From positions 357,745 through 421,744 of the forward strand of contig CALREW010000001.1 of the NCBI GenBank assembly GCA_943356415.1: a DNA stretch of 64,000 nt, read 5' to 3'. Both the position numbers and the translations under genes were made by a program. Source of the DNA: Candidatus Nomurabacteria bacterium (lineage in GTDB: Bacteria > Patescibacteriota > Minisyncoccia > Phycocordibacterales > SBAW01). Below the pieces are notes generated by a model. The model did not search any database, had not been told where the DNA came from, and was given only the letters and a program-made list of their open reading frames with translations. This document shows positions 1 to 64,000 of this stretch, piece after piece. Positions within the stretch are counted from its first letter, which is position 1. Each line of letters starts with the position of its first letter.

Positions 1-266
1 TCAATCGTGATATGTCCTCCATTGGCACCATGTCGACTGCGATTTTCACCAGGGCCCCCGTTCCCTGCAGCAAAAAGCTTCTCGCCGGTGTATCGCGAAA
101 GGATGCTGACGTCACGCACCGCACGTACATATACGTTGCCGCCGCGGCCGCCGTTGCCACCCGCGGGTCCGGAATATTCCTTACCTTTAAGGTGGAGCCA
201 GCGAACGACGCCGTCACCGCCACGGCCCGCGCGAGCGTGGATTATTAGTTCATCTACAAATGCCAT
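1..266 (-). CDS. obg: GTPase Obg, N-terminal part (5' partial in window; gene continues beyond coordinate 1)
   Basis: Minus-strand translation from ATG at 264-266 reads MAFVDELIIHARAGRGGDGVVRWLHLKGKEYSGPAGGNGGRGGNVYVRAV... This is the glycine-rich Obg-fold N-terminal domain. There is no stop before the window edge. Confidence 0.8.
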   Translation of the reverse strand, partial: MAFVDELIIHARAGRGGDGVVRWLHLKGKEYSGPAGGNGGRGGNVYVRAVRDVSILSRYTGEKLFAAGNGGPGENRSRHGANGGHITI

Positions 267-313
267 ATATGGTCAGTAGAGCGGAGCTTACACGAGTTTG
301 CCCTACGAAGCGA

Positions 314-652
314 CTACCCGAGTAGGTGATCAACAATGTATGAGACGGCGGACAGTATCGCGGATCCAACAACTGCCGGAATGATGCCGTCAACAACAAA
401 CCCTGGAACAACGTATGTCATCGCAAAGAAAAGAATTGCGTTGAGGACAAACGAGAACAGTCCGAGCGTAATCAGCGTCAGTGGAAATGTAAGAACTTTG
501 AGTACCGGTCGAACGAGCATAACGATAAGTGACCAGACCGCAGCAACGATAAGTATCGTCTCTGTGGTACTAACGTGAATACCATTGATATAGGTCGCGA
601 TGGCATAGACTGCCGCCGCAACAGCCAAGAATCTAATGACTAGCTTAATCAT
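314..652 (-). CDS. small 4-TM membrane protein, Phage_holin_4_2/YvlD-like (DUF360) family
   Basis: 112 aa and entirely hydrophobic with four predicted TM segments. The C-terminal VPGFVVDG...AVVGS pattern is typical of this family. Confidence 0.5.
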   Translation of the reverse strand: MIKLVIRFLAVAAAVYAIATYINGIHVSTTETILIVAAVWSLIVMLVRPVLKVLTFPLTLITLGLFSFVLNAILFFAMTYVVPGFVVDGIIPAVVGSAILSAVSYIVDHLLG

Positions 653-817
653 CTAAATAGTTTAACAGATGTTTTTCCCCTATTCCTCGTCAACACCTGA
701 GATAAAAGGCTCAGATGCAAGGCGTGGGGATGAGCGCGAGGAGGCGTATCTCTGTGCATACGGTGACGAGTCCGTGGGGACCCACAACGCAGCAGGTGTG
801 CCTTTTAGACAGGCGGC

Positions 818-1600
818 TTATTGGCGAAGACCTAAGCCCTTGCGGATCAAATACCAGTTTATGGAAACCAACACCACAATCATTGTTCCCAATATCGCTA
901 CCGATATCCACAACGATACGTCTGCCGTTCCTAAAAATCCGTAACGGAAGCCGTTGATGAGATAAAACAGCGGGTTCGCGTACGTAATAGCCTGCCACCA
1001 CGCTGGGAGCGAGTGCACAGAGTAGAACACGCCACCGAGGTACACGAGCGGTGTGAGCACAAATGTCGGCACCAAATTAATGCCATCTATCGACTTCGCG
1101 TAGATACCGTTAACCAGACCAGCCAGCGCAAACACCAAACATGTCAGTAGCGCGAACCCGAGAATAATGAGTGCGCTGTGGACGGAGAGCGAGAGCTCAG
1201 TGAAAAATACGGAAACGAGGAGCACGATGGCACCTGTGAGCAGGCCGCGTATCAATCCCCCGCCGATAAAACCCGCAATCATCACCCACGGCGGCGTTGG
1301 AGAAACTAAAATCTCATCGATGGAGCGGGCGAAGAATTTCGACGAGAAGAAGGTGAAAGACGTATTGGAGTAGGATGTCGTCACTATCGAGAGCATGACA
1401 AGTCCTGGTACGACGAAGGTCATATACGGGACCCCCTGCATGTCGCCAATGCGGGAGCCCAGTACGGTCCCAAACACAAGGAAGTAGAGGACCGAAGTAA
1501 CTACGGAAGGGAGAAACGTCTGGACCCAGATGCGGAACATGCGTACGACGTCACGTCGTACCATGGTGTAAAAGGAAATCCAGCGTCGGTAATTATTCAT
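818..1600 (-). CDS. ABC-2 type transporter permease
   Basis: Multi-TM protein immediately downstream of the ABC ATPase. Start reassigned to the internal Met (MNNYRRW...) at 1598-1600 so that it abuts the ATPase stop instead of overlapping it by 170 bp. Confidence 0.75.
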   Translation of the reverse strand: MNNYRRWISFYTMVRRDVVRMFRIWVQTFLPSVVTSVLYFLVFGTVLGSRIGDMQGVPYMTFVVPGLVMLSIVTTSYSNTSFTFFSSKFFARSIDEILVSPTPPWVMIAGFIGGGLIRGLLTGAIVLLVSVFFTELSLSVHSALIILGFALLTCLVFALAGLVNGIYAKSIDGINLVPTFVLTPLVYLGGVFYSVHSLPAWWQAITYANPLFYLINGFRYGFLGTADVSLWISVAILGTMIVVLVSINWYLIRKGLGLRQ

Positions 1601-1601
1601 A

Positions 1602-2357
1602 TTATTTATCAGAGGTGAGCATGAGGAACACCTCTTCGAGCTTGCCTCCGCGATACCCGTCTTTCGATTCAGAGCCGTCATGCATCGCAAGAATCTCTTG
1701 CATTGAACCTTGGGCAGCAATCTCTCCTTTATTGATGATGGCCACATGCGATGCCAACTGTTCAGCCTCTTCAAGGTAGTGAGTGGTGAGCAGTACGGTG
1801 AGACCTCCGGCAGTAAGCTTCTTTAGGTAATCCCACATCGAACGGCGCAGCTCAACGTCAACACCCGCCGTTGGTTCGTCGAGGATGAGGAATCGTGGCT
1901 CGTGCACAAGCGCACGCGCAATCATCAAACGTCTTTTCATGCCACCACTAAGCGTCAATCCACTCTGGTACATCTTCTCGCCAAGACCAAGATCCTCGAG
2001 AAGCTGTTTTGCACGAGGAATGGCCTTTGAGCGCGGGATACCGTAGTAGCCAGCTTGGTTGACGACAATATCAAATGGCTTTTCAAATGGATTGAAATTG
2101 AGCTCTTGTCCCACAAGACCAAGCTGCGCCTTGGCCTCCTCTGGATTTTTGTCTATGTCATAGCCAAAGACCGAGACGGTGCCTCCGGTTTTATTGACCA
2201 GCCCTGTGGCAATGCCGATAAGCGTCGTTTTTCCAGCCCCATTGGGACCGAGGAGTGCGAAAAAGTCTCCTTCGGGTATTTCAAGCGAAACGCCCTTCAG
2301 CGCTTCGGTACCGGAAGCGTATTTTTTGGTGAGATTAGAAACGGAGAGTGCCTGCAT
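1602..2357 (-). CDS. ABC transporter ATP-binding protein
   Basis: Walker A GPNGAGKTT, ABC signature LSGGMKRR, Walker B LILDEPTAGVD. Confidence 0.9.
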   Translation of the reverse strand: MQALSVSNLTKKYASGTEALKGVSLEIPEGDFFALLGPNGAGKTTLIGIATGLVNKTGGTVSVFGYDIDKNPEEAKAQLGLVGQELNFNPFEKPFDIVVNQAGYYGIPRSKAIPRAKQLLEDLGLGEKMYQSGLTLSGGMKRRLMIARALVHEPRFLILDEPTAGVDVELRRSMWDYLKKLTAGGLTVLLTTHYLEEAEQLASHVAIINKGEIAAQGSMQEILAMHDGSESKDGYRGGKLEEVFLMLTSDK

Positions 2358-2386
2358 GGGGGGCAGTATACAGGAAATGTTCTCTT

Positions 2387-2812
2387 CTAACGAATACGGT
2401 CACGTATGGAGGCAAGAAATGCAACATCTTTAGGATGAGTGAGCAATGAAAGCGCTTCATCAATAGTTACCCATCGCGCTTCAGTTATCTCTCCGTCGGG
2501 GTCAGACGGCTTCAGCTCATGTTCGGTTGTTTTAAAAAGGAAAAACGTGCGGTGCCCCATTGGCCGATCATGATCCTCGCCTACTCCGCCATGCGCTATG
2601 GAATACCGCTCGTACGCTCCAAGTTCTTTAATAAGCTCTAACTCCTTAATGCCTGTTTCCTCTTCTATTTCCCGGTGTGCGCACTCAACAAGCAACTCTC
2701 CCTCCTCAATTCCACCCTTTGGCAATGACCAAGAATTGCTATGCTGACGCACCAGCACGATGCGACCATCTTCTCCAAGCACTACCCCTCCGGCAGAAAT
2801 GCGCGGATTCAT
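2387..2812 (-). CDS. NUDIX hydrolase
   Basis: Nudix box GGIEEGELLVECAHREIEEETGI. Confidence 0.85.
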   Translation of the reverse strand: MNPRISAGGVVLGEDGRIVLVRQHSNSWSLPKGGIEEGELLVECAHREIEEETGIKELELIKELGAYERYSIAHGGVGEDHDRPMGHRTFFLFKTTEHELKPSDPDGEITEARWVTIDEALSLLTHPKDVAFLASIRDRIR

Positions 2813-5283
2813 GCGCTCTGTGTAGGATGCAATCGACTCTGATGTTCTTCAGTATTAAGAAGTCCGCACTGTTTCCATTTCTTCCCCGAACCGCACGGGC
2901 AGGGGTCGTTACGTCCGATGTCGTCGGGAGTCCCTGCTGGCAGGCTCGGAATGGTAGCGCTCGATTGCATGCTAAGCGCGCCCGGCATGATAGAGAGGCG
3001 CAGAATAAGTTCAACCGTCTGAGCTGATGAAGATGCCTCCATATCTTTAAAGAGCCTCAATCCTTCTTTGCGGTATTCAATAAGTGGGTCTCTCTGGCCG
3101 TAGGCGCGCAAGTTAACGCTTGAACGTAAGTAATCCATTGCTTCAAGGTGCTCGAGCCAGAAGAGGTCGCTTGTCTGGAGCGCAATGCGGCGAGACGCTT
3201 CCAAGAATGCATCAGTGCCGATGTCGGCTTCCTTCTTCTTGAGTTGCTCGAGGGCGTCCGGACTGAGACGCAAAGCAAACTCTTCCAAAACTTTGCGCAC
3301 TTCGTCTGCCGTACCGGTGAGCATGATGCGACGGCGAGAATAGATGGAGACGCGCTGTTTGTTGAGAACATCGTCAAACTCAAGCACGTGTTTGCGTGCA
3401 TCGAAGTGGTGACCTTCTATTTTGGTCTGCGCTGACTCAAGCGAGCGACTGATAACGCGATTGGCAATCGGTTCATCCTCGGGGATACCGAACGACCCCA
3501 TCATTCGTTTGATGGTGTCTGAGGCAAAAATGCGCATCAGGTCATCGGTAAGTGCGACATAAAACTGCGTCTCGCCTGGGTCTCCTTGACGACCAGAGCG
3601 GCCACGCAACTGATTGTCGATGCGTCGAGCTTCGTGTCGCTCAGTTCCCACGACAAAGAGTCCGCCGAGTCGCTTCACTTCTTCATATTCCTCAATAGTC
3701 GCTGGTATACCACCAAGCTTGATGTCGACACCGCGGCCGGCCATGTTGGTTGCGACGGTGACTTTCCCCTTTTTGCCTGCCTGAGCGACTATTTCTCCTT
3801 CGCGCTCATGATTCTTTGCATTAAGGATTTCGTGCGGCACCCCTTCTTTCGTAAGGTAGGCCGAGAGAAGCTCGTTTTTCTCTATAGATACCGTACCAAC
3901 AAGAACCGGCTGCCCTTTTTGATGCAATTCTTTTACTTTGCGAGCAAGGGCTTTAAATTTGCCCTCTTCCGTCTGGAAGATAAGGTCGTCACGATCGATA
4001 CGTGCGGCGGGGCGATTTGAAGGTATCTCAACCGTCTCGAGCTTGTAGACTTTGTAAAACTCCTCACGAGAGGTCGACGCGGTACCTGTCATTCCCGCAA
4101 GCTTTCCATACATACGGAAATAGTTTTGGTACGTGACTGAAGCATAGGTGCGCGATTCCTTCTGTACTGGAACGCCTTCTTTTGCTTCAACCGCTTGGTG
4201 CAACCCTTCAGACCAACGGCGACCAGGCTGCAGTTTGCCCGTAAATTCATCAACAATGACGACCTCGCCGTCGCGCACTACATATTGATTGTCCTTTTTA
4301 TAGAGCGCTTTGGCTCGTACCGCGGTCTCAAGGTGATGGACGTACTTGATGCCTTTTTCGGTATAGATATTGTCTATACCCATGGCCTTTTCAGCCGATT
4401 CGATGCCCTGGTCACTCAATTTGACCGAACGATGCTTCTCATCAACCTCATAATCTGCTCCTTCAGAGAGTCGCTCTGCTATTTTGGCAAACGTCTTATA
4501 GAGTTCGTCACCGTCGGAAGATGGTGCCGAAATAATAAGCGGCGTACGAGACTCGTCGATAAGAATGGAGTCCACCTCGTCCACAATTGCAAAGTGGTGG
4601 TCCCGCTGGCGCAACTCTCCTACTTGATAGGCAATATTGTCACGAAGGTAGTCAAAGCCAAATTCGCTATTGGTTCCATACGTTATGTCAGCCAAATAGG
4701 CTTCGCGACGCGAACATGGGCGCAAAAACTCATAAAATACCTTGAACGAACCCTCTTCATCACGCATCTCATCGGTCTCGATATGTCCTGCATCATAAAG
4801 ATACGACGTCTCGTGATTTATAACGGCAAGCGAGAGTCCAAGTGCGGCGTACACCTGCCCCATCCACACCGCATCGCGTCGTGCGAGATAATCATTCACC
4901 GTGATAACGTGCACTCCCTTTCCTTCAAGTGCGTTGAGATAAGCCGGCAACGTTGCAACCAGTGTTTTACCTTCGCCGGTTTTCATTTCGGCAATTGCAT
5001 GTCGATGCAAGACAAAACCACCGATAAGCTGTACGTCAAAATGACGCAGACCCATCGTGCGTCGGCCCGCTTCGCGCACCGCTGCAAACGCCTCAGGCAA
5101 TAGCTGATCAATCGTTTCCCCTTTCGCGAGGCGTTCTCGGAAATACGGGGTGAGGCCTTTAAGCGCTTCGTCACTTAATCCCTTCATTTTCTCCTCGTAG
5201 GAGGCAACTTTAGGCACGATTGCCTCTGCCTCCTTGCGCAGGCGGTTTTCATCAAAAGAAAAAAGTTTTCCGAGGAGCGTCAT
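2809..5283 (-). CDS. secA: preprotein translocase ATPase SecA
   Basis: 824 aa. DEAD-like motor motifs and the C-terminal zinc-binding tail CPCGSGKKWKQC are present. Overall SecA architecture. Confidence 0.97.
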   Translation of the reverse strand: MTLLGKLFSFDENRLRKEAEAIVPKVASYEEKMKGLSDEALKGLTPYFRERLAKGETIDQLLPEAFAAVREAGRRTMGLRHFDVQLIGGFVLHRHAIAEMKTGEGKTLVATLPAYLNALEGKGVHVITVNDYLARRDAVWMGQVYAALGLSLAVINHETSYLYDAGHIETDEMRDEEGSFKVFYEFLRPCSRREAYLADITYGTNSEFGFDYLRDNIAYQVGELRQRDHHFAIVDEVDSILIDESRTPLIISAPSSDGDELYKTFAKIAERLSEGADYEVDEKHRSVKLSDQGIESAEKAMGIDNIYTEKGIKYVHHLETAVRAKALYKKDNQYVVRDGEVVIVDEFTGKLQPGRRWSEGLHQAVEAKEGVPVQKESRTYASVTYQNYFRMYGKLAGMTGTASTSREEFYKVYKLETVEIPSNRPAARIDRDDLIFQTEEGKFKALARKVKELHQKGQPVLVGTVSIEKNELLSAYLTKEGVPHEILNAKNHEREGEIVAQAGKKGKVTVATNMAGRGVDIKLGGIPATIEEYEEVKRLGGLFVVGTERHEARRIDNQLRGRSGRQGDPGETQFYVALTDDLMRIFASDTIKRMMGSFGIPEDEPIANRVISRSLESAQTKIEGHHFDARKHVLEFDDVLNKQRVSIYSRRRIMLTGTADEVRKVLEEFALRLSPDALEQLKKKEADIGTDAFLEASRRIALQTSDLFWLEHLEAMDYLRSSVNLRAYGQRDPLIEYRKEGLRLFKDMEASSSAQTVELILRLSIMPGALSMQSSATIPSLPAGTPDDIGRNDPCPCGSGKKWKQCGLLNTEEHQSRLHPTQSA

Positions 5284-5299
5284 TACGGGGCTAGCATAA

Positions 5300-5332
5300 C
5301 AAAAAACACCCCGCCGAGCGAGGTGTTTTTTG
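5300..5332. terminator. A-tract/11-bp stem/T-tract hairpin between the micro-ORF and the secA ATG (terminator- or attenuator-like)
   Basis: caaaaaacacc-ccgccgagcga-ggtgttttttg, flanked by an A-run and a T-run. Confidence 0.45.
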
Positions 5333-5344
5333 TCGTGCCTGAGA

Positions 5345-5410
5345 TTAGGCGCGGCGGCGAGACTTCTTTGCAGCCTTCTTCTTCTTTGCGGCCTTCTTTT
5401 TCTTTGCCAT
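5345..5410 (-). CDS. candidate 21-aa poly-Lys/Ala micro-ORF (MAKKKKAAKKKKAAKKSRRRA) upstream of secA; coding status unproven
   Basis: Seen directly: ATG...TAA on the minus strand, 62 nt upstream of the secA start codon. No obvious SD. Could be spurious. Confidence 0.2.
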   Translation of the reverse strand: MAKKKKAAKKKKAAKKSRRRA

Positions 5411-5610
5411 AGTGGTAGCGTTTTTTGTAGTTCTGCATCGATCGACCTCGCGTTGTGCGCATGTGTGATACATGTGCGCAGGCGTATTGTTCGATGTCTT
5501 GCTCTAAGTATCGCGCGTGCACACCTTCGTTACAATGCATTGCACGATTTTTTTGTGGATAACTTCGCGCGATGTTTTTTTGCGCGCATGTTCCAAAAAA
5601 CTATTTTATT

Positions 5611-6648
5611 TCAAAGCGTATTGCCCATCTGCGCACCGTGCATGATAACTACTTCCGGTTCAAGTTCTATGTTAACCAGTGCAAAAACTTTTTCTTTAAC
5701 TTCGAGTGCGAGATTCCGCACGTCACGCGCAGACGCTCCACGATCTGCAACAAGTGCGAGTGCTTGTTTTTCAAAGAGTCTCACCGTGCCGCGACGGTAC
5801 CCGCGCAATCCAAGCGCATGATCAAGAAGCCACGCGACAGGTATTTTTATTTCATCAGTTTCTGGCACTGGAAATACGGGCAATCCAGGAAAACGCGCAA
5901 TAAGTGCGTCGGCCTGCACCCGCTCTACACTCGGATTTCTAAAAAATGAACCGGCAGTCCCTTCGCGAGAGAGGTCTGGGAATTTGCCTGCACGTATGGC
6001 AACGACCGCCTCACGCACTTCTTGCAGTGAAGGCGCGGTGTCAGTAAAACGCTCCCGCAAATCGCGGTATGCAGTATTGGCACTACCTTCATGAGAGAGC
6101 TCAAACTGCACTCCGAGTATGACGAAGCGGTTAGGGTTTTTCTTGAACATCGATATGCGGTAGCCGAAGCCACACTCAGCCTTTGTGATGCGTCGGACTA
6201 ACATCGCCTGGCGATCGAACACATCAACAAATGAGAGATGCTGGGAAAGTGCAGCTCCGTATGCCCCAATATTTTGCACAATAGCACCACCAATACTTCC
6301 CGGTATTGCTGAGAGATTTTCAAGACCCCACAACCCGCGTTTTACTGACTCATCAACAAGAGCATCCCACGACACGGACGCTCCTGCATTAACCTCTACG
6401 ATGTTATTCCCTTCAGTGAAAGAAAGGTCATTAAAACGAGGAGCTATAAAAACACCCTCAGCTTCACCATCATCTGCAAGGATGTTTGCTCCCCCTCCGA
6501 TAACGACAACTGGGAGTTTCTTCTGTTCTGCAAATAAGAACGCTTCCCCTATTTCCTCAGGAGTTGCAACTTCAATAAAATAGCGAGCGCTGCCACCGAC
6601 CATAAACGTCGTTCGAGGAGCAAGCGGTTCGTGTTCGAGAATAGTCAT
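5611..6648 (-). CDS. murB: UDP-N-acetylenolpyruvoylglucosamine reductase MurB
   Basis: N-terminal FAD-binding domain (TTFMVGGSARYF...VVVIGGGANIL) and C-terminal MurB domain. Confidence 0.9.
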   Translation of the reverse strand: MTILEHEPLAPRTTFMVGGSARYFIEVATPEEIGEAFLFAEQKKLPVVVIGGGANILADDGEAEGVFIAPRFNDLSFTEGNNIVEVNAGASVSWDALVDESVKRGLWGLENLSAIPGSIGGAIVQNIGAYGAALSQHLSFVDVFDRQAMLVRRITKAECGFGYRISMFKKNPNRFVILGVQFELSHEGSANTAYRDLRERFTDTAPSLQEVREAVVAIRAGKFPDLSREGTAGSFFRNPSVERVQADALIARFPGLPVFPVPETDEIKIPVAWLLDHALGLRGYRRGTVRLFEKQALALVADRGASARDVRNLALEVKEKVFALVNIELEPEVVIMHGAQMGNTL

Positions 6649-6672
6649 GAACGGCGCCTGAGGAGCAACTAG

Positions 6673-8886
6673 CTAGAGGTTTCCGCCAAGCTCACGCGCA
6701 ACTTGCGAGAGCGCCTCACGGTACTGCGGAGCTTTCTGCGCCGCCAAACGGAGCGTTGCAATAGCAGAGGGGAGATTCCCGGACTCTTTTTGAGCAACCG
6801 CGTACGACACCAGTTTTTGTATATTGTCTGGATCAGCCGAAACCTTCATCTTCCATATCGCGGCGACCTTATCGAACTCCTCTGCACGCACGTACGCGGT
6901 CAGTAGCCGACTGTCGTCAATAACGTCAGTACCGAACCATCCGGTAAGGAGTTTTTCTCCTTCGTCAGCCTGTTCATTCATGATAAGTGCCGAGGCGTAG
7001 AAAATGCGCGCCTCCCTAAACTCAGGCGCAAGCTCATATGCCGCACGGGTGACCTCAACTGCTTTTTGTAGATTGCCTGTCTGTGCGTAGTTATTAAACG
7101 CCGTTTCAAACGAGATCCATTGTTTTGCAGGCGAAAGCTCGTGCGCACGCAGTAGATGCGGGAGTGCCTCACTGTACGCACCAGCCTGATCAAGGAAGGC
7201 ACCGTAGAAAAGCTCGAGACGGGCATCGTCGGGACGCTCGGCAAGCATGGCTAGACCCCGCTCCTTCGCAAGTGCGATGAAGCCCGCTCGGATATCCGGC
7301 GACACGTTTTGATTCGCACTTATTACCGCCGTTGCCTGAAACAATTGTTCAATCGCTTCTTGTCGGCCAAGTGGTCCACTCAACGCTACCGTCTTAAACG
7401 ACTCGAGGTTTTCTTTTGGGTCTTTTGCAACCTGCACACTTTGACCGAGTGAGTTCTTTCCAATCTTGGCTGAAGAAATAGCATCGATCAATTGGTGCGA
7501 TGTGGTAATGCCTGGAACATTTAGATACCAGACGGCTGCACACGTCAGTACGACGCTCGCTGCACCGGTGAGCCACAAGAAACCTCCTGTGACCGGGCGC
7601 GTGAGCACAATACTCGAAGGAAGCGGCCGACGCGTGAGTGAGTGTGCGAGCGCGAGTATAAGGAAGAAGTACATTGAACTTACCAAGTTGTCGAAGACAA
7701 AGAATGAGTGAAATGCGTACGCGGCAATAAGTCCGATAAGTATCGAACGCTCGGCGACAGTAAGTCCTGGACCTTTAAAGAATGCCCAAAACGCAAGCGC
7801 AAAGAGGCTTATAAAGGCAGCGAATGCGACAACACCTCCCGCAACGAGCCAATCAATGTACTCGCTGTGCGCACGATCGAACCACTGCTCCTGCCCATAC
7901 ATCTGCGGGTTGTAGTACTTGTTGAAGACATAACTAAAGTTTTCCTGACCCCAACCAAGTATTGGGTGTTCCTTAAATCCCTCGTACGCCATGCCCCAAA
8001 TCATGAAGCGCGCCTTGATGGTTGTTTCGGTAGCAGAAATAGTGGCGAAGCGACTTAACACTGGATTGCGCTGAACTGCCGGCAGATTGTGAACCGCAAC
8101 AAATCCGACAACAATGAGACCTATTGCAACGAGTACCCCGATAGCCCATTTCCTGAGTGCCGGACGGCTCGTATCAAAAAGCCCTATGCCAAGTGCTGCC
8201 ACAATCAAGCCTCCAAGAAGGCCGAGTGTCGCACTGCGAGTCGCTGTGTAATAGAGCGCCACCGCATCAAGCACAATCGCGAGACCGTAGAGATATTGGA
8301 CGAAGCGAGGGCCTCTCCAGCGCATCATAAGGAACAACCCAATGAATACATGGAAGAGCATGTACACCGCCATATAAATAGCATTGCCAAACGTGCCATC
8401 TACGCGTATGCCGCCCTGGTTAATAACGAAGGCGCCACTCACTTGCAAGATTCCATAGACGCTCATGCAAAACGAGGCGAAAAGTGACGTCTGCAAGAAC
8501 CGCTCCCACAACTTCTCGGTAGAAAGCAATATGGTCACCACAAAGAACCACAAACCCATGTGAAGGGTGCCTATAAGCCCTTCCATGCGCTCAAAATTGC
8601 TCCAGAAGCTCTTTATAGGGTCAACACTGCCTATTGTGGCGAGTATCGCGGCTGCCATAAGGGAAAGTACGGCAATGCCTACCCAGGAAAATCGAGGGCG
8701 GTATTCCGGGTAACGCAGGGCCAAGATAAGGGTTCCTCCGGCAAGGAGCTCAATCAAGATACGGAATGCGAAGTTCTTCCCCGTAATAAACGGGAAAAAC
8801 ATACCATCGGCCACAAAAAACGGTATAAGAAAAACGCTAAAGAGGCCGGTGAGAAGTGTTATTCTCAGCAGATTTTTAGTCTCCAT
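6673..8886 (-). CDS. O-antigen ligase (Wzy_C)-like polytopic membrane protein fused to C-terminal TPR repeats
   Basis: About 12 TM segments in the N-terminal 450 aa. The C-terminal ~250 aa are TPR-like helical repeats (AYELAPEFREARIFYASAL..). Confidence 0.6.
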   Translation of the reverse strand: METKNLLRITLLTGLFSVFLIPFFVADGMFFPFITGKNFAFRILIELLAGGTLILALRYPEYRPRFSWVGIAVLSLMAAAILATIGSVDPIKSFWSNFERMEGLIGTLHMGLWFFVVTILLSTEKLWERFLQTSLFASFCMSVYGILQVSGAFVINQGGIRVDGTFGNAIYMAVYMLFHVFIGLFLMMRWRGPRFVQYLYGLAIVLDAVALYYTATRSATLGLLGGLIVAALGIGLFDTSRPALRKWAIGVLVAIGLIVVGFVAVHNLPAVQRNPVLSRFATISATETTIKARFMIWGMAYEGFKEHPILGWGQENFSYVFNKYYNPQMYGQEQWFDRAHSEYIDWLVAGGVVAFAAFISLFALAFWAFFKGPGLTVAERSILIGLIAAYAFHSFFVFDNLVSSMYFFLILALAHSLTRRPLPSSIVLTRPVTGGFLWLTGAASVVLTCAAVWYLNVPGITTSHQLIDAISSAKIGKNSLGQSVQVAKDPKENLESFKTVALSGPLGRQEAIEQLFQATAVISANQNVSPDIRAGFIALAKERGLAMLAERPDDARLELFYGAFLDQAGAYSEALPHLLRAHELSPAKQWISFETAFNNYAQTGNLQKAVEVTRAAYELAPEFREARIFYASALIMNEQADEGEKLLTGWFGTDVIDDSRLLTAYVRAEEFDKVAAIWKMKVSADPDNIQKLVSYAVAQKESGNLPSAIATLRLAAQKAPQYREALSQVARELGGNL

Positions 8887-8938
8887 GTGGCCATACTATA
8901 CCACCATCAAGTCAGCGACCATCAACGACTGCTTATGC

Positions 8939-9418
8939 TCACGATTGAGGCGTATGAGGAAGTGGTGCCGTTTTTTCTTCGCGAAAAAGGACAAATTTGA
9001 AGAGGAGGAACGTCACGACCGAAAAAATAAGGATGACTGAAGCAATGACCACAAGGTACCAATTAACACCGACGAACGCGGTGACGTGTTTGACGACGTA
9101 CGCCTGCACATACGTCAACACAAGTGAGTAGACCAAGAAAATGACGAGTCGACGCGTATGATCACCTTTTGTTTTAAAGGTGACAGCCGTATGCAGCACA
9201 AAATTGTAGAGAAGATTCGCCGCAAGGCCAATAAGATAGGCTGAAAAATAGTGTTCGCGCCCAAATACCAGCTCAGCAAAAGCGGCCGTGATACCGAGAT
9301 TGATAGCCACTCCTGTCGCTCCAACAACAAAAAAGTGAAGATACCGCGTACGCACAAGCAGGCGATACCACCATAGTGGATTAAAAAACTCAGCGGACGG
9401 ACGGTCAGTAGTCGTCAT
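8939..9418 (-). CDS. gtrA: GtrA-family small membrane protein (polyprenyl-P-sugar flippase component)
   Basis: 159 aa, 4 TM, YRLLVRTRYLHFFVVGATGVAINLGI... typical GtrA-like fold. Confidence 0.75.
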   Translation of the reverse strand: MTTTDRPSAEFFNPLWWYRLLVRTRYLHFFVVGATGVAINLGITAAFAELVFGREHYFSAYLIGLAANLLYNFVLHTAVTFKTKGDHTRRLVIFLVYSLVLTYVQAYVVKHVTAFVGVNWYLVVIASVILIFSVVTFLLFKFVLFREEKTAPLPHTPQS

Positions 9419-11876
9419 TCACTATTCCTAGACGTTTAAGTATGGAGAGTTCATTGAACATACCACGATACTCAAAACGAATACGGTGGGCTCCTTCAGG
9501 GACTGCGACGGCCATGTATAACCCATTAGCTCGGATAAGTGGAGCGCGCGCTCCATCAACCGATACCTCCCACCCTGGAAGGTACGTCTCTGAGAGAACC
9601 AAGAATTGCTGAGACGCTGTAATAGTCTCAAAGAGATGCAGCCCGTTAGCACTGCGAACTTCTTTGATCGAGCCTCTGCCGGATACTCCTTTACAGTCCG
9701 CACAATCAAGATACACCGCTTCGTTGAAACGAAGACCTTCGTGTGCGACGAGTTCCTCAAAACTCTGATGCGACGACGGAACAACCGAAGGTGCGAAGTA
9801 ATACAGCGGAGAAGCCTTTTCGTTGAGATAGCTATAGATCACCATTCCATACGAAGACACTGAGGTCGTTGCGAGAAGTGAGAGCGCTGAGCTCTCGAGC
9901 GGAACTCCCGAAAGTACGTACCTCCCACCCATCATAGAAAGTATGTCTACCCTATCGAGCAATCGCTCCTTTCGCTCCTCGTTAGTACCTGAGCCGTATC
10001 CGGCACCCAACTCTCCCCCAATACGCTCCAGTGCCGTGAGCGTCCCACTTGGTTCGAACTGGTCATAGCCGTCTACGGAAGAAAATCTACTAAAGAGATG
10101 CATGTTGGGTGATCCCGCTTTCGCCAAAAGTTCGACCGTTGCGTCGTCTTCCTCACGCGACAGTTTATATTGCGGCGGTATTACCTTTTGAATCGCAAGC
10201 GATGGCATAAAGGAATAGAAGCGGTACTGCGTGGCTTCCTCAATCGTGACAAGCGGATTGAGAATGTTGTCTGCCCCCAACGTTGGAGAGGAGCTAAAAA
10301 CATTCCCCCATCCAGCGATGGTGACACCAAAAATCGTACACACAATAAGCATGCATGCCTGTGCTTGAAATTGGGCAACGGAACGCTTCCCATGAACAAA
10401 CAAGAGAAGTAATACGATACTCGCAATAAGAAGTGCGAGCGGAATTGCAACCGATGGCTCCGATAGGTTGAGCAATTCACGATACGCAGCAACGCCTCTG
10501 TTCACCGCATCGCTATAATGGTCAACCCTATTTTGAGCGAAGCCTGCGGTAGTAAAAAGTCTCTCCACAATCCGACCAAAAAGTGTCGGTACATATGAAC
10601 CGAGCATTCCAAAAATAACCAAACCGCCAGAGAACATGGCCGCAACTGCCGCAACAACGTAGAGGGCCATTTTAAACACGCGCTCTTTTGCCACTTCCGC
10701 AGCTCGATCAAGTCCAAAGGCACCAAGAAGCGCCAGCAAAAATGCACCAAGAAACATAAACCGGAACGGAAAGCGGAACAGTCCGATAACAGGGAGCTTG
10801 CTCAGAAGAAAGAAAATCGGTGACCATTTTATCGCCGCAAAGAATGCAAAAAGAAAAAGTACCCCAATAGCCGCAATGGTGCGGTCGTGGCCTGCCAATG
10901 AACGAATGCTCCTTGAACGTAAGGCGTTCATTCCGACCACGAGGAGTACGCCTACCCCAAGCAGTGCGAGAAGTGAGCCGACAAACAACGGTTTGCGGCC
11001 AGCAGTAACGTACGGCACGTAGAAATATGGCGGAACAAGGGCAAGAATCGCGTCACCAGGGTCAATCACTTTGAGAGTTAGCTCGTGGTAGGTCGCTTCT
11101 TCTCCTCTTGAAGTGGATGGCAAAAATTTCGCCGCAGGAAGAATCTGAGGCAACCCAACAACCACGCCGATTACCGTTGCAATGATCCACGCGCCAATTA
11201 CTTTGCAAAAACGGCGTAGATTTGTCGGCCCATCAAAGTAAAACAACTGCAGCAACACAAACAAACCCACGATAAGGAGCGCGTAAACGACCAACTGAGT
11301 GTACCCGGAGAGAATGCTCCACCCGATTCCTATTCCAGCTAACAATACGTACCTCCAGAAAAGCGTTTCATTCCGTATCATCCGCACTGCGCACAACAAC
11401 AAAAGCGGCAAAAGGAAGAGTGTACTTGCGGTAAGCGGATTGGAAAGATACCGCCAATGAAACGCGAGGAGATACGAAGGACCGACAAGCATAGCTGCGT
11501 AGCGCGATACGCCAAGTGCGCGTGCGGCAAGATACGAAGTAACGCACGTAAGTGCAACATCAATGATGAGTCGCATTTCAACACCGGATATACCTGAAAA
11601 AAAGCGGAAAATGAGTAGATTGACTGGATCAAAGAATCCACCAACCTGGCTTAGATATATAGGGAAGCCTGAATAGATGGACGGGAGCCACAAGAAAGAC
11701 TCCCCAGCATGAAGCGCCTGGCTGTAGAAAGTAAATATTGGGTAGTAGTAAACAACGACATCCGCATCATTTAAAAAAATAATCCGCCCGAACGCGATTG
11801 GCCCAAAAAAAGCAACCAGCACCAGAGCGAAGAAGCCTGCAACGAATAGGCCCGGGTATCGTTTAATGAGATTCAT
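9405..11876 (-). CDS. YfhO-family GT-C membrane glycosyltransferase
   Basis: 823 aa. N-terminal multi-TM region with an early DAD-like acidic motif (FLNDADVVVYYYP) and a large C-terminal extracytoplasmic domain. Confidence 0.75.
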   Translation of the reverse strand: MNLIKRYPGLFVAGFFALVLVAFFGPIAFGRIIFLNDADVVVYYYPIFTFYSQALHAGESFLWLPSIYSGFPIYLSQVGGFFDPVNLLIFRFFSGISGVEMRLIIDVALTCVTSYLAARALGVSRYAAMLVGPSYLLAFHWRYLSNPLTASTLFLLPLLLLCAVRMIRNETLFWRYVLLAGIGIGWSILSGYTQLVVYALLIVGLFVLLQLFYFDGPTNLRRFCKVIGAWIIATVIGVVVGLPQILPAAKFLPSTSRGEEATYHELTLKVIDPGDAILALVPPYFYVPYVTAGRKPLFVGSLLALLGVGVLLVVGMNALRSRSIRSLAGHDRTIAAIGVLFLFAFFAAIKWSPIFFLLSKLPVIGLFRFPFRFMFLGAFLLALLGAFGLDRAAEVAKERVFKMALYVVAAVAAMFSGGLVIFGMLGSYVPTLFGRIVERLFTTAGFAQNRVDHYSDAVNRGVAAYRELLNLSEPSVAIPLALLIASIVLLLLFVHGKRSVAQFQAQACMLIVCTIFGVTIAGWGNVFSSSPTLGADNILNPLVTIEEATQYRFYSFMPSLAIQKVIPPQYKLSREEDDATVELLAKAGSPNMHLFSRFSSVDGYDQFEPSGTLTALERIGGELGAGYGSGTNEERKERLLDRVDILSMMGGRYVLSGVPLESSALSLLATTSVSSYGMVIYSYLNEKASPLYYFAPSVVPSSHQSFEELVAHEGLRFNEAVYLDCADCKGVSGRGSIKEVRSANGLHLFETITASQQFLVLSETYLPGWEVSVDGARAPLIRANGLYMAVAVPEGAHRIRFEYRGMFNELSILKRLGIVNDDY

Positions 11877-13270
11877 ATAGTGTTCAAAGTGGAAGCGGGT
11901 GGGACGTTTCTTTTTGTATTAAGAACAAGCGCAGCCGCCCCGAGAATCATCACCCCAGAGATAGGCAGTCGATATCGAGCGTTAGAAACCGGTCCCGTAA
12001 GTAGCGCGAAGTAAAGAACGAGTACCGCACCTAAGAGGACGAGTGGTCGCAATCGTCTCGTCCACAATTCGACAACAATGCCTACAAAATAGAGCACCGT
12101 TACCATGAACCAAAATCCGCTCCCAATCACTAGAAGGACAACGGCGAGTGCTCCCGTGCGTATATACGTCACGATAGCTTTCATATTGCCCGAAAGAATT
12201 AGACTCGAAATGTTAGGAGGTGCAACGAGGGGTACCCCGGATATTCGGGCAATTTCACGCAATCCATCAGTGAGGAAAAAAGGAACGGTTTTTGCAACAT
12301 GAAAGAACAGATAGGTATATTCGTGACCTCGTATCACTTCTCGGAAGTTGCTCGTAAAGACCGGCGCTCTTGAAAGCGAGAGTGCTTCATCGCGAGGAAG
12401 AGAGTCCTGCTCTGCTTTAAATGCAGTCAGCACGGCCTCCCCCTTCATATCTGGGTAGTCTGCGAGGTATGCAGGGGCATTGTAGATCATCAGGTTTGCT
12501 GCGCCAACTGAAGATACCCCCCACGATCCAAAAAATTCGTGATTACGTAGCATCCACGGAAAAACGATAACTGCAGTCGCACATAAAAGAAGTACCGCTT
12601 TTTTGAAGCGAACACCTGCTGACATCCCAGGCGCAATAAGCACGTACCCCGCGTAAAGCGCTGGCAAAAAGACAGCGATGGGACGGACAAGCACGCTCAC
12701 GCCAAGTACGACGCCCGAGGAGACAATAAGTAAACTTTTTTTATGCATCCTTCCCCGCTCAAGCAATACAAGCGATCCCAAAAAAAGACAGGTGAAGAAT
12801 GCGTCCGAGAGAAGAGACGCCGAGAAGAAAAGACGCGTCGGCTCAAAAACGAATATAACCGCTCCCCACCACGCTGCGCGCTCGCTGTACGACTTAAAGA
12901 GCACATATAAAAGCACGGGTGCGATGCTCACCAGAATTGTCTGCACGAAAAGAACGGCGATCCAGCTACGACACAGTGCGTAGAGAATGCTCAGGGAAAA
13001 AGGGTACCCGGGCGCACGGAAACTCTCAGGAGCAAACGGGGTCGTGGTTGAGAACGTAAATGCTGATTCTTCGAGCAAATGCGTTGCAAGTATTTGATAC
13101 CCGCGTGCGTCCCCGGTGAGACGTACCATATCGAGCCCTTTTATCTGCGTGAACCATAAAGCGCCGCCTGCAAAGAGCACGCTGACAACAAGAGAAAGGA
13201 GTCCGAGCGTAAGTTCCTTCTTATACACCGTACGCCAGGCACGCATACGCTTACTGTACCTTACGAGCAA
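11873..13270 (-). CDS. ArnT/PMT-like (GT39/GT83-type) GT-C glycosyltransferase
   Basis: 465 aa polytopic protein. N-terminal loop GDARGYQ...FRAPGYPF resembles the DE/arginine-containing first loop of ArnT/PMT enzymes. Confidence 0.65.
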   Translation of the reverse strand: MLVRYSKRMRAWRTVYKKELTLGLLSLVVSVLFAGGALWFTQIKGLDMVRLTGDARGYQILATHLLEESAFTFSTTTPFAPESFRAPGYPFSLSILYALCRSWIAVLFVQTILVSIAPVLLYVLFKSYSERAAWWGAVIFVFEPTRLFFSASLLSDAFFTCLFLGSLVLLERGRMHKKSLLIVSSGVVLGVSVLVRPIAVFLPALYAGYVLIAPGMSAGVRFKKAVLLLCATAVIVFPWMLRNHEFFGSWGVSSVGAANLMIYNAPAYLADYPDMKGEAVLTAFKAEQDSLPRDEALSLSRAPVFTSNFREVIRGHEYTYLFFHVAKTVPFFLTDGLREIARISGVPLVAPPNISSLILSGNMKAIVTYIRTGALAVVLLVIGSGFWFMVTVLYFVGIVVELWTRRLRPLVLLGAVLVLYFALLTGPVSNARYRLPISGVMILGAAALVLNTKRNVPPASTLNTI

Positions 13271-13985
13271 CGGCTATAAGGGATACTCCCCAAGGCAGTG
13301 GCCCCACTCGTAGTAGGAAACGCTCAAAACCGAAGAGGAGCGCGAGCGGGGCGTTGAGGAAACCTGGGGTGCTGGAAAAGTCACTTTCTTTCTTGCGCAC
13401 ATTCAATGCGTTACTAGCAAGACGCACAAGAGCAATCGCAGGAAAAAGAAAGAAATTGTAGTAACTCACAAACGCCGGGGTAAGACCTGCTCCTTTGAGT
13501 CGTTCTACCAGTTCAGCTTTGCGATATCTCCTACGATGATGGGCCAATTCATCGTGCCCACTCCACAAAAATCTAAATGCTGGCACCGTGATAAGCACAA
13601 TACCTCCAGGGGCAAGCGCCTTGGTCACTGCACGCAAGGCGCTGTGGTCATCATCGAAATGTTCGAGAACGTCGAGCAACGTGACAATGTGATACTCATT
13701 GTCTTTAACAAGAGGTGACGGGAAGGACGCCTCAATGAGGTTCGCACTCGGCGCCTTCTCTTTTGCAAAACGTATTGCTTCCTGCGAAGGCTCAATCGCA
13801 TCGACAAGAAACCCGTGTTGACTAAATTGCTGTGCATTGATGCCGGTGCCAACACCGACGTCGAGCAGACGCTTCCCCATCGGTTTGAAGCGTGAAAGGA
13901 GATCAAATAAAACGGCGCGCCTCCCCCTAAACCACCAATGTGCCTCTTCAAGTGAGGACATCTCTGCATAGAGGTGTTTTTCCAT
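13251..13985 (-). CDS. class I SAM-dependent methyltransferase
   Basis: Motif I LLDVGVGTGIN, post-I acidic residue and motif II. Confidence 0.8.
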   Translation of the reverse strand: MEKHLYAEMSSLEEAHWWFRGRRAVLFDLLSRFKPMGKRLLDVGVGTGINAQQFSQHGFLVDAIEPSQEAIRFAKEKAPSANLIEASFPSPLVKDNEYHIVTLLDVLEHFDDDHSALRAVTKALAPGGIVLITVPAFRFLWSGHDELAHHRRRYRKAELVERLKGAGLTPAFVSYYNFFLFPAIALVRLASNALNVRKKESDFSSTPGFLNAPLALLFGFERFLLRVGPLPWGVSLIAVARKVQ

Positions 13986-13988
13986 AGA

Positions 13989-14726
13989 TTATGCGTATGC
14001 GCCCATCCACGCGCGAATACGTATGCGTGCAAGCCCCATCAAAGATCGGTACACCTCACGGAATGGTCGAATGCGGGAATCTGCGTCGTCCGTCCACACC
14101 ACGGGTATTTCTACGTAGTGGTGTTTGCGTACGTGAGTGACATAGATAAGCTCCGCCTCAGCAACAATATGCATCTCATATTGGTGCGCAAATATGTCTG
14201 CCAATGCGTTCTTACGGAACATCTTAAAACCGAGTGCAAAGTCCGTAATATTCCACATCCAAAAAATAATCCTGGTCAGATACAAAAATCCGTAGCCAAG
14301 AAATACGCGCAGAGGTGGCTGCCACACGAGAATTTTCGACTCAGGAAGCTCTCTACTACCGAACACTGCGGCCAGAGTTGGGTCGGCATCAAAAAGCGCA
14401 ACTGCCCGCCCTATGGCCTCCTCAGCAACTGATCCATCTGCATCAGTCTCAAGCACCAAGGAGCCTCGAGCGCGGAGCATTGCGTTTTTGATCGTCGGCG
14501 TGCGACCCCGATTTATGCCATCAGAGATAAGCTCTAGTTCCGGATGGGTTTTTTGAAGTTCTCTTACGACTGCAGCCGTGCGGTCCTTACTCCCATCATC
14601 GGCAATAATGATTTCATAGGAACACTGCAAGGTAGGCAAATATGCAAAGAGCTTCCGAAGTGTCGGCGGAAGCCGACGCTCTTCGTTGTATGCAGGTATC
14701 ACAATTGAGAGATGCGGTTCAGTCAT
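13989..14726 (-). CDS. GT2 polyprenyl-phosphate sugar synthase (GtrB/DPM1-like)
   Basis: LSIVIPAYNEERRL...IIIADDGSKDRT. Confidence 0.85.
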   Translation of the reverse strand: MTEPHLSIVIPAYNEERRLPPTLRKLFAYLPTLQCSYEIIIADDGSKDRTAAVVRELQKTHPELELISDGINRGRTPTIKNAMLRARGSLVLETDADGSVAEEAIGRAVALFDADPTLAAVFGSRELPESKILVWQPPLRVFLGYGFLYLTRIIFWMWNITDFALGFKMFRKNALADIFAHQYEMHIVAEAELIYVTHVRKHHYVEIPVVWTDDADSRIRPFREVYRSLMGLARIRIRAWMGAYA

Positions 14727-16146
14727 GCTTCTTCACCTCCTCATGGTACACGCGCTCAACATTTACGTCCCACAGGTTGTGGTTAGCTCCTTGTATGTTC
14801 TCTACCGCAAGCATTGCCGTGAGCATCGCATGGTCCTGATTGTTGTACCGATGCATACCGTTGCGCCCCACCGGATAGACGTTGCTGAGCTTCGCAAAGG
14901 CTGCATGAATGGTCGGCATAGCCGCCTCGTAGGCATCATCGTAGACCGGATATGTTTTCTCTATCCGTGCCGCAGCACCATCGATGACATCCTCCTTTTT
15001 TGCAAGACCAATGGCTTCAATCTCATTCGAAGCAAGCTCGATAAGTTCCGCGTCCGTTTTCTTCCAAATAGCGTCGGTGGTAAAACAAAAGTACTCAAGA
15101 CCAAGACAGGTAGTCCCATTATCTGGCGTCATATACGGAGACCAGTTATTAAAATTCTGAATGCGTCCCACCGCGACTTTCGGCTCGTGGATATATATCC
15201 AGGTATCAGGAAAGAGATCGGTTCGCTTCAAGATAAGTGCCACGGTGATGAAGTCACGGAAGGTCAGCGTATGTGCAGCCGCGAGGTCCTCCGCGCTCAT
15301 AGCAGGCGACATGAGATCAAACAACTCTGCAATAGGGATGCTGGAGATAACCGACGAGACCGGTACCGTCATCTCACCCTGAGGCGTAGCGATGGTCGCT
15401 TCATATACCACTCCCCCTTTGTGGGAGAGACGCGTAGGACGAGCATTAAAATATATTTTTGTCAGTCCGGTAGAGAGGGCTTTCTCGAGCGTTTTCTCCC
15501 ACATCATTCCTGGGCCCAGTTTTGGGTAGTTAAACTCTTCGATAAGACTCTTTATCTCGTTGTCCTTATTACCAAAGAGGGCCGTGCGTATGAGACTCGT
15601 CACGGAGAGACCCTTAATGCGCTGAGCAGCCCACGAGGCTTTAATCTTAGTGCACGGTATCCCCCACACCTTCTCCGTATACGACTTAAAAAAGGTGCGG
15701 TAGAGTCGCCAACCAAAATTATTAACAATATAGTCCTCGAACGAATCTTCCTCTTTGCGTTTGAATACTTTCGCTTTTACGTAACTCAAGCCTGCAAGAA
15801 AACTCTCCCAAAATCCAAGTTTCAAAACCACATCGAATGGCTTTATGGGGTAGTTAAAAAACTTTCGTTTGTAGTAAACGTGAGAGAGTCTTGGTCGCTT
15901 TATAAAATCATCTCCAAGAATCTCGCGCCACATCTCGTTAACGCGTTCAACTTTAGTGAAAAAACGATGTCCCCCGATATCAAAATGATATCCCTTATAT
16001 TTTATGGTTCGAGAGATGCCGCCGACTATCCCCTCTTTTTCAAGAATAATCGAACGCTTCCCCGCCTTGGCAAGTTCATACGCCGCGGTGAGGCCCGCAG
16101 GGCCTCCACCTATAATAAGTACTGCGTTTTCATCGGATGAATTCAT
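14719..16146 (-). CDS. UDP-galactopyranose mutase (Glf)-like FAD-dependent enzyme
   Basis: N-terminal GGGPAGL dinucleotide motif. Downstream blocks HRFFTK..VW, SYTEKVWG and C-terminal GRNGMHRY parallel the Glf motifs HIFHT..VW, GYTxKQWG and GRLGTYRY. Confidence 0.6.
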   Translation of the reverse strand: MNSSDENAVLIIGGGPAGLTAAYELAKAGKRSIILEKEGIVGGISRTIKYKGYHFDIGGHRFFTKVERVNEMWREILGDDFIKRPRLSHVYYKRKFFNYPIKPFDVVLKLGFWESFLAGLSYVKAKVFKRKEEDSFEDYIVNNFGWRLYRTFFKSYTEKVWGIPCTKIKASWAAQRIKGLSVTSLIRTALFGNKDNEIKSLIEEFNYPKLGPGMMWEKTLEKALSTGLTKIYFNARPTRLSHKGGVVYEATIATPQGEMTVPVSSVISSIPIAELFDLMSPAMSAEDLAAAHTLTFRDFITVALILKRTDLFPDTWIYIHEPKVAVGRIQNFNNWSPYMTPDNGTTCLGLEYFCFTTDAIWKKTDAELIELASNEIEAIGLAKKEDVIDGAAARIEKTYPVYDDAYEAAMPTIHAAFAKLSNVYPVGRNGMHRYNNQDHAMLTAMLAVENIQGANHNLWDVNVERVYHEEVKKHD

Positions 16147-17741
16147 GAGCGAGGTTTGCGAGCGATAATGTAGAGATGCGCACTGACCGCTTCAGCACCC
16201 GGTAGTGACGCAAACAGAAGATCGAATATCTTCAAAGGCCCGAGCACCAGCATAAAGATGTGTGCCAAAAACGGCGCAATCTTGCGTGATCCAAACGAGA
16301 AGATAACCCCAAGCCAGTACGCAAAAAACATAAGGAACGCACTCCAGGGACCTGAGCGTACACCTAACTCTATAACTTCAAATCCGGGAAATAGTTCTTT
16401 AAGACCACTTGTCGTAAAGCGATTGAAGTCGTCAGGAGAGGCGTGATACGGATGAATAAACGGCGCGCTTGCATACACAACGCCGCCAGGCTTCAGCACC
16501 CGCATAAGTTCTTGAGCTACCGCTCCCGGATTCGCCACGTGCTCAAGAAGCGATTCTGTCGCAAGACCGTCAAATGTCCCGTCCTCAAACGGCAGGCGCT
16601 CAGCGCTCGCCACAATATCAACACCGGGAAATGGGAAGATGTCCACATTAATAAATTGAAGGGAGATACGGTCAGGACCCGATCCTATATCAGCAACAAG
16701 TGCATCTTTTCCGACGTGGGCGAGCAGTTTCTTGGGTCCGTTTTGAAGCATGAGCACCGGGCAGAAGAGTCCCCAAATTGCGTAGTAGAGGAGCGGAAAT
16801 TGTTTCAGAAACGATTTTAGCCAATTCACCCCCGAGAGATGCTCGTCTTCGTGGAGTGAGTACGACTGTCCGTCAGCGAGGATAGGCACGTCCTGCGATG
16901 AAACCTCAAACTGGTGTCCCACCGGACACGCTGCTTTTTCTCCTATGCTCAAAGTTTCGCCACACAAAGGGCACCTGAGGTGCGGACGTACCTTCTCTAA
17001 GCGACCTGCTGCCCCCTGCATCGCAGCCCCTGGCTTGCGTAGGTGCGTGAGTCGATGACTAAGGAGTAAGAACATCGAGCGAAACCCGTCTTTGTAGCGT
17101 ATCTTCTTCCCTTCCTCTACCGTGCGCGGTGCATGGCTAATCGGTACCTCGACAATGGCATACCCCTGAGCAGCCGCGTCGCCGATAAAGAGGTAGTCTG
17201 CTTCAAAACCATTGCCGATAAAATGTGCCTTTCTCGCAACCTCTTTTGAAAAAAGCTTATAGCACGTCCATGCGTCGGTCAGATGCAATCCATATAAGAG
17301 ATTTACAAACTTCGTACTTCCCCAGACCCCAAGACTAATGACTAGAAAATCCTTAATGCGGTGCCAGTGGGTTTCCATATTGCGTGAACCAAACACAATA
17401 GGTGCGCCCGTTTTTTCTACAACTTCAAGTAGCTTGCGAATTTCTGCTGGATTGTACTCAAGATCGGCATCCTGCAAGATGAGATACTCGCCCGTTGCAT
17501 GCGCAATCCCTGCTCTCTCGGCAACACCTTTCCCACCATTTTTTGCTTGAAAGATGACCTGGTAGCCGGGCTTTTCCTTGTATTTCGAAAGAAGGGTCCG
17601 TGTTGAGTCTTTTGATCCGTCATCAACAACGATGATTTCTTTTTCCCAATTGCCAAAATCTGCTTTTTCAACACGAAGAAGCAGCTCTTCAATGGTTGCT
17701 TCTTCGTTGTAGCACGGGATTATGACACTGACGGTCCTCAT
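16143..17741 (-). CDS. tri-domain fusion: N-terminal GT2 glycosyltransferase, central Cys4 zinc ribbon, C-terminal class I SAM methyltransferase
   Basis: The N-terminal GT2 part reads VSVIIPCYNEEATI...VVDDGSKDST..LQDADLE. The ribbon is CPLCGETL...CPVGHQFE. The C-terminal MTase part is VADIGSGPD...FDGLATESLLEHV. Confidence 0.8.
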   Translation of the reverse strand: MRTVSVIIPCYNEEATIEELLLRVEKADFGNWEKEIIVVDDGSKDSTRTLLSKYKEKPGYQVIFQAKNGGKGVAERAGIAHATGEYLILQDADLEYNPAEIRKLLEVVEKTGAPIVFGSRNMETHWHRIKDFLVISLGVWGSTKFVNLLYGLHLTDAWTCYKLFSKEVARKAHFIGNGFEADYLFIGDAAAQGYAIVEVPISHAPRTVEEGKKIRYKDGFRSMFLLLSHRLTHLRKPGAAMQGAAGRLEKVRPHLRCPLCGETLSIGEKAACPVGHQFEVSSQDVPILADGQSYSLHEDEHLSGVNWLKSFLKQFPLLYYAIWGLFCPVLMLQNGPKKLLAHVGKDALVADIGSGPDRISLQFINVDIFPFPGVDIVASAERLPFEDGTFDGLATESLLEHVANPGAVAQELMRVLKPGGVVYASAPFIHPYHASPDDFNRFTTSGLKELFPGFEVIELGVRSGPWSAFLMFFAYWLGVIFSFGSRKIAPFLAHIFMLVLGPLKIFDLLFASLPGAEAVSAHLYIIARKPRS

Positions 17742-17745
17742 AGTC

Positions 17746-20235
17746 TCATTTAAACAGTGCGGTCAAATGTACCATAGTCACATCACGATAGACAAAAGAG
17801 ATTTCGTGACGCCCCGCAGGGACGTGTACCGTCTGAAAAAGGTAATTCGCCGTGTAGATGTTGGTCTCTACTCCGTCTACCATAGCCTGCCAACCCGGAA
17901 GGGTGCTCTCGGAGACCACCACCCAGGCGCCCGAAGGCGAGTCGACTGACACATTGATTTCTCCAGGCTCATATTTTGAAACCGTGACCACTCCACCCGA
18001 TAGCGCGTCGGTGCAGTCGGCACATTCAATAATCGTCTCTTTGGAGAAGTCCTTCACTGCAAGGAGTTGTCCTAGTACTGCATTTCCCTCGGAAGAGACG
18101 AAATGAGGTTTTGCTGCAATATAGATACGCGGCAGTACGTTCTTGTTTTCATACACATATACCGGGAGCGTGTCCGCACCTGCCGGAATGGTAAGCGTCG
18201 CATCGAGCGCGAGCAAAGGCGCCTCGAGCGGATAGAGCGAGTACACATATTTCACATTCATCATGGAAAGGAGTGGCACCCGGCGCGCAATATCGCGCAG
18301 TTTTTCATCCAACAAAACCCGCCTCTGCACGTCGCGGTTATACAACTGATCAAGTTTGCTGGTAGCAAACGACGGACTTGCGTCGTCAAACACATACTGC
18401 GCGTAGTCATACGCAACAACCGTGGTGAGCAGTTGATTCGCACGAAGCGTGCGATACGGCTCCATTCCGTCCATGCGCTCAATGCCCCAATACAGATTCG
18501 AATTGTTGAGGAGCAAATCAAGGTCCAAGGTTGTTGTTTGCGCAGGGGTCAGTGTCTGTTTGGAAAATACTTTGTCAAAAAGTCCGTCGCCGACAACATA
18601 CCCGAGAAAGCGGTACGTGTGAGGGTCTGTCTCTTTACTCTCCAGAAAGCTCACCAATGCGGGTTTTGCAGCATAGAGAGACTGCGGCACAAACTGATCC
18701 CACTGAAGTGCGTACGTACCGAGCGTGCTTAGGCACATGATGGCAACAATGTATTGCGGAACAAAACGGTGCGTACTCTTTCGTAGGAAATAGAGGGCGA
18801 AAAACAGACAGGCGACGAGCCAGAGACTGACGCCAAAAACAAATCGATCGTTGCTAAAAGAAAATGTGTGCTCAATCTGCGTAAGCGACTGAAGCAAAAG
18901 TGCCGTGTAATGCTCCGTTGGGTACAAAAGCGTGCGGCCATCGGTATACCAAGAAATGAGTCGTCCAATTAATTCTGGCGAAGAAGCAACGACGCGGATA
19001 AGGGCACTCAGTCCGACACTGAGCGCTACAAACGCCGCTGTGATAAACGCACTCCCCCACACCAAAAAAAGCCGCCCGCGACGCGATAACCGCTCGGGAG
19101 CCACAACAAAACCTTCGACGCCTGCGGCAGCGAGATAGGAAACGGGAAAGGCAGCGCCCACCATCCATCGGAAATTGCCGCCCATATGTGAAAAAGGAGG
19201 AATGTGCTCGTTGAGCCAACCGAGTACGGGAAGATGAAAGGCAATGCCGAGTATAAGCACGTACAGCGATGCAAAAAAAAGCGACGTCTTAGTCCGGTAG
19301 TATGCGAGGCCGACAAGTACAAACAGAAAACCAAGTGCGCCGACATACAACCCAGCAGAACCGCCGCCGCCGAGGAATGGAATGTCTATATACGGAGGCA
19401 AGAAGAAAGCCACGAACTGCGTGACGAACGGGTGGTACGCGTTTTGGATGGCATATGTATTGGTTCGTATGGTCAAATCGATCAGATATGCCGACGGGTA
19501 GAATTGCCACACACCGACAAGGAACCCGATCAGCGTCATTCCCACATACGAAATGCTCGTAGAGAGTGAGCGAAACCATGTCAATCCACCCTTGAACTTT
19601 TCCCAATCAAGGAAGAGCGCGTACGCACCCGCTATGCAAAAGTCGTAAAACACAATCTGCATAAAACCCGCCAAGAAACCGATACCAAGAGCCAAACCTC
19701 CGAGAGCGGTTGCTGTAGCAAACGGGCGCCAGGCGTTGCTGCGTGAGGAGTACCAGAGCGCCAAGAGCAACGCGGGCAAAAGCGCGAAAGAATGAGCTGC
19801 AATCGTTCCAATTTGGAGCCAGGCGAAGGTTGTTGCGGATAGATAGCTGAGTGCGAGCGTGAGGGACGAGGCATCCGTCCATCCTTGCACTTTACCGAAT
19901 CGATACGAAAGCAAGAGCCCTGCAGTTGTTGCAATACAAATGCTCAGGTGATGCGCAAAGAAAAAACCGAACATTGAAAATAGCGAAAGGTTGAGCGGAT
20001 ACCACGCTCCCACAAATTGATCCAAACTTGCAGAAACACCTCCATAGTAGGCGCCCTGCCACAGCAGCGGCACCCCGTGCACGAGTGATTGCTGCACCCA
20101 AAAGGAAATCACATAGTAAAACCCCATCTGCTCTTCCCCAAAGAACGCTTTACCGAAAAAGAGAGCCGGTGCGTATATAAAAAGTCCTGAGCCAATGAGC
20201 AGCAGTAGCGGCAGCACAACTCGGCGCAACGTCAT
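17746..20235 (-). CDS. second YfhO-family GT-C membrane glycosyltransferase (paralog)
   Basis: 829 aa. N-terminal polytopic region with an early acidic loop (KAFFGEEQMGFYY) and a C-terminal beta-rich extracytoplasmic domain. Architecture parallels 9405..11876. Confidence 0.7.
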   Translation of the reverse strand: MTLRRVVLPLLLLIGSGLFIYAPALFFGKAFFGEEQMGFYYVISFWVQQSLVHGVPLLWQGAYYGGVSASLDQFVGAWYPLNLSLFSMFGFFFAHHLSICIATTAGLLLSYRFGKVQGWTDASSLTLALSYLSATTFAWLQIGTIAAHSFALLPALLLALWYSSRSNAWRPFATATALGGLALGIGFLAGFMQIVFYDFCIAGAYALFLDWEKFKGGLTWFRSLSTSISYVGMTLIGFLVGVWQFYPSAYLIDLTIRTNTYAIQNAYHPFVTQFVAFFLPPYIDIPFLGGGGSAGLYVGALGFLFVLVGLAYYRTKTSLFFASLYVLILGIAFHLPVLGWLNEHIPPFSHMGGNFRWMVGAAFPVSYLAAAGVEGFVVAPERLSRRGRLFLVWGSAFITAAFVALSVGLSALIRVVASSPELIGRLISWYTDGRTLLYPTEHYTALLLQSLTQIEHTFSFSNDRFVFGVSLWLVACLFFALYFLRKSTHRFVPQYIVAIMCLSTLGTYALQWDQFVPQSLYAAKPALVSFLESKETDPHTYRFLGYVVGDGLFDKVFSKQTLTPAQTTTLDLDLLLNNSNLYWGIERMDGMEPYRTLRANQLLTTVVAYDYAQYVFDDASPSFATSKLDQLYNRDVQRRVLLDEKLRDIARRVPLLSMMNVKYVYSLYPLEAPLLALDATLTIPAGADTLPVYVYENKNVLPRIYIAAKPHFVSSEGNAVLGQLLAVKDFSKETIIECADCTDALSGGVVTVSKYEPGEINVSVDSPSGAWVVVSESTLPGWQAMVDGVETNIYTANYLFQTVHVPAGRHEISFVYRDVTMVHLTALFK

Positions 20236-20317
20236 AGTTGCAATCGACTATACCATGCTGACAATCCCCTTCCCTCTATAAAAATTAAAGGGATACATTG
20301 TTCATCCACGAGAAAGA

Positions 20318-21418
20318 CTACCGATGCTTCCACTCAAGCGCTTCTTTCGGCAACAGCGCATCATCTACGAGATCAACCTCTGCAACTCGTCCGACAAGCT
20401 TCTCGAGGTCTCGAGGTTTGATACCAGAACCAGGCCCTTTGATAGTGAGCATCTCCTTTTCGATAACAGTTCCTTTCGGAATTACTACCGTCGTTGCAAC
20501 GCTCTTAGCAAGCTTCTCGCGCAATGGAATAAGTTCGGGATAGAGGACTTTCTCGCGAGAGCCGTTAATTTTCTCAATGCGGCGGATATCGCGCACCAAC
20601 TGCGCAAGCTCTTGCGGCTCAAGCGAGCCTGCATGATCTGAACCTTTCATAGTCTTGTCGAGCGTAAGATGTCGCTCAACGATGCACGCACCTTTTGAAA
20701 CGGCGACGAGCGTCGGCAAGAGATCCGGCTCATGCCCCGAATACCCCACCGGCAAAGGCTTATAGCGTTCAGTGAGTACGTCCATCACGTTCATGTTCAG
20801 CTTCTCCTCAGGAGCCGGGTACAGAGATAGGCAGTGGAAGAGGATAAGGCGGTGGTTGTGCTTGAGGACCGCTTCTACCGCATCGTGTATTTCCTCAAAC
20901 GTACTCATACCCGTTGAAAGGAGCACTGGCTTCCCTTTTTGAGAGACGTATTCAATAAGGGGTGTATTGGTTATATCGGCCGAGGGTATTTTGTAGGCAT
21001 CGATGCCGAGTCCGTGCATCACATCAGTACTTGTCTTGTCCCACACGCTTGCAAAGAAAAGAATGTTCTTTTCTTTTGCATACGCCATAAGCTCCTTATA
21101 TTGCTCCTCGTTAAACTCAAGCTTGTCTCGGTGCGCACCATAGGTTGGCGCATAGGCGTGTGGCGATGTGTACGCTTTCTCGAGTCCTTCACGGGTCAGA
21201 ATCTCGGTGGTGGTGCGTTTCTGGAATTTGACCGCATCGGCGCCACCTTCGACTGCAACATCAATAAGTTTCTTGGCGATGTCCATATCGCCGTTGTGAT
21301 TGATGCCAATCTCGGCAATAAAAAACACCGGCTCACCCGCACCAACATAGCGCGTTCCTACTTTGACTCGGTCTGGGTTCCCTTGAACGAGGTGTTTTAT
21401 TCTCTCGAAAATACTCAT
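20318..21418 (-). CDS. neuB: NeuB-family nonulosonic acid synthase (N-acetylneuraminate/Kdn/legionaminate-type PEP aldolase) with C-terminal SAF domain
   Basis: VFFIAEIGINHNGDMDIAKKLIDVAVEGGADAVKFQKR is the NeuB TIM-barrel signature. The C-terminal SAF/antifreeze-like domain is present. Confidence 0.9.
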   Translation of the reverse strand: MSIFERIKHLVQGNPDRVKVGTRYVGAGEPVFFIAEIGINHNGDMDIAKKLIDVAVEGGADAVKFQKRTTTEILTREGLEKAYTSPHAYAPTYGAHRDKLEFNEEQYKELMAYAKEKNILFFASVWDKTSTDVMHGLGIDAYKIPSADITNTPLIEYVSQKGKPVLLSTGMSTFEEIHDAVEAVLKHNHRLILFHCLSLYPAPEEKLNMNVMDVLTERYKPLPVGYSGHEPDLLPTLVAVSKGACIVERHLTLDKTMKGSDHAGSLEPQELAQLVRDIRRIEKINGSREKVLYPELIPLREKLAKSVATTVVIPKGTVIEKEMLTIKGPGSGIKPRDLEKLVGRVAEVDLVDDALLPKEALEWKHR

Positions 21419-21570
21419 GATACGCGTTAGCGTCGCATAGAACAGTTGGGGTGTAAAGACGACATGCTCTATAACCCCGTCGAGGCACGATATGTTTCAG
21501 ATGCGTGATTTGAATTGGAGGTAATTGTGTGGCATTGTAGCCCTGGAATTGCCCGGAGGGAACCAAAATC

Positions 21571-22605
21571 ATGACTGTCTCTAAGCTGGCCATTGCGGCC
21601 AAAGACGTGGCTGCCGCTCGCGCGGTAACGCCGATCATCTCTGAGCTTCGGCGCCTCAACCTGGAGCTGCGTATCGAGCTGTATGTCGAAGGGTTCGCCG
21701 CTGGCGAGCATTTCGGCATCGCGCCCACCCTATCCTCAAAGAAGGGCGGCTCCCTCAATTTGGCAGAGGTGCTCAAGCGGCTCGGAGAGTTCGACCCGGA
21801 CGTGTTACTCGTCGGATGCTCAACGTCCGACGAAGGCCCTTCGATCGAGCGAGCGCTCATCGAATCCCTCAGTGATGAGCAGCGCCGCAAGATCAAGATT
21901 GTGGCCGTCCCCGACTACTGGCGCGCGGAACATCGGCTGGGTCTCTCTGTCGATTTGCTGCTCGTCATCGATGATGTCGCCAAGCAGTTGGCCGTGCAGA
22001 ATGCGGCCGCAGCCGAAGAGCCGGTAATCATCGGTGACTTCGTGGCATCGGACGTGGAGGTGCAGAAGTGGATCGCCGGGTCCTTTGAAAGTGCCCTGCC
22101 CAAGGGGCTCGATCTCAACAAGACGCTTCTGGTCGTGGGGCAAGGACTACCGTATCTCCCCGACCTCATGAGTCTCTCCGTCGACTGCCTCAAGGAGTCG
22201 CCCGGCTGGACATTGGTGCCACGTCTCTTCCACCCCAAGAAAAAGCCGGACGATGGCCTGGTGGAGACCTGGAACCGGCTCTCAGAGCGATACCGCGACC
22301 GCATCGTAGAGCTCGATGCGCACATCTTCTCAACCGATGCGCTCGCCGTTGCCTGCGGCGCGACACTCTCTGGCTTCTCGACGACACTGCGGTACGCCGC
22401 CGCAGCCGGCAAGCTCGCGCTCTCGGGTGACACCGAAGCGGTGCGTGCCGGACGTTTGAAATCCACCAGCATAGAGCTCTACCCGCCGGCGATAACTGGC
22501 GAAGCGCTCGCGGTGACGCGGGGTATCCCGCTGCACAGCATGGGGTCCACCGTGCGCCCCTTCAACCCAACACTCGCCGCCAAGCGCATCTTGGCCCTCA
22601 AGTGA
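21571..22605 (+). CDS. GT-B fold protein with C-terminal HP(K) motif (TagF/KpsC-S/sialyltransferase/WecB-like); paralog of 38404..39438
   Basis: Sits in a GC-rich island with GGAGGG 10 nt upstream of the ATG. Shares ordered motifs with 38404..39438 (N-terminal Rossmann start, AVxDYW, FHPKxKxDxxxTW, xADxxAxxxSxxLxxAAAGKLAL). Substrate not assignable. Confidence 0.4.
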   Translation: MTVSKLAIAAKDVAAARAVTPIISELRRLNLELRIELYVEGFAAGEHFGIAPTLSSKKGGSLNLAEVLKRLGEFDPDVLLVGCSTSDEGPSIERALIESLSDEQRRKIKIVAVPDYWRAEHRLGLSVDLLLVIDDVAKQLAVQNAAAAEEPVIIGDFVASDVEVQKWIAGSFESALPKGLDLNKTLLVVGQGLPYLPDLMSLSVDCLKESPGWTLVPRLFHPKKKPDDGLVETWNRLSERYRDRIVELDAHIFSTDALAVACGATLSGFSTTLRYAAAAGKLALSGDTEAVRAGRLKSTSIELYPPAITGEALAVTRGIPLHSMGSTVRPFNPTLAAKRILALK

Positions 22606-22635
22606 ACCCGCGGCCTCAGGCCGCCTACATCGCAG

Positions 22636-22662
22636 AACCCCGCCCTAACCGGCGGGGTTTCG
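22636..22662 (+). terminator. intrinsic terminator downstream of 21571..22605
   Basis: ccccgcc-ctaac-cggcgggg followed by tttcg. Confidence 0.5.
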
Positions 22663-22666
22663 CACA

Positions 22667-23263
22667 TCAAAAATATCGACGCAGCCTCCTCAATGCTCGT
22701 GTGAAAAACTGTAGTTTCTTATTTACAAAAACCAAACGCCAAGTTCCCCCTGCGTATTCGACGCAAGATATCGAGGCAAGTGCAAGTGATTGCCGCTCGT
22801 TGGTAAGCCCCATAAGAAGGTTTTGCAGAATAAGTTCATGCGCCACAATGCACACCGCCTCCTGCGAGTTCGTTTTCCGCTGTTCGTCAAGAACGGCCCC
22901 GACTCTTGAGAGTGCTTGCTCATAGGTCTCCTCCACCGATCGTGCCGCGGTCTCTCTGGCTCGAAGTGACTGTACCAGTGCCGCAAATGCTTTCCCCTCA
23001 AGATCGTGCACCGGTTCCCATTCACACAACCGCTCGTCAAGACGAAGTGGTACACCGCACGTTAGCGATATGAACTCAGCAGTTTCTTTTGCGCGCGCAT
23101 AGGGACTACTTATAATTGATTCGATATGTTTCCCTTTTAAAAACCGAGCCGCGGCACGGGCTTGTGCTTTACCCCACACTGAAAGTGCCGCTTCACGCGC
23201 TTGCAGAGGTGTGAGCCCCTCACGTGGAACACTTTCTCCATGCCGCACCAAATAAACTTTCAT
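22667..23263 (-). CDS. histidine phosphatase superfamily (phosphoglycerate-mutase-like) protein
   Basis: Begins MKVYLVRHGES (RHG catalytic motif). Start set to the internal Met so that it abuts the upstream cytidylyltransferase stop. Confidence 0.8.
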   Translation of the reverse strand: MKVYLVRHGESVPREGLTPLQAREAALSVWGKAQARAAARFLKGKHIESIISSPYARAKETAEFISLTCGVPLRLDERLCEWEPVHDLEGKAFAALVQSLRARETAARSVEETYEQALSRVGAVLDEQRKTNSQEAVCIVAHELILQNLLMGLTNERQSLALASISCVEYAGGTWRLVFVNKKLQFFTRALRRLRRYF

Positions 23264-23979
23264 GCGCGTCCTTGTGTCTTCATCAAATACTCGTACGTGC
23301 TCCATCGCTCAAGGGTGTCAATACCGTTTTCTGCATGCGGAAGTATAACGGGTACAATCTTTTTCCCTGAGAGACCCTTAAACGCGGTAACCGTGCGCGC
23401 CCAAAGCGCATCGACATAGCCCACATGCTTGTACGCTTTCGGCAATAAATACGTTGGCTTATTAAATGCTTCTTCCCCTTCAAGTGCGATAAGCGGTTGT
23501 AAATACCCTTCTTCATCGACTGAGTACATTTTGTAAGGCGATTGCTCGGGTTCAGTGACCGTGCGCGCAGAATCCGCATCAGGATGCTCAGAGAGAGCCT
23601 CGATAGTTGCATCAATATGCTCGACAGTTCTAAGCGGCGACGTAGGGCGCAACTGCACTAGCATGTCGGGTGTCTTTCCTTCGTGCTCCTCCATCCAAGA
23701 GAGAGCGTGCTCAAACACGAGATAGTCGCGCGCTTCGTCAGTCGACATTTCTGCCGGACGCGTGTAGGGCACCTCAGCGCCAAGCGAGCGAGCGAGCGCT
23801 GCTATTTCTTCGTCATCAGTCGAGACAATGACTCGGTCAAGATAGGCTGACTTTTTGGCCTCCTCTATCGTCCAGGCGATAAGCGGTTTGCCACAGAGTT
23901 CCTTGAGGTTTTTACGCGGAACACGCTTGCTACCCCCTCGGGCAGGGATAATCGCCGTCACCGTATACGACTGAATCAT
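23260..23979 (-). CDS. CMP-nonulosonic acid synthetase (acylneuraminate cytidylyltransferase family, NeuA/PseF-like)
   Basis: AIIPARGGSKRVPRKNLKELCGKPLIAWTIEEA...VIVSTDDEEIA matches the CTP_transf_3 signature. Confidence 0.85.
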   Translation of the reverse strand: MIQSYTVTAIIPARGGSKRVPRKNLKELCGKPLIAWTIEEAKKSAYLDRVIVSTDDEEIAALARSLGAEVPYTRPAEMSTDEARDYLVFEHALSWMEEHEGKTPDMLVQLRPTSPLRTVEHIDATIEALSEHPDADSARTVTEPEQSPYKMYSVDEEGYLQPLIALEGEEAFNKPTYLLPKAYKHVGYVDALWARTVTAFKGLSGKKIVPVILPHAENGIDTLERWSTYEYLMKTQGRA

Positions 23980-24051
23980 ATGCCGTATTTAACCACGCAG
24001 AAAAACAAAGGTCACTGACCGAACCCGGGCGTTCGTTTACAATAGAGCGGT

Positions 24052-24393
24052 ATGGAAACCTACCGCGAAGAGAGGCCCTGGGGAGCCTTCGAACAATTCA
24101 CCCACAACGAGCCCTCAACCGTAAAGCTTATTCACGTATCTCCAACAGGTCGGCTCAGTCTGCAACGACACCAAAAACGTGATGAGTTTTGGAGGGTGGT
24201 TTCGGGCAGCCCTCGCATCACTATAGGAGACATTGTTACTATCGCTAACGTAGGTGACGAATTCTCAATTCCAAAAGGCACGATCCATCGCATCGAATCA
24301 CCAGATAGCGCCTCAGTGATACTCGAAATTGCAACGGGCGATTTTGATGAGAGTGATATCGAACGGCTCGAGGATACTTACGGTCGAGCGTAA
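24052..24393 (+). CDS. stand-alone mannose-6-phosphate isomerase cupin domain (type II PMI C-terminal domain family)
   Basis: EERPWGAFEQF...LQRHQKRDEFWRVVSG...DESDIERLEDTYGR reproduces the MannoseP_isomer cupin motifs. Confidence 0.75.
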   Translation: METYREERPWGAFEQFTHNEPSTVKLIHVSPTGRLSLQRHQKRDEFWRVVSGSPRITIGDIVTIANVGDEFSIPKGTIHRIESPDSASVILEIATGDFDESDIERLEDTYGRA

Positions 24394-25790
24394 GCATTAA
24401 GTCCCCTTGCAAGCTCTTCCCCGAGACGCCGTCCAGCGTTGCCGTCAAGCGGATCGAGCAGAAGCGCCTGTGCACGCTTCCGTGCGGCTTCATCGACATA
24501 CGAAGGAGTAAAACTTGCGAGCACTTCCTTGGCCAAATCCTGAGGCGTCGGGGCATAGGCGGCAGCTCCTGTTTCCATAAACGCTTCAAAGTGCGTGTAG
24601 CAGTCGTAATACCGCTTCACCGAGAGCCAATACGGCATATCTTTTCGTGCGCCATCGAATCCAACACAAATGGCGCGACGCCCAAAAGGAATCGCATCAA
24701 CGGCAACCGTCGAAGCTGCCGTTACCACTGCGTCGGCATAGGAAAGTGCGTGCATGTAGCGCTCCTCGCTGGTAAGGCCTTTCCCTTTCTCGTCGAGGTA
24801 CGACGTGTCTCCATCGAACACCACGTGAGTAAATTGGGCTAGTTTCTCTGGCGGCGGTTTAAATTTTGGATGCGCCCGCACCAGCACGCGCGCGCGAGGC
24901 CCGAAGGCGCCGTCGCGCGCCATGGCATTCATCACCTCAATCGCTCCCATTTCCTCAACAAAAAGGAACTCTCCCATTGCGCCGTAGAACACTAGTTTCT
25001 CCTCAGGCGAGAAACCGACACTCGCAAAAAACTGAACTTTAGGAATGAGTGTGTCGCGCGCTCGCAGATAGGCATCGTAATGAGGCAGTCCAACAATCGA
25101 CATCGGAACGCGAGATACACTTATCCCCTGGTATTTCGTAGCCATGTCCCGCAAAAAGACATTTTGAAGGAAAAAACGATCAGGGACCACGCGTAACAGA
25201 CCGTGACTTGAGAGATTGTCCCAGCTGCGAACCATTCCGAGGAGTGGGACCTTCTGCTGCCGCGCCGCGCGTGCCAGTGGAACGTCAAAGTTAAAGTTGG
25301 TGAGCGACAAACATACCAGCACGTCTGGCTGTAGGCTCCGTATACATTCAGTTGCCTCTTTATCTGAGGTGTAACGAATGATGAGAAACCGTACGAACCG
25401 TTTGAAAAGCGAGCTGTGTGCAAAAAGGGCCGTAAACACGCGTTTGCGATATGCCGACAAAAGACCGATGTCCCCGCGGGTATAGGCCCGCATCTTTGTC
25501 CACAGATTGGTGCGCGTCGGCAGGCCACTGCGCGCCAGAGACATAATCGCGCGTTCACGCGCTGTTTCCTTGCCACGCGCAAAGGTAACAACTTGCGCGT
25601 GCGCGCCGACCCGCGTGCGAATATCCTGGGCAATCGCTTCGTCAGCAATGATGGTCACCTCCGACGCCTCAAGAGTGCTAAAAAATGAATCGACAAATTC
25701 TTCGGTCAGTATATTCCTGGCGATAATTGCCTCTCCAACGGTTATAGCTACCCGCATACGCGTCAATGGTACTTCTTTTCTATCGTCCAT
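24378..25790 (-). CDS. hypothetical two-domain protein; C-terminal half is a third copy of the HP(K)-motif GT-B domain
   Basis: VRAHPKFKPPPEK...YADAVVTAASTVAVDAIPFGRRAI aligns with the FHPKFK...YADGVASGYSSTL...AGKLAL block of 38404..39438. Confidence 0.35.
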   Translation of the reverse strand: MDDRKEVPLTRMRVAITVGEAIIARNILTEEFVDSFFSTLEASEVTIIADEAIAQDIRTRVGAHAQVVTFARGKETARERAIMSLARSGLPTRTNLWTKMRAYTRGDIGLLSAYRKRVFTALFAHSSLFKRFVRFLIIRYTSDKEATECIRSLQPDVLVCLSLTNFNFDVPLARAARQQKVPLLGMVRSWDNLSSHGLLRVVPDRFFLQNVFLRDMATKYQGISVSRVPMSIVGLPHYDAYLRARDTLIPKVQFFASVGFSPEEKLVFYGAMGEFLFVEEMGAIEVMNAMARDGAFGPRARVLVRAHPKFKPPPEKLAQFTHVVFDGDTSYLDEKGKGLTSEERYMHALSYADAVVTAASTVAVDAIPFGRRAICVGFDGARKDMPYWLSVKRYYDCYTHFEAFMETGAAAYAPTPQDLAKEVLASFTPSYVDEAARKRAQALLLDPLDGNAGRRLGEELARGLNAYARP

Positions 25791-25812
25791 TACAACAGCG
25801 TGCGGACACTCG

Positions 25813-27195
25813 TTATGTCTTCACAATTCTAAATATCCTTAGATAACGGACGGCAAGTGCGCGAAGTTCACTCAAGATAATAATGTCGTCAGCATCGACG
25901 GTAAAAAAGTCCCGCCAATCAAGCGAAAATCCGGGCATAAGTTTCTTCAACGAACGATAGCGTTCCCACGTGTAGAGCGAATTGGATAGGATGTTGGCGT
26001 ACGCGATGCCGAAGAGTCCAAAGAAATGAATCATGACGGGCGTCAGGACGATAACGAGTACGAGCTTGTAGAGGGATGCAAAAAAGAGGTTGCGCTGTGC
26101 TTGAAGCGCATAAAACACGCCCCCAAAAATAATGTCGAAGGCAACCGAAATAAGCATAAGAAGCGTAATTTGAAACAGCGGTACGGACGAGAGGTATTGT
26201 GGGAAGAACCAACCGATAAAAAACGGAGAGAAGACTGCAGCAGCAATGCTCACGAGTGCGTAGCCAGCCAATTCATATTTAATTGCCTTTGCGACAATGT
26301 GATGGAATCGCTCTTTCAAATGAACATACTGCGGCAGCATGGGGATTATCACTCGATCAAGCGGCACGAGAGACATGGTGTGCCCGATGAGCCCTTGCGC
26401 GACCGCATAAATACCGACTGCCTCGGTTCCAAGGAAAAACTTGATAATCCATGGACGGATATTGCGCCCAAAAACACCGAGATAACTTGAAAAGACGCCC
26501 CATTTCCCATGATGGAACAAAAAGTGGAACGTCGGGTAGCGCGTCTGTTTGGTACTCCAAAATGACGAGTCGATGCGCACAAACGGAAGAGAGAACGCGA
26601 GTAAGCCAACCGCTTGCGAGAGGACAATGGCTAGTACCAAACCTTCCGTGCGCATATCGAACATAAAGAAGAAGAGCGCGAGCAAAAGCAATTTAAAAAG
26701 TTCTTCCGCAATAGAGTAGAGCGACTGTTGTTTAAATTCAAAATACACGCTCTGAAGCGCTTGCATGCAGATTCGTACGGGCGACAGCAAAAATGCAAAC
26801 GAGATTATTTTGAATAACGTGGACGCTTCTTCTTTGCCGTACTCAACGGCTAAAAAATGCGCCCCAAAGAAAACGGCCGCCCACAATAGTATTGCGAAGT
26901 ATGCCTGCAAACGGAGGAAAGAGAAGAAGAGCCCTTTCATGCGCGGCAAGTCGCCTACACCGCGCTGCCGCCCCATATCTGCAATAACGGTTGTACTGAG
27001 ACCCGGTAAGAGGAAAAGGGAGAGCAGTGGTATCGCGGTCAAGACGAGCTCCGCGGAACCGTACTCATGGAGCGTGAGGCGGTTGAGGACGAGTAGCACT
27101 GAAAGGAAACTGAGCCCCTTCATTACAAGGGTCGTCCCTGCCAACCACGTGGTCCCGCGTCCCACCGTCGATCTAACCGATGCATCCATCTTCAT
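25813..27195 (-). CDS. Wzx-like oligosaccharide flippase (MOP/polysaccharide biosynthesis protein family)
   Basis: 460 aa with about 12-14 TM segments and the typical PST-family N-terminus. Confidence 0.75.
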   Translation of the reverse strand: MKMDASVRSTVGRGTTWLAGTTLVMKGLSFLSVLLVLNRLTLHEYGSAELVLTAIPLLSLFLLPGLSTTVIADMGRQRGVGDLPRMKGLFFSFLRLQAYFAILLWAAVFFGAHFLAVEYGKEEASTLFKIISFAFLLSPVRICMQALQSVYFEFKQQSLYSIAEELFKLLLLALFFFMFDMRTEGLVLAIVLSQAVGLLAFSLPFVRIDSSFWSTKQTRYPTFHFLFHHGKWGVFSSYLGVFGRNIRPWIIKFFLGTEAVGIYAVAQGLIGHTMSLVPLDRVIIPMLPQYVHLKERFHHIVAKAIKYELAGYALVSIAAAVFSPFFIGWFFPQYLSSVPLFQITLLMLISVAFDIIFGGVFYALQAQRNLFFASLYKLVLVIVLTPVMIHFFGLFGIAYANILSNSLYTWERYRSLKKLMPGFSLDWRDFFTVDADDIIILSELRALAVRYLRIFRIVKT

Positions 27196-27361
27196 AGGGC
27201 GCTTTGTATAGTACGGTATAACCTACCAAAGTGCCCGAATGAAACCCGCCTCGGTTGCAAAGCATGTAAAATATGTCACTATCGGGACGCTGTTTCTTTG
27301 CCGCCGTTGCGGGGGTTATTAGAGTGGTCTAGGAGAGCCCTAAAACAGCGTCATCTACCAT

Positions 27362-27853
27362 ATGAAAAAAAAGAAGAAAGTTGCTACGAAAAGTAAGAAG
27401 CGAAGGGTATATACCTACGGGGTATTCGACCTATTTCATAGCGGGCACGCGGAACTCCTGAAGAAGGCAAAAGGATTGGGTGACCACCTTGTTGTCGGAC
27501 TCTTTACCGATGAGGTTGCGGCAAGCTTCAAGCGGCAGCCGGTTATCCCCTATGAGCATCGCAAAGCCGTGCTTCATCACATAACCTTTGTCGATGAAGT
27601 TGTTCCACAAGATGAACTGCTCCCCCACAAGAATATTCTTAAAATAAAGCCTCACATTCTCGCAAAGGGGCCAGGCGCTGGCTGGGAGCCAAAAATGAAG
27701 GAGGCCCCTGGTGAAGAGGCGATAAAGGCAGTTGGCGGGAAAGTGGTTCGTCTTCCGTATCACGAGGGCATATCAACGAGTCAAATTATTAAAAAAATAG
27801 CAGACAACCATGGTAATAGTCTCAAATCACCTGCTCGAAAAAACCGAAATTAA
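27362..27853 (+). CDS. tagD: glycerol-3-phosphate cytidylyltransferase (TagD-like)
   Basis: YGVFDLFHSGHAELLKKAK (HxGH nucleotidyltransferase motif); about 160 aa. Confidence 0.8.
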   Translation: MKKKKKVATKSKKRRVYTYGVFDLFHSGHAELLKKAKGLGDHLVVGLFTDEVAASFKRQPVIPYEHRKAVLHHITFVDEVVPQDELLPHKNILKIKPHILAKGPGAGWEPKMKEAPGEEAIKAVGGKVVRLPYHEGISTSQIIKKIADNHGNSLKSPARKNRN

Positions 27854-28346
27854 TTTTCCACGCGAGCACGTTGTTATTCGTATTAACGTCGCCTGGATAC
27901 AGACGAAGGAAAAGTTGGTTGAACTGCTTGGCGGCATCTCTCACGATATTTTCCTCGACTACCCGCAAGGACGCTCAAAGCCGCCTCGCCCAACGCTCAC
28001 CCTCGACGAGACGATAGAACTCATACCTCAGTTTCCAAACATCAAATATTTTGCGGTCTCAAACGTCGAAGACCCTGATGCCGTCGCGCTCATAAAGGAC
28101 CGTCTCCCGGAGTCGGTAGAGCTTGTACCTAAAATAGAAACGAAGAGAGGCGTCGAGATGCTCAAAGAGATCGTCACCCGCATCGGCACGAAACACATCA
28201 TGCTCGATAAGGAAGATCTCTACACGAACGTCAATCTAGACCAGGAGGTCTTCGAGCAGCTCGTGACGCTTGCGCGTGCAAACTGCAAGGAAACAGGCGT
28301 TGCCACCCTCGAGCTTCAAGGGGTCGTTTTTGCTCCACACGAGTAG
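27810..28346 (+). CDS. small PEP/pyruvate-binding TIM-barrel-like protein (pyruvate-kinase-like superfamily fragment)
   Basis: FAVSNVEDPDAV...LVPKIETKRGVEMLKEI...IMLDKEDL resembles the PK FASFIR...KIENxEGVxxxDEI...IMVARGDLG block and PEP-utilizers_C. Only about half-barrel length. Confidence 0.35.
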   Translation: MVIVSNHLLEKTEINFPREHVVIRINVAWIQTKEKLVELLGGISHDIFLDYPQGRSKPPRPTLTLDETIELIPQFPNIKYFAVSNVEDPDAVALIKDRLPESVELVPKIETKRGVEMLKEIVTRIGTKHIMLDKEDLYTNVNLDQEVFEQLVTLARANCKETGVATLELQGVVFAPHE

Positions 28347-28355
28347 GCCCGTTTC

Positions 28356-29585
28356 TTACTCAACAATTCTTTCTATCCTCGCGAAAACCTGGCTCGCTGA
28401 TTTTTCAGGCTGAGGATTGAGTACCATCGCACGAATCTTTGCGCGCTCACCCGCATACGCCTCCGGCTGCTTTGCAGCGTCAATAAGTGCCTGATAGAGC
28501 GCTTCGACGTTTTGTGCCTTTTGCCCTGGGGTAATTGCCTCGTAGTCAAAGTACATCTCGCGCATCTGACCCGTGTAGGTATCGAGGTCAAATGGGAAAA
28601 AGACGATTGGTCGGTCAAGCACCAAAAACTCGATGTATACGGATGAGTAGTCCGTCAAAAGTATGTCAGTAAAGCGAAGTGGAAGCATTGCGCCCACTTC
28701 TGCAGGCAAGAAACTAAGATTCGAAAACGGTTGATTCCCTGCTGGTGGAAGTTCGTGGTGCATCTTTATATACATGTGCATCGCGTGTTTTCCTAAGAAC
28801 GCATCAAGGGCGGCGAAGTCGAGTCCACTTTTCTCGAGCGGATTGTTGCTCCCGTCACGGAACGTCGGCAAGTACATAATTACTTTTTTTGTAGCGCGAA
28901 TTGCCTCCATGGTCTCAATGAGCCTCTGTTCACTTGGAAGTACGAGCACGTCAGATGAGAGGAGCGCCTCGTTACGTGGTTGGTTCTCAACAATCACGTG
29001 TGAAGTGTCGACGCGGAATGCGGAGCTAAAGAAATCACGCCAGGACTTTGATTGAGAGAGCACGTAATCGCCAAAATCAGCCTTGTACGGTTCGAAAAAA
29101 AGATGATAGAAGCGCTTTAGCCCAGTCGTGGTATACACCCAATTATTCTTCTTGGTCTTTGCCGAATCATAGACAATCTTTTTTATCGGCAACCCGTGCC
29201 AGAGGTTAATCTTCACCATTCCGCCAGTCAGGAAGTAGAACGCCGATATGTGGGACTCGATAACAATTACTTTTGCACGAAGCGTGTACCAGAGTCCTTG
29301 AAGTGAGTAGGCGTGATACGCGTGAAATCCTTGCTCGGTAAGTTCGGCTGCAATCTCATCCGAATGGGTAATCCAAACCGCTTTCAAGTGAGTTTGATTG
29401 TTGTGCATGTAGAGGTAGAGATATCGAGCATTATCCGCAAAGCGCTTCCCTCCCCATTCATCAAATAGCCATACGCGTTTGCTTCGCGGCACACAAAACG
29501 AAAGGCCGTACAGTATATAGAAAACACACCGAAGCAGCGCTCGAGGAATATCTAACAAAAGTCGTATCATCCGTTTGAAAATCAT
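28356..29585 (-). CDS. CDP-glycerol glycerophosphotransferase (TagB/TagF family)
   Basis: Glyphos_transf motifs: YLPTFRD, MHHELPP (HP-type), TDILLTDYSSVYIEFLVLDRPIVFF. Confidence 0.8.
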   Translation of the reverse strand: MIFKRMIRLLLDIPRALLRCVFYILYGLSFCVPRSKRVWLFDEWGGKRFADNARYLYLYMHNNQTHLKAVWITHSDEIAAELTEQGFHAYHAYSLQGLWYTLRAKVIVIESHISAFYFLTGGMVKINLWHGLPIKKIVYDSAKTKKNNWVYTTTGLKRFYHLFFEPYKADFGDYVLSQSKSWRDFFSSAFRVDTSHVIVENQPRNEALLSSDVLVLPSEQRLIETMEAIRATKKVIMYLPTFRDGSNNPLEKSGLDFAALDAFLGKHAMHMYIKMHHELPPAGNQPFSNLSFLPAEVGAMLPLRFTDILLTDYSSVYIEFLVLDRPIVFFPFDLDTYTGQMREMYFDYEAITPGQKAQNVEALYQALIDAAKQPEAYAGERAKIRAMVLNPQPEKSASQVFARIERIVE

Positions 29586-29606
29586 TTCACCTATGTTGAA
29601 GACGGG

Positions 29607-30305
29607 CTACTTTTTCCTAAATACATACAGCGCGACGCGGCCGAAGTGTTTGTTGGCCGGGTAGGTAAACCTGCGCAAAAAGCGCCACGGCATCTCCGGT
29701 AAAAGGTAGGAGGTTTCCACAAGTTCAAAATGTGTGAGAAATCCCTTCTTCAAAATGGGATCTGTAAGAATGGAGATGTGGTCGTTGCCGGCCAAAAACC
29801 TATAAAACTCCCCGCGCCGCACGAAAAGTATCTTATTAAACGCGTGGTTCGGATTAGGCGTTGAGAGAATTAAGACACCGCCCGGCTTAAGGAGGCGTGC
29901 AATTTCTCTGGCAAAGTGAAATGGATTTTCAAGATGCTCCACGGTCTCAATCGACGTCACTGCGTCAAAAGAGGCGTCCGCGTACGGATACACATCGCGA
30001 TTAAAATCAAAGGTCTGTAATCCTCTCGTTGGAAATCCTTTAACCAGAAAATTTTCAATATCAGCGCCGTACGTCTCCTTTAGCCCCAGCTCATGGAGCA
30101 CCGTGAACACGTGGCCGTTAGCGGAACCAAGATCGAGAACTTTGTCGCTTGGCCGAAGGTGCGTACGCAGCGCACGCAAAAATCCTGGAGCCGCAAAAAC
30201 ACGAGTCTCTGCATCCTGGTACTTCTCGCGTAACTCATCCGCGATTTCCTTCATCTCCGCAACTGAAAGATACGGAACCGCTTTCTGCTTCTTTAGACTA
30301 GGCAT
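29607..30305 (-). CDS. class I SAM-dependent methyltransferase
   Basis: VLDLGSANG...FDAVTSIETVEHLENP...LKPGGVLIL. Confidence 0.8.
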   Translation of the reverse strand: MPSLKKQKAVPYLSVAEMKEIADELREKYQDAETRVFAAPGFLRALRTHLRPSDKVLDLGSANGHVFTVLHELGLKETYGADIENFLVKGFPTRGLQTFDFNRDVYPYADASFDAVTSIETVEHLENPFHFAREIARLLKPGGVLILSTPNPNHAFNKILFVRRGEFYRFLAGNDHISILTDPILKKGFLTHFELVETSYLLPEMPWRFLRRFTYPANKHFGRVALYVFRKK

Positions 30306-30368
30306 ACCTATGTGCTAGTAGCGTACATGGGAGCAACCGTTGGGCAAAGGGGTGCCTTCTTGCCCCTG

Positions 30369-30644
30369 TTAGGTAGTACGCTTATTGCGTCGCCAAATTT
30401 TTATATACACGGCCATGCACAAAAAGAGGAACAGGAGGGCGAGTATGTACTTTATCTGGAGCGGCGCCTGATTAATGAGGGTGGCATACCAAAGCGCAAC
30501 GATATTCGCGATGAATTGTATGAGTAAGAGCCAAAAACTCAACCCTTCAACACTTTTTGTTTTGAGAGTCTTATATATCTGCGGTATGTAGCAGACGGTG
30601 AAAAGGAAGGTGGCGGTCCATCCAAGGACTAAAGCGAGTGACAT
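30369..30644 (-). CDS. SemiSWEET/PQ-loop small sugar transporter-like protein (3 TM)
   Basis: 91 aa. The first TM carries the CYIPQIYKTLKTKSVEGLS PQ-loop motif. Confidence 0.5.
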   Translation of the reverse strand: MSLALVLGWTATFLFTVCYIPQIYKTLKTKSVEGLSFWLLLIQFIANIVALWYATLINQAPLQIKYILALLFLFLCMAVYIKIWRRNKRTT

Positions 30645-30760
30645 GTGTGTTTTTACGGATTAGGTGCGCTCGAGTATGTAAACCTAGCACTATTCGTATG
30701 CATCATACCGTGTGGGTAAGCCTTAAACCAGTCTTGTAAATAGACCTTTGCGTCAGCAAC

Positions 30761-30788
30761 ATACAGACCGTTTAACTATTGTCTGTAT
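30761..30788. promoter_or_regulatory. perfect 8-bp inverted repeat with a 12-bp spacer upstream of the SemiSWEET gene
   Basis: atacagac-cgtttaactatt-gtctgtat. Confidence 0.3.
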
Positions 30789-30829
30789 ATAAAGGTTTCC
30801 GTTTTTAGAGAAAGCTGAGAAAGAGAAAT

Positions 30830-30849
30830 CCCGGGCCGTACGGCCCGGG
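30830..30849 (-). terminator. intrinsic terminator after the radical SAM gene
   Basis: cccgggcc-gta-cggcccggg, 30 nt after the stop. Followed on the minus strand by a U-rich run. Confidence 0.5.
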
Positions 30850-30878
30850 TTCCCCTGCTTCGGCTATGTCGCCGAGGC

Positions 30879-32549
30879 TCAGGCTGTGCTGCTTTGCGTG
30901 AGGTTGCCCACGCGCAGGATGTTTGGGCCTGGCATGCCCATCGAGTGCTCGAAGGTAATGCCGGGCGCGCCAGGATTGAACGGGATGTTGAGCAGAGCGC
31001 GGACGCCGTCCTCCAGATCGCCTCGCAGTCGGACGAGGTCCTCCCGCGAAAGCGTGTCCGTGTAGACGTACGACTGGTACCCGCCCTCGGGGTCGCCCTT
31101 GTAGTAGTAGGCCTTCGCCAGAGGGTCGAACGCGTCGAGATAGAGGCGGTCTCCCGTTCCACCCCCACGCAGCGGTACCGTGTAGACCCAAGGCCCTTCA
31201 GGGTGCGCTGGATCGACCGGCTCGGCGTCGTCGTAGTAGGGCGTGCCGGGATAGCACGTGATCAGCGAGACGTCGAAGTCGTTCGGTTTCTGGGCGAGAA
31301 GCCACTGGCGAGTCTCCTCGATAGTTGCTTCCGTTTCGCCCGGATGACCGACCGACATAAGTGCCTTCACCTTGATCCCGTGCTTCTGGGCAATCTGCAG
31401 GCAGCGAGTGTTGTCTTCAGCCGTCGCCTGCTTGTGGATGTTCTTGAGAATCCTCGGTGAGCCCGACTCGAACCCGACGAGAATCCAGCGGAAGCCGGCA
31501 GCGTACATCGCGGCGGCCTGCTCTTCGTTGAAGAGCTCGGCCTTGATGAACCCGCGCAGACGCCACTCAACCCCCAGCTCTTCTTGCTTGCGGGCGATAG
31601 CCTTCATGAGGCCGACGAGTTCCTTGTTCACGTTGAGTTCGTCGTCGTAGAACATGAAGCCCGTCTTGCCCGTGGTCCTCCACAGGTGCTCCATCTCCGC
31701 GACAATGTCCTCGGTCGTGCGCGTACGGATGCGTCGAAGCATCGAAGACTTGCGTCCCCCGCAGAAACGGCAGCCGAACGGGCAGCCAAGTTGCGCAATC
31801 AGCGAGATCGCCGGGAAGCCCTCGATCGTGTAGCGATAGCTGGCGGCGTCCACCAGATCCCGAGCTGGCCACGGAAGCTCCTCGAGCTTCTCATTGGTCA
31901 GGAAGAGATCAGACGATGGCTCGTCGGCGTCGATGAGTTTCGGAGCGCCCGGATGGCACGCTTCGAAAATGGCCTCTTCGCCGTCGCCGGCAACGAGGAC
32001 ATCGAAGAGCTCGCCAAGTTCTTGCATGTGCGTTGCCGCACGGCGGAACTGCGCGTTACGCTTCGCTTCCCCCTTGGCAGCCGCATTCACGAGCGTGACG
32101 TGCGGACCGCCGAGGATGATCTTCGAGCCCGGCTTCTTCTGCCGCAACACGTTGACGATTCCGGCAACCGCCGGCATCTGCGGCGTGGTCGCCGTGATGC
32201 CGAAGAGCGTCGCGTCGCTGTGAGCAACGAAATACTCCACGGTCTCCAGGTAATTCTTCACGCCGGAGAGGTCGAGAACCCCGACCTCCGCTCCCGCCGC
32301 ACGCAGCACCGCCGCGATACGCAGGACTCCGAGGAACATGAAGACCCGCTCGTCGAGCAAGAATGCCGACGGCGGAATGATGAGCGTAATTGCCTTCGGC
32401 ACGACCTTCTCCGGAGCCCGAGCTCCGCGAAGGTCCGCCTGTGCGGTCTCACGCATGAGCAGACTCCTTCCAAAAAGTGAACCGATGTGCCCGTGCCCAA
32501 TAGAAAGGGCGGCCGAAGTCACAATAGCAAGTGCGTACTCGAACCGCAA
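30879..32549 (-). CDS. cobalamin (B12)-binding radical SAM enzyme (class B rSAM, probable methyltransferase)
   Basis: N-terminal B12-binding Rossmann domain, then CPFGCRFCGG (CxxxCxxC). GC-rich island. True start may be the internal Met (MRETAQ...). Confidence 0.8.
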   Translation of the reverse strand: MRFEYALAIVTSAALSIGHGHIGSLFGRSLLMRETAQADLRGARAPEKVVPKAITLIIPPSAFLLDERVFMFLGVLRIAAVLRAAGAEVGVLDLSGVKNYLETVEYFVAHSDATLFGITATTPQMPAVAGIVNVLRQKKPGSKIILGGPHVTLVNAAAKGEAKRNAQFRRAATHMQELGELFDVLVAGDGEEAIFEACHPGAPKLIDADEPSSDLFLTNEKLEELPWPARDLVDAASYRYTIEGFPAISLIAQLGCPFGCRFCGGRKSSMLRRIRTRTTEDIVAEMEHLWRTTGKTGFMFYDDELNVNKELVGLMKAIARKQEELGVEWRLRGFIKAELFNEEQAAAMYAAGFRWILVGFESGSPRILKNIHKQATAEDNTRCLQIAQKHGIKVKALMSVGHPGETEATIEETRQWLLAQKPNDFDVSLITCYPGTPYYDDAEPVDPAHPEGPWVYTVPLRGGGTGDRLYLDAFDPLAKAYYYKGDPEGGYQSYVYTDTLSREDLVRLRGDLEDGVRALLNIPFNPGAPGITFEHSMGMPGPNILRVGNLTQSSTA

Positions 32550-33689
32550 TTACGAAGTCGAAATAACCTCGAATATTCTCTTTGCGCGCTCCTCCCACGA
32601 ATGGGTCGCGACTACCTCCCTCGCCTTTATTGCCGCACGGTCTGCTCCAGCAGCGAATGCCTTTTCGAGCGCTTCTGCAAGTGACTGCTCGTCGTCAGGA
32701 GCAAAGAAAAATCCAGCATCTTCTGGAAGCACTTCCTGTATTGAAGGGAGTCGCGCGGCGACAATGGGTCTCCCGCTTGCCATATAGCCAAACAACTTCA
32801 TCGGAGAAGTGTAGTGGGATGAAATCATTTCTTTTCCAGAATTTGGGAGGACAAGTACATCGGCAGCGCGTTGCCAGAGCGGCAACTGGCGATATGGAAC
32901 GTGTCCCACAAGTCGTACCGAGGGTATGTGCTCGTAGCGTGCTGAAAAAGCGGCAACATCTTTTTTAGTGCCTCCAACAAAAACACACAGCGCGTCCGGA
33001 ACAAGTGCGGCAGCCTTCGCAAGCGTATCGACACCTTTCCACTCGTAGAGAAGTCCCGTATACACAGCGATGGGTACGTTTTGCGGGAGCCCGAGCGTTG
33101 CGCGCGCTTCCTTTTTACTCGTCTCTATAGAAAACTCCTCGAGCGCCACTGCATTTTGTTCGACAAAGACCTTTTGTGAAGCAAGATGAAATCGTTTTAC
33201 CAACTCTTGCGCCTTCCAACGGTTCGTTGCCAAAATGTGCCTCATGCGCTTGAGGAATATATGGTAGAAATACAAACTTTTTTCAGGAAAATCATGCACT
33301 GCGTAGACCGTATTTGGGAAGAAGAACGAAGCAAAATACAGCGGGAGTGACTCATTGGAATAGAGAATGTCACTCTCTTTAGCTTTCACCAGAAGGTACA
33401 GAAGTGAGCTAATAGAAAACGTGAAAAGACTCAACCGAAATGCAATAAATGAAAGGAGCGGCACTCGGAAAAGATCGATGGTTGGGAGATAGACGATCCG
33501 TACACCTTGAGGAAGCCGGTAGTACTCGTGCGCGTCGCGAGGGATCCTCCCCAACCGGCGAGGAGCGACAATCGTCACTGCCGCGTGCCGTAAAAATGCA
33601 CGCGCCTCTTCCGCAGCAAAAAGAGCGGCAGCTTTCTCACTGGGGAAACGCCCATGCAGGAATATGTAAATGCATCGAGAGGTATTCAT
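32550..33689 (-). CDS. GT4 (GT-B) glycosyltransferase
   Basis: C-terminal EX7E-type motif ...SPMKLFGYMASGRPIVAARLPSIQEVL. Confidence 0.85.
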   Translation of the reverse strand: MNTSRCIYIFLHGRFPSEKAAALFAAEEARAFLRHAAVTIVAPRRLGRIPRDAHEYYRLPQGVRIVYLPTIDLFRVPLLSFIAFRLSLFTFSISSLLYLLVKAKESDILYSNESLPLYFASFFFPNTVYAVHDFPEKSLYFYHIFLKRMRHILATNRWKAQELVKRFHLASQKVFVEQNAVALEEFSIETSKKEARATLGLPQNVPIAVYTGLLYEWKGVDTLAKAAALVPDALCVFVGGTKKDVAAFSARYEHIPSVRLVGHVPYRQLPLWQRAADVLVLPNSGKEMISSHYTSPMKLFGYMASGRPIVAARLPSIQEVLPEDAGFFFAPDDEQSLAEALEKAFAAGADRAAIKAREVVATHSWEERAKRIFEVISTS

Positions 33690-34756
33690 AGTGGTGTTGC
33701 ACGAGAGGATATCTCACGAGGGTGACTAAAGAGAAACCGATAAAATGCATCTGCACGCAAATACGTTTCAAATACTTCGCGCCCACGACGCTGTTTTTTT
33801 ACATACTCCTCGTCATCCATCGAGTCGTAGTACGCGCGAATATGCTTCCCCAAAGAAGCCATGTCTGTGTACGGCACGAATAAACAAAAACTCTGGTAGT
33901 CGATTATATCTTCAAGTGGCAAAAGACTGTCAGTATCCACAACAACCGGCATTCTCCCTACCGAGAGCGCTTCATAGAAGCGTGTTGCGGCATTTCCATC
34001 ACCACGAACAGTCAAAGCAAAATCTGCACCGACGAGATTATCTAGAAACTCCTTTTGTAACGATTCAATCGAACCTATTGCCGTTTTTCGATTAAGTGAG
34101 AAGAAGGTTCGTACGATAAAGTGTGTCTCAACATCGGGTGACGCGGCAAGGATTTGTAACATTCGTTCACGGAATGAAACACCTCCTTTATGCGCACGTA
34201 AGTATGGCGCGCGGAGAATGATTGCCTTACCTTCCCAAAAGCTATTCTTTATCCATTCTTTAAGACGTGCGCGTAGCGTTGCGTGCCGAGCCCGTCCGCA
34301 AAAAGAAATTGAAGGTACACCGTCGTGTTTGTGTCGCAACGTAATTTCCCCTTCAAGTTTTTCCGGAGCATACGGTGGGATGATAATCTCGTTTTGCCGC
34401 TTTCGGTGACGGTACTGCGAATACCGGAGTACGATGGTGTTTGAAAGTGCTATGTCGGAGTCATCATCCCCATAAGCGATGAGAATCAGAATTCGATCAA
34501 CTGAGCGCGCAAATGCGACAGCGGCTTCTAGGTGTGCCCTGTCGTCCTTGCGTACTTCTTTGTACCAGTGCGGGTACAGCAGGTAATCCGCATCTGAAGG
34601 ATTGGCCACAACCTCAAAAAAAGGAGTGTATTTCTTAAATATGTCCGCCAAATGGACCTGGCTCCGGGTGTAATAGTCTTCAGTGCCATACACCGGGTAC
34701 AACTCAGGTATGATTGGCTTTCCCTGGATACGTTCGTATACGTAGATTTTGGTCAT
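33686..34756 (-). CDS. exostosin (GT47)-like glycosyltransferase
   Basis: FALTVRGDGNAATRFYEALSVGRMPVVVDTDSLLPLEDIIDYQSFCLFVP matches the exostosin C-terminal block. Confidence 0.5.
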   Translation of the reverse strand: MTKIYVYERIQGKPIIPELYPVYGTEDYYTRSQVHLADIFKKYTPFFEVVANPSDADYLLYPHWYKEVRKDDRAHLEAAVAFARSVDRILILIAYGDDDSDIALSNTIVLRYSQYRHRKRQNEIIIPPYAPEKLEGEITLRHKHDGVPSISFCGRARHATLRARLKEWIKNSFWEGKAIILRAPYLRAHKGGVSFRERMLQILAASPDVETHFIVRTFFSLNRKTAIGSIESLQKEFLDNLVGADFALTVRGDGNAATRFYEALSVGRMPVVVDTDSLLPLEDIIDYQSFCLFVPYTDMASLGKHIRAYYDSMDDEEYVKKQRRGREVFETYLRADAFYRFLFSHPREISSRATPL

Positions 34757-34757
34757 A

Positions 34758-35387
34758 TTACTGATCTACGGAAAAGAGAAAAAATCGGTGCGAGGGATCA
34801 TCTGCATATTTTTTCGAATAAATGAGCGTAAGTCCCACGGCCCTTGCTACTGCGAGGAACCGTTCGGTGGAATACCCTTTTTTGCCAAGTTCCCAATAGT
34901 GCTCACCATTAAAGGTGTGTTTTTTCCAGAAAAAAGGAATCTGAAAAAGGAATGCGGTGCGAGGGAGAAGCGGTAGCTTGCATACAAAAGAAAAAACCCA
35001 CCCAGGATGCGGAACCGAGATGACCACACTTTTCCTTGAAACTCGCGCCAGTTCACTCAACGCTTTCTCTACATCTTCAAAGCGAATATGTTCCAGAATC
35101 TCTGCGGCAAGCACAACATCATATGAAGCTGGCGGAAACGGGAGTGCTAGTATCGAACCAACAACATCCGGGTGCACATCTTCTGCAATATCGATAGTGG
35201 TAACGTCACACCCCTGCGCTTTAAGTTCGCGGGCCACAACCCCACTACCGATACCAATCTCAAGCACATTTTTTGGGTGTGTTTGCCATACCAAAGCCAT
35301 CTGGTGGAAATAAGAAATCCACCGCTCTGCGGAACGATAGGCCTTGCCTTCATAATGTGTCTTATCTACCTGTGGCGTATACGTCAT
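34758..35387 (-). CDS. class I SAM-dependent methyltransferase
   Basis: VLEIGIGSG...YDVVLAAEILEHI. Confidence 0.8.
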   Translation of the reverse strand: MTYTPQVDKTHYEGKAYRSAERWISYFHQMALVWQTHPKNVLEIGIGSGVVARELKAQGCDVTTIDIAEDVHPDVVGSILALPFPPASYDVVLAAEILEHIRFEDVEKALSELARVSRKSVVISVPHPGWVFSFVCKLPLLPRTAFLFQIPFFWKKHTFNGEHYWELGKKGYSTERFLAVARAVGLTLIYSKKYADDPSHRFFLFSVDQ

Positions 35388-36406
35388 GTAAGTGCTTCGA
35401 CAATTTTTGGGACAAGTTTCTGCAATGAATGATTCTCTCGCACGTACGTAGTAAGTGGCTCCATTGAAACCTCTCTCGCATGCAGTATAGCGTCAGCAAC
35501 ACGCGTTGGATTGTTTCCTTCTACATAGAGTCCGTATGGCGTAAGGAGACTGCGAAATGCTTCGTTGGTCGTTACCAAAGGAAGCCCTGAAACCAACGGT
35601 TCAAATCCAGCCTTGTCCATATTCCCTGTTGTACCAAAGTTAAGAAATACATCGTGCTGCTGAAATAGTTCAGGAATTGCCACGTGTGCGGCTGGACCGT
35701 ACAAAACTACCGAATCACGTAAGCCCATGCGCTCTATATCTCCAATCAATTCCCGGCTGTATTGCTCTTCTGCAGCGGTCCCAGCGCCTCCGACAAATGT
35801 GAGGAGTGGTTTCTCACCACGTCGCAGGAGCTCAGAAACAACGGGCAACATTTCTTTGAGGTGTTTGCTCTCTGCGATGCGCCCAACGGAAATGAGTCTC
35901 AGTCGATCGGCGTGCGCTTTTTGTTGTGGCTTGAATCGCTCCATGTCCACTCCGTGGCCCATGGGTTCTAGTTTGGATGTCCTCATACCGAAACTTTCTT
36001 TCGTGACGCTAAATACCTTGTCGGTAAAAAGTAGTGCTATGCGCAACTTCAGCGTGACACTCTTGTGTGCGTACCATAGGGATGTCTTTTTATTCCACAG
36101 TTTCCAAAACCAACCACAGACAACCAAGTATTCCGGATTCATATGAACAAAAACGGCATCGTAGGAATTCCTCTCTGCTATTGAAACCTGGAGCAGGCGC
36201 CATGCGTACGAAATAGAAGATGCTGTTCTCTTCTCTTTACCTAAAGAAAAAACTCGCACATTCTGCGGAAGCGAATGTCTCCCCTCCTTTAGACACACCA
36301 CACTCACCTTTTCGCAATGCTTCGCAAACTCAGCAACCCACTCATGAAAAAACCCGAGATGCGGGTCATCGCTATCGAGTACTTGCGTCGTAATTAGCAG
36401 TCTCAT
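35384..36406 (-). CDS. GT4 glycosyltransferase
   Basis: GT-B architecture. Start moved to the internal Met (MRLLITTQVLD...) to avoid overlap with the upstream gene. Confidence 0.75.
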   Translation of the reverse strand: MRLLITTQVLDSDDPHLGFFHEWVAEFAKHCEKVSVVCLKEGRHSLPQNVRVFSLGKEKRTASSISYAWRLLQVSIAERNSYDAVFVHMNPEYLVVCGWFWKLWNKKTSLWYAHKSVTLKLRIALLFTDKVFSVTKESFGMRTSKLEPMGHGVDMERFKPQQKAHADRLRLISVGRIAESKHLKEMLPVVSELLRRGEKPLLTFVGGAGTAAEEQYSRELIGDIERMGLRDSVVLYGPAAHVAIPELFQQHDVFLNFGTTGNMDKAGFEPLVSGLPLVTTNEAFRSLLTPYGLYVEGNNPTRVADAILHAREVSMEPLTTYVRENHSLQKLVPKIVEALT

Positions 36407-36434
36407 ATCCCGTAGCCCATATAGTACTACTTGG

Positions 36435-37292
36435 CTATTTCTTCCCGACACGTGCTCCATATACTCCCCGCAAAAGACCAAGGTCTTTCTTTGTCGAAGT
36501 TAAAAGGGCAATATTTTTTGCTTCAAGTGCGCGCAATACGGCAAGACCTGTTTTGTCCTTTGTAAGGATCTGCTGGTACATACCGCGCGCTGCAGCCATG
36601 TCTTTGATAAAACAGCCGCCACCTGCTCCACGGCCGCTTTTATGAAGCGGCCGTGCGTACCGATTGGAAATAAAGGGGTCTGCAAGCGCTGCTTTCTCGA
36701 TTGGTTCCCAATCGCAGCCAAGTGCTTTTGCAAAGTCGTACATCAGATTAAAAAGGATGACTTGCGCGTAGCCGCTTAGATTGTGGGTGTACTTAAACAC
36801 TTCTGCTTCGTCACTTGAGCACGTGAGAACAAACGGAGCCTTAGGCAAAATGGCGTGCACGAGCTTTGCCGCTTCCACGTGCTTCTTTGTCTTACGAGGC
36901 AAACCAACGATATTCTCAGCTGGATGTGCCGCATCATGCGCAGCGGTCCCCACACTAAGGAATTCCGGAGAAAAGAGGACGGTGATATTTTTGTGAGCTG
37001 ATTGGAAACGTTTGGTTGTACCCGGCAACAAGGTCGACTTGATGACCGCGATCTTTCCCGACCCCACAAGCGAAAGTGCCTGCTTCACAATGCCCGCATC
37101 AAAACCCTTTGGGGTCGTCGGTGTTGGCACGCCGATAAACACAACATCGCAGTCTTTGATAAATGCCTTGTTACGAACATAGGGTTCTTCAAGCGAATAC
37201 CGTACGACAGAAAAGCCACGACGCTCAAAATCGTTCGCGTAGTTTTTCCCAACGTATCCCTGACCGATAAATCCTATGCGTGGCTTTTTCAT
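36435..37292 (-). CDS. UDP-glucose/GDP-mannose dehydrogenase family protein, short form lacking most of the C-terminal UDP-binding domain
   Basis: N-terminal GFIGQGYVG, FSPEFL and catalytic-Cys motif GGGCFIKD are present. Only ~55 aa follow the Cys motif, so the ~285 aa product is truncated compared with typical UGDH. Confidence 0.6.
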   Translation of the reverse strand: MKKPRIGFIGQGYVGKNYANDFERRGFSVVRYSLEEPYVRNKAFIKDCDVVFIGVPTPTTPKGFDAGIVKQALSLVGSGKIAVIKSTLLPGTTKRFQSAHKNITVLFSPEFLSVGTAAHDAAHPAENIVGLPRKTKKHVEAAKLVHAILPKAPFVLTCSSDEAEVFKYTHNLSGYAQVILFNLMYDFAKALGCDWEPIEKAALADPFISNRYARPLHKSGRGAGGGCFIKDMAAARGMYQQILTKDKTGLAVLRALEAKNIALLTSTKKDLGLLRGVYGARVGKK

Positions 37293-37365
37293 GAAAATTG
37301 CACGCGCTCTGCGTGCACGCCCCAACACCCTCACAGCATACAACACCAAGATACTATGCGAAGTT

Positions 37366-37459
37366 TCAAACGAAAAAGCCGTCCCCAGAGGGACGGCTTC
37401 TCCCAGCCTTGCGGCTGAAATGTGTGGGCGAACCGCGTGTGCGGTTAGCCCAGGAGCTT
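37366..37459 (-). repeat. copy A of a ~90-bp 3' element (three hairpins including an intrinsic terminator) following gene 37445..38224
   Basis: Near-identical to 38323..38418 (3 substitutions plus a 2-nt indel over ~85 nt). Confidence 0.85.
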
Positions 37460-38224
37460 AAGCTTGTCGAAAGCCCTGCAGACGCTGAGCGCGTCGGCGA
37501 ACTGCTTCGCGATCTTCTCGCGCGGACGGTTCCGAGGGCTCATCGCCGGCACAGGGACGACCTTCACGTTCAGTCCGGCGGCGATGGCTCCGAGTGCTAT
37601 CATGCCATCGAAGCCCCAGGACACCTCTTCGCCACGGGCCCGCTCGACCTCCGCGTGAATCAACATAGCTTTGTCGAGCACACACCGGAGCACATTCTTC
37701 CCCCGGAAGAGCTGAAAGCCGTGGGCGCACGAGAGGCGCAGTTTGCCGCCGCTCGTCTGCCCATAGAGTTCCGGGAAAACATCCCTGTGCATGACCTCGT
37801 CCGCGGACCCGTAAATGAGGCCGTTGGACGAGTGGCTGAAGTCGAGGTCGCCGATGACCATGTCGGCCCTTTTTTCCTCCAAGGCGCGGCAGAGGTCCCT
37901 GATCTTGCAAATGGGATGCTCCGCCGTGTCCAGGCGAACGATGGTTTCTTCGGACCCACCGCAGAGCACTGCGGTGTCATAGCCAGCGCGCAGAGCGCCA
38001 GCAAGTCCGCGGACGTGCGAGTAGACGCCGACCATACCGAAACCCTTCTTGGCGGCAACACGCGCGAGTTCGACATCTTCAGCAGGGTCGGGGCAGCCAT
38101 TGACCGCCACGATGATCCTTGTCGAGGTGTCTTTCATCTCCTTGCGCAGCTGCGCAAGGAACGAGCCTTCTTCCTCGGCGGCTTTGATAGCCTTTCCTTG
38201 GAAGTCGGGCACGACGATAATCAA
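37445..38224 (-). CDS. hypothetical protein, possibly a GT-A fold glycosyltransferase; TTG start
   Basis: GC-rich island. Starts IIVVPDFQ (GT2-like first strand). Contains GDLDFS acidic motif. Family assignment weak. Confidence 0.3.
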   Translation of the reverse strand: MIIVVPDFQGKAIKAAEEEGSFLAQLRKEMKDTSTRIIVAVNGCPDPAEDVELARVAAKKGFGMVGVYSHVRGLAGALRAGYDTAVLCGGSEETIVRLDTAEHPICKIRDLCRALEEKRADMVIGDLDFSHSSNGLIYGSADEVMHRDVFPELYGQTSGGKLRLSCAHGFQLFRGKNVLRCVLDKAMLIHAEVERARGEEVSWGFDGMIALGAIAAGLNVKVVPVPAMSPRNRPREKIAKQFADALSVCRAFDKLKLLG

Positions 38225-38322
38225 CTTGTCCCAACCTTTCCGGGATTTTTACCCGAAAATATAATACTACAGATTTTAATAAAAATCAATATCTCTATCT
38301 GCTCATCATTTTAAGACTCCTC

Positions 38323-38418
38323 TCCAACGAAAAAGCCGCCCCCAGAGGGACGGCTTCTCCCAGCCTTGCGGCTGAAATGTGTGTGGGCGAACCGCGTGTG
38401 AGGTTAGTCCAGGAGCGC
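38323..38418 (-). repeat. copy B of the ~90-bp 3' element following gene 38404..39438
   Basis: See copy A. The terminator stem here carries a substitution that becomes a U-G wobble in minus-strand RNA. Confidence 0.85.
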
Positions 38419-39438
38419 GAGGATGGCTTGCGCTCCAATGGACGGATTGAGCGGCTGCAGCTCGTACTTCGGCCACTGCCGCTTAAAGAACTCGTCGAGC
38501 GGTTTGGGTTGCGCCAGCACCGGGTAGCCGCCCTGCATCATAAGCGGCGACTTCTTGAGACCCGCTTGGCGGAACAGCTCACTAGCCGTGCTCTGGTTCC
38601 AGAGCGTGAGGGCAAGCTTCCCCGCCGTTGCCGGCCGCATCAAAGTCGAACTGTAGCCGGACGCCACGCCGTCGGCGTACTGGATGATCTCGTCGGTCGG
38701 CTCGGACATCATATGGACGCGGCCGCACATCGTGAGCGGCTCGAGCACCCGGTCACACCACACGCCCCAGGTCGTCCCATCTTCCCGCAGGACATCCTTG
38801 AACTTCGGATGGAACTTCGGGATCAGGATGACACGCTGCGAGGTTTCCAGGATCGAGCTGACCAGATGACGGAGTGCCGGATCGGCATCCGGGCCACCGT
38901 CAGGATAGACGAGCAACTTGTCGCTCGCCTTCTCGCGAAGCGAGTCCATCCTCGCCTTGAGATCCGGGTTGGCCTTAACCGGTGTGATGCCGGCGAAGCC
39001 AACCTGTACGATCGAGACTTGTCTGCCGGGCCACCGCTGCCGGACGAGCGTGTCGCTCACCGCGTCGATGGTGAGGTAGAGATCGGCGGGCTGCTCAGCC
39101 CGCTTTTCCACACCCCAGTAGTCCACAGCATGCACCAGAGGAACATGGTGCGAGAAGCTGCGTGCCTGCCGATCGAATTCGGCCTCCATCACGCGCGGCG
39201 AAGAGATGCCGGTGACGAGCGCGTCGGGGTTGAGCTTGACGAGGATGTCGCGAGGGGAATCGCCTTCGTCGACGAGTTGGTAGGGCTGCAGGCTCTCGTT
39301 GAGCTTTGCCGTCGCCCTGCCGTCCTTCTCGATGAGCAGATGTACTTCATGGCCGAGGCCGCGAAGTTCCTGGACCATGGGGAGCAGCACATTGGCTGGC
39401 CCCATGTCCCGAATGGCAACAACGATTCTCTTTTTCAA
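38404..39438 (-). CDS. GT-B fold protein with HP(K) motif; paralog of 21571..22605; TTG start
   Basis: FHPKFKD ... YADGVASGYSSTLMRPATAGKLAL. AGAGGTG upstream of the TTG start. Confidence 0.4.
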   Translation of the reverse strand: MKKRIVVAIRDMGPANVLLPMVQELRGLGHEVHLLIEKDGRATAKLNESLQPYQLVDEGDSPRDILVKLNPDALVTGISSPRVMEAEFDRQARSFSHHVPLVHAVDYWGVEKRAEQPADLYLTIDAVSDTLVRQRWPGRQVSIVQVGFAGITPVKANPDLKARMDSLREKASDKLLVYPDGGPDADPALRHLVSSILETSQRVILIPKFHPKFKDVLREDGTTWGVWCDRVLEPLTMCGRVHMMSEPTDEIIQYADGVASGYSSTLMRPATAGKLALTLWNQSTASELFRQAGLKKSPLMMQGGYPVLAQPKPLDEFFKRQWPKYELQPLNPSIGAQAILALLD

Positions 39439-39516
39439 GGCGCACCTCTAGTGCTAGGGTCAATTTCCAGAATGGACCGTACTACAAATTTTCTAAACCG
39501 TCAATAGAAAGGCTCC

Positions 39517-40587
39517 CTACGCTTTCGTAGTCCGAGCTGTATCAATCACATCCTCACAATATCTTTGTATATATTCCTTTTCAGTTTGGTACGGGTACGA
39601 ATGCAGAACTCCTGTGCGGGGACCTTCGGTACTCCATGTTTGAAGTGCTATAGAAAAATCTTGTTGCGCCACAACAGCTGCTCCCGCTTCACGTGCCACG
39701 CCAACATCGGTTGAAAGCACCGGCACGCCTGCCGCGAGCGCTTCGATAATAACCATGCCGTACCCTTCATACTCCGATGGCACAAGTACGATATCTGCAA
39801 GTTGGTAGTACGGAGCTGAATCAGTATCGCCTTCAAAGAAAACACTGCTCTGCACACCACGCTCTTTTGCTAAACGTTCGAGTGAGCGCCTCTCACTTCC
39901 TTCTCCCAAAATAATGAGGCACGAGTCGGGGATATGCGCGCGAGCAAATGCATCAACGGCAAGCGAAACATTTTTCTCTGCTTCAAGACGCGAAACAACA
40001 AGACATACTGTTTTGTACTGTGAAAATCGCGCAGTGAGTTCAACAGGAGCTTGCGCATTTTTAAAGCGTTCGATGTCAACAGAAATCGGAAGTACGCTAA
40101 TAGGCGCATTCACATTGAAATGCTCGAGCACATCACGCTTAGTACGTTCCGAGACTACACGAATTCCTGAAGCGTAGGAGAGCACTCTCCGCGCAATATG
40201 CATCCGCACTTTATTGAGTATTGAGCGTCTGAATGCAGGAGAAAAAAGATCGGTGTGTATTTGCACATGAAGCGGCACGGCAAAGTATTTCGCAAGCATG
40301 AGTCCAACAAGACCTGATTCGAACGGATCCTGTACCGATATAACGCTTGGTTCTGGAAGTTTCTTTCCAATACGCACCGCATCAGTGACGTAGAGGAGTC
40401 GCGATAAGGAGTTCGTTGGATACACCTCCAGTGATCCGTCTTTTACCTCACTCAAGCCCTGCGACGCGCGAGAAAAGACAATGATGTGAGAAGCCTCGAA
40501 ACACTGCGCGTATGCCCGCACTCGCTTCCCCGCCCGACTGGCAGGATCAAGAACTGTTCGATCACTTCCTATCGTGAGGACACGCAT
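39517..40587 (-). CDS. GT4 glycosyltransferase
   Basis: VLVPSEYEGYGMVIIEALAAGVPV (EX7E). Confidence 0.8.
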   Translation of the reverse strand: MRVLTIGSDRTVLDPASRAGKRVRAYAQCFEASHIIVFSRASQGLSEVKDGSLEVYPTNSLSRLLYVTDAVRIGKKLPEPSVISVQDPFESGLVGLMLAKYFAVPLHVQIHTDLFSPAFRRSILNKVRMHIARRVLSYASGIRVVSERTKRDVLEHFNVNAPISVLPISVDIERFKNAQAPVELTARFSQYKTVCLVVSRLEAEKNVSLAVDAFARAHIPDSCLIILGEGSERRSLERLAKERGVQSSVFFEGDTDSAPYYQLADIVLVPSEYEGYGMVIIEALAAGVPVLSTDVGVAREAGAAVVAQQDFSIALQTWSTEGPRTGVLHSYPYQTEKEYIQRYCEDVIDTARTTKA

Positions 40588-41585
40588 GTGGTAATCGCTT
40601 TAAGAAAGTCATCGGCAACCGCGTTCCAATCCCTCGTAAAGGTAAAGGCTTTGATCCGTCGCTCTATATCGGCATACACCTTCGGATCAAGGAGTGACTC
40701 GATTGCACGCGTAAGCGCTTCTTTATCTTGGGTATCAACAAAAATACCAGTGTTTCCAAGTCGCTCTGAAATGCCGGTGTCTTTCGTGCAAATAAACGGT
40801 TTGCCGTAAAGCACCGCATCAATGATCACGTTGGGCGAAACATCACTCACCGACGCAAGAACAACCGCATAGCAACTTGCGATGCGCGCACGATGTGCGT
40901 CTGCAGGAAGTGCGTGAAGATCGAGCGATACGTCGTCGTACTTCTTAACAAGTTCGTGGAATATCTGCATAAGGAGTCCCTCCTGTTTGAGCTTCATCGG
41001 CCGTCCCGCCGCAACAAAGTTTTTCTCTGTCGGTGGCGTCGAGGGACGTCGCGCGGGATATTCATTCTCGATAACGGTTGCTTGGGTAAGCGGAACGTCA
41101 TACACTCGCCGCCACAACTCAATCTGCCAACGCGAATTACACGCAAGCACATCTGCGTGCTTCAGAAGAAAGTGTGTACCACGATACACGATGCGCTCCT
41201 TCAAATTCCATTTGTCGCGTCGAGTGTCGTAAAATTCTGACAACTTCACCATGTCTCCCGTGCGTTCAACGTATTGTTCCCACAGGAAATCTCCTCCTAC
41301 ACGGACAATAAATGGTCTCCCCAAAATCTTTGCCGCAATAAGCGAAGGGATACCGACACTCCACGTATCAAATGCCAAAACGACATCAGCCCCAATAAGG
41401 GGCAAAAGTACTCGAAACAAATAGACGACATGTCTTACCCCGATAGGTAGTGCTAATTCGAGGCGCGTATAAGGAACTGTTGTGCATTTGATACCACGCT
41501 CGGAAAATCGTTCAGCAAGCTTCGCTGCATAGCGAGCGCCGCCTCCCATTTCATGTGCAAGTCCGGTTGAAAAAATGACTCGCAT
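40569..41585 (-). CDS. GT4/GT-B glycosyltransferase
   Basis: GT-B C-terminal domain. Start set to the internal Met (MRVIFSTG...). Confidence 0.7.
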   Translation of the reverse strand: MRVIFSTGLAHEMGGGARYAAKLAERFSERGIKCTTVPYTRLELALPIGVRHVVYLFRVLLPLIGADVVLAFDTWSVGIPSLIAAKILGRPFIVRVGGDFLWEQYVERTGDMVKLSEFYDTRRDKWNLKERIVYRGTHFLLKHADVLACNSRWQIELWRRVYDVPLTQATVIENEYPARRPSTPPTEKNFVAAGRPMKLKQEGLLMQIFHELVKKYDDVSLDLHALPADAHRARIASCYAVVLASVSDVSPNVIIDAVLYGKPFICTKDTGISERLGNTGIFVDTQDKEALTRAIESLLDPKVYADIERRIKAFTFTRDWNAVADDFLKAITTCVSSR

Positions 41586-41593
41586 AGCGTGAA

Positions 41594-42622
41594 TTACTGC
41601 TTGCCCTTCTCGAGAGAGAGGAGGAAACTTTTGTTCTCCAAGAACCAATCGACGAAGCGATCAACACCTGTCTCAATCGAGACTTTCGGTTCGTACCCGA
41701 GATCACGCTTCGCTTTCGAACAATCAGCGCGCATTTCCTTAACATCCCCCATCGGCATTGGTACCAGTTTTTTCTTTGTTACTTTGCCCATACGCTGCTC
41801 GATAAGCGAAATATATTTCTTGAGCGGCACAAGCTCAGAGCCTCCAAGATTATAGATACGATAGGAGCTCGTTGGTTTGATATCAATCAGTTTTAGAATT
41901 GAGTCAACAACATCACTGACATAGGTGAAGCATCGCTTCATATTGCCGTAGTTATACAAAGAGAGCGTTTCGCCGTTCATAATCTGTTTTGAGAATATAA
42001 AGAGCGACATGTCAGGTCTCCCCCACGGACCATAGACTGTAAAAAACCGAAGTCCGATAGTTTCGATGCCGAAGAGATGGTTATATGCGCGTGCAAGCAC
42101 TTCAACCCCCCGCTTTGATGCTGCGTAGAGCGATATGGGCGAATTAACATCACTCTTCTCCTCCGCAAGAGCTCCAGCATTATTCTTGCCGTAGACCGAG
42201 CTCGAAGAAGCGTAGATCACGCGCTTGAGCTTAAGACGACGCACCACTTCAAAGACGTTTAGTGAACCGATGTAATTGCTCTCAGCGTACGCCCACGGAT
42301 CGATAAGTGAGTAGCGAACCCCCGCCTGCGCAGCGAGGTGCACAATCTCGTCCGGCTTTTCTTTCTTTACGATTGCTTCAAGATCTTTGTAGACCGTGAT
42401 GCTCTTTTTATAAAACGTGAACTTCGGGTGTCGTTTGAGAAACGAGAGTCGCTTGTGCTTCATACGCACGTCGTAGTAATCCGAAATGCAGTCAACACCT
42501 GCCACCGAATATCCTTGAGAAAGGAGTTCTTCGCAAAGATGATATCCAATGAAACCGGCAGCGCCGGTCACCAAAATATGCTTGTTTTTAGGTGTCTTTT
42601 TGGCCTTTAACATACGCATCAA
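41594..42622 (-). CDS. UDP-glucuronate 4-epimerase-type NAD-dependent epimerase (SDR extended family)
   Basis: ILVTGAAGFIGYHL, YAASK, and the GAE-typical RFFTVYGPWGRPDM. Confidence 0.8.
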   Translation of the reverse strand: MMRMLKAKKTPKNKHILVTGAAGFIGYHLCEELLSQGYSVAGVDCISDYYDVRMKHKRLSFLKRHPKFTFYKKSITVYKDLEAIVKKEKPDEIVHLAAQAGVRYSLIDPWAYAESNYIGSLNVFEVVRRLKLKRVIYASSSSVYGKNNAGALAEEKSDVNSPISLYAASKRGVEVLARAYNHLFGIETIGLRFFTVYGPWGRPDMSLFIFSKQIMNGETLSLYNYGNMKRCFTYVSDVVDSILKLIDIKPTSSYRIYNLGGSELVPLKKYISLIEQRMGKVTKKKLVPMPMGDVKEMRADCSKAKRDLGYEPKVSIETGVDRFVDWFLENKSFLLSLEKGKQ

Positions 42623-43821
42623 CCTACCACAGATGCACTAGGCGAACCACCGCGCAGAATTTCTCGCATCTCCTCGGAAATCAGCTCCCACCCGTACCGC
42701 TCACGAACTAAACGGAGTCCCCCTTCAGCAATACGATTCGCCTCGATAGGCTGTTCAATAATGCGAGAAATTGCCGAGACAACTGCCCCGGCATTATTAG
42801 GTAGAACAACAAATCCAGTCTCTTGGTCACGGAGAAAATCCGGTATACCTCCAACACTTGTCCCAATAGTGGGCAACCCGGAAGCCATTGCTTCAATAAA
42901 TGAGATGCCCTGCCCTTCCGAGCGTGAGGCGCGGATAAAGCTATCGGCTGACGCCAAGTAATCAGGCAAGTCTTTCTGGGATATCTCGCCGAGGAAGGTA
43001 ACGCGGTCGGTGACGCCACGGGTACGTGCGAGCACTTCAAGCTGCGTGCGCTCTGGCCCGTCACCCGCTATGGCGAAACGAACTCGCGAAGGAAGTTCCC
43101 CCATCGCTTCAATAACAATATCTACGCCATTTTTTGGAACGAGACGTGACACGGTGATGAGCAGGTGTTCATCCTCTTTTGCATTCATCTGTTGTCTACG
43201 CTCACTGCGGCGCGCCGGCGCAATAGGTTTTCCAAAGCGACTAAGATCGACGCCGTTTGGAACAACTTTCACTCGCCGCGCGCCCATACGCTTTGCCCAA
43301 TCTCCCAAAAAGTTTGAGAGCGTCTGGACCGCGTCAGCACGAGTGAATGCCGCTCTAAACAATGGTCCAAAAATGCGCATCTGTCGCTCGATGTGCTCCG
43401 GCGGGTCTCCTTCTTGGAGCGTGAGCAAATAAAAAACCTTCGAGTGGAAACGCTTAAAGAGGCCTGCCGGTACACCCGCTGAATGTGCCATCATTCCCCA
43501 CACAATGTTGTATTGGTACGTTCGATTGAGCGACCGAGCTTTAAGATACGCAGCAATCTGAAACCAGATTTTTAATACACGGAAAAATGGTTTGCGTAAG
43601 TCAGCAATGCTCGGACTTGGAAGAGAAGGTCCAATGCGATGGACCAACACATTCCCCTCTCTCGATATGCGCGGCAGTTTTGAGTCATAGCGCAGCGTCA
43701 CCATATGAAACTCGAACTCGTCGCTGAGACGGTCCGTGAGTTCTTTGAGGGCCACTTCAGCCCCGCCGACGAAGCGAGGAAAGTAGGCCATCGAAATAAT
43801 GAGTACTTTTGGTTTATTCAT
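42619..43821 (-). CDS. GT4 glycosyltransferase
   Basis: RSEGQGISFIEAMASGLPTIGT. Confidence 0.8.
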   Translation of the reverse strand: MNKPKVLIISMAYFPRFVGGAEVALKELTDRLSDEFEFHMVTLRYDSKLPRISREGNVLVHRIGPSLPSPSIADLRKPFFRVLKIWFQIAAYLKARSLNRTYQYNIVWGMMAHSAGVPAGLFKRFHSKVFYLLTLQEGDPPEHIERQMRIFGPLFRAAFTRADAVQTLSNFLGDWAKRMGARRVKVVPNGVDLSRFGKPIAPARRSERRQQMNAKEDEHLLITVSRLVPKNGVDIVIEAMGELPSRVRFAIAGDGPERTQLEVLARTRGVTDRVTFLGEISQKDLPDYLASADSFIRASRSEGQGISFIEAMASGLPTIGTSVGGIPDFLRDQETGFVVLPNNAGAVVSAISRIIEQPIEANRIAEGGLRLVRERYGWELISEEMREILRGGSPSASVVG

Positions 43822-43848
43822 TCCACAGAGACGTACACGCGTATCCTA

Positions 43849-45339
43849 TCAGAGCAACTCGTACTCTTCTGCTTCTTTATCAGCGGTAGCAACAGCGCTA
43901 GGTGATTCAGAAACACTGGAAAGACGTGTAGCTGCAATAGCTCCCGCACCGAGTGCACTTAAACTTACCGCCCCTGCAAACCAGAGCAAGAGATTTGATT
44001 CACTCGTACCCTCCGTAGACATCGGTGCCGTGACAAGGGCGGCAGCGGCACCAGCTACCGATTCAAGCGCTTTAGGAACCGGCTCAATATCAGGCTCTTC
44101 CTGAGGAGGAACAAAAAGTGGTGCGTACGAGGCAGGGGGTTCTTCAGCAATCGAGAAATGCTCGAGTGCCGCTTCTACTGGGCTCGCCTCCTCCCCATTT
44201 GGGTACAGGAGGCGCGCCAGCCCTTCTGCCGGAAGCCCCGTTGTCTGGAGCGGGAGGCGTACCCCTTCACCTGCAAGAATTGCGGTGTTTTTTGGGAATC
44301 GGAAACGCACGCCCACACGATCAACTTGCCACAGTGAAATATCGAGATCCTTCTCTCCTTTATTCAACACGGAAAGGGTGCCGTCCGTTTCCGCGCGAAG
44401 TAGCACCTCAGCCGGATGCGCTTCTGCCACAAAACGCTCTTCTGCAGTGTATTCACCGACAGATGCTATGGCCGAGACACGGTACCGCCCGGGATAGCGA
44501 TAAAAGTACTGGACCGAGCGACCTTCACGAGTGTCTCCATTGCCAAACGTCCAAACCACTCGCGCGTCTGGAACCAACTTGCCTTCAATGCCATACACCT
44601 CTGCAGAAAAAATGGAATCTGCCCCAACCGTTGTCAGTCGGTCTCCTCCTGCGTGAATACTGATTGAACGTACCGGAGTAGCAACCTGGGCTACCGCTGT
44701 TGTGTTTGTCGCACTCTGCGTTGAGGACGTACCGCTATCTTCTTGTGACGACGATGTCGAGGATGATCCTCCTGATGAAGTTCCCGGCGAAGGTGTTTGT
44801 GCTACGAACACGCTTCCGCTGCGACCAAGACTCTTCCCATCACCTTGCGCGCCCATACTTGAGGCATACGTTGCCGTGTCTTCCTCTGCATCGGCGCCGT
44901 TTTTTATACCAAGCGTCTCACCAGAATTGCTCAGCGAGAAAGAGCTGTCGAAAAGTTTGCCCGTAAACTGAGGCCAATCGAGTAAAAACTTTGCTGGCGT
45001 GACTGCAATAACAGCCACCTCCCCAGGTGCCAGTATCGTTGTGCCCTGCACCGATACCAGTGAATGATTCGTTGCCGCTTCGAAAAGTTTGAACGAAGCA
45101 ATATCAACCGATGTTGAACCAGCGTTAATGACCTCTATCCATTCACGGTCAGTATCAGTGCCTTCAACGTCATACATGATTTCGTTGATAAGCACGTTTG
45201 CGGACACAGACACCGGCAATACTGCACTTGCCACTATGGTAGACAATAAGATTGTGGTCCGTCGTGAAGACTCAGACAAAAACTTTCTGTTGAAACAGAG
45301 CTGCTCCGAAATCTTAGACAAAGCAGACGAGATCTCCAT
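43849..45339 (-). CDS. cell-surface protein with lamin-tail domain (LTD), N-terminal signal/anchor and C-terminal TM anchor
   Basis: VLINEIMYDVEGTDTDREWIEVIN LTD signature. Ser/Thr-rich linker. C-terminal hydrophobic segment then EEYELL. Confidence 0.65.
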   Translation of the reverse strand: MEISSALSKISEQLCFNRKFLSESSRRTTILLSTIVASAVLPVSVSANVLINEIMYDVEGTDTDREWIEVINAGSTSVDIASFKLFEAATNHSLVSVQGTTILAPGEVAVIAVTPAKFLLDWPQFTGKLFDSSFSLSNSGETLGIKNGADAEEDTATYASSMGAQGDGKSLGRSGSVFVAQTPSPGTSSGGSSSTSSSQEDSGTSSTQSATNTTAVAQVATPVRSISIHAGGDRLTTVGADSIFSAEVYGIEGKLVPDARVVWTFGNGDTREGRSVQYFYRYPGRYRVSAIASVGEYTAEERFVAEAHPAEVLLRAETDGTLSVLNKGEKDLDISLWQVDRVGVRFRFPKNTAILAGEGVRLPLQTTGLPAEGLARLLYPNGEEASPVEAALEHFSIAEEPPASYAPLFVPPQEEPDIEPVPKALESVAGAAAALVTAPMSTEGTSESNLLLWFAGAVSLSALGAGAIAATRLSSVSESPSAVATADKEAEEYELL

Positions 45340-45350
45340 GCGCGTCCGCC

Positions 45351-47249
45351 TTACTCTTCGTCGTCGCGAATCATGTTCTTAAGTACCTCCTCCGGCAACT
45401 CAGCTGGTTTGCGTGATGAAGATTGAACTGGCGCCTCTTCTTTCTTCCTTGGCTGAGTCGGTGCGTCGTCGAGACTGAGTTCCGGACCCACGTCCGGTGG
45501 AGCTTTAGGCTTAGCGGCAGGAGCTACTCGATTGAGCGCCTCGCCAAGCTTCTCACTTGTCGCTTTAGCAAGCGCATCCTTCAACGAATTCGTACCTTCA
45601 AGTGGTGGTCGATTAGGCTTCACTTCCGGTCTAACTGACTGGGCAGCAGGTCTCGGTGGGCGATTTTCATGACGACGCTCTGCTGGCACTGGAGGACGAG
45701 GTGGGTGGGATGCTTGGGGAGCTTTTTGTGTTACCGGTGGGCGAGGCGCAGAAGGACGCGGCGCTGCTGGGCGAGGAGAAGAGGTCGGGCCCAACACGGC
45801 CGCAGCCTGCTTAGCTATAAGGTCTTGGGAACGTACGCCTCGAGGAGTAAACGCCGGTCCCGGAGGGATGCCGAGCGCGTCGCGTTCTGCGCGACGAGCA
45901 TCCCGTTCCTTCTTTTTTTCAGCCTCCTTTGCAAGCTCAGTCTCAGAAGGAGCAAGTGCATCGTCTTGCCATTCATCAATACTTTTCTCTACATTAGCGC
46001 GCGGGGCGCCGTAGGTGCGTCGTGAAAATGCAATTATTTCATCGACATGCATCGTTGGTGGCGCATCAAACGGTGGCAGCGTTGCTGCTGAAAATGGCGC
46101 AGAACCTACACCATCTATTTGTAAGGTGAGGTATATCTGTGCTTTTCCAAGATTAACCAGGTCCGTTGCTTCAAACTTTGGTTTGAATATGGTTTCCAAT
46201 ACTTCAGCATCAAACGGCCCCACTCGGAAGGTTGCTGTAGTGCCGACGTTGCCGAATACCGCATCGCGCACTTCTTCCTCCATTTGCTCAATATACTGGT
46301 GCGCAATAATAAGATTGAGTTTATATTTTCGCGCTTCAGAGAGAATGTCAGCGAATGATTCATTTGCGAATGACTGGAACTCGTCTACGTAGAAATAGAA
46401 CGACGAAGTCTCAGCCATCTTCCCAGCTGAGAGATCCGCACGTGACATCGCTGCAAGATATATCTTGGTCACCAACATTGAACCTAGGAGCGACGCATTT
46501 CCCTCTCCGACACGCCCTTTTGAGAGGTTGATGATCATGATCTTTCTCTCGTCCATCATCTGACGGATATCGAAAGAAGACTTTGGCTGGCCGATGATAT
46601 TGCGAATCAGAGGATTCGATGTGAACTGACCTATTTTATTTTGGATTGCAGGCGTGGCCTCCTGAGTGTAACGATCACCGTAGTTGGCGAACTCATCTAC
46701 CCAGAAACTCTTAACCGTCGTATCGGTTATATTCTCAACAACTTTCTTACGGAAATTCTTGTTGATGAGCATGCGGTTCACATCAAGGAGTGTCGAGTCC
46801 GGATATTCAAGCAATGCAAGTAGCGTGTTGGAGAGGATGTATTCCATACGCGCACTCCATGCATCTACCCAAATCTTGCGGAACGCAGACATGAGTCCAG
46901 AGACCACCAAGTGACGTTTGTCATAGCCGACGTCCTCCATGACGTTAAAGGCAATGGGGTATTCCATATCAAACGGCGCAAAGTAGAGCACGTCGTTGAT
47001 GCGGTCCTCCGGTACGTACTCCAACAGTTTGTCAGCAGTTGAGCCGTGTGGATCGATAAAGGCGACGCCCTCTCCATTGCGGATATCTTGTATTGCCATG
47101 TTCTCAAGCATGGTCGATTTACCCATGCCCGTCTTGCCGATGACGTACATGTGCTTCGCACGATCAATACGCTTGATACCGAAGGGTATCTTTTGGCCTC
47201 GGGAGTCGGTCGAGGCAAAGTACGTTATTTTGCCCGGGTCTTCACGCAT
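45351..47249 (-). CDS. TraD/VirD4-like (type IV coupling protein family) P-loop ATPase with Pro/Ala-rich disordered C-terminus
   Basis: Walker A GKTGMGKST. TraG/TraD-family organization. The last ~170 aa are low-complexity PRP/PAA repeats. Confidence 0.5.
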   Translation of the reverse strand: MREDPGKITYFASTDSRGQKIPFGIKRIDRAKHMYVIGKTGMGKSTMLENMAIQDIRNGEGVAFIDPHGSTADKLLEYVPEDRINDVLYFAPFDMEYPIAFNVMEDVGYDKRHLVVSGLMSAFRKIWVDAWSARMEYILSNTLLALLEYPDSTLLDVNRMLINKNFRKKVVENITDTTVKSFWVDEFANYGDRYTQEATPAIQNKIGQFTSNPLIRNIIGQPKSSFDIRQMMDERKIMIINLSKGRVGEGNASLLGSMLVTKIYLAAMSRADLSAGKMAETSSFYFYVDEFQSFANESFADILSEARKYKLNLIIAHQYIEQMEEEVRDAVFGNVGTTATFRVGPFDAEVLETIFKPKFEATDLVNLGKAQIYLTLQIDGVGSAPFSAATLPPFDAPPTMHVDEIIAFSRRTYGAPRANVEKSIDEWQDDALAPSETELAKEAEKKKERDARRAERDALGIPPGPAFTPRGVRSQDLIAKQAAAVLGPTSSPRPAAPRPSAPRPPVTQKAPQASHPPRPPVPAERRHENRPPRPAAQSVRPEVKPNRPPLEGTNSLKDALAKATSEKLGEALNRVAPAAKPKAPPDVGPELSLDDAPTQPRKKEEAPVQSSSRKPAELPEEVLKNMIRDDEE

Positions 47250-47276
47250 ATGCAGTTGAAGTATATCAAAGAGATC

Positions 47277-48002
47277 CTAGCTCTTGGTGCGCAGAAAGAC
47301 GCGTTTTAACTCGTCACCATCTCGTAGTTCCTCGGCGCTCTTCTCAAGCACAACCTTTCCATACGCAAGTACGTATGCGCGCTCCGCAACTGAGAGTACT
47401 GAAGCAATGCTGTGTTCTACGATAACGACCGCAATAGAACGGAGACGGTGTATCTCTTGTATAAGCGTAAATACTTCTTTCACTATTTTTGGCGAAAGAC
47501 CGAGCGATGGCTCATCAAGAAGAAGCACCCGCGGATCAGATATAAGCGCCCGAGCAATGGTGAGCATCTGTTGTTGACCGCCAGAGAGAAGTCCCGCTCG
47601 CTCGTGTCTCTTTTCTTTCAGGATTGGAAATATTGAAAATACTTCTTCTATCGCGCCACGGACATCTGCACGGTTAGGAAGAACGTAGCCGCCGAGCTCG
47701 AGATTCTCGAACACCGTGAGGCTTTTAAACACTTGTCTGCCTTGTGGCACATACGCGATGCCGCGGGCAACCATTTCGTGGGCGCGCGGTGTAAGTTCTT
47801 GTCCATGTAGATACACACCTCCTTTCGATAACGGTGCGATGCCAAGAAGTGCTTTGAGTACCGTGGACTTCCCTGCTCCGTTGGGGCCCATTAAGGCAAC
47901 AATTTCTCCCTCATCAATACGAATATTGACTCCTTCGAGCGCACGTATACCGCCGTAGTCAACCGTTGCATCGCGCAGTTCAAGTAAAAGTTCTTGCTTC
48001 AT
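47277..48002 (-). CDS. livF: branched-chain amino acid ABC transporter ATP-binding protein LivF
   Basis: GPNGAGKST...LSGGQQQML...LLLDEP. Start set to the internal Met. Confidence 0.85.
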   Translation of the reverse strand: MKQELLLELRDATVDYGGIRALEGVNIRIDEGEIVALMGPNGAGKSTVLKALLGIAPLSKGGVYLHGQELTPRAHEMVARGIAYVPQGRQVFKSLTVFENLELGGYVLPNRADVRGAIEEVFSIFPILKEKRHERAGLLSGGQQQMLTIARALISDPRVLLLDEPSLGLSPKIVKEVFTLIQEIHRLRSIAVVIVEHSIASVLSVAERAYVLAYGKVVLEKSAEELRDGDELKRVFLRTKS

Positions 48003-48006
48003 ACAC

Positions 48007-48741
48007 TTATTTTCCAAGATATGCCTCAACAACTGCCGGCTCAGCGAGTACCTGCGCAGGTGTTCCCTCAGCGAGAAGTCTGCCGCTATCGAGTACATAG
48101 CAGTGGTCAGCTAAGTTGCGCACAATATCCATATCATGCTCGACAAGCACCACTGCCGAACCTGAATCGCGAAGCTCCTTGATGCAGGTGCCCACAGTGG
48201 TTCTCATCTCTGGAAAAAGTCCCGCAAATGGTTCATCAAAAAAGTAGACTTTTGAACGCATCGAGATAGCCCGGGCTATCTCAAGCAATTTTCGCTGCCC
48301 ATACGAAAGTTCTTCGCCAAGCGCATCTTTCTTCTCCCACAGGCCAACACGACGCAGGACATCTTCTGCTGCATCAAGGTGTAACTTAGTGTGCCGTTCA
48401 AAAAGAGCACCCCACACATTGCGCTCAGTGAGAACAAACAAAATATTATCGAGGACCGATATTTGCTCAATAACGCGGACGCTCTGAAAGGTGCGCGTCA
48501 TGCCCAACGCCGCAATATCTTGCGGGCGGACACTGGAGAGCTCCACATCGTCACTCACAACCACCGTACCACCATCCATCGGGAGTATACCTGTAACCAC
48601 ATTTATAAAAGTGGTTTTCCCCGAGCCGTTAGGCCCGATAAGAGCCGTAACCTTTCCCCCTTCAAAAGAAAGTGACACATGGTCAACAGCGCTCACCCCA
48701 CCGAAGCGCTTAAGAAGCTTCTTGGTCTGAAGGAATGCCAT
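48007..48741 (-). CDS. livG: branched-chain amino acid ABC transporter ATP-binding protein LivG
   Basis: GPNGSGKTT, LSYGQRKLLEIARA. Confidence 0.85.
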   Translation of the reverse strand: MAFLQTKKLLKRFGGVSAVDHVSLSFEGGKVTALIGPNGSGKTTFINVVTGILPMDGGTVVVSDDVELSSVRPQDIAALGMTRTFQSVRVIEQISVLDNILFVLTERNVWGALFERHTKLHLDAAEDVLRRVGLWEKKDALGEELSYGQRKLLEIARAISMRSKVYFFDEPFAGLFPEMRTTVGTCIKELRDSGSAVVLVEHDMDIVRNLADHCYVLDSGRLLAEGTPAQVLAEPAVVEAYLGK

Positions 48742-48782
48742 GAGACAACTATACGGCCGCTTAGCGCCCCTACAAAGTAGTG

Positions 48783-49931
48783 TTAGTAGCTAATATCTGT
48801 CGGCACACCACCCTTAATGACACGTACGGTAAAACCGAGATCAGAGTTGCCTGCGGCATCAAGCGAGTAAGTGCCCATCAAACCCTGATAATTTTTTACA
48901 TTCATGAGAAGCCATTGCTGCACCTTAGTACTGTCATCACCTACTGCACGAAGTGCTGACGCAATCATCATCATGCCGTCATAGGTTGAAGCGGAATGGA
49001 ATGGTATCGGGGATGGTCCACCGTACTCTTTCTCATACCTCTCAAAAAACGCTTTGCTCCCTGCTCCCGCGGTGTCATATGCCGGATCAGCAAAATAGAT
49101 ACCGTCGAGCGATCCTACAATCCGCTTCACATCACCATTAGCTGCGAGCGTAAAGTCAGTAAAGAGCGGTGGTGTAAACCCAAGCTCACGAGACTGTTTG
49201 ATGAACTGTGCAGCGTTTGTCCCAAGCTGAGAGAGAATAAGGATAGCCTCAGGTTTCGATTCGCGTACCGAAGTGATCAGCGTTCGATAGTCAGTAGTGT
49301 TTGGTTGGAAGCGCTCTGATTTTACGATGACACCCCCTTTCTCTTTAAAGGTCTTCTCAAAGGTGTTCTGGATGTCAGTGGTGTAATCAGTAACCTCGCT
49401 TATAGTAGCCGCCTTCGTATATCCAAGGCGGATCATTGCCTCTGCCAAATTCTGTCCCGCAAGAATATCTGCGTTTGCGATACGAAAAATATAGTCGCCT
49501 GCTTCATCGACATTTTTGCCACCAGTTACAGGCGTCAGCACCACCGTGTGCGTCTGATTGGCTATAGGTGCATATGCGATAGTCCCGTTGCTCGAAGTCC
49601 CTCCGATGACGTACCTAATCCCATCGGCGTTGATGAGTTTTTGCAATGCGCTAACACCATCCTTGCTTGTGTAGCCTGCATTCTCGATAACAAGCTCAAT
49701 AGGACGGCCGCTGATACCTCCGTCGGCATTTATATCTGCTGCGGCAAGCTTTGCAGTCTTAACGATGTTCTCTCCCACAACAGCGAAATCTCCAGTGAGA
49801 AGCGACGCCACGCCTATCTTTATGGATTCTTTAGAATTGTCCGCAGGTGTATTTTTTGATTGCGTTGTAAACCAAATGCCCGCTGCGATTACAAGGAGGA
49901 GGACAACTACAACGCCGACTCTCTTTTGCAT
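48783..49931 (-). CDS. ABC transporter substrate-binding protein (Leu/Ile/Val-binding, type I PBP)
   Basis: N-terminal signal anchor and LivK-like fold. Confidence 0.8.
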   Translation of the reverse strand: MQKRVGVVVVLLLVIAAGIWFTTQSKNTPADNSKESIKIGVASLLTGDFAVVGENIVKTAKLAAADINADGGISGRPIELVIENAGYTSKDGVSALQKLINADGIRYVIGGTSSNGTIAYAPIANQTHTVVLTPVTGGKNVDEAGDYIFRIANADILAGQNLAEAMIRLGYTKAATISEVTDYTTDIQNTFEKTFKEKGGVIVKSERFQPNTTDYRTLITSVRESKPEAILILSQLGTNAAQFIKQSRELGFTPPLFTDFTLAANGDVKRIVGSLDGIYFADPAYDTAGAGSKAFFERYEKEYGGPSPIPFHSASTYDGMMMIASALRAVGDDSTKVQQWLLMNVKNYQGLMGTYSLDAAGNSDLGFTVRVIKGGVPTDISY

Positions 49932-50005
49932 GAAATATCGCTTATGGCTATGCGCCTATTCCACACTATTCTTAGGAAAAGACAAGTATCTTTCCTGGGT
50001 GGAGT

Positions 50006-51130
50006 TTACTCAATTTCGACGAACTTCCCGTCTTTAATGGTCTTGATCACGAACTCAATGTTGCGTATCTGATGCTTCTCGTTAAAGCTCACTTCCTCAG
50101 CGACAGTCCCTGGGATGCTCACATCAAGCAGAGCTTCACGAACACCCGCACGCTTCCCGTCTGTTTTGCGCAACGCTTCAATAAGCACATTCGTTGCGTC
50201 ATAAGCATTAAGTCCACTGAGACCCACTGGCACACCATTGTAAGTTGCTGCATACTTCTCTTGAAATACCTCTCCATTTTTAGTGGTTCGTCCGTGGGTG
50301 TAAATCACACCTTCAAGTGCGGACCCAAAATTTTCAACAAGAGTTGCATCCTCAATATCAGTAAGATTGAAGAATTTCACATCAAGACCAAGATCCTTTG
50401 CTTGCTTAAAGAATTTTGCTTTCGTCGCAGGATTAGCAAACACAGCGAAAATACCGTCGGAATGAATGCTTTTTAATTCAACAATCGATGTCCGGAAGTC
50501 TGAAAAGCCAAGAGGAAATTTGTATGACTTGCTGATGCTGAGTCCGTGCGCAGGAGCGCGCTCCTCAAAGAGAGCTGCCATTGTTGACCCAAACGTATCC
50601 TCGTCATGAAGTATCACTATGTTCTTGTTGCCGCTTGCAGCGATGTACGTTTCGAGCGCATCAACTTCACCTTGCTGTGGAAACCAAGTCGAAAACACAT
50701 AATCCGAGACGGTTCCATCATGGACCAAAGATTCCATTGCCATCGAAGGAGAAACAATAGCGACACGGCGTTCATTCATGACTGAAAAAACTCCCTGAAA
50801 CGCATCTCCCCACGTGGGCCCGATGACGGCAGCCACGTGATCGGCATCAACAAGTTTTATTGCGGCGTTCACAGTTGCCTTGGCATCACACGCCATATCC
50901 TCCACAACGAGCTCTATCTGTTTGCCGTTGATGCCACCTTTTTCATTAGCCTCAGCAACTGCGAGTTGGATTGCATGCAATTCTCCCTCACCCCAGGATG
51001 CACAATAGCCTGAAAGCCCTAAGGCAGCCCCAATCCGTATAGATTCCGCATCGCGCCGCGTCGTCCATGCCGCCGCTATGACCAAAATACCTATAATTAA
51101 CAATGCGCTTACCCATATGGCCTTTTTCAT
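50006..51130 (-). CDS. ABC transporter substrate-binding protein (LivK-like), second copy
   Basis: Same family as the binding proteins at 48783..49931 and 53759..54904. Confidence 0.8.
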   Translation of the reverse strand: MKKAIWVSALLIIGILVIAAAWTTRRDAESIRIGAALGLSGYCASWGEGELHAIQLAVAEANEKGGINGKQIELVVEDMACDAKATVNAAIKLVDADHVAAVIGPTWGDAFQGVFSVMNERRVAIVSPSMAMESLVHDGTVSDYVFSTWFPQQGEVDALETYIAASGNKNIVILHDEDTFGSTMAALFEERAPAHGLSISKSYKFPLGFSDFRTSIVELKSIHSDGIFAVFANPATKAKFFKQAKDLGLDVKFFNLTDIEDATLVENFGSALEGVIYTHGRTTKNGEVFQEKYAATYNGVPVGLSGLNAYDATNVLIEALRKTDGKRAGVREALLDVSIPGTVAEEVSFNEKHQIRNIEFVIKTIKDGKFVEIE

Positions 51131-51162
51131 ATGGCCATATAAAGCAACAAAACTTTAATTCT

Positions 51163-51246
51163 AGCAATATGATTGACAATTTATTTACATATAAACAAAG
51201 CAAATATTGACTATATTTGCCTATTTTGTTAATATTATTGTCAATT
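51163..51246. promoter_or_regulatory. AT-rich divergent promoter region with an inverted pair of TTGACAAT motifs plus a TTGACTAT half-site
   Basis: TTGACAAT at 51173-51180, TTGACTAT at 51207-51214, ATTGTCAA at 51237-51244. Confidence 0.4.
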
Positions 51247-51999
51247 ATGATAGATAAAGAACTAATTGCCACCCTTAAGGGGGTCGGATTCGATGAAAAG
51301 GAAGCTCGTGTGTACTTGGCTACCCTCGAGCTTGGCGACGCTCAGGTCTCCCAAATAGCAGAAAAGGCGGAGCTGAAGCGTCCCATTGTCTACTTCGTAC
51401 TAGACCGCCTCAAAGCACGCGGCTATGTGCAGCATTTTGGCTCAGGCAACGTAAAACGGTTCTCCGCTGTTGAACCAAGCCGTCTTCTTGCAACATCGCA
51501 GACGGCGGTCGAGGAGTTTCGCTTTATGTTGCCTCTTATTCATGCGCTTCAAGACAAAGGCAAAGGAAAACCACGCATCGAATATTTTCAAGGCCTCGAT
51601 GCGGTCCTTTCTATATACGGGCAACTTGAGAAAGAGAAAGATGTTCGTTTCGTGACGAATGTACAAAAGCTGACGCCTATAATGGCAAAAGAAATAGAGA
51701 TGTGGGCCCGCAATTATGAAAGCAAGCGTAAAGATACTCGTGCGCACAAAGTACTGGTCTCAGACAACCAAACCGACACTGCATGGGCCACGCGCGTTGT
51801 AAAAGGAAGTGCTGATGTGCGCATCCTCCCTGGTCAACAAACTGAGATGGACTTCTCTATCAGCAAGGGAATGCTGTGTATTACTTCGTTTGATCCCCTC
51901 TTTATCGTGGTTATCCACTCTGAAAAAATAGCTCGCTCGTCTGCTCTACTTTTTGATTTAGCGTGGGAGAGTTCAAAGAAGGTCTCTCTTAAGAAATAA
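51247..51999 (+). CDS. TrmB-family HTH transcriptional regulator
   Basis: N-terminal wHTH LGFDEKEARVYLATLELGDAQVSQIAEKAELKRPIVYFVLDRLKARGYV. Confidence 0.6.
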   Translation: MIDKELIATLKGVGFDEKEARVYLATLELGDAQVSQIAEKAELKRPIVYFVLDRLKARGYVQHFGSGNVKRFSAVEPSRLLATSQTAVEEFRFMLPLIHALQDKGKGKPRIEYFQGLDAVLSIYGQLEKEKDVRFVTNVQKLTPIMAKEIEMWARNYESKRKDTRAHKVLVSDNQTDTAWATRVVKGSADVRILPGQQTEMDFSISKGMLCITSFDPLFIVVIHSEKIARSSALLFDLAWESSKKVSLKK

Positions 52000-52000
52000 C

Positions 52001-52870
52001 TTAATTCATTCTGAATTTGCCGAGAAACCCCTGAGGCCTATACAGCATGAACAAAACAAGAATCGCTCCGTAGGTCACCTGCCTCATTTGCGCTGCTACG
52101 TCCGATGGAAAGCCTAAGAAACGCAGCGCTTCAGGAAGCACTATCAGAAAGAAAGCGCCAGCAAGTGCTCCTTCGTGTGAGGCAAGGCCGCCAAGAATGA
52201 TAATGGCGAGAATAAAGATAGATTCATTGAGCGAGAAACTCGATGGATCAATAAACGTGATGTAGCTCGCGAGCAATGCCCCAGCGAGCGCTGCGAGCAT
52301 TGCCGCAATAACAAACACCACGAGCTTGAAGTACGGGGTCGCGTAGCCAAATACTTGCACCATATTCTCATCCTCGCGTATCGCAGTGAGCACTCGACCA
52401 AAAGACGAACGCGTGAGGTACCAACAAACTCCGTAGACAATCGCACCAAGGATGATGCAGAGAATAAGAAACATAACGTTGTCAGAAAACGAAATGCCAA
52501 AAAGTTCCGGTCTATGAATACCCGGTATTCCTAGAGGACCACGCGTTAAACTCTGCCAATTGAGAAGGATGCTGAAGATAATGACGTTAAACCCAAACGA
52601 CCCGAGCGCATAATAGTCACCACGAAAGCGTGAAAGAACGGCGCCGATAACCAGCGCCACAACACCAGAAATAACCATACCAAGCAGCATTGCAGTGAAA
52701 AATCCGAACCCCTGATTGATCATCAAGAGCGCGGTGCCGTATGCACCGATGCCATAAAAAGCAGCGTGGGTAATGGAGAGAAGCCCGGCGTAACCGACGA
52801 TTAAATCGAGCGAAAGCCCAAGCATCGCGTAAATAGAAACCAGAATTGCTATGTGCAGTAGATACTCCAT
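52001..52870 (-). CDS. livM: branched-chain amino acid ABC transporter permease LivM
   Basis: Polytopic ABC-type permease of the LivH/LivM family. Confidence 0.8.
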   Translation of the reverse strand: MEYLLHIAILVSIYAMLGLSLDLIVGYAGLLSITHAAFYGIGAYGTALLMINQGFGFFTAMLLGMVISGVVALVIGAVLSRFRGDYYALGSFGFNVIIFSILLNWQSLTRGPLGIPGIHRPELFGISFSDNVMFLILCIILGAIVYGVCWYLTRSSFGRVLTAIREDENMVQVFGYATPYFKLVVFVIAAMLAALAGALLASYITFIDPSSFSLNESIFILAIIILGGLASHEGALAGAFFLIVLPEALRFLGFPSDVAAQMRQVTYGAILVLFMLYRPQGFLGKFRMN

Positions 52871-53737
52871 TTATTTTGAGAGAATACCTTTCGGTCGGAA
52901 TAGCAAAAAAGCGATCAGCACCGCAAACGCAATGGCATCTTTCCACTCCCCTGCAAACTGCCACGCCCCAAGATTTTCAATAAGAGCCAAGAGGAATGCG
53001 CCAAGGACGGCTCCGTAGATAGAACCTATACCGCCGATGATGGCGGCAATCACTCCTTTAAGAAGGAGGCTCATCCCCATCAAAGGCTCGATGCCGGTAT
53101 CAAACCCAACGGCAATACCCGACAGCCCACCAATCGCACCTCCTACCGCAGCGACGATGCCAAGAATCCTGGGACTGTTTATACCGACAATACTTGCAAC
53201 CGTACTGTCATCGGCGACAGCACGCACCGCTTTGCCAAAGAGCGTTCTCGACAGAACGATACCCACCCCCGTCATAATGACGAGTCCCGATATAAAGATG
53301 AGCGCTTGGACATCCGTTATGACACCGCCTGCAATATTGAACGTACGCGTACTGCCGATATTTTTGGAGAGCGTCTGGAATTGACTCGAGAAAATAATGG
53401 CAATAACCGCTTGGATGATGGTGAGTACGCCAAGCGAGGCAATAAGCAATATCGTTCCCGATGCTTTTCTTTCGCGCAGTTTGCGATAGATAAATCGCTC
53501 AACCAAAAAGGCAAGCAGACCCGCGGTAGCGACGCCAATACCAATCGCAAGCCACACAGGTAGATCAATCTGTTTGTAGGACCAATAGGTGGCGTAGCCT
53601 CCAACAGCAATAAGCGCCCCGTACCCGAGATCGAAAAACTTCGCCGTGCTGTACATCAGCGTGAAGCCCAACGCGATAAGCGTATAGATAGCCCCGGCGA
53701 TAACGGCATTTAGGAGTATCTGGACGAGAATATCCAT
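52871..53737 (-). CDS. livH: branched-chain amino acid ABC transporter permease LivH
   Basis: Polytopic ABC-type permease of the LivH/LivM family. Confidence 0.8.
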   Translation of the reverse strand: MDILVQILLNAVIAGAIYTLIALGFTLMYSTAKFFDLGYGALIAVGGYATYWSYKQIDLPVWLAIGIGVATAGLLAFLVERFIYRKLRERKASGTILLIASLGVLTIIQAVIAIIFSSQFQTLSKNIGSTRTFNIAGGVITDVQALIFISGLVIMTGVGIVLSRTLFGKAVRAVADDSTVASIVGINSPRILGIVAAVGGAIGGLSGIAVGFDTGIEPLMGMSLLLKGVIAAIIGGIGSIYGAVLGAFLLALIENLGAWQFAGEWKDAIAFAVLIAFLLFRPKGILSK

Positions 53738-53758
53738 GTACTTCCTAGCCTACCATTC

Positions 53759-54904
53759 CTACTTCACTATCTCCGCAGAGCCATTGTGCACGAGATGCAC
53801 CTCATACTGCGCGGTCTTTAGATCTCGATCGGCGTCAAAACTGATTTCAGAGAGCGCTACTCCTTCGGTGTAATTAACGGCAGCAAGCGCATCTCTAACC
53901 TTCTGAGAATCAGTGCCGACCGAACTTATAACCGAGGCGAGGAGGCGGAACGCATCGTATCCAAGCACCGAGTAGATATTGATGTCGGTCCCGGTGCCTT
54001 GTTTAAGTTTCGTTGCGAACGCCTCTGGCTGGTTAAACTTTCCAACGCTATACATGGCACCTTCAGCTTCTGGCACGGAGGTGAACTCCTTGAGATCAAG
54101 TGCATCTCCACCAAAACGTACAGCGCTAAGACCGATAGCCTTCGCCTGTTTTACGGCTACAACACCTGAGCCAGGATACAGCGCCATGTAGAGCGCTTCA
54201 GGATCTGCTGCTTTAATTTTCGACAGCTCGGTGCGCATATCGGTTGCTGTTTGAGTCACCCCTTCATTCTCGACAACTTCTCCCCCAAGCTCCTTGAAAC
54301 GCGCCGCAAAGACGTCACTGAGACCCTTGCCGTAATCATTGTTTACGTAAAGTACTGCAGCTTTGTGTTTGCCAAGCGTGTTGTAAATATATTCTGCAGC
54401 AAACTTTCCCTGGAAGGCGTCGGACGGATACGTGCGGAACACATACTCGCCTGCTTTCGTTAGTCCTGGTGCAGACGCCCAAAATACCGTGGGCACATGA
54501 TTCGCTTGTGCGATTGGGAGTCCCGGACCGGCCGCAGATGAGCACAGTGGGCCAATAATTGCAGCAACCTTATCGAGCGATACCAACTTATTAAATACAT
54601 CTGCACCGTCCTTGGCACATTTATCATCTTCAAAAATAACTTCGACCTGTCTGCCACCAATACCACCAGCGTCGTTTATTTCCTTTTGTGCAAGCTCAAT
54701 GCCAGCCTTTGTTTGCTCACCCAAGCTTGCAGCCTCCCCCGTAAGAGGCAGCGACGCACCGATGCGAATAGGCCCTGTTTCCGTAGGAGCTTTTTTAGTA
54801 GCGACGCCAAACCAAATAACCGCCGCTACAATAACCACTGCACCCAGGCCTAACCAAAGATTTTTTGACATACAAGCTGTTACTGCTTCCCTATAAATAG
54901 ACAC
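53759..54904 (-). CDS. ABC transporter substrate-binding protein (LivK-like), third copy
   Basis: Type I periplasmic-binding-protein fold with N-terminal anchor. Confidence 0.8.
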   Translation of the reverse strand: MSIYREAVTACMSKNLWLGLGAVVIVAAVIWFGVATKKAPTETGPIRIGASLPLTGEAASLGEQTKAGIELAQKEINDAGGIGGRQVEVIFEDDKCAKDGADVFNKLVSLDKVAAIIGPLCSSAAGPGLPIAQANHVPTVFWASAPGLTKAGEYVFRTYPSDAFQGKFAAEYIYNTLGKHKAAVLYVNNDYGKGLSDVFAARFKELGGEVVENEGVTQTATDMRTELSKIKAADPEALYMALYPGSGVVAVKQAKAIGLSAVRFGGDALDLKEFTSVPEAEGAMYSVGKFNQPEAFATKLKQGTGTDINIYSVLGYDAFRLLASVISSVGTDSQKVRDALAAVNYTEGVALSEISFDADRDLKTAQYEVHLVHNGSAEIVK

Positions 54905-54969
54905 GGTTACCCTAGCTCAAACCAGCATACCAAAGGAAGGGCACAAGCAAAGGTTCAAGAAACGTATTC

Positions 54970-56235
54970 TTATTGCGCCTTGAGAACCTGCCTGAGGCTC
55001 GAGTATTTATTACCCGGGTCCCAGAAAAGATACCCATCGAGACCCGCATCGTGCGCTGCCTGTATTTGGTTAGCCACCATAGTCGGGGTGTAGTCCACGG
55101 GGTAGTCGAAATCCTGAAGCCACGGACGAATTTTACTCTTATCGTATGCCGGCTTTAGATACACCGCAGGAGTCGTCGTACCGATGCGCGAGAAAGCGGC
55201 TCCTGCAATGCCGGTCTGTGTTGCAGTCGTACGACGCACTGCAGCATCAAGCACAAATTTCATAAGGTCATAGGTATGCGCGTTCGGATCTTTCCAACCG
55301 TTGAAGCCGCTTGGGTAATGCGATGGATACACCATCGGTGCAATGTAATCGAAGTACGGCAGAGCACGTTCAAGCACCTGTCCGATATTAAGATCGTCAG
55401 TGTTTGTTGTTGTCATGCCAAAAAGGTCAGCCGACATCTTTACTCCCGTATCCTTCAGATTTGCATGTAGATAACTAAAAAATTCTTCAACCGCTTCTTG
55501 TTTGGTCTTTCCTGGAGAAAGGGTATACACCGCATCGGCCATATTTCCGTCAGAAGGAAAACGTATGTAATCGAAATTTATTTCATCAAAACCAGTTGCG
55601 TACGACGCCTTTGCAAGTTTCACCACGCGTTCCCAATAGGGCTTTGCGCCGACCTGGATAAAAGAGAGCCCTTTACGATCTTTCCACGGACCGCCGTGAC
55701 TCGCACTTTGCACTGCAAGTTCTGGATGGGCCTTCGTGTAGGTTGGATCCTGGAAGACGGTGACACGTCCAATGACATAAATATTTTTGCTGTGGAGCAT
55801 TTCTATAAAAGAGCGCATGTCTTTGGCGCCACAGGCATCTGATACCCAGTCCTTGAGGTCCGGGTCATCCGGCGTAAAGGATATTTTGCCGGTGTAATCC
55901 TTGATGTCGATAACCACCGCATTAAGTTCCGTTGTATCTATCAAATCAACGAGCTGTTTTCTAAAATTTGGAGTGCCAACAACACACTGCGACATGTAGA
56001 CGGCTTTTACATTGGTCGGCACACCGACGTGCGCTGCAACTGAGACAACAGGCACGTCACTTTCTTCACTTGAAGTAGCGGTGCTGCTTGCGACATCGGC
56101 ATCACCTCGCACGCTCACCGAGGAGAGTGCGGGAATGACAAACTCAAATGCGAGAAAACACACCGTCGCTACAACGACGACGCCTGTGAAGAGAAGTTTT
56201 TTACCCGACCCGAGGGCGATTTGTTTGCGTTTCAT
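54970..56235 (-). CDS. putative glycoside-hydrolase-like TIM-barrel protein (DUF4015/GHL family) with N-terminal membrane anchor
   Basis: N-terminal TM then ...VKAVYMSQCVVGTPNF...LNAVVIDIKDYTGKISF...IYVIGRVTVFQDP pattern of this family. Confidence 0.45.
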   Translation of the reverse strand: MKRKQIALGSGKKLLFTGVVVVATVCFLAFEFVIPALSSVSVRGDADVASSTATSSEESDVPVVSVAAHVGVPTNVKAVYMSQCVVGTPNFRKQLVDLIDTTELNAVVIDIKDYTGKISFTPDDPDLKDWVSDACGAKDMRSFIEMLHSKNIYVIGRVTVFQDPTYTKAHPELAVQSASHGGPWKDRKGLSFIQVGAKPYWERVVKLAKASYATGFDEINFDYIRFPSDGNMADAVYTLSPGKTKQEAVEEFFSYLHANLKDTGVKMSADLFGMTTTNTDDLNIGQVLERALPYFDYIAPMVYPSHYPSGFNGWKDPNAHTYDLMKFVLDAAVRRTTATQTGIAGAAFSRIGTTTPAVYLKPAYDKSKIRPWLQDFDYPVDYTPTMVANQIQAAHDAGLDGYLFWDPGNKYSSLRQVLKAQ

Positions 56236-56455
56236 TCGAGGTCGGTTGCGCTTCGCGCGGGCGGTTATCTACAAAAAAATCTTGGGTGTGCGCCGCACCG
56301 CGGGCAAGCACTTCACGCCGCAGGAAAAAACCAAGCGCCGCGATTCCAAGACCTCCGAGAACAAGAAGTGTCGTTCGCCACGACCCAGGAAGTCCAAGAT
56401 ATGGCAACGCTGCGATTGCGAGCCCGAGCAATATCAGCGTCACTTCCTTCGACAT
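56201..56455 (-). CDS. small hypothetical membrane protein (2 TM)
   Basis: ORF trimmed to the internal Met (MSKEVTLILLGLAIAALPYLGLP...). Confidence 0.3.
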   Translation of the reverse strand: MSKEVTLILLGLAIAALPYLGLPGSWRTTLLVLGGLGIAALGFFLRREVLARGAAHTQDFFVDNRPREAQPTSNETQTNRPRVG

Positions 56456-56576
56456 ATTCGCAGTATACCCCATGAGATAAAGGGGCGGCCATTTGTGGAA
56501 TACCTGTCGATCGTCAGATGCCGGTGCAGAGGGAGGCGATTGCCTGCCTATCCACGGGGTATAGCAGAGCCGCGCA

Positions 56577-57257
56577 CTACTGCGCCTCAACAATAACGAC
56601 AAATTCCCCTCGCTGCTTCTCAGGGGTCTCTTCCAGGTATGCCAGGAGCTCCCCTGCAGTTCCTACCCGACTTTCCTCATGAAATTTGGTGAGTTCTCTG
56701 TAGATACCAATTCGGCGCTCCCCACATTGGGTAGCGAGCGACTGCAACGCTTTCATAATCCGGTGTGGAGACTCATAGAAAATGCTTGTCCGCTCATCCG
56801 TGGCAATAGTCTTAAAAAGCGTCTCTCTCCCCTTCTTCTGGGGCAAAAAGCCATAAAACGTAAATGTTGAAACGCGAAGTCCCGCGATAGAAAGCGCCGC
56901 GGCAAGCGCCGAAGGACCTGGTATTGCCTCGATAATCACATCGTCTCCAAGGGCTTCCCGTGTCGCTCCTACCAACTCTCCCCCTGGATCAGAAACCCCT
57001 GGCGTCCCGGCGTCAGTCACCAACGCAAGATGTTTCCCTTCTTCAAGCAACTCGACAATTTTCTTTACCTTACTTGCACCACTATTTGCATGAAATGAGA
57101 GCGTCGGCGTGGTAATAGCAAAATGGGAGAGCAATTTCTTCGTGACACGCGTGTCCTCACAAAGAATGATGTCAGCCGCTTTCAAGACCGAAAGAGCTCG
57201 GAGCGTAATGTCTTCGAGATTTCCTATGGGGGTCGCAATGACGGAGAGTTTGGACAT
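56577..57257 (-). CDS. rsmI: 16S rRNA (cytidine1402-2'-O)-methyltransferase RsmI
   Basis: LSVIATPIGNLEDITLRALSVLKAADIILCEDTR tetrapyrrole-methylase-fold signature. Confidence 0.9.
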   Translation of the reverse strand: MSKLSVIATPIGNLEDITLRALSVLKAADIILCEDTRVTKKLLSHFAITTPTLSFHANSGASKVKKIVELLEEGKHLALVTDAGTPGVSDPGGELVGATREALGDDVIIEAIPGPSALAAALSIAGLRVSTFTFYGFLPQKKGRETLFKTIATDERTSIFYESPHRIMKALQSLATQCGERRIGIYRELTKFHEESRVGTAGELLAYLEETPEKQRGEFVVIVEAQ

Positions 57258-57266
57258 GGAGGTGCC

Positions 57267-57956
57267 TTACCTTTTGCGAGCGACGATTACGAGCGAATCT
57301 ACTGATGTGTCAGTGTCGCGCTCCAGACTCTTGTATTCACGCTTCTCAACCAGTTCAAAGAGTTCCTCGAATGTTGGTGAGAGATAATCGTTCATTGAAT
57401 GTGGCGGATAGGTCACTACAACCTTTCCTCCGTAGAGCGATGTCTTTATGACCTCTTTTCCATTCTCAACAGCTCGTATGTCTGCGACGGGATGCGGCAA
57501 AATAAGAATAAGTTCTCCACCTGACCTTAGTACTCGCGCTGCTTCACGATAAGGCGCGTCTGTTTTTTCAACATAATGGAAAGAAAAACGCCCAAGAACA
57601 TAATCTTGCGATGCGTCCGGTACCGGCAGATGTTCCCAATCGCCAAGTTGAGCAATAGCTGTATCTCCGGTGACCTTCTGTGCTGCTTGAACCATCGTAA
57701 GAGACGGATCGACGCCAAGCACTTGTTTAAAATGCATTTCGTCTCGATACGTCACGAGCTCTGCTCCCGCACCACAACCAACATCGAGAAGTGATTTTTC
57801 TTGTGGATTTTTTAGATGCTCGGTAAGGAATTCTTTACCAAGATCTCTAACGTTCTTGAAAAACGCTTCTTTGCCTTCAATGTAGGCATCTCCTATGTGA
57901 TTGTACTGCCTCGTTATGGAATCAGGAGAGGATGATTTTGGAAGCTCTTGCGACAT
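57267..57956 (-). CDS. class I SAM-dependent methyltransferase
   Basis: LLDVGCGAGAE...YVLGRFSFHYV. Confidence 0.75.
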   Translation of the reverse strand: MSQELPKSSSPDSITRQYNHIGDAYIEGKEAFFKNVRDLGKEFLTEHLKNPQEKSLLDVGCGAGAELVTYRDEMHFKQVLGVDPSLTMVQAAQKVTGDTAIAQLGDWEHLPVPDASQDYVLGRFSFHYVEKTDAPYREAARVLRSGGELILILPHPVADIRAVENGKEVIKTSLYGGKVVVTYPPHSMNDYLSPTFEELFELVEKREYKSLERDTDTSVDSLVIVARKR

Positions 57957-58038
57957 AGCGTATGTATAGCAATCAGGCTCTCTAAAAACAACACGGTCGG
58001 CCCTTCGTCAGGCCGACCGTGGTGCACGTGTTGTTCGT

Positions 58039-58743
58039 TCAGCCGAACTTCCAGCCCAGGCGAACCTTGAACTTCTGCCCGGCACTTCCCGTCACCGGAT
58101 CGGTGGCGATCATAAGCGCCCGGGTGTAGAGATCCTCGGCGAGGCCGATCATCCCACGACGGCGATGCAGAAGCGCGGCGCGCAGGAGCACCCGGCAGAA
58201 CTGCCGGAGCGCCTGGACGTTGTCTTGCTCGTTCTCGACATCTCGCCGTAGCCGAAGCGCGCCGTTGAGGTAGTCGAGCACCTCTTCATCTGACCGTCCG
58301 GAGTAACAACAAACCTCTGCCATACCGATGCGCAGCAGCGCTTCGCTGTGCGGGACAGGATTCTTCATAAGCCCCGCGAGTAGGAAGTTCTCGGCGACGA
58401 AGAAGTTGCGGTGGGCGATCATGACCGTGCCGATGACGTCGCACTGGCCGTCACTGAGCCGGTCAATATTTCCACCGATAATCCTGATTGTCCGTTGCAC
58501 CTCGCCCACTGCCAGGCTGAGGAACCCTGGGACGATGCGATACGAGTACCACACCGAAGCGCGCTTCACAGCGGCATCTTTGTGTCTGCCAGCCACCTCG
58601 AGCTCCTTCGCCTCGCGAAGCCCTTCGATCAAGCCACCGAGCGTGTGGTCCCAGATCTTCTGCCGCAGGCTAACCTGCGCCTCAGGCGGCGGTTGAGTCG
58701 CCATGTTGCCTCTCCAAGCTACAGGCCTCCATAGGCCTTCCAC
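58039..58743 (-). CDS. hypothetical protein (GC-rich island)
   Basis: 234 aa. No recognisable family. C-terminus ...KFKVRLGWKFG. Confidence 0.35.
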   Translation of the reverse strand: MEGLWRPVAWRGNMATQPPPEAQVSLRQKIWDHTLGGLIEGLREAKELEVAGRHKDAAVKRASVWYSYRIVPGFLSLAVGEVQRTIRIIGGNIDRLSDGQCDVIGTVMIAHRNFFVAENFLLAGLMKNPVPHSEALLRIGMAEVCCYSGRSDEEVLDYLNGALRLRRDVENEQDNVQALRQFCRVLLRAALLHRRRGMIGLAEDLYTRALMIATDPVTGSAGQKFKVRLGWKFG

Positions 58744-58888
58744 GCAACATTATGTCACAAAATATTTAATAATCAATATATCGCGTTTTCTCTTTACTAA
58801 CTCACTTTTCTCTGCGATTGTAATGCGCGGAACCGGTAGAGCCGGCTTTTTGTAACCCTGGATCACTGCTAAAGAAAGGCAGGGGCGC

Positions 58889-59794
58889 ATGCTCCGTAGA
58901 AATACCCCAAACAGCGACATCGCCCACCACGCAACTCGCGTAGGGCCGATGAAGATGGGTGCGGTGTCCGTCGGCGCATCGCTCTTCCCGGGACGTATCG
59001 ATGGCGTACAGACAAACTGGACTCTCGCGCGGCTCGAACTTGATGCTCCAGGCGTCGAGCGCGTCGTGCGCCTGCGTCAGGTTGCCGAAGCGCTGGGGCT
59101 GAAAACCATATGGTCCCCCTCCCCAGTGAAGTTCAACGGCCGCATCTGCTCGCGCAGCGAGCTGAAGATCCGCGTCTCGATTGACGCCACGCAAGACATC
59201 GCCATCATGCGTGGCATGGAAGCCGATGGGTGCCTCATCGCTCCGACCGAATCGCTCATCATGAGCGTCGGTGGATGTGCGGTCGTGGTCATGGAGTATC
59301 AGGGGCGCGTGGTCGCCGCGCATGCGGGACTCAAGTGCTTCTACGACCACGAGTTGGCGATCTCGGGCACGAAGACCCCAAACCGCGAACATGAAAGCGT
59401 CGTCGAGGCGGCAGGCCGAGCACTCACAACCGGTGGCGCTGCGCTTGACCCGACACAACTTCATGTGCGCGTACTGTTTCCGCTTTCGCGGAAAGTGCAC
59501 ACGCATTCGCTGAAGGACACGGTGCACGGAGCAAACAACGAACGGCTCCATCAACACTTCATCAAGAAGTGGGGCACCGGCTGTGGTGTGCGGCTCGAGC
59601 AGGATGGCCACACGCTCTCCTTCGATACGCTCGCCATCGTCCGAGCCCAGTGCGAGAGGTATTTCAAACTCGACCCGCTACAAGTCGAGCGCGTGGGGCC
59701 CTTCGCGGATGCCATTCCCTACGCCCATCACACTCGTCTTCCGGGCGAAGCGGGCAAGATGCGCAACCTGGTCGTCATCAAGAACTTGGGCTGA
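58889..59794 (+). CDS. hypothetical protein, possibly divergent PgeF/YfiH (DUF152, laccase-domain) family
   Basis: DGCLIAPTE...GGCAVVVMEYQGRVVAAHAGLKC parallels the YfiH DALIT...ADCLPVL...VAAAHAGWRG core. Otherwise weak. Confidence 0.35.
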   Translation: MLRRNTPNSDIAHHATRVGPMKMGAVSVGASLFPGRIDGVQTNWTLARLELDAPGVERVVRLRQVAEALGLKTIWSPSPVKFNGRICSRSELKIRVSIDATQDIAIMRGMEADGCLIAPTESLIMSVGGCAVVVMEYQGRVVAAHAGLKCFYDHELAISGTKTPNREHESVVEAAGRALTTGGAALDPTQLHVRVLFPLSRKVHTHSLKDTVHGANNERLHQHFIKKWGTGCGVRLEQDGHTLSFDTLAIVRAQCERYFKLDPLQVERVGPFADAIPYAHHTRLPGEAGKMRNLVVIKNLG

Positions 59795-59816
59795 CTTCTC
59801 GGTCACCCCGCACACC

Positions 59817-59854
59817 GCCGGCCCGAACTTCGGGGCCGGCGGTCGTCTTTTTAT
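59817..59854 (+). terminator. strong intrinsic terminator
   Basis: gccggccc-gaacttc-ggggccggc followed by ggtcgtctttttat. Confidence 0.7.
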
Positions 59855-59876
59855 GGAGCGCGCTTGAAGTGGTAGC

Positions 59877-61304
59877 ATGGCACGTATGAATCGCGAGCAC
59901 GTTCACTTTATAGGTATCGGTGGCGTTGGCATGAGCGCGGTGGCCAAAATACTTATCGACAGCGGTTCTACCGTCACCGGCTCAGACGAGGCAGTATATG
60001 AACCTGTTGCCTCCTACCTGACCTTAAGTGGCATCTCGTACAAAACACCCTACGCTGCCGAAAATATCCCCACTGATGTTAACCGCATTGTTGTCGGGAA
60101 AAACGCAAAATTAACCAAAGAAAATAATGCTGAGGTGCGCGAAGCATACGCACGAGGAGTCCCCGTTATTTCTTATCCTGAAATGCTCGCCGAACTTGCG
60201 CAAAACTCTGAACAGATTGTGATCGCGGGCAGTTACGGAAAATCGACTGCAACAGCGCTTATCGCACACTGCTTAACCGAAGCAAATCTTGACCCGTCCT
60301 ACTTTATAGGAGCCGTTCCCTTTTCCCCAAGCGAGAGTGGTCACACAGGGACTGGCAACCTTTTTGTCCTTGAAGGTGACGAATACCCATCCTCCAACGA
60401 AGACCCTCGCTCGAAGTTTCTTCATTTTTCTCCCCGTCACCTACTTCTTACTCCTCTCTCACACGACCATCTCAATATTTTCCCCACGGAAGAAGCGTAT
60501 CTAGCGCCATTTGTAGAACTCATAGCGAAAGTCCCGGCCGATGGTTCAGTGACCGTCGCACTGAGTGGCGAACTCTCCAAAAAATTCCTTGCCGACACGA
60601 ATCGAAACGCAACGACATACAGCGTAAGTGAGGGCGATTGGCACGCGAGCAATATTGTCTACGGCGCTCCAACGACATTTTCCATACTAAATAACGGAAA
60701 GCATATTGTTGATATTTCGACCCAAGAGCTTGGTTCACATGCAGTTGAAAACATTATTGGCGTTGCAGCACTTCTTCTTGGTCAATCGCTTATCACCGCA
60801 GAACAATTTGCAGGTGCCATCAGTTCATTCAAAGGCATCCGTCGTAGACTCGATCTGAAATCAACAAAAACATCCGTGCGCATCTACGAAGGATTTGGCT
60901 CATCCATAGAAAAAGCGAAGGCTGCAATCGCGGCGATGAAATTACATTTCCCCGACCGACGCCTCCTCATTGCCTTTGAGCCGCACACCTTCTCATGGCG
61001 CAACCGGGGAGCACTACCCTGGTATGACAGTGTCTTTGCCGGCGCAGCAGAAGTATTTGTCTACGAACCACCGTCCCACGGCGCCGGCACACATGACCAA
61101 ATAAACCTTGAAGAGATAGTTGCGCGCGTGCAAAGCGCGGGTATTAAAGCGGTGGGTGTTGAAAATGCGGAAGCCGGGCTTTCTGCTATTGCGCAAACAC
61201 TTACGGCGGACGACGTTATTCTTATACTCACCTCAGGAGACATGGGCGGTATGGTGGAAGCATTGCCGAAACTTGCAGAAGAACACTACCCGAAACAGAC
61301 ATGA
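59877..61304 (+). CDS. Mur ligase family protein, Mpl-like (UDP-N-acetylmuramate:L-Ala-gamma-D-Glu-meso-DAP ligase) or MurC
   Basis: HFIGIGGVGMSAVAKIL N-terminus. GSYGKSTATALIAHCL P-loop. EGDEYPSSNEDPRSKFLHFSPRHLLLTPLSHDH resembles the Mpl DEYD..FFDKRSKFxHYxP...EFDH block. Confidence 0.75.
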   Translation: MARMNREHVHFIGIGGVGMSAVAKILIDSGSTVTGSDEAVYEPVASYLTLSGISYKTPYAAENIPTDVNRIVVGKNAKLTKENNAEVREAYARGVPVISYPEMLAELAQNSEQIVIAGSYGKSTATALIAHCLTEANLDPSYFIGAVPFSPSESGHTGTGNLFVLEGDEYPSSNEDPRSKFLHFSPRHLLLTPLSHDHLNIFPTEEAYLAPFVELIAKVPADGSVTVALSGELSKKFLADTNRNATTYSVSEGDWHASNIVYGAPTTFSILNNGKHIVDISTQELGSHAVENIIGVAALLLGQSLITAEQFAGAISSFKGIRRRLDLKSTKTSVRIYEGFGSSIEKAKAAIAAMKLHFPDRRLLIAFEPHTFSWRNRGALPWYDSVFAGAAEVFVYEPPSHGAGTHDQINLEEIVARVQSAGIKAVGVENAEAGLSAIAQTLTADDVILILTSGDMGGMVEALPKLAEEHYPKQT

Positions 61305-62050
61305 AAATCTGGCACAGCGAATTTCTTCAAAACTACGGGACGTATACGTTCGGCTACGGCGTATATGCGTCACTTGAGAAAAGTGACAAACTCTCTGCAA
61401 TATACGAGCAAGGCTTTCTTCCGTATTCCGGATCAAAGGAAGTAACCGACTCGCTGTATATGGCCCGCAGTGCTCGTGTCAGCCTTCCACAATTTGAACC
61501 CTCAAGCGAGAACCGTCGCATTTTAAAAAAGTTTGACGGGGTTTTTACTAAAAGCCCAGTAACCGCTGCAACATTCGCAGAAGACAAAGAACGTATTGCT
61601 TTTGCGCTCTCCTATTTTGCCAAGCGCCACGATGCAAAACTGATGCCTGAGGAGCGTTTGAAACTCATACTCGCTCACGCCGTCGCTCCATGTGCGGTTC
61701 AGTATGAAAAAGACGGTAAACTCGCCGCATTGACACTGCTTGATGGAGATACTGCGATGCAACATTTCTGGTACTCCTTCTACGACCTCTCGATGGTGGA
61801 TCAATCGCTCGGCATGTGGCTAATGCTCGATGCCGCACGTGATGCAAAAGCAGAAGGCAAAGAGCATTTCTACGTAGGAACGGTCTACGGCGAAAAGGCG
61901 CTCTACAAAACAAACTTCCCCGCTCTCTCTTGGTGGGACGGCAAAGACTGGCAAGAAGATGTGTCGGCACTTAAAGCACGGGCGCGCACTGATAGTGAGC
62001 GTACCGCGGGCGGGCGGGATGTGTGGAAGGCGGAAGAAGAATTATTTTAA
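61301..62050 (+). CDS. arginyl/leucyl-tRNA--protein transferase-like (ATE_N + ATE_C, Bpt-like) protein
   Basis: HFWYSFYD...SLGMWLMLDAARDAKAEGKEHFYVGTV...ALYKTNF matches the Bpt/ATE_C VYTFFDP...SLGTYxILWQIExAKxLGLPYxYLGY...MAYKxxF signature. ATGA overlap with the upstream Mur ligase. Confidence 0.65.
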   Translation: MKIWHSEFLQNYGTYTFGYGVYASLEKSDKLSAIYEQGFLPYSGSKEVTDSLYMARSARVSLPQFEPSSENRRILKKFDGVFTKSPVTAATFAEDKERIAFALSYFAKRHDAKLMPEERLKLILAHAVAPCAVQYEKDGKLAALTLLDGDTAMQHFWYSFYDLSMVDQSLGMWLMLDAARDAKAEGKEHFYVGTVYGEKALYKTNFPALSWWDGKDWQEDVSALKARARTDSERTAGGRDVWKAEEELF

Positions 62051-62057
62051 TGAACTC

Positions 62058-62095
62058 AAAACAAAAGACGCCCCCGTGGGGCGTCTTTTGTTTTG
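62058..62095. terminator. bidirectional intrinsic terminator between convergent genes
   Basis: aaaacaaaa-gacgcccc-cgt-ggggcgtc-ttttgttttg. Confidence 0.7.
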
Positions 62096-62108
62096 CAAGA
62101 GTAACTAC

Positions 62109-62714
62109 TTAGTTGAGTGGCTTCTCCGGCGGGACAAGCACTCCGCTTACCAAGTACACAATGCCGTTTTTAGCTTTGTATTGCTTGATGATGAAAGCGC
62201 CGTTTACCATCGCGCTATTGCCTGGGTCGTGCACCGCGAAGTTAAGTGCGTCTTTTGAGAGCGCCATGATAGTGCTCGTCTCAACCGCTGAGGTATCCAC
62301 CGCGCGACCGGAGACAACATGGTATTGAACCAAGCGCTTCTTTTGCGTCGCCGACATATTCGTCAACGTCCCTGGTGTCAGAAGATTGAACGCTCCGTTC
62401 GTTGGTACAAATATCGTATAGGTACCCGTCTTTGATATCGACGCCGCTACCCCCGTTGAGGCAAAAAGTGATGCAAACGAACTTGCCTCGGGAATACCCG
62501 CAATAACTGACGCGACGTCAGAATTCGTTCGGTCTTCACGCACAATCGGCGTTGCCGCTGGTGTGGTATCCGTAGTTGTCGCTGTGGGAGAAGGTGTAAC
62601 CACAACATCAGTGCCACTGCGATCACCGTTCCACCACCACACACCAAAACCAATGACAACGATAAGAATAAGACCGCCCACAACCCACGCACCGGTGTTA
62701 CTTGTGCCGTTCAT
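62109..62714 (-). CDS. fasciclin (FAS1) domain protein with N-terminal membrane anchor
   Basis: TIFVPTNGAFNLL...VQYHVVSG...NGIVYLVSGVLVP. Confidence 0.8.
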   Translation of the reverse strand: MNGTSNTGAWVVGGLILIVVIGFGVWWWNGDRSGTDVVVTPSPTATTTDTTPAATPIVREDRTNSDVASVIAGIPEASSFASLFASTGVAASISKTGTYTIFVPTNGAFNLLTPGTLTNMSATQKKRLVQYHVVSGRAVDTSAVETSTIMALSKDALNFAVHDPGNSAMVNGAFIIKQYKAKNGIVYLVSGVLVPPEKPLN

Positions 62715-62877
62715 AAGAAGAATTGATTATACGCTTCTAAATAAGAGAAAATCTACCTACCGTCAATAGTACATCGTAGTCCTTCTTCATGAAGAACGAA
62801 TGAGTACAGCGTTTGGTGACGCGCGACAGCCAACATCCTATGGCGTAGTATTGGGGTATTACGAGCCTCAGAAATTC

Positions 62878-63636
62878 TGTATGGATATACTCCTCCCCAT
62901 CGTCATTGCCGCTGTCGTCATCGTTTTGGTCAGCATCCGCCAGATAAACCAATATGAAAAAGGGTTGCGCTTTACGTTTGGCAAATTCACCGCAACGCTC
63001 GAGCCAGGCTGGCGCCTCGTGTTTCCTATCATCCAGTTCCACAAGAAAGTAGACATGCGCATCAAAGCTGTCGACGTGCCACACCAAAAAGCTATCACAC
63101 GAGACAACGTGTCCGTCGAGGTAAACGCCGTTATCTATTACCAAGTCGCTTCCGCAGAAAAGGCGATCCTCGGTATCGAAGATTTTATGTACGCGGTATC
63201 TCAATATGCACAAACAACCATGCGAAATATCGTGGGTGGAGTAACTCTCGACGAACTATTAACAAACCGCGAAAAAATAGCTGAGCATATCCGCGAAGTT
63301 GTCGACAAAGAGACCGATGCGTGGGGTCTTAAAGTCCATAACGTAGAACTCAAGGACGTATCGCTGCCTGAGAACATGGAACGCACCATCGCCAAGCAAG
63401 CCGAGGCTGAACGCGAAAAGCGCGCGGTTATCATCACCTCTGAAGGTGAACTTGCAGCATCACAGAACATGGCAGAAGCTGCCCGAACGCTTTCGGCGTC
63501 CCCGGGCGCACTTCATTTGCGCACTTTGCAATCAATAAACGATATCTCTTCAGATCAGTCCAATACCGTTGTCTTCACGGTACCCATGGAACTACTCGAA
63601 GCGTTCAAGGGTTTTGCGAAGAAGCTAGGTCAGTAG
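62878..63636 (+). CDS. SPFH/band-7 (stomatin/HflC-like) domain protein
   Basis: N-terminal TM then QYEKGLRFTFGKF...PGWRLVFPIIQ...VDMR SPFH core. Start set to the internal Met (MDILLPIV). Confidence 0.8.
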   Translation, partial: CMDILLPIVIAAVVIVLVSIRQINQYEKGLRFTFGKFTATLEPGWRLVFPIIQFHKKVDMRIKAVDVPHQKAITRDNVSVEVNAVIYYQVASAEKAILGIEDFMYAVSQYAQTTMRNIVGGVTLDELLTNREKIAEHIREVVDKETDAWGLKVHNVELKDVSLPENMERTIAKQAEAEREKRAVIITSEGELAASQNMAEAARTLSASPGALHLRTLQSINDISSDQSNTVVFTVPMELLEAFKGFAKKLGQ

Positions 63637-63668
63637 AAAAAGAGCGCCTCGGCGCTCTTTTTCTTTGG
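63637..63668 (+). terminator. intrinsic terminator
   Basis: agagcgcc-tc-ggcgctct followed by ttttctttgg. Confidence 0.7.
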
Positions 63669-64000
63669 TGCCGGAGGGGGCTTGGCCAAGAACATTTTTA
63701 CTCGCCGTCGCTCATAAAAATTTCTCGGCCCTGCTCGCACGACCCATTCTGCTGAACGGGTGCCCGTGCTCACCGTTCAAGTCCTCTCTCCGGCAAAAAC
63801 GCAAAGGCCCCAGAGACATGCTCTGGGGACCTGAGCGGTTTGAGTGTCTCTATTGTACCAAGTTAGAACCTATTTTCAAAACAAATAACTCATCGCACAT
63901 CCGTGCGCTGAAGCGCCTCTGTGCGAAGCACAGAGCTTTCCCAAAGGGAAAGGACGGAATGTGCGAATACAAATGCGGACTCGGTTTTGCGAAACTATTT

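What the first reader, a model, noticed from the sequence alone, without database searches (positions are those of the whole stretch)
6673..43821. ~37-kb single-strand cell-surface glycosylation super-locus with a Gtr-type three-component system and three GT-C enzymes
Seen in sequence: a GtrA flippase subunit, a GtrB-like GT2, two YfhO-family GT-C enzymes and one ArnT/PMT-like GT-C lie together, alongside a Glf-like mutase, Wzx flippase, O-antigen-ligase-TPR protein, five GT4s, a GT47-like protein, tagD/tagF, a UGDH-like protein plus UDP-GlcA 4-epimerase, six SAM methyltransferases and a B12-radical SAM. They are nearly all co-directional with tiny or overlapping intergenic gaps. Established knowledge: GtrA/GtrB/GT-C systems transfer sugars from polyprenyl-P-sugars outside the membrane (O-antigen, LTA and S-layer/pilin glycosylation). 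Inference: this is an unusually elaborate, heavily methylated, acidic (uronate, nonulosonate, glycerol-phosphate) surface glycan or protein-glycosylation system. The adjacent LTD surface protein (43849-45339) is a candidate glycosylation target.
Basis: partly seen in the sequence, partly recalled or inferred. Interest (0 to 1): 0.55.

Follow-up and report, generated by a model that had tools for sequence, protein, structure and literature searches.

The report
Variable surface-glycan island in a CPR bacterium
The 37-kb stretch is a real cluster of 33 cell-surface sugar-polymer genes, but it belongs to an ultra-small Parcubacteria (CPR) bacterium and is a patchwork of separately exchangeable gene cassettes at a conserved chromosomal site, not one super-operon.

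Summary
The gene inventory is largely confirmed. The locus holds 33 genes, 29 on the minus strand. They include a Wzy_C-TPR protein, GtrA, two YfhO-like proteins and one PMT_2 GT-C. There are also two GT2s, a UGM-like flavoenzyme, NeuB with a CMP-sugar synthetase, Wzx, TagF plus a divergent TagF-like protein, five GT4s, a GT47-like protein and a B12-radical-SAM enzyme.

Corrections:
- Only four class-I methyltransferase domains are present, not six.
- The "GtrB-like" GT2 has no transmembrane helix.
- The epimerase and "TagD" cannot be assigned a substrate.
- Three strong terminators and four plus-strand genes imply at least 10 transcription units.

New findings:
- SecA is 69% identical to Candidatus Adlerbacteria, so the host is a Parcubacteria/CPR bacterium.
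- Relatives keep a compact backbone: TrwB-like ATPase, (LTD), (GT4), Wzy_C-TPR, MurB, SecA. Only 1-2 genes separate TrwB from Wzy_C-TPR there, against about 36 kb here.
- Sub-modules recur independently elsewhere. The 8-gene GtrA/GT-C cassette stands alone in another contig.

Best reading: a mosaic, lineage-variable glycan island feeding a conserved Wzy_C-TPR ligase or polymerase, with extracytoplasmic GT-C decoration. It is a new variant of known kinds and of moderate interest.

The parts
6673..8886 (-). Wzy_C (O-antigen ligase/polymerase-type) membrane protein with C-terminal TPR domain. Conserved backbone gene and candidate ligase/polymerase for the island's products.
   Evidence: Pfam Wzy_C 75.5 bits plus TPR. 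About 11 TM segments. Found next to MurB/SecA in 42 of 80 SecA-anchored Parcubacteria loci.
8939..9418 (-). GtrA-family small membrane protein, the putative polyprenyl-P-sugar flippase. First gene, by coordinate, of the 8-gene GT-C cassette.
   Evidence: Pfam GtrA_DPMS_TM 43.2 bits. 72-79% identical homologues sit in the same position in L082, L083 and L084.
9405..11876 (-). YfhO-like GT-C glycosyltransferase 1.
   Evidence: Pfam YfhO matches the C-terminal 60 aa only, 33.3 bits. AF2 pLDDT 90.1. Foldseek best matches are ArnT (E 1.6e-8), AftD, AftA, Pmt4, STT3, Emb and PglB. D39 in a DxDxxxYYYP loop after TM1 is near-invariant.
11873..13270 (-). PMT_2-type GT-C glycosyltransferase.
   Evidence: Pfam PMT_2 31.9 bits. 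Seven or more TM segments. Conserved in L082 and L084 at 49-52% identity.
13251..13985 (-). Class-I SAM methyltransferase (MT1).
   Evidence: Pfam Methyltransf_23/11. Conserved in the cassette in L082 and L084.
13989..14726 (-). Soluble 245-aa GT2, a candidate polyprenyl-P-sugar synthase or furanosyltransferase.
   Evidence: Pfam Glycos_transf_2 93 bits. No TM helix. Among PDB hits only DPMS aligns over residues 6-188. Weak full-length PpgS match. 64-73% identical in L082 and L084.
14719..16146 (-). Long-type UDP-galactopyranose-mutase-like flavoenzyme (PRK07208 family).
   Evidence: NCBIfam NF005548 656.6 bits, above the cut-off of 389. PDB best matches are the A. fumigatus and T. cruzi UGMs, E 5e-22. 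GGH, R182, W315/Y317, R327, Y419, R447, Y453 and N457 equivalents align.
16143..17741 (-). GT2 fused to a class-I methyltransferase. The GT2 domain resembles polyprenyl-phosphate hexose synthases.
   Evidence: Pfam GT2 115.7 bits plus Methyltransf_11. NCBIfam full-length similarity to AglJ, PpgS and Dol-P-hexose transferase, all below cut-offs. 73% identical in L082.
17746..20235 (-). YfhO-like GT-C glycosyltransferase 2.
   Evidence: Pfam YfhO 30.2 bits. 24% identity over the full length to YfhO-like 1, E 1e-36. 52% identical homologue in L082.
20318..21418 (-). NeuB-family nonulosonic acid synthase.
   Evidence: Pfam NeuB 268.8 bits. NCBIfam NeuB_NnaB 323.9 (below 399.65) and PseI 217. PDB best matches are SpsE and NeuB.
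21571..22605 (+). Member of an unnamed GT-B-fold family (paralogue 1) with high GC3 (0.76). Candidate nonulosonate transferase or NDP-sugar 2-epimerase.
   Evidence: No Pfam or NCBIfam hit. 26% identical to 38404-39438, E 9e-21. Family members lie in NeuB cassettes at the same site in L084, L087 and L090.
22667..23305 (-). Histidine-phosphatase superfamily protein, a candidate sugar-phosphate phosphatase of the nonulosonate branch.
   Evidence: Pfam His_Phos_1 106.8 bits. Co-occurs with NeuB and the CMP-synthetase in L019.
23260..23979 (-). CMP-nonulosonate synthetase-like cytidylyltransferase.
   Evidence: Pfam CTP_transf_3 100 bits. NCBIfam PseF 159 bits, below the 205.7 cut-off.
24052..24393 (+). 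Cupin resembling the C-terminal domain of type-II phosphomannose isomerase.
   Evidence: NCBIfam GMP_PMI residues 361-467, 75.8 bits. MannoseP_isomer occurs in 3 of 33 relatives at this site.
24378..25790 (-). Divergent TagB/TagF-family (Glyphos_transf) protein.
   Evidence: No Pfam hit itself. 65 homologues were found, most carrying PF04464 and several named CDP-glycerol glycerophosphotransferase in Paceibacterota. 41% identical homologue next to TagF in L019.
25813..27195 (-). Wzx-type (MOP) flippase.
   Evidence: Pfam Polysacc_synt 76.3 bits. The same family sits upstream of Wzy_C-TPR in 10 of 33 relatives.
27362..28346 (+). Cytidylyl/adenylyltransferase (TagD/RfaE-II-like, 27362-27853) plus a 178-aa pyruvate-kinase/HpcH-like protein (27810-28346).
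   Evidence: Pfam CTP_transf_like 66.9 bits and a weak HpcH hit. NCBIfam RfaE domain II 107 and TagD 79.7, both below cut-offs. The TagF / PK-like / TagD-like trio is conserved in L084 at 53-56% identity.
28356..29585 (-). TagF/TarF-type CDP-polyol phosphotransferase.
   Evidence: Pfam Glyphos_transf 204.9 bits. NCBIfam TarF 128 bits, below cut-off.
29607..30644 (-). Class-I methyltransferase MT2 (29607-30305) and a SemiSWEET-like PQ-loop protein (30369-30644).
   Evidence: Pfam. NCBIfam SemiSWEET_2 39.9 bits, below cut-off.
30830..30849 (-). Strong intrinsic-terminator-like hairpin directly after the radical-SAM gene.
   Evidence: Stem of 8 G-C pairs followed by a T-rich tail.
30879..32549 (-). 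B12-binding radical-SAM enzyme (class-B methylase-like) with high GC3 (0.78).
   Evidence: Pfam Radical_SAM plus B12-binding. NCBIfam HpnJ/PhpK-like, below cut-offs. 58% identical homologue next to GT47 and GT4 in L015.
32550..37349 (-). GT4a (32550-33689), GT47-like (33686-34756), methyltransferase MT3 (34758-35387), GT4b (35384-36481) and a 304-aa UGDH-like protein lacking the C-terminal domain (36435-37349).
   Evidence: Pfam. Gaps of -47 to +1 nt between genes. UGDH-like homologues of similar length in L055 and L062, 47-48% identical.
37366..37457 (-). Copy 1 of a ~95-nt repeat: the last 4 codons of the gene plus a classic terminator (GAAGCCGTCCC-TCTG-GGGACGGCTTTTT), after gene 37445-38224.
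37445..38224 (-). Orphan 259-aa protein with high GC3 (0.77).
   Evidence: No Pfam, NCBIfam or PDB match. GC3.
38323..38416 (-). Copy 2 of the same terminator repeat (95-97% identical), after gene 38404-39438.
38404..39438 (-). Member of the unnamed GT-B-fold family (paralogue 2) with high GC3 (0.79).
   Evidence: AF2 pLDDT 90.5. Foldseek best matches are BshA, HepE and UDP-GlcNAc 2-epimerases, TM 0.5-0.6. 754 family representatives at E<=1e-3. Invariant HPK and DYW motifs.
39517..43821 (-). GT4c (39517-40587), GT4d (40569-41648), SDR epimerase/dehydratase (41594-42622) and GT4e (42619-43821). GT4e, and perhaps the SDR, belong to the conserved backbone.
   Evidence: Pfam. A GT4e homologue (47%) and an SDR (28%) lie directly upstream of Wzy_C-TPR in L002.
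43849..47249 (-). Backbone pair: LTD/PKD membrane-anchored surface protein with a Ser/Thr-rich linker (43849-45339), and a TrwB/HerA-like ATPase (45351-47249).
   Evidence: Pfam. Sequence. TrwB is 68-79% identical in six relatives; LTD lies beside it in L045 and L065.

Best explanation
The region is a mosaic, lineage-variable surface-glycan island in the chromosome of a Parcubacteria (Paceibacteria / Candidatus Adlerbacteria-like, CPR) bacterium. It sits at a conserved site between a TrwB-like ATPase / LTD protein / GT4 on one side and Wzy_C-TPR / murB / secA on the other. It consists of at least four separable modules.

- M1 (8939-20235): an 8-gene extracytoplasmic glycosylation cassette. One or two GT2 enzymes load a sugar onto polyprenyl phosphate. 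A long-type UGM-like flavoenzyme probably supplies a furanose. GtrA flips the lipid-linked sugar. Three GT-C enzymes transfer it outside the membrane. Two methyltransferase domains modify it.
- M2 (20318-27195): a nonulosonic-acid branch. It holds NeuB, a phosphatase, a CMP-synthetase, a PMI-type cupin, a GT-B-fold protein of an unnamed family and a TagF-like enzyme, together with the Wzx flippase.
- M3 (27362-29585): a nucleotidyltransferase, a PK-like protein and TagF, forming a polyol-phosphate or phospho-sugar branch.
- M4 (29607-41648): a cytoplasmic assembly and tailoring set. It holds four GT4s, a GT47-like protein, two methyltransferases, a B12-radical-SAM enzyme, a UGDH-like protein, a SemiSWEET and two single-gene high-GC cassettes.

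Inferred mechanism. A repeat unit is built on undecaprenyl phosphate at the inner face and flipped by Wzx. The conserved Wzy_C-TPR enzyme then polymerises it or ligates it to a wall- or membrane-anchored acceptor. M1 decorates the polymer at the outer face.

What is shown: gene families, folds, synteny, modularity and island status. What is inferred: the order of steps, the sugars and the acceptor.
For: Host.
- The best SecA matches are all Patescibacteria/Parcubacteria, with 69% identity to Candidatus Adlerbacteria.

Island status.
- Six relatives carry the TrwB-like ATPase (68-79% identical). In the four of them that also keep Wzy_C-TPR (L002, L037, L045, L053), it lies 1-2 genes from Wzy_C-TPR.
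- In the window the same two genes are 36.5 kb apart.
- Wzy_C-TPR lies next to murB/secA in 42 of 80 loci.

Variable content at the site (four ORFs upstream of Wzy_C-TPR in 33 relatives).
- Methyltransferases in 15, Wzx in 10, GT2 in 5, GT4 in 5, epimerases in 4, NeuB in 3.

Modularity.
- L082 has all eight M1 genes in the same order (46-75% identical), alone between TatD/YdjM and VanY/SSB/EF-P/RecA.
- L084 has M3 and most of M1 beside Wzy_C-TPR/MurB/SecA.
- L019 has TagF-like / TagF / CMP-synthetase / phosphatase / NeuB beside Wzy_C-TPR.
- L015 has GT4 / radical-SAM / GT47.
- L087 and L090 have a different NeuB cassette with the same GT-B family at the same site.

Composition and transcription.
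- Four genes have GC3 of 0.76-0.79 against about 0.5 for the rest.
- Two of them carry the same 95-nt terminator repeat, and the radical-SAM gene has its own hairpin.

Folds and families.
- GT-C fold; UGM signature; GT2_MT resembles AglJ/PpgS/Dol-P-hexose synthases; GtrA.
- The published definition of multi-component transmembrane glycosylation systems allows a soluble GT plus a separate membrane protein (PMC8035078).
Against: - No initiating phosphoglycosyltransferase (WecA/TagO or WbaP/PglC type), no chain-length regulator and no LCP ligase was found among the scanned proteins of the window. The Wzx/Wzy-type pathway is therefore incomplete locally.
- The GT2 proteins lack the two C-terminal TM helices of GtrB/CsbB. 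All specific NCBIfam matches for them are below curated cut-offs.
- There is no direct evidence of which sugars are made or what the acceptor is.
- No integrase, tRNA or flanking direct repeats mark the island. The 'insertion' is inferred only from comparison with relatives at 60-69% SecA identity, and differential loss is equally possible.
- The promoter and terminator scans are consensus matches only. There are no transcript data.
Confidence: 0.6

Rival explanations
1. First reader's view. The 37 kb form one integrated, essentially co-transcribed super-locus. All its genes cooperate to build a single, very elaborate, heavily methylated, acidic glycan.
For: 29 of 33 genes are co-directional and many overlap or are 4 nt or less apart. 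All gene families are glycan-related. There is one Wzx and one Wzy_C protein for the whole region.
Against: - Four plus-strand genes create convergent and divergent junctions.
- There are three strong terminators.
- The modules occur separately in other genomes.
- GC3 is heterogeneous.
- The strand bias is shared by the flanking housekeeping genes.
Confidence: 0.12
2. The island is a general protein O-glycosylation system. Wzy_C-TPR acts as a PglL/TfpO-like oligosaccharyltransferase, and its TPR domain recruits protein substrates. It transfers the Wzx-flipped glycan onto surface proteins such as type IV pilins or the adjacent LTD protein. The GT-C enzymes add further sugars to proteins, as PMT-type enzymes do.
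For: - The Wzy_C family includes PglL/PilO O-oligosaccharyltransferases. This rests on established knowledge, plus the Pfam hit.
- The periplasmic loop carries an R...W and an AH-S-E-Y-I motif resembling the WaaL/PglL catalytic Arg/His (sequence; the motif is recalled from memory).
- The organism has no LPS acceptor, being a monoderm CPR bacterium.
- The LTD protein has a 35-residue Ser/Thr-rich linker and a C-terminal membrane anchor.
- A PMT_2-type GT-C is present.
- Pilin glycosylation in CPR is suspected but unexplored (PMC11623550).
Against: - TagF-type enzymes and YfhO/GtrA systems characteristically act on wall polymers (PMC8035078).
- LTD adjacency is explained by the conserved TrwB-LTD pairing.
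- No pilin gene lies in the window.
- No test can discriminate a Wzy_C ligase, polymerase or O-OTase from sequence. The PDB sequence search hit only the TPR domain.
Confidence: 0.22
3. The apparent island is an assembly chimera. High-GC segments from another organism were joined into a Parcubacteria contig.
For: Four genes have GC of about 0.62 against about 0.50 for their neighbours. The source is a metagenome assembly.
Against: - The junction NeuB / high-GC gene (21571-22605) is present in another assembled contig carrying the identical YfhO-like protein (L001).
- The identical YfhO-like protein also lies on a 425-kb NCBI contig.
- Homologues of the high-GC genes sit in the same kind of locus in other Parcubacteria and are GC-elevated there too.
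- The high-GC genes are single, complete ORFs with their own terminators, embedded between normal-GC genes.
Confidence: 0.03

Closest known systems
Multi-component (three-component) transmembrane glycosylation systems: GtrA/GtrB/GtrV of Shigella phages; CsbB/GtcA/YfhO, GtlA/GtlB and GacI/J/K/L of Gram-positive bacteria (review PMC8035078)
   Same: A GT2 enzyme, a GtrA-family small membrane protein and a multi-spanning GT-C enzyme (YfhO and PMT_2 types) are encoded together. The likely logic is the same: polyprenyl-P-sugar is made inside, flipped, and transferred outside onto an existing polymer.
   Different: - Three GT-C enzymes and two GT2s share one GtrA in a single 8-gene cassette.
- Neither GT2 has the two C-terminal TM helices of GtrB/CsbB.
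- One GT2 is fused to a methyltransferase.
- The cassette includes a UGM-like flavoenzyme and a separate methyltransferase.
- The host is a CPR bacterium.
- The YfhO Pfam model matches only the C-terminal 60 residues.
Mycobacterial arabinogalactan machinery (Glf, GlfT1/2 GT2, Rv3789 GtrA-like, PpgS + Rv3779, AftA-D/Emb GT-C). Comparison from established knowledge.
   Same: The same set of families is combined: a pyranose-furanose mutase, GT2 enzymes, a TM-less polyprenyl-P-sugar synthase (PpgS-like), a GtrA-like protein and several GT-C transferases. The best structural matches of the YfhO-like model include AftD, AftA and EmbA/B.
   Different: There is no DprE1/E2 epimerase pair and no sequence-level orthology. 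The mutase is of the long, eukaryote-like type rather than bacterial Glf. The cassette is small and portable rather than a large essential cluster.
Hypervariable O-antigen / capsule loci between conserved flanking genes (E. coli galF-gnd, pneumococcal dexB-aliA) and the 'glycosylation islands' of streamlined free-living bacteria such as SAR11 HVR2. Comparison from established knowledge.
   Same: A conserved chromosomal site has conserved flanks and gene content that differs between relatives. The composition is mosaic. It includes Wzx and a Wzy_C-family enzyme.
   Different: The anchor is a conserved Wzy_C-TPR gene next to murB-secA rather than sugar-nucleotide genes. No initiating transferase or Wzz is present. 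Variation was seen here between genera or families (SecA 60-69% identical), not yet between strains.
Wall teichoic acid pathway (TagD/TagF, TarF/TarL)
   Same: A Glyphos_transf enzyme (204.9 bits), a second divergent family member and a cytidylyltransferase-fold enzyme are encoded together.
   Different: No TagO/TagA/TagB primers, no TagGH-specific exporter and no LCP ligase are present. The nucleotidyltransferase scores higher against RfaE domain II than against TagD, and both are below cut-off. A conserved PK/HpcH-like 178-aa partner has no counterpart in Tag pathways.
Nonulosonic acid pathways (NeuB/NeuA; PseI/PseF; the KDN-9-phosphate route of Bacteroides thetaiotaomicron and eukaryotes)
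   Same: A NeuB-family synthase and a CMP-sugar synthetase are adjacent, and a phosphatase is associated with them.
   Different: No NeuC and no PseB/C/H/G or Leg enzymes are present. NeuB and the synthetase fall below the NeuB, PseI and PseF cut-offs. The phosphatase belongs to the histidine-phosphatase superfamily, whereas L087/L090 have a HAD phosphatase. A PMI-type cupin suggests a mannose-6-P-derived (KDN-like) substrate, which is untested.

Membership tests
Multi-component transmembrane glycosylation system (Gtr / CsbB-GtcA-YfhO type) | GT-A-fold (GT2) enzyme that makes a polyprenyl-phosphate sugar and is membrane-linked or has a membrane partner | tested here: inconclusive
   Two GT2 domains are present (93 and 115.7 bits). 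The 245-aa GT2 has 0 TM helices and the fusion protein has one hydrophobic segment. Full-length similarity to AglJ, PpgS and Dol-P-hexose transferase is below the curated cut-offs. Among PDB hits only DPMS aligns over residues 6-188.
Multi-component transmembrane glycosylation system (Gtr / CsbB-GtcA-YfhO type) | GtrA-family small membrane protein with 3-4 TM helices | tested here: met
   Pfam GtrA_DPMS_TM 43.2 bits against a cut-off of 26.1. 159 aa with 3-4 hydrophobic segments.
Multi-component transmembrane glycosylation system (Gtr / CsbB-GtcA-YfhO type) | Multi-spanning GT-C-fold glycosyltransferase | tested here: met
   AF2 model of 9405-11876 has pLDDT 90.1. Foldseek best matches are ArnT, AftD, AftA, Pmt4, STT3, Emb and PglB. 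The paralogue 17746-20235 aligns over its full length. PMT_2 scores 31.9 bits against a cut-off of 26.1 for 11873-13270.
Multi-component transmembrane glycosylation system (Gtr / CsbB-GtcA-YfhO type) | Components encoded together, and co-localisation conserved | tested here: met
   Gaps of -20 to +4 nt across 8939-20235. The same eight genes appear in the same order in L082, and six of them in L084.
Multi-component transmembrane glycosylation system (Gtr / CsbB-GtcA-YfhO type) | Transfer of a sugar from C55-P-sugar to a wall polymer outside the membrane | not testable with these tools
   Requires biochemistry or genetics.
YfhO family (PF09586) | Match to the family model along the protein | tested here: inconclusive
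   Scores of 33.3 and 30.2 bits exceed the gathering cut-off of 28.5. However, only profile positions about 756-827 of 835 (the C-terminal domain) match. There is no NCBIfam hit and no PDB sequence hit.
GT-C superfamily | Conserved acidic residue(s) in the first extracytoplasmic loop | tested here: met
   D39 is at least 90% conserved within a DxDxxxYYYP motif just after TM1, across 40 homologues.
UDP-galactopyranose mutase (Glf/UGM) | Family-model membership (Pfam GLF, TIGR00031) | tested here: not met
   GLF scores 19.5 bits against a cut-off of 26.3. TIGR00031 scores 36.1 against 303.75. The protein instead belongs to NF005548 (PRK07208.1-4, 'hypothetical protein') with 656.6 bits against a cut-off of 389.
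UDP-galactopyranose mutase (Glf/UGM) | Similarity to solved UGMs and conservation of active-site residues (GGH loop, R182, R327, Y419, R447, Y453, N457 of A. fumigatus UGM; residue roles recalled from the literature) | tested here: met
   The top 14 PDB hits are all long-type UGMs, E 5e-22 to 3e-19. In the printed alignment all the listed residues align with identical residues.
Wzx/Wzy-dependent polysaccharide pathway | Wzx flippase and Wzy_C-family polymerase/ligase | tested here: met
   Polysacc_synt 76.3 bits. Wzy_C 75.5 bits.
Wzx/Wzy-dependent polysaccharide pathway | Initiating phosphoglycosyltransferase and chain-length regulator in the locus | tested here: not met
   No Glycos_transf_4, Bac_transf or Wzz hit in any protein of the window that was scanned. 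These could be encoded elsewhere in the genome.
Wall teichoic acid (Tag/Tar) pathway | TagF/TarF-type CDP-glycerol glycerophosphotransferase | tested here: met
   Glyphos_transf 204.9 bits. However, TarF scores 128 bits against a cut-off of 550, so this is family-level membership only.
Wall teichoic acid (Tag/Tar) pathway | TagD glycerol-3-phosphate cytidylyltransferase; TagO/A/B primers; TagGH exporter; LCP ligase | tested here: not met
   TagD model scores 79.7 bits against a cut-off of 165.4, lower than RfaE domain II at 107. No TagO/A/B or LCP is found. The ABC-2 pair at 818-2357 is generic, DrrAB/NodIJ-like.
Nonulosonic acid biosynthesis | NeuB-family synthase plus CMP-sugar synthetase | tested here: met
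   NeuB 268.8 bits. CTP_transf_3 100.3 bits.
Nonulosonic acid biosynthesis | Assignment to the Neu5Ac, Pse or Leg sub-pathway (equivalog models; NeuC or PseB/C/H/G) | tested here: not met
   NeuB_NnaB 323.9 against 399.65; PseI 217 against 340; PseF 159 against 205.7. No upstream-pathway enzymes were found.

The most novel reading that the evidence does not exclude
Across Parcubacteria, the conserved Wzy_C-TPR gene beside murB-secA is the single general ligase of a serotype-like, hypervariable surface glycan. The genes for this glycan are swapped as cassettes at one chromosomal hot spot. In these ultra-small episymbionts the glycan would be the main determinant of host and phage recognition. 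Within it, the portable 8-gene cassette would build furanose-containing, methylated side chains entirely outside the membrane, from lipid-linked donors. This would be an arabinan-like logic with a UGM-like enzyme, not previously described outside the Mycobacteriales.
Probability: 0.25. Interest if true: 0.7.

Novelty: new variant of a known kind. Interest (0 to 1): 0.5.

Why it matters
CPR/Patescibacteria have tiny genomes and live attached to other cells, and their surface chemistry is almost unknown. One paper read here calls their glycosylation processes unexplored (PMC11623550).

This organism spends about 33 genes in one locus on surface glycans. The contig carrying the identical YfhO-like protein is 425 kb. 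The locus sits at a site that is conserved in position but variable in content across Parcubacteria. That pattern suggests strong diversifying selection on the cell surface.

The findings give concrete handles for study: the conserved Wzy_C-TPR anchor, a portable GT-C cassette, and an uncharacterised GT-B family tied to NeuB. These can be used for comparative genomics, for predicting host or phage specificity, and for heterologous biochemistry.

Tried and rejected
- Mobile-element signatures. No tRNA, no Rfam family including a cobalamin riboswitch, no integrase among the scanned ORFs, and no direct repeats at the island borders. A classical integrative island is therefore not supported.
- Canonical GtrB. 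Rejected for the 245-aa GT2 because it has no TM helix.
- Truncated UGDH as a pseudogene. Rejected because homologues of the same length recur in L055 and L062.
- Plus-strand ORFs 37298-38314 and 38377-39507 (long ORFs in the high-GC patches). Rejected in favour of the minus-strand ORFs on codon-position GC and homology.
- PDB sequence searches. These found nothing for the YfhO-like protein, the PMT_2 protein and the 259-aa orphan, and only TPR hits for Wzy_C-TPR.
- Literature. Searches on CPR or Parcubacteria with nonulosonic acid, teichoic acid, O-antigen ligase or hypervariable islands found no prior description. This is absence in the searchable library only.
- KDN-type route. The idea (Man-6-P + PEP, then dephosphorylation) is suggested by the cupin, the phosphatase and the absence of NeuC. 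It could not be tested.
- ABC-2 pair at 818-2357. Considered as a TagGH-like exporter, but it is generic.

Full report
**1. What is in the sequence**

ORF listing and Pfam/NCBIfam scans give a continuous map of 33 genes between 6673 and 43821.

- Wzy_C+TPR, GtrA, two YfhO-like proteins and one PMT_2 membrane protein.
- A 245-aa GT2, an FAD enzyme, and a GT2-methyltransferase fusion.
- NeuB, a CTP_transf_3 cytidylyltransferase, and Wzx.
- A cytidylyltransferase-fold protein and TagF.
- A B12-binding radical-SAM enzyme, five GT4s and a GT47-like protein.
- A UGDH-like protein and an SDR epimerase/dehydratase. The LTD/PKD protein lies just outside, at 43849-45339.

Corrections:
- There are four class-I methyltransferase domains, not six.
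- The UGDH-like protein (304 aa) lacks the C-terminal domain.
- The SDR cannot be assigned to UDP-GlcA 4-epimerase. RmlB, GalE and TviC models all score below their cut-offs.
- The 'TagD' scores higher against RfaE domain II than against TagD, again below cut-off.

In three GC-rich patches the long ORFs on the two strands compete. Codon-position GC and homology select 21571-22605 (plus strand), 37445-38224 (minus) and 38404-39438 (minus).

**2. Whose genome this is**

The 80 best SecA relatives in the GTDB species set are dominated by Patescibacteria; only a handful of the weakest matches carry other labels. The best is a Candidatus Adlerbacteria MAG at 69%, followed by Paceibacterota, Kaiserbacteria and Nomurabacteria. 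The identical YfhO-like protein lies on a 425,570-bp NCBI contig and on ENA/Logan contigs.

The locus therefore belongs to a Parcubacteria-type CPR bacterium. Such organisms have genomes of roughly a megabase or less (established knowledge). This changes the significance of a 37-kb glycan locus.

**3. A conserved site with variable content**

I ran tblastn with all window proteins against the SecA-anchored loci.
- Wzy_C-TPR, (MurB), SecA is a widely conserved arrangement. Wzy_C-TPR is present in 42 of 80 loci. Many of the rest end too close to SecA to tell.
- Six relatives also carry the TrwB-like ATPase at 68-79% identity.
- In L002 the order is Mur ligase, RsmI, TrwB, SDR, GT4 (47% identical to 42619-43821), Wzy_C-TPR, MurB, SecA.
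- In L037, L045 and L053 one gene separates TrwB from Wzy_C-TPR. In L045 that gene is an LTD protein. L065 shows the same TrwB-LTD pairing but has no Wzy_C-TPR hit.
- In the window the same two anchors are 36.5 kb apart.

I also took a Pfam census of the four ORFs immediately upstream of Wzy_C-TPR in 33 relatives. It found methyltransferases (15), Wzx-type flippases (10), GT2 (5), GT4 (5), epimerases (4), FkbM methyltransferases (4), NeuB (3) and PMI cupins (3).

So the site generally holds glycan genes, but different ones in different lineages. Relative to L002 and L037, the liv operon (47277-54904) is a second insertion.

**4. Modules**

A metagenome scan with the YfhO-like protein found two informative contigs.
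- L082 contains YfhO2, GT2-MT, FAD enzyme, GT2, MT, PMT_2, YfhO1 and GtrA in the same order (46-75% identity). There the cassette stands alone between TatD/YdjM and VanY/SSB/EF-P/sigma/RecA/FtsK. It is therefore a self-contained, portable cassette.
- L084 is another Parcubacterium with 63% SecA identity. It has six of these genes directly beside Wzy_C-TPR, MurB and SecA. They are preceded by TagF, the PK-like protein and the nucleotidyltransferase (53-56% identical).

Other loci carry other pieces:
- L019 has TagF-like, TagF, CMP-synthetase, phosphatase and NeuB beside Wzy_C-TPR.
- L015 has GT4, radical-SAM (58%) and GT47.
- L087 and L090 have a different NeuB cassette at the same site. It holds an aminotransferase, AKR, SDR, carbamoyltransferase, HAD phosphatase and an ABC exporter, plus the same unnamed 340-aa protein family.

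The 33-gene set is not conserved. The site and the sub-modules are.

**5. Individual components**

- *YfhO-like proteins.* Pfam matches only their C-terminal 60 residues. An AF2 model built on 40 homologues has pLDDT 90.1. Its best PDB matches are all GT-C enzymes: ArnT (E 1.6e-8), AftD, AftA, Pmt4, STT3, EmbA/B and PglB. An aspartate in a DxD loop after TM1 is nearly invariant.
- *FAD enzyme.* It belongs to NF005548 (656 bits), a family with no assigned function. Its best solved relatives are the long-type UGMs of Aspergillus and Trypanosoma (E 5e-22). In the printed alignment the GGH loop and the equivalents of R182, W315/Y317, R327, Y419, R447, Y453 and N457 are identical. The residue roles are recalled from the UGM literature. 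A pyranose-furanose mutase activity is likely.
- *245-aa GT2.* It has no TM helix. The fusion GT2 aligns along its length with AglJ, PpgS and Dol-P-hexose transferases, below cut-off. The review of these systems explicitly allows a soluble GT with a separate membrane partner (PMC8035078). Mycobacterial PpgS is a precedent (my own knowledge).
- *470-aa unknown (24378-25790).* It is a divergent TagB/TagF-family member, because most of its 65 homologues carry PF04464.
- *Two 344-aa paralogues.* They are 26% identical and have no Pfam or NCBIfam model. A word-based search found 6 relatives. A full HMMER profile search found 754 representatives. The AF2 model has pLDDT 90.5 and a GT-B fold. The nearest matches are GT4 enzymes and UDP-GlcNAc 2-epimerases at TM 0.5-0.6. 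An invariant H-P-K motif and the recurrent NeuB neighbourhood suggest a CMP-ulosonate transferase or a NeuC-like epimerase. I could not separate the two.
- *NeuB and the cytidylyltransferase.* They fall below the Neu5Ac, Pse and PseF equivalog cut-offs. No NeuC, Pse or Leg upstream enzymes are present. A phosphatase and a PMI-type cupin are, which suggests a KDN-like 9-phosphate route. This is inference only.

**6. Transcription and composition**

- Of the 33 genes, 29 are on the minus strand. So are most flanking housekeeping genes, and cumulative GC skew declines monotonically. Co-direction is a regional replication-strand bias.
- Four plus-strand genes create convergent and divergent junctions.
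- The radical-SAM gene is followed by a hairpin with 8 G-C pairs.
- A 95-nt direct repeat (95-97% identical) follows both 37445-38224 and 38404-39438. It comprises the last four codons plus a textbook terminator.
- Together these imply at least 10 transcription units.
- The same two genes, plus 21571-22605 and the radical-SAM gene, have GC3 of 0.76-0.79 against about 0.5 for their neighbours.
- Their homologues are also GC-elevated in other genomes. That pattern is unexplained.

**7. How it most likely works**

Shown: the families, folds, modularity and island status.

Inferred:
1. Nucleotide- and CMP-activated precursors are made by the SDR, the UGDH-like protein, the UGM-like enzyme, the NeuB branch and the nucleotidyltransferase.
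2. GT4, GT47 and GT-B enzymes and the TagF-type enzymes assemble a unit on undecaprenyl phosphate. The initiating enzyme is encoded elsewhere.
3. Methyltransferases and the radical-SAM enzyme tailor it.
4. Wzx flips it.
5. The conserved Wzy_C-TPR protein polymerises or ligates it.
6. The GT2 / GtrA / three-GT-C cassette adds further sugars at the outer face. These are possibly furanoses, and possibly methylated.

The acceptor is unknown. I favour a wall- or membrane-anchored polymer, because TagF and YfhO/GtrA systems act on such polymers. Protein O-glycosylation through a PglL-like action of Wzy_C-TPR is a serious rival. The LTD protein has a Ser/Thr-rich linker. However, it sits beside TrwB in relatives that lack the island, so its adjacency carries no weight.

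**8. Comparison and novelty**

The closest known kinds are:
[quoted passage not shown] - variable O-antigen or capsule loci between conserved flanks;
- Tag-type and nonulosonate pathways.

None is matched at the equivalog level.

The new elements are:
- the CPR host;
- the Wzy_C-TPR / murB / secA anchored variable site;
- the portable cassette with three GT-Cs, a long-type UGM-like enzyme and a GT2-methyltransferase fusion;
- the unnamed GT-B family tied to NeuB.

Searches of the held literature found no description of this.

I rate it a new variant of known kinds, with interest 0.5. It is a solid and informative locus for CPR surface biology, but its logic is not surprising to a glycobiologist.

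**9. Limits**

- There are no transcript, glycan or strain-level data.
- Relatives compared are distant (SecA at most 69% identical), so insertion versus differential loss cannot be decided.
- Two fold libraries were unavailable.
- The promoter and terminator scans are consensus matches only.

Noticed in passing
window 47277-56235: A complete liv-type branched-chain amino-acid ABC system lies between RsmI and the TrwB-like ATPase. It has two ATPases, two permeases and three periplasmic binding proteins, and is accompanied by a DUF4015 glycosyl-hydrolase-like gene. In the closest relative L002, RsmI is directly followed by TrwB. L037 has only DUF4015 there. The liv operon therefore looks like a second lineage-specific insertion in a CPR genome.
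   Followed up: partly
window 21571-22605, 30879-32549, 37445-38224, 38404-39438; L084:58-885, L087:10001-11026, L015:684-2159: Four genes have GC of about 0.62 and GC3 of 0.76-0.79, inside a locus with GC3 of about 0.5. Homologues of the GT-B family and of the radical-SAM gene are also 6-8 GC points above their surroundings in other Parcubacteria genomes. Recent transfer from a GC-rich donor would explain one genome, but not the same offset in several. This is unexplained.
   Followed up: partly
window 37366-37457 and 38323-38416: A 95-nt direct repeat (95-97% identical) comprises the last four codons plus an intrinsic terminator. It follows two unrelated adjacent high-GC genes, as if single-gene cassettes share a common 3' module. 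A promoter-like site (TTGATT-17-TATTAT) lies at 38289-38261 on the minus strand.
   Followed up: partly
window 38404-39438 and 21571-22605; P0002-P0006: This is an uncharacterised GT-B-fold protein family of about 340 aa with no Pfam or NCBIfam model. It has 754 cluster representatives at E<=1e-3 and invariant DYW and HPK motifs. It is repeatedly encoded in NeuB cassettes upstream of Wzy_C-TPR in Parcubacteria.
   Followed up: yes
window 27810-28346; L084:4515-5039: A 178-aa protein shows weak similarity to part of the pyruvate-kinase / HpcH TIM barrel. It is conserved (54% identical) between a TagD/RfaE-II-like nucleotidyltransferase and TagF in two genomes. It may be a missing step in making the activated substrate of the TagF-type enzyme.
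   Followed up: no
window 43849-47249; L045, L065, L002, L037, L053, L058: The TrwB/HerA/T4CP-like ATPase is very conserved (68-79% identity, more than SecA). It is often paired with an LTD-domain membrane protein. The LTD domain also weakly matches the N-terminus of the extracellular nuclease ExeM. This may be a DNA-uptake or surface-export device unrelated to the glycan island.
   Followed up: no
window 36435-37349; L055:2219-3067, L062:2977-3837: This UDP-glucose-dehydrogenase-like protein is only about 285-304 aa, with the N-terminal and central domains but no C-terminal UDP-binding domain. It is conserved at that length in other Parcubacteria. It is therefore a distinct short family rather than a pseudogene.
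   Followed up: partly
window 58039-59800: This GC-rich stretch (about 0.60) has long ORFs on both strands (58802-59611 minus, 58889-59794 plus) and a 234-aa ORF. None has a Pfam or NCBIfam match. It resembles the high-GC patches inside the island.
   Followed up: no
window 30369-30644: A 91-aa, three-helix PQ-loop (SemiSWEET-like) protein is encoded inside the glycan locus. It may be a sugar transporter supplying an organism with little sugar biosynthesis.
   Followed up: no
window 59877-62050: A Mur ligase is followed by a 249-aa protein with an ATE_C / FemXAB-like acetyltransferase-fold domain. This suggests peptidoglycan stem-peptide branching in this CPR bacterium.
   Followed up: no

Follow-up and report, generated by a model that had tools for sequence, protein, structure and literature searches.

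On balance, the interval 20318-25790 of the window, the 64-kb stretch of DNA from an uncultured ultra-small Patescibacteria/CPR bacterium that was analyzed here, appears to be the core of a conserved patescibacterial (CPR) glycan module that makes a CMP-activated nonulosonic acid by a phosphorylated route of the animal/Bacteroides type, with the HAD phosphatase replaced. Most likely, the novelty here is a histidine phosphatase in the place that a HAD enzyme takes in other bacteria, the three-step phosphorylated pathway itself being already known. The initial annotation had regarded this layout as not previously described, and no description of a NANS-like synthase combined with a histidine phosphatase was found in the searchable literature.

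Pfam and NCBIfam scans covered the window's ORFs of at least 150 amino acids across the 64 kb plus several, not all, of the shorter ones (Table 1). The synthase, histidine phosphatase, cytidylyltransferase, and cupin genes that the initial annotation had placed in the interval are all present at those positions according to the Pfam matches (PF03102, PF00300, PF02348, and PF01050), and direct reading bore out the reported abutment of the cytidylyltransferase and phosphatase genes: the stop codon of the former overlaps the start codon of the latter as ATGA. Two further genes within the interval, absent from that earlier description, encode GT-B proteins of the TagF superfamily; both are probably part of the module and CMP-sugar transferases. 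Eight distinct loci of the Patescibacteria type, counting the window, show the order cytidylyltransferase, histidine phosphatase, synthase, and the first two genes overlap by 4 nt in seven of them. Since this order recurs in eight loci whose phosphatases are only 31–53% identical to the window copy, the arrangement is not a product of chance. A flippase gene adjoins the TagF-like gene in three loci (L005, L007, and L009).

Table 1. Genes of the proposed nonulosonate module and adjacent features (positions within the window).
Feature	Length (aa)	Position	Strand	Profile match
NANS-like nonulosonate-9-phosphate synthase (NeuB TIM barrel + SAF domain)	366	20318-21418	-	PF03102, E 5e-80, spanning the full model (1-241)
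Short relative of the TagF-like protein, from a GT-B family not named before	344	21571-22605	+	
Histidine-phosphatase-superfamily (branch 1) enzyme; proposed nonulosonate-9-phosphate phosphatase	198	22667-23263	-	PF00300, E 1.5e-30 (107 bits, cut-off 21.7)
Predicted CMP-nonulosonate synthetase (CTP_transf_3)	239	23260-23979	-	PF02348, E 1.8e-28 (100 bits, cut-off 22.6)
Stand-alone type-II PMI-like cupin; proposed Fru-6-P/Man-6-P isomerase	113	24052-24393	+	PF01050, E 5.7e-21 (75 bits, cut-off 23.6)
GT-B protein of the TagF/TarL superfamily; proposed CMP-nonulosonate transferase or polymerase	470	24378-25790	-	Orthologs match PF04464
MOP/Wzx-type flippase	460	25813-27195	-	PF01943, E 3.5e-21
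Canonical TagF-family protein		28356-29585		

Affiliation of the synthase

Judged by its sequence, the synthase is NANS-like and not an ordinary bacterial NeuB, LegI, or PseI. The comparison with characterized enzymes that the initial annotation had suggested gave this result by identity, bit score, motif, and tree position alike. The synthase shares 42% identity with human NANS (NP_061819.2) over 341 amino acids with one gap (281 bits), as against 155 bits and only 29% core identity for the NeuB of Neisseria meningitidis and 122 bits for PseI; it is 37% identical to the Man-6-P-specific Kdn-9-P synthetase of Prymnesium. In the alignment, the beta2-alpha2 motif of the NANS clade, KFQK[RS]...TYGxH[KR]xxLEF, is present as KFQKR...TYGAHRDKLEF, and D148, an Asp invariant among the CPR homologs, is aligned with E134 of the N. 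meningitidis enzyme; E134D is a reported signature (PMC8208679). Neighbor-joining analysis, for which only three outgroup sequences were used, grouped the synthase with NANS, the Prymnesium enzyme, and the synthases of HAD-linked loci in 162 of 200 bootstraps (81%). Clustering with LegI or PseI together with neighboring amino-sugar genes, which would have spoken against a phosphorylated route, was not observed, as the synthase falls into the NANS-type clade and the scanned ORFs of the 64 kb yielded no such genes. Characterized members of the NANS-like clade use Man-6-P or ManNAc-6-P (PMC6200933, Table 2). From this affiliation we infer that a 6-phospho-hexose is the substrate of the synthase; going by the gene context, Kdn-9-P is its most likely product.

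Distribution of histidine and HAD phosphatases

Among 80 genome loci, from bacteria and archaea, that encode this NANS-like synthase type, a HAD protein homologous to the Bacteroides Kdn-9-P phosphatase BT1713 occurs in 54; it adjoins the synthase (<300 nt) in 43 loci and is fused to the CMP-synthetase in 18. A histidine phosphatase was found in none of the same 80 loci. In the eight Patescibacteria-type loci, the slot between the CMP-synthetase and the synthase holds a catalytically intact histidine phosphatase. Its branch 1 catalytic set (RHG His, two Arg, Glu proton donor, and second His) is complete, R7, H8, R57, E81, and H142 do not vary among the ten module-linked or closest homologs compared, and a basic C-terminal tail is common to the module-linked copies only. 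NeuB was encountered near just one of 80 generic His_Phos loci, and the link to the synthase is therefore specific to the subfamily found in the module. A HAD homolog is missing from seven of the eight module loci, and none was found in the 64-kb window even at E < 1 (phmmer --max). These sequence comparisons lend good support to a phosphorylated route in which the HAD (KdsC/BT1713-type) enzyme has been displaced by the non-orthologous histidine phosphatase, as the initial annotation had proposed for a module possibly making CMP-Kdn. The two phosphatase types are not strictly exclusive, because one related locus (L091/L092) carries the histidine phosphatase plus two BT1713-like HAD proteins; there, the histidine phosphatase may serve a different function.

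That locus, where both HAD proteins lie beside the cytidylyltransferase–His_Phos–synthase string, also fits an unlikely alternative in which the synthase uses a phospho-sugar, but a housekeeping or distant HAD enzyme removes the 9-phosphate while the histidine phosphatase acts on another intermediate or as a phospho-histidine phosphotransferase or mutase. Two close relatives of the same synthase clade (L005 and L010) do without any phosphatase in the slot, sugar phosphatases are described as functionally redundant (PMC6200933), and the histidine phosphatase superfamily includes mutases. Moreover, the window covers 64 kb of a ~425-kb contig, so the genome could encode a HAD phosphatase outside it. 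This alternative is opposed, however, by the seven loci with no HAD within reach, by the translational coupling of the histidine phosphatase to an enzyme that needs the dephosphorylated product, and by the fact that the core genes predict no other phosphorylated intermediate. In addition, loci that lack the glycerol-phosphate sub-module still have the phosphatase linked to the synthase and cytidylyltransferase. Synteny and the distribution nearly complementary to that of the HAD enzyme argue for the histidine phosphatase as the predicted nonulosonate-9-phosphate phosphatase.

Identity of the sugar and the TagF-superfamily proteins

The CMP-synthetase scored 159 bits with the PseF model, under the equivalog cut-off of 206, and matched the Prymnesium CMP-Kdn synthetase in phmmer (E 9e-19). 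The cupin, described in the initial annotation as a stand-alone mannose-6-P isomerase cupin, is PMI-like at the family level and a putative isomerase; it corresponds to just the cupin portion of the bifunctional GMP/PMI enzyme. Its orthologs, in which LSLQxHxKRDEFW and GDEFxIPxGxxHRI are conserved, lie within the module in two other loci (L002 and L093), so that a PMI-type cupin is kept in three module versions; a search for a close solved structure of the cupin found none. DegT-type aminotransferase, hexapeptide acetyltransferase, PseB/LegB, Epimerase_2 (NeuC), and NanE/NanK were not found among the scanned ORFs of the 64 kb, which agrees with the earlier statement that Leg/Pse-type genes are absent nearby, and the sole SDR of the window (41594-42622) reached 115 bits against a LegB cut-off of 475. 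The PMI-type cupin in three versions and the lack of NeuC/GNE, NanE/K, and Leg/Pse genes among these ORFs were counted for Kdn, which, from this gene context, is probably the sugar rather than Neu5Ac.

The 470-aa protein itself stays below the Pfam threshold (no PF04464 match at E 0.01), but its four scanned orthologs do match. A profile of the orthologs, which also contained the canonical TagF-family protein of the window, matched TarL and TagF in the PDB. In seven related loci the gene likewise heads this gene string, and in four of these the cytidylyltransferase follows it immediately.

The 344-aa protein is probably a CMP-sugar transferase or, alternatively, a 2-epimerase-like enzyme. Structurally, its nearest matches are NDP-sugar 2-epimerases, NeuC and GNE among them, the best 40 Foldseek matches being 2-epimerases; in a weak profile match (E 0.006), its HP motif lines up with the one in a 2-epimerase. 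This likeness would favor a ManNAc-derived sugar and counts against Kdn. Accordingly, the same phosphorylated route could lead to Neu5Ac or another 5-acylamino nonulosonate, with the 344-aa protein as a divergent hydrolyzing UDP-GlcNAc 2-epimerase (NeuC/GNE-like), an unlinked kinase making ManNAc-6-P, and the histidine phosphatase acting on Neu5Ac-9-P, in effect a bacterial copy of the animal GNE–NANS–NANP–CMAS pathway. The synthase has retained the SAF domain, as in human NANS, and the 344-aa family shares a gene cluster with NeuB and a CMP-synthetase in all assessable contexts, both of which fit this reading. Nevertheless, it is improbable: profile–profile comparison groups the family with TagF-like transferases (probability 97.7%, E 2e-12) and gives only 24% probability for canonical Epimerase_2. 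Furthermore, a member of the family occurs alongside a canonical Epimerase_2 in one locus (L095), a second paralog lies 16 kb away in the window, a pattern typical of transferases, and the gene is absent from four of the eight His_Phos loci, where assessable. No sugar kinase turned up in the window, and the module retains its PMI-type cupin. It is highly improbable that the pathway is a conventional, non-phosphorylated one of the NeuB, LegI, or PseI type with the phosphatase and cupin as mere neighbors. Among the NCBIfam models NeuB_NnaB gives the synthase its highest score, and NCBI labels the relatives generically as N-acetylneuraminate synthase family, but the synthase is under the equivalog cut-offs for NeuB (TIGR03569; 324 vs. 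399.65 bits) and PseI (TIGR03586; 217 vs. 340.25 bits) and nearer to NANS than to N. meningitidis NeuB. In addition, NeuC, PseB/C/H, and LegB/C were not found among the scanned ORFs of the 64 kb, and the phosphatase synteny is kept despite the low identities.

Known pathways and the proposed function

According to the pathway summary in PMC6200933, Bacteroides thetaiotaomicron makes CMP-Kdn with the Kdn-9-P synthase BT1714, the HAD Kdn-9-P phosphatase BT1713, and a CMP-Kdn synthetase. Compared at the level of this summary, the window would follow the same logic: a synthase of the NeuB family that acts on a 6-phospho-hexose, followed by a dedicated phosphatase and by activation through a CTP_transf_3 enzyme. 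It differs in that its phosphatase belongs to the histidine superfamily (phospho-His instead of phospho-Asp) and is gene-coupled to the cytidylyltransferase, and in the addition of the PMI-like cupin and TagF-superfamily transferases. With the animal pathway (GNE, NANS, NANP, and CMAS) it shares a predicted dephosphorylation before CMP activation and a synthase whose resemblance to NANS spans the whole protein, with both the SAF/AFP-like domain and the beta2-alpha2 motif; in contrast, it has no GNE-type kinase or confirmed epimerase, its phosphatase is not the HAD enzyme NANP, and its predicted substrate is Man-6-P instead of ManNAc-6-P. The Kdn pathway of Prymnesium parvum likewise combines a NANS-clade synthase with a CMP-Kdn synthetase and, like the window, lacks a detected BT1713-type homolog, which left the algal phosphatase step without a candidate (PMC6200933); the algal synthase has no SAF domain, and the window, unlike the alga, offers a gene-linked phosphatase candidate. 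The Kdo pathway (KdsA, KdsC, and KdsB) shows the same succession of synthase, phosphatase, and CMP-synthetase, KdsB being a CTP_transf_3 enzyme, but KdsA is a member of the DAHP_synth_1 family, and the pathway makes an eight-carbon sugar with a phosphatase of the HAD type. As a lead only, the TagF-like enzymes suggest a teichoic-acid-like polymer comparable, by its description, to that of the Streptomyces cluster SCO4873-SCO4882, a wall-polymer cluster around Kdn-containing teichulosonic acid (PMC13011467).

In the proposed pathway, the PMI-like cupin would convert Fru-6-P to Man-6-P, and the NANS-like synthase, for which the clade is established and the substrate predicted, would condense PEP and a 6-phospho-hexose, yielding a 9-phospho-nonulosonate that is most likely Kdn-9-P. 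The translationally coupled histidine phosphatase would then remove the 9-phosphate, as its synteny and distribution relative to HAD suggest, and the enzyme of the CTP_transf_3 family would form the CMP-sugar. One or both TagF-superfamily GT-B proteins may transfer or polymerize the sugar, CMP being the leaving group; export of the product may fall to the flippase. Tentatively, Paceibacteria-type CPR could possess a Kdn surface or wall polymer for which two TagF-derived GT-B families switched their donor from CDP-glycerol to CMP-nonulosonate, this donor being supplied by an animal-type phosphorylated pathway with the basic-tailed histidine phosphatase as 9-phosphatase. In a bolder variant, the phospho-histidine enzyme would return the phosphate of the 9-phospho product to the hexose that enters the pathway; such a phosphate shuttle, if true, would account for the fact that no kinase is linked to the module.

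Gene content of the module and its surroundings

Domain scans covered the window ORFs of at least 150 amino acids and several of the shorter ones. Pfam domain matches recovered the synthase, the histidine phosphatase, the cytidylyltransferase (CMP-synthetase), and the cupin exactly where the initial annotation had placed the four genes of a putative phosphorylated-route, Kdn-like module, and the claimed abutment of cytidylyltransferase and phosphatase was confirmed, with the stop codon of the former overlapping the start codon of the latter in the sequence ATGA. The description of the interval was incomplete in lacking two further ORFs, which code for proteins of 344 and 470 amino acids.

Features of the module and of other regions of the window
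Feature	Position (window)	Strand	Remarks
NeuB-family synthase with SAF domain	20318-21418	-	PF03102, E 5e-80
344-aa ORF	21571-22605	+	strand opposite synthase; no Pfam match
Histidine phosphatase	22667-23263	-	PF00300, E 1.5e-30
CTP_transf_3 cytidylyltransferase	23260-23979	-	E 1.8e-28
PMI-type cupin	24052-24393	+	PF01050, E 5.7e-21
470-aa ORF	24378-25790	-	no Pfam match
TagD/RfaE-like cytidylyltransferase	27362-27853	+	member of three-gene set
178-aa protein	27810-28346	+	faint pyruvate-kinase-barrel/HpcH-like similarity only
TarF-like glycerophosphotransferase (canonical TagF-family protein)	28356-29585	-	member of three-gene set
B12-binding radical-SAM enzyme	30879-32549	-	best partial matches PhpK and HpnJ families
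Second paralogue of the 344-aa family	38404-39438	-	HMM E 1.8e-88; no Pfam or NCBIfam match
Lamin-tail/PKD-domain protein and TrwB/TraG-like type IV coupling ATPase	43849-47249	-	directly beyond the glycan cluster
Region of elevated G + C content	58000-59800		G + C 0.60 vs about 0.50; ORFs overlap on both strands; no Pfam or Rfam match

The module is part of a single long glycan cluster extending from approximately 6.7 kb to 43.8 kb of the window. Other genes of this cluster code for YfhO/PMT-like membrane proteins, for GT2, GT4, and GT47 enzymes, for methyltransferases and a B12-radical-SAM enzyme, and for a flippase and a Wzy-like protein; at its borders lie SecA, MurB, MurC-like, and branched-chain amino acid ABC transporter genes. 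No gene for an aminotransferase, hexapeptide acetyltransferase, PseB/LegB, Epimerase_2, NanE, or NanK was found among the scanned ORFs of the 64-kb window. The earlier statement that Leg/Pse-type genes are missing nearby thus holds across this distance, and a Leg/Pse pathway was ruled out because the dehydratase, aminotransferase, and acetyltransferase genes which it needs are absent from the same set of ORFs.

Other features of the region were recorded as well. The B12-binding radical-SAM enzyme occurs near the module in three loci, namely in the window, in L007 (10281-11825), and at the end of L091 (L002–L095 denote numbered related loci compared with the window), and the several SAM methyltransferases beside it, together with this enzyme, suggest C- or P-methylation of the glycan. 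The three genes at 27362-29585, of which the first two overlap by 44 nt, are conserved as a set in the Kaiserbacteria locus L009 (7392-9606) and look like a teichoic-acid-type sub-pathway in a member of the Patescibacteria (CPR); a PDB search with the 178-aa protein gave nothing useful. An Rfam search of the window found no RNA family.

Affiliation of the synthase and the usual partners of its clade

The initial annotation had left the type of the synthase to a comparison with characterised enzymes, which identified it as NANS-like. Its alignment with the human synthase NANS, whose sequence was an exact match to NP_061819.2, spans 341 residues at 42% identity and includes one gap (281 bits, E 3e-97), as compared with 155 bits for Neisseria meningitidis NeuB and 122 bits for PseI, and its scores for the NCBIfam NeuB and PseI equivalogs (324 and 217 bits) lie under the respective cut-offs of 400 and 340. 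Identity to the Kdn-9-P synthetase of Prymnesium parvum (sequence from the supplement of PMC6200933), which accepts only Man-6-P as substrate (PMC6200933), is 37%. The segment KFQK[RS]…TYGxH[KR]xxLEF is common to the window synthase, human and mouse NANS, the Prymnesium enzyme, and related bacterial loci, and is missing from N. meningitidis NeuB, Bacillus subtilis SpsE, and Leptospira NeuB. We assume that it corresponds to the loop named α2β2, to which the phospho-substrate preference of NANS has been ascribed (PMC8208679). Furthermore, an aspartate (D148) occupies the position of E134 in N. meningitidis NeuB, a change reported for archaeal and eukaryotic enzymes (PMC8208679). Residue M42 of human NANS, considered as a Kdn determinant, was not informative, the aligned position in the window synthase being a valine.

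In a neighbour-joining tree (93 sequences, 265 core columns, 200 bootstraps), a split with NANS, the Prymnesium enzyme, and all retrieved loci on one side and N. meningitidis NeuB, SpsE, and Leptospira NeuB on the other was recovered in 162 bootstraps, and the window synthase fell into a Paceibacteria-type subclade (173/200); given the small outgroup and the simplicity of the method, this tree is regarded as supportive rather than definitive. Dozens of homologues with 59-85% identity were obtained from metagenomes, the named ones belonging to Candidatus Kaiserbacteria, Paceibacterota, Minisyncoccia, and Patescibacteria, which identifies the host as a member of the CPR/Patescibacteria. The window itself matches the metagenome contig ERZ27280315 in ENA (longest copy 425 kb).

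When 185,579 species genomes were scanned with a CPR synthase alignment, 80 synthase loci (37-66% identity) from many phyla were obtained, and all their six-frame ORFs were searched with BT1713, the HAD-type Kdn-9-P phosphatase of Bacteroides thetaiotaomicron (sequence from the supplement of PMC6200933), and with a histidine-phosphatase HMM. A BT1713 homologue was located within 7 kb in 54 of the 80 loci, no more than 300 nt from the synthase ORF in 43 of these 54, and on one ORF with the CMP-synthetase in 18. The HMM detected a histidine phosphatase in none of the 80 loci. These counts are independent evidence that enzymes of the clade make a phosphorylated product which requires a dedicated phosphatase. 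Only L010 among the 80 is a close Paceibacteria-type locus, so that the frequency of the histidine phosphatase within the Paceibacteria-type clade is based on ten loci.

Gene fusions of three kinds were observed in NANS-like clade members from other phyla. The 18 loci in which the CMP-synthetase is joined to a BT1713-type HAD include L034, L039, L040, L045, L046, L050, L052, L054, L061, and L071. L044 has a fusion of CMP-synthetase and synthase, and the third kind links the synthase to a TIM barrel (see below).

The histidine phosphatase and its relation to the HAD enzymes

The gene order cytidylyltransferase, histidine phosphatase, synthase was found in eight distinct loci (the window, L002, L003, L004, L007, L009, L091, and L093), with a 4-nt overlap of the first two genes in seven of them. 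The module-linked phosphatases are 31-53% identical to that of the window, and the branch-1 catalytic residues R7-H8 (RHG motif), R57, E81, and H142 are invariant across all copies. The window protein ends in a basic, partly hydrophobic tail (22667-22720; KKLQFFTRALRRLRRYF). Such a C-terminal tail is common to the module-linked homologues (L002, L003, L007, L009, L093), is lacking in generic relatives, and may form an amphipathic helix for membrane association. The closest relatives with a solved structure match weakly (E about 1e-5) and comprise phosphoglycerate-mutase-family proteins, fructose-2,6-bisphosphatase, and the broad-specificity sugar-phosphate phosphatase PhoE. A metagenome scan with the histidine phosphatase alignment returned generic histidine phosphatases only and was used as specificity control; NeuB was found within 6 kb in just 1 of 80 such metagenome loci, and the linkage is thus a property of the module-linked subfamily.

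The proposal that a histidine phosphatase replaces the HAD enzyme gained support from a sensitive search, which detected no BT1713 homologue in seven of the eight loci with a filled slot (L002, L003, L004, L007, L009, L093, and the 64 kb of genome in the window). The same search revealed a pair of BT1713-like HADs in L091/L092, one encoded immediately upstream of the cytidylyltransferase, and L091 is the sole observed co-occurrence of both phosphatase types. In this Patescibacteria-type locus the HAD genes (6659-7207 and 8381-8947) accompany the cytidylyltransferase-histidine phosphatase-synthase string. L005 and L010, which belong to the synthase subclade of the window, have neither phosphatase in the slot, and L005 carries a methyltransferase there. 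The histidine phosphatase may accordingly have a different role in the module, as the additional HADs of L091/L092 and the lack of a phosphatase in the slots of L005 and L010 would allow. Because of these loci and the 64 kb visible, the two families are best described as nearly, not perfectly, complementary. The comparative signal for a displacement of the phosphatase is clean.

Product sugar, candidate transferases, and implications

Three module versions, those of the window, L002, and L093, have the PMI-type cupin in conserved form (56-78% identity), and other small cupins occur in the neighbourhood in L007, L012, and L090; a PDB search with the cupin gave nothing useful. No ManNAc-generating or ManNAc-phosphorylating gene was found among the scanned ORFs of the window. 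Kdn-9-P is the product of the characterised microbial clade members from B. thetaiotaomicron and Prymnesium (PMC6200933). In the Chloroflexi loci L036, L056, and L087 the synthase carries a fused xylose-isomerase-like TIM barrel (AP_endonuc_2), which resembles in architecture, clade membership aside, the Serratia NeuB required for Kdn production (PMC9000132). On these grounds the evidence leans modestly towards Kdn as the product sugar; the assignment falls short of certainty because the SAF domain is kept as in human NANS, the activity of the cupin is putative, and the 344-aa protein has a predicted 2-epimerase-like fold.

The 344-aa protein matched only itself in a word-indexed homologue search, and exhaustive HMMER searches recovered 132 cluster representatives, with whose alignment the AlphaFold model reached a pLDDT of 96 (pTM 0.92), compared with a pLDDT of 35 from the single sequence. 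Its modelled fold would fit a 2-epimerase, but the profile similarity of the family lies with the TagF-like family of the 470-aa protein (hhalign probability 97.7%, E 2e-12, 250 columns), with which it has an R-x-HPK motif in common, and it is barely related to canonical Epimerase_2 (probability 24%). The family clusters with NeuB and CMP-synthetase in all five checkable loci besides the window (L002, L090, L091, L093, L095). L093 reproduces the window gene order exactly (27% identity of the 344-aa family copy), L095 has a canonical Epimerase_2 alongside, and in L017 a member adjoins NeuB on a 5-kb contig too short to show a CMP-synthetase. The second paralogue in the window lies 16 kb away in the same glycan cluster, and L090 contains two copies of this GT-B family.

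All four scanned orthologues of the 470-aa protein match PF04464 (TagF-type CDP-glycerol glycerophosphotransferase), and TarL and TagF were the PDB matches of the orthologue profile, which also held the canonical TagF-family protein of the window. In seven related loci its gene stands first in the same string of genes, and in four of these it lies immediately upstream of the cytidylyltransferase. Both proteins are read as candidate TagF-superfamily transferases, with a 2-epimerase retained as the rival reading. By analogy, a CMP-nonulosonate is a plausible donor, since CMP is released by TagF enzymes as well as by sialyltransferases, and an HP motif is a known feature of the bacterial sialyltransferases (Freiberger et al. 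2007; PMC2169525).

In the proposed pathway, the cupin would convert Fru-6-P to Man-6-P, which the synthase, judged by its clade, would condense with PEP to Kdn-9-P. The histidine phosphatase, identified by family and catalytic residues, would release Kdn and Pi via a phospho-His8 intermediate, a substrate suggested by synteny and the near-complementarity with the HAD enzymes. The CTP_transf_3 family member would form CMP-Kdn from Kdn and CTP, the TagF-superfamily proteins could carry out transfer or polymerisation, and the flippase may serve in export.

This logic is that of BT1713-BT1715 in B. thetaiotaomicron, of NANS/NANP/CMAS in animals, and of Prymnesium, from all of which the module differs by its host lineage, by its TagF-derived candidate transferases, and by a phosphatase that belongs to another superfamily and is translationally coupled to the cytidylyltransferase. 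It would represent a non-orthologous displacement affecting a single step of a known pathway, in a lineage that has been little studied; phosphatase swaps are common. Full-text literature searches of incomplete coverage found no paper linking a histidine phosphatase to nonulosonate-9-phosphate and none connecting the synthesis of sialic or nonulosonic acids with CPR bacteria, in agreement with the initial view that the layout was undescribed, and because of that coverage the result amounts to an absence of evidence only. In practice the consequence is modest, in that pipelines annotating an 'N-acetylneuraminate synthase family' and a 'histidine phosphatase family' protein would miss the pathway.

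If correct, the proposal would bring a second enzyme family, unrelated in mechanism, to the phosphatase step of sialic acid/Kdn biosynthesis and offer a concrete candidate for lineages without a findable homologue of the HAD Kdn-9-P phosphatase, a gap noted for Prymnesium (PMC6200933). It would also indicate that the animal/Bacteroides/algal route to a sialic-acid-type sugar is in use among many uncultured Patescibacteria, and would single out two TagF-superfamily families, both uncharacterised, as candidates for CMP-nonulosonate transferases, of which, to our knowledge, few are known.

Follow-up and report, generated by a model that had tools for sequence, protein, structure and literature searches.

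The 64,000-nt stretch of DNA analysed here (the window), from an ultra-small bacterium of the Paceibacteria (Patescibacteria/CPR), contains four discrete GC-rich islands with six genes. Each gene stands alone as a unit: its upstream region is AT-rich, a Shine-Dalgarno (SD) motif is usually present, the coding sequence is GC-rich and a strong hairpin terminator follows. With moderate confidence, we interpret the islands as six accessory units of a single GC-rich class that is common to related genomes and has been added to an SD-poor backbone. One pair of genes, in island 4, is GC-rich at the same site in distant genomes, which goes beyond simple recent transfer.

The GC content of the whole window is 0.510, and 200-nt GC profiles rose sharply to 0.60-0.67 at about 21500-22660 (island 1) and 30800-32470 (island 2), with further sharp rises at 37300-38100 and 38300-39300 (island 3) and at 58000-58600 and 58800-59870 (island 4). 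Islands 3 and 4 are interrupted by AT-richer spacers (38225-38322 and 58705-58888). GC and GC3 were computed per gene on the correct strand, using 50 native genes as reference. The native genes have a GC of 0.495±0.020 (maximum 0.541) and a GC3 of 0.502±0.046 (maximum 0.603), compared to 0.61-0.63 and 0.73-0.79 for the six island genes, corresponding to z = 6.0-6.7 and z = 5.0-6.3, respectively. The GC spread across these six unrelated genes is very narrow (0.613-0.626). The GC-normalised dinucleotide delta* of the islands was 92 (null 30±9, maximum 60), their GC-normalised tetranucleotide correlation was 0.665 (null 0.90±0.017, minimum 0.85), and their codon usage likewise fell outside the native range. 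The GC-rich islands that the initial annotation had estimated by eye in DNA of about 50% GC are therefore borne out by GC, GC3, tetranucleotide and codon usage measurements alike. The gene at 24378-25790, which had been regarded as an older acquisition of intermediate GC, is at the top of the native range in GC (0.541, z = 2.4) and no outlier in GC3 (0.554, z = 1.1), so that GC3 gives no support for this idea. Both strands of every island carry long ORFs, and neither an integrase nor a transposase nor a tRNA gene was found beside any island. The islands comprise the following features:

21571-22605, plus strand: X1, 344 aa, GT-B fold, GC 0.621, GC3 0.762
22610-22660, no strand assigned: island 1 terminator, two GC-rich hairpins, fold -34.2 kcal/mol
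30817-30855, minus strand: island 2 terminator, with an 8-bp stem of GC pairs only and then a T-run
30879-32456, minus strand: rSAM, B12-binding radical SAM enzyme, 525 aa, GC 0.626, GC3 0.789
37366-37457, minus strand: repeat R2, made up of the 3'-terminal 13 nt of the I3a gene, its 3' UTR and a hairpin terminator (37368-37400)
37445-38224, minus strand: I3a, 259 aa, TTG start, GC 0.613, GC3 0.769
38225-38322, minus strand: AT-rich spacer 5' of I3a, with a promoter-like TTGATT-17-TATTAT, within a 957-bp indel
38323-38416, minus strand: repeat R1, made up of the 3'-terminal 13 nt of the X2 gene, its 3' UTR and a hairpin terminator (38326-38357)
38404-39438, minus strand: X2, TTG start preceded by GAGGTG, GC 0.620, GC3 0.791
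58039-58704, minus strand: I4a, 221 aa, GC 0.619, GC3 0.757, terminator at 57984-58020
58889-59794, plus strand: I4b, 301 aa, YfiH/PgeF (DUF152) fold, GC 0.614, GC3 0.732, terminator at 59814-59852

When GGAG or GAGG between -17 and -4 was counted as an SD, it was present in 4/6 island genes versus 1/42 native genes of the window (Fisher p = 3.7e-4), and, when three other loci were included, in 11/13 GC-rich genes versus 2/77 native genes (p = 1.4e-10). This extends a contrast noted before only for X1, which carries GGAGG 10-14 nt 5' of its ATG. I4a is preceded by an SD-like GGAGAGG. The SD was retained in I3a homologues even where their GC3 is host-like. The association between SD and high GC may in part be a by-product of monocistronic genes with 5' UTRs. 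The TTG starts of I3a and X2, already proposed from the sequence, agree with the N-termini of homologues. As expected from the initial annotation, GC-rich hairpins follow all six island genes within 70 nt; the minimum free energy of the 70 nt after these genes is -29 to -38 kcal/mol, versus -7 to -20 kcal/mol for most native 3' regions.

X1 is flanked by NeuB (20318-21418) on one side and by HisPhos/NeuA on the other, with the two terminator hairpins located between the convergent X1 and HisPhos genes. The high-GC Paceibacteria genome L007 has the identical gene order NeuB-X-HisPhos-NeuA-G470, with a protein 50% identical to X1 (P0009) in the X position. X1 is a member of this conserved cassette and no stray insert. 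X2 is a 344-aa paralogue that is 26% identical to X1. A full HMMER search yielded 275 representatives of the X family, and wherever the locus of a homologue was recovered, it was of the glycan type and had NeuB- or NeuA-like genes nearby. The AlphaFold model of X1 (pLDDT 94) matches best the UDP-GlcNAc 2-epimerases WecB and NeuC in the PDB. X1 and X2 resemble these enzymes in structure (TM 0.52-0.64), in having two Rossmann-like halves with nearly invariant His-Pro and acidic residues, and in that X genes adjoin NeuB or NeuA in the window, L007, L026 and L027; however, they have no Pfam or NCBIfam match and are only 12-16% identical to solved structures. The proteins assigned earlier as HP-motif transferases have a GT-B fold, and transferase activity is not established, the nearest solved structures being epimerases. 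X1 and X2 are putative epimerases or glycosyltransferases.

The rSAM gene of island 2 encodes the B12-radical SAM enzyme that had been guessed, since both PF02310 and PF04055 scored above the Pfam cut-offs. It begins with the ATG at 32456, which follows an AAGGAG motif, and a 525-aa gene was called in the relative too; a longer ORF that starts with TTG and extends to 32549 is unlikely to be used. Identity to the relative's gene is 91-96%, whereas the native neighbours upstream of rSAM reach 99-100%. The two alleles, 7% apart and both GC-rich, differ by 88 synonymous and 17 non-synonymous codons, indicating that rSAM is under purifying selection.

Island 3 contains the direct repeats R1 and R2, which are 92-94 nt long, 95-97% identical and 957 nt apart. 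In L021, a strain that is 96-98% identical, I3a is missing due to a 957-bp indel between these repeats; the relative strain has a single, hybrid repeat copy. Homologues of I3a, proteins of roughly 250 aa, fall into 24 clusters with 36-51% identity, and the two with a source name are both Patescibacteria. A weak GtrB-like match in PHROG (E = 5.5e-4) suggests that I3a is possibly GT-A-like. For X2, differences against the relative are distributed as 1/4/9 over the codon positions, a pattern in favour of the minus frame.

In L009, an Adlerbacteria locus, only 17 nt separate UDP-glucose dehydrogenase from GT4, the neighbours of island 3 in the window, and 137 nt separate RsmI from the Mur ligase Mpl, the neighbours of island 4; island 4 is absent from L010 and L011 as well. 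Compared with the Adlerbacteria backbone, both island 3 and island 4 are insertions. In island 4, I4b lies directly 5' of the Mur ligase gene (59877-61304). It has syntenic orthologues in L018, L019 and L020, in which gene order is kept and the amino-acid identity is 36-62%. In these lineages, the GC3 of I4b is 0.73-0.81 versus 0.50-0.58 for the flanks, and all four lineages, the window included, have a GC4 of 0.69-0.78, even though fourfold sites are saturated (identity of 0.33 for the two most divergent window pairs versus 0.31 expected at saturation). I4a gave no family match; the genes at the corresponding position in L020 (45% identity) and in L018 (a weak match) are GC-rich as well. The GC-rich make-up of island 4 has thus been kept at one site across four lineages; this concerns one locus with two adjacent genes, and L027 provides partial support. 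Among strains, the block 58000-60200 is 99.5-100% identical and the flanking stretches 78-85%. Since this block also takes in native-GC 5' Mpl sequence, the exchange partners must already have been two-class. The incongruent identity matrices of I4b and Mpl likewise speak for block exchange. Because the trees of I4b and Mpl disagree, repeated independent replacement at this site is conceivable, although less likely than long residence.

The suggestion that I4b is PgeF-like is supported by its fold (AlphaFold pLDDT 84), as YfiH, PgeF or YlmD, which are peptidoglycan-editing or purine-nucleoside enzymes (DUF152), account for every one of the best 18 PDB matches. In agreement with this, I4b has a conserved GGC..(x15)..AAHAG motif resembling the Cys/His core, and adjoins a Mur ligase (Mpl/MurC-like) gene. 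However, there was no PF02578 match even at E = 10, I4b exceeds the solved structures by about 50 residues, the first catalytic His was not located, and the family was found in a handful of genomes only.

The initial annotation had proposed recent acquisitions from a high-GC donor, which would mean four independent events with too little time for GC, SD motifs and terminators to ameliorate. The acquisition itself is upheld by the empty sites in L009 and by the I3a indel among near-identical strains, and the sharp, gene-sized GC steps, the alien oligonucleotide signature, the SD motifs within an SD-poor genome and the absence of the island 1 cassette region from the relative fit a recent date. 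For island 4, a recent date is contradicted by the equally GC-rich syntenic genes with saturated fourfold sites, and the divergence between the two GC-rich alleles of island 2 and the exchange of island 4 together with native-GC Mpl sequence also argue against it. A donor did not emerge either. In GC and GC3, the islands agree with the genes of high-GC Paceibacteria, L007 among them, and RSCU correlates with that of L007 genes (r = 0.77), but the dinucleotide signature does not match (delta* 114) and L007 genes are without SD. Searches of 1.84 billion cluster representatives (X family) and of a word index of 5.8 billion proteins (X1, I4b and I3a) gave, close relatives aside, only homologues of about 50% identity or less; the best matches beyond strains and syntenic clade members were 50% (X1), 42% (X2) and 45-51% (I3a) identical, and all homologues with a recovered source name or genomic context point to Patescibacteria. 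As no close exchange partner was found for X1, X2 and I3a, transfer is inferred here and not observed. Taken together, we consider four recent imports unlikely.

The opposite view, that nothing was transferred and that the islands represent a native regulatory class of SD-led monocistronic genes whose high GC3 is maintained by selection acting, for instance, on the structure or stability of the mRNA or on a distinct decoding regime, also seems improbable to us. The remaining genome would then be leaderless or translationally coupled, with a GC3 of about 0.5. The close tie between SD and high GC3 in the window and three other loci, the narrow GC range, the stationary GC4 of the I4b orthologues and the purifying selection on island genes would all be explained, and GC-rich genes indeed have a common codon usage from genome to genome (r = 0.91 between the islands of the window and those of relatives, and r = 0.87 between islands 1-3 and island 4, versus r = 0.48 between islands and native genes). 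However, the island sites are empty in outgroups, I3a is an indel, and X-family and I3a homologues elsewhere in Patescibacteria have a host-like GC3 (L026, L028, L029 and L030; they are GC-richer than the host in L027 and L033), which indicates that high GC is not intrinsic to these families. In addition, we know of no mechanism by which selection would shift GC3 by 25 points in a symbiont that has a small genome and presumably grows slowly. A native class would suit the loss of the anti-SD motif in about half of Parcubacteria (PMC9297842), which shows that this group initiates translation in an unusual way. That the islands are a chimeric assembly or a GC-rich structured RNA might be suspected, given that the source is evidently a metagenome-assembled contig and that the islands have long ORFs on both strands. 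This is extremely improbable, since the junctions were found at 100% in independent ENA and Logan assemblies (L001, L002) and at 92-98% in another strain from several samples (L003 and L021 being from other samples), differences fall chiefly at third codon positions of the annotated frames, the X1 and I4b folds are confident, and the window has no Rfam or tRNA match.

In the accessory-unit model, which the common codon usage of GC-rich genes across genomes supports, the islands would not be four new arrivals from an unrelated organism of high GC, and turnover would occur on all time scales: I3a would be gained and lost at the strain level through recombination at the 92-94-nt repeat of the X2 3' end and terminator, rSAM would have undergone allele replacement, and island 4 would have resided between RsmI and the Mur ligase since before the split of the four lineages. 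Four units would serve the surface-glycan locus (the two NeuB/NeuA-linked GT-B proteins, the B12-radical SAM enzyme and the possibly GT-A-like protein), and two, the PgeF-fold protein by the Mur ligase and I4a, would adjoin peptidoglycan-recycling genes. The composition of the class may be kept through exchange of units among lineages as blocks, with other Patescibacteria as donor pool and with GC-biased gene conversion or selection holding GC3 near 0.75.

According to the model of Lawrence and Ochman, acquired islets reportedly show atypical GC, GC3 and codon usage, and are expected to ameliorate. The islands resemble such islets in being gene-sized, in their deviant GC3, oligonucleotide signature and codon usage, in the empty outgroup sites and strain-level presence or absence, and in lying within a surface-glycan locus that is hypervariable. 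Whereas alien DNA mostly has a lower GC than its host, the islands are GC-richer; they also lack integrase, tRNA or insertion-sequence flanks and an identifiable donor, and island 4 is unameliorated despite synonymous saturation in four lineages. A recombination-associated rise in bacterial GC3 has reportedly been ascribed to GC-biased gene conversion by Lassalle et al. in 2015. In line with this, GC3 differs among genes within the genome, and the strains show intense mosaic recombination, with island blocks coinciding with recombination tracts. However, the difference of about 25 GC3 points is far above what was reported and is confined to specific genes, and native segments that also recombine are not GC-rich. 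A GC bias tied to recombination is therefore insufficient by itself to account for an effect restricted to these genes.

The units are also reminiscent of integron cassettes, as each contains one gene, the adjacent X2 and I3a end in a common 92-94-nt 3' element with inverted repeats, and one unit was gained or lost exactly at this element. In contrast to cassettes, they have their own promoter-like regions and terminators, are dispersed and form no array; the common element is the X2 3' end with its terminator and no attC-like site, and IntI and attI are absent from the window. As a side observation on the X2 locus, public gene calls, as visible in L021, chose an antisense shadow ORF (38377-39507, plus strand).

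As shown by GC profiles at 500 nt and 200 nt, the window, which has an overall GC content of 51.0%, contains four steps up to a GC content of 0.60-0.67, with edges sharper than 100-200 nt. The GC-rich stretches, the six genes located in them and the Shine-Dalgarno (SD) motifs found are:

~21500-22660: GC-rich stretch 1 of the GC profile (island 1)
21571-22605, plus strand: X1, uncharacterised protein; SD motif GGAGG
~30800-32470: GC-rich stretch 2 (island 2)
30879-32456, minus strand: rSAM, B12-binding radical SAM protein; SD motif AAGGAG; the start is the ATG at 32456 and not the TTG at 32549
~37300-39450: GC-rich stretch 3 (island 3), broken by an AT-richer spacer at 38225-38322
37445-38224, minus strand: I3a, member of a family of ~250-aa proteins
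38404-39438, minus strand: X2, uncharacterised protein; SD motif GAGGTG, TTG start
~58000-59870: GC-rich stretch 4 (island 4), broken at 58705-58888
58039-58704, minus strand: I4a, no family match; SD motif GGAGAGG
58889-59794, plus strand: I4b, no sequence-family match in Pfam or NCBIfam

Read on their correct strands, the six genes have a GC content of 0.613-0.626 and a GC3 of 0.73-0.79, against 0.495±0.020 (maximum 0.541) and 0.502±0.046 (maximum 0.603) in a comparison set of 50 non-island (native) genes of the window, corresponding to z-scores of 5.0-6.7 overall and 5.0-6.3 for GC3. Normalised for base composition, the dinucleotide distance (delta*) between islands and native DNA was 92 (null 30±9, maximum 60), and the tetranucleotide correlation was 0.665 (null 0.90±0.017, minimum 0.85). 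TA was depleted in the islands (0.44 versus 0.74), and RSCU correlated with that of native genes at r = 0.48, compared to r = 0.87 between the native genes of the window and those of relatives. In the signature comparison, the islands were at least as similar to one another as native chunks are. Since GC, GC3, tetranucleotides and codon usage all lie outside the native range, the GC-rich islands described in the initial annotation stand, and the counter-evidence it had named, GC3 or tetranucleotide signatures inside the native distribution, did not appear. The islands thus show the deviant composition, GC3 and codon usage, and the deviant normalised oligonucleotide signature, of horizontally acquired DNA. 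The gene at 24378-25790, which had been regarded as compositionally intermediate, shows no GC3 anomaly (z = 1.1).

The island genes are all self-contained units. A GGAG or GAGG motif is located 4-17 nt 5' of the start in four of the six island genes versus 1 of 42 native genes in the window and, when related loci are pooled with the window, an SD motif precedes 11 of 13 GC-rich genes versus 2 of 77 native ones (Fisher p = 1.4e-10), which extends an observation initially made for X1. Downstream of each of the six genes, a GC stem of 8-11 bp and a T-run occur within 70 nt, as had been proposed for each island, and the minimum free energy of these 70 nt is -29 to -38 kcal/mol, compared to -7 to -20 for most native 3' regions. 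Many native genes have a TATAGT-, TATACT- or TATAAT-like box 6-15 nt 5' of the ATG, or overlap the previous gene (examples of upstream regions lacking an SD motif are those at 8886, 20235, 27195, 57956 and 62714). Judged from these start sites, this suggests that leaderless or coupled translation may be widespread among the native genes of this organism. I3a homologues keep an SD motif even where their neighbours have none, thus the motif is partly a property of these monocistronic genes themselves. According to a survey, about half of the 16S rRNAs of Parcubacteria lack the anti-SD motif (PMC9297842); this was the only relevant report in the literature, and our searches revealed no account of GC-rich genes led by an SD motif in Patescibacteria. 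The window itself contains no rRNA gene.

Differences from the other strain fall on the three codon positions as 14/10/91 in rSAM (88 synonymous and 17 non-synonymous codons) and 1/4/9 in X2, and because of this concentration at the third position the annotated coding frames are real; the long opposite-strand ORFs are shadows. The GC-rich genes of the source genome are mis-annotated by gene callers. At positions 5140-6270 of L021 (a contig of the second strain), which correspond to window positions 38377-39507 (plus strand), public calls give a 376-aa antisense shadow ORF in place of X2, and neither X2 nor I3a occurs in its exact form among the NCBI-derived calls of the source genome.

Three of the islands lie among the glycan genes at ~9400-43800, which encode YfhO, PMT_2, GT2, GT4, GT47, NeuB, NeuA and TagF-like proteins, a flippase and a PQ-loop protein. 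The identification of rSAM as a B12-binding radical SAM protein is supported by both Pfam domains, PF02310 (46.8 bits, cut-off 32.1) and PF04055 (94.8 bits, cut-off 29.5), and by the sequence CPFGCRFC, which fits the CxxxCxxC cluster motif; no NCBIfam equivalog matched at its cut-off. Directly downstream of this island lies a gene for a 91-aa PQ-loop (SemiSWEET-like) membrane protein (30369-30644), which is kept (64% identity) beside the flippase in L027, a relative whose glycan locus resembles that of the window.

X1 and X2 are paralogues (26% identity, E = 9e-21) from a family of uncharacterised proteins of ~340 aa, of which a full HMMER profile search found 275 representatives among 1.84 billion cluster representatives. 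Neither matched Pfam or NCBIfam at E ≤ 0.01, including the UDP-GlcNAc 2-epimerase profile. The AlphaFold model (pLDDT 94) has a GT-B fold, and its best 50 Foldseek matches in the PDB are 2-epimerases or close homologues (WecB, NeuC, MnaA and CapG; E down to 1.6e-10, TM 0.52-0.64); sialyltransferases, with their D/E-D/E-G and HP motifs, are not among these 50. H221-P222 is nearly invariant across the family. The genes adjoin NeuB- or NeuA-like genes in the window, in L007 (a 61% GC contig), in L026 and in L027, so that the family combines the two-domain GT-B fold and the NeuB/NeuA linkage of a NeuC/WecB-type 2-epimerase. Because of this linkage we assign the X genes to nonulosonic-acid pathways, with a predicted role as either a NeuC-like enzyme or a transferase. 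In L007, the homologue P0009 occupies the same NeuB-X-HisPhos-NeuA-G470 order as X1, which makes X1 a regular member of this cassette. L007 is uniformly 61% GC; within the cassette of the window, X1 alone is GC-rich. The NeuB proteins of the two cassettes (window 20318-21418, L007 2337-3437) are 85% identical and only 44-57% identity is found for X1, HisPhos, NeuA and G470; GC3 of the two NeuB genes is far apart (0.55 in the window, 0.80 in L007).

The fourth island lies outside the glycan locus among housekeeping neighbours, in the order DUF4015, RsmI, methyltransferase, I4a, I4b, Mur ligase (Mpl), ATE, Fasciclin and Band_7, with I4b directly upstream of the Mur ligase gene. I4b had been called PgeF-like, and this holds for the fold: in its structural model (pLDDT 84) the best 18 PDB matches are all YfiH, PgeF or YlmD, that is, the DUF152 fold (E 1e-8 to 3e-6, TM 0.47-0.67). 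It does not extend to the sequence profile, as none of four family members matched PF02578 at E ≤ 10, and a PDB profile search gave chance-level matches only. C130 and H145 are invariant in the family, within GGC...AAHAG, and may correspond to the Cys and one His of the His-Cys-His catalytic triad of DUF152 proteins.

I3a belongs to a family of ~250-aa proteins (24 clusters, 36-51% identity), and both homologues with a source name are from Patescibacteria. The closest by identity (51%) is encoded at 7637-8546 of L033, a Patescibacteria contig, 10-15 GC points above its neighbours, and is split into two overlapping ORFs by a frameshift or sequencing error. For the X family, a locus search with a 6-sequence alignment yielded 5 metagenome loci. 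X2-like genes have a host-like GC3 in L024, L025, L026 and L028, and I3a-like genes in L029 and L030, thus high GC is not intrinsic to these protein families. In L027, the X2-like gene is the GC-richest gene and has an SD motif and a TTG start; in L033 (32.8% GC), the I3a-like gene has a GC content of 0.41-0.47 versus 0.30-0.33 in its flanks.

The genomic positions of the islands were compared with those in relatives. The Adlerbacteria locus L009 keeps the gene order GT1, UDPG-DH, GT4, GT, GT4, TrwB, RsmI, Mpl, ATE, with the flanks of island 3 only 17 nt and those of island 4 only 137 nt apart; island 4 is absent from L010 and L011 as well. L021, which is 96-98% identical to the window, lacks exactly 957 bp, corresponding to I3a and its AT-rich upstream region, and also the whole NeuB-X1-HisPhos-NeuA segment, which is replaced by other sugar genes. 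This patchy presence between conserved flanks shows that the islands are accessory additions to a conserved backbone, and in this respect their initial description as acquisitions was correct. The backbone includes a TrwB/TraG-like (VirD4-type) coupling-protein gene (45351-47249), 66-71% identical in L009 and L010 and in one 90%-identity cluster with its counterpart in the relative L018; it does not belong to an obvious conjugative element.

At I3a, the only island gene with flanking direct repeats, the window contains two repeats of 92-94 nt (R1, 38323-38416; R2, 37366-37457), where L021 has a single hybrid copy. Each repeat consists of the last 13 nt of a coding sequence, the 3' UTR and the terminator. 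The indel is either a gain by recombination at the 3' end of X2, or a repeat-mediated loss. Unlike an integron gene cassette, I3a has no attC site, and the 3' element that it shares with X2 is simply the X2 3' end and terminator; no integrase-like gene was called in the window or its relatives. Integrase and transposase domains were likewise absent from the called genes of both, and the window contains no tRNA. An origin from phages or other mobile elements found no support: IMG/VR contains no relatives of I4b, the X family or I3a, and PHROG yielded only a weak GtrB-like match for I3a and, for rSAM, phrog_21079, a family without annotation.

It is common practice to interpret an unusual GC content as a sign of recent gene transfer, and the islands had been attributed to a high-GC donor. 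No donor of matching composition was found. A word-index search of 5.8 billion proteins with X1 returned X1 itself only, and the best identities outside the close relatives of the window organism were 50% for X1 (P0009), 42% for X2 and 45-51% for I3a. I4b homologues occur in syntenic relatives only, and all homologues with a recoverable source name or genomic context point to Patescibacteria. The organism was placed taxonomically by its Mur ligase, whose best matches in a scan of genome contigs, none of them close, were from Paceibacterota (56%), Adlerbacteria (52%) and other Patescibacteria. Codon usage of the islands correlates with that of the GC-rich genes of the relatives L018, L019 and L020 at r = 0.91, compared to 0.77 with L007 genes and 0.48 with native genes, and the dinucleotide signature of the islands does not match L007.

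That island 4 is a recent arrival is contradicted by its orthologues. I4b is present at the same position in L020 (62% identity), L019 (43%) and L018 (36%), where it is GC-rich too (GC3 0.73-0.81 or 62-64% GC) next to flanks with a GC3 of 0.50-0.58, as is the gene in the I4a position in L018 and L020. At fourfold-degenerate sites of conserved residues, I4b identity across the four lineages is 0.33-0.45 versus 0.31-0.32 expected if randomised; the pairs of the window with L019 and L018 are saturated (0.33 versus 0.31), and the closer pair with L020 is not (0.447 versus 0.307). Even so, GC4 of I4b is 0.69-0.78 in all four lineages versus 0.49-0.65 in Mpl, RsmI, Band_7 and DUF4015. A recently acquired contrast should have decayed in orthologues at saturating synonymous divergence, and in I4b it has not. 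A composition that outlasts saturation is either at equilibrium or continually renewed. The identity matrices of I4b and Mpl disagree: in the first, L020 groups with the window, in the second with L018. Between RsmI and I4a lies a methyltransferase gene (57267-57956) with the lowest GC3 in the window (0.387), only 90% identical between the two strains; nothing corresponds to it at this place in L018 or L019, so that the RsmI-Mpl interval is a hotspot for GC-rich and GC-poor additions alike.

Comparison with the second strain, sampled in Logan SRR247509xx, revealed a mosaic (52000-63600 against L003; 30448-44646 against L021), in which blocks of 99-100% identity alternate with blocks of 64-86% (for example 52000-55200, 57200-57900 and 60200-60800). 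This pattern indicates intense homologous recombination with divergent lineages in the Paceibacteria population. The 99.5-100% block at 58000-60200, which lies between stretches of 78-85% identity, joins island 4 to ~320 nt of native-GC Mpl, hence in the exchange partners the GC-rich island is already linked to flanks of normal GC. For rSAM there are two alleles, which differ by 7% and are both GC-rich; on the upstream side, the neighbouring native genes of the two strains are 99-100% identical. A third allele was not found in the 90% cluster, the alleles of L021 and L023 being identical, and the substitution counts (40 and 51) are unpolarised and hence uninformative on amelioration versus equilibrium.

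With moderate confidence, we propose that the six genes belong, as autonomous accessory units, to a coherent pool of GC-rich genes that circulates in Paceibacteria, that they were inserted in a conserved backbone with a turnover ranging from strain level to ancient, and that their composition is actively kept high. The high GC would then not be a fresh donor imprint, but might be upheld by block exchange together with GC-biased conversion, or by selection on an SD-led gene class. A simple recent transfer from a high-GC donor may still apply to I3a, and possibly to X1, but fails for island 4; the missing donor, the place of X1 as a cassette member, the persistence of island 4, the rSAM alleles, the codon usage and the mosaic blocks together make it insufficient, and we consider it unlikely. 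Equally improbable is a purely native gene class maintained by selection, since neither the empty sites nor the host-like homologues in other genomes agree with it. An assembly chimera or structured RNA is excluded, because the junctions recur in independent assemblies and the islands show a codon-position pattern, with no RNA or tRNA match in the window: an ENA contig matches 11571-23650 and a Logan contig 38354-40071, both at 100%, and islands 2, 3b (the X2 part of island 3) and 4 recur at 92-98% in second-strain contigs assembled from several samples.

Islands of high GC attributed to transfer are nothing out of the ordinary, and the initial annotation was right in most of its factual claims. 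What is unusual is the combination of GC-richer alien genes in a CPR genome, a uniform signature of SD motif and terminator, the failure to detect a donor, and a syntenic site that has not ameliorated. Since the evidence comes from a single locus in four lineages, and L027 supports it in part, this non-amelioration across saturated divergence is a lead and not a result. Tentatively, the clade might maintain two stable gene classes in one small genome: an SD-less or leaderless bulk with a GC3 of ~0.5, and an SD-led, terminator-bounded, monocistronic minority with a GC3 of ~0.75 and one codon usage. Because the minority stays GC-rich at orthologous sites despite randomised synonymous sites, this more doubtful reading invokes a class-specific compositional equilibrium, set by selection or strongly localised GC-biased gene conversion, rather than a fading donor imprint. 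The same GC-rich state recurs at one site in four lineages after synonymous saturation, beside genes of ordinary GC and, if this were genome-wide, it would offer a natural within-genome contrast for what sets bacterial GC (mutation, selection or biased gene conversion). Such genes would be mis-dated by transfer detectors that rely on composition, and gene callers already mis-annotate them in public assemblies. The analysis also flags uncharacterised families of enzymes of the CPR cell envelope: a GT-B family linked to NeuB/NeuA, and one with the PgeF fold beside the Mur ligase.

Relatives contain more small GC-rich genes (GC3 0.81-0.87), at 6092-6505 in L019 and at 13688-13942 in L018 (388-642 in L031). 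They have an SD motif and a hairpin terminator, match no family and are flanked by conserved genes; the window has no gene at the corresponding sites. Extension of the L018 contig into its glycan locus revealed no further GC-rich genes. In the window, a ~2 kb segment (49986-52005) inside a branched-chain-type ABC transporter cluster contains two low-GC genes, 50006-51130 (374 aa) and 51217-51999 (260 aa), and is missing in the second strain, where 2092-2128 of L003 joins the flanks directly.
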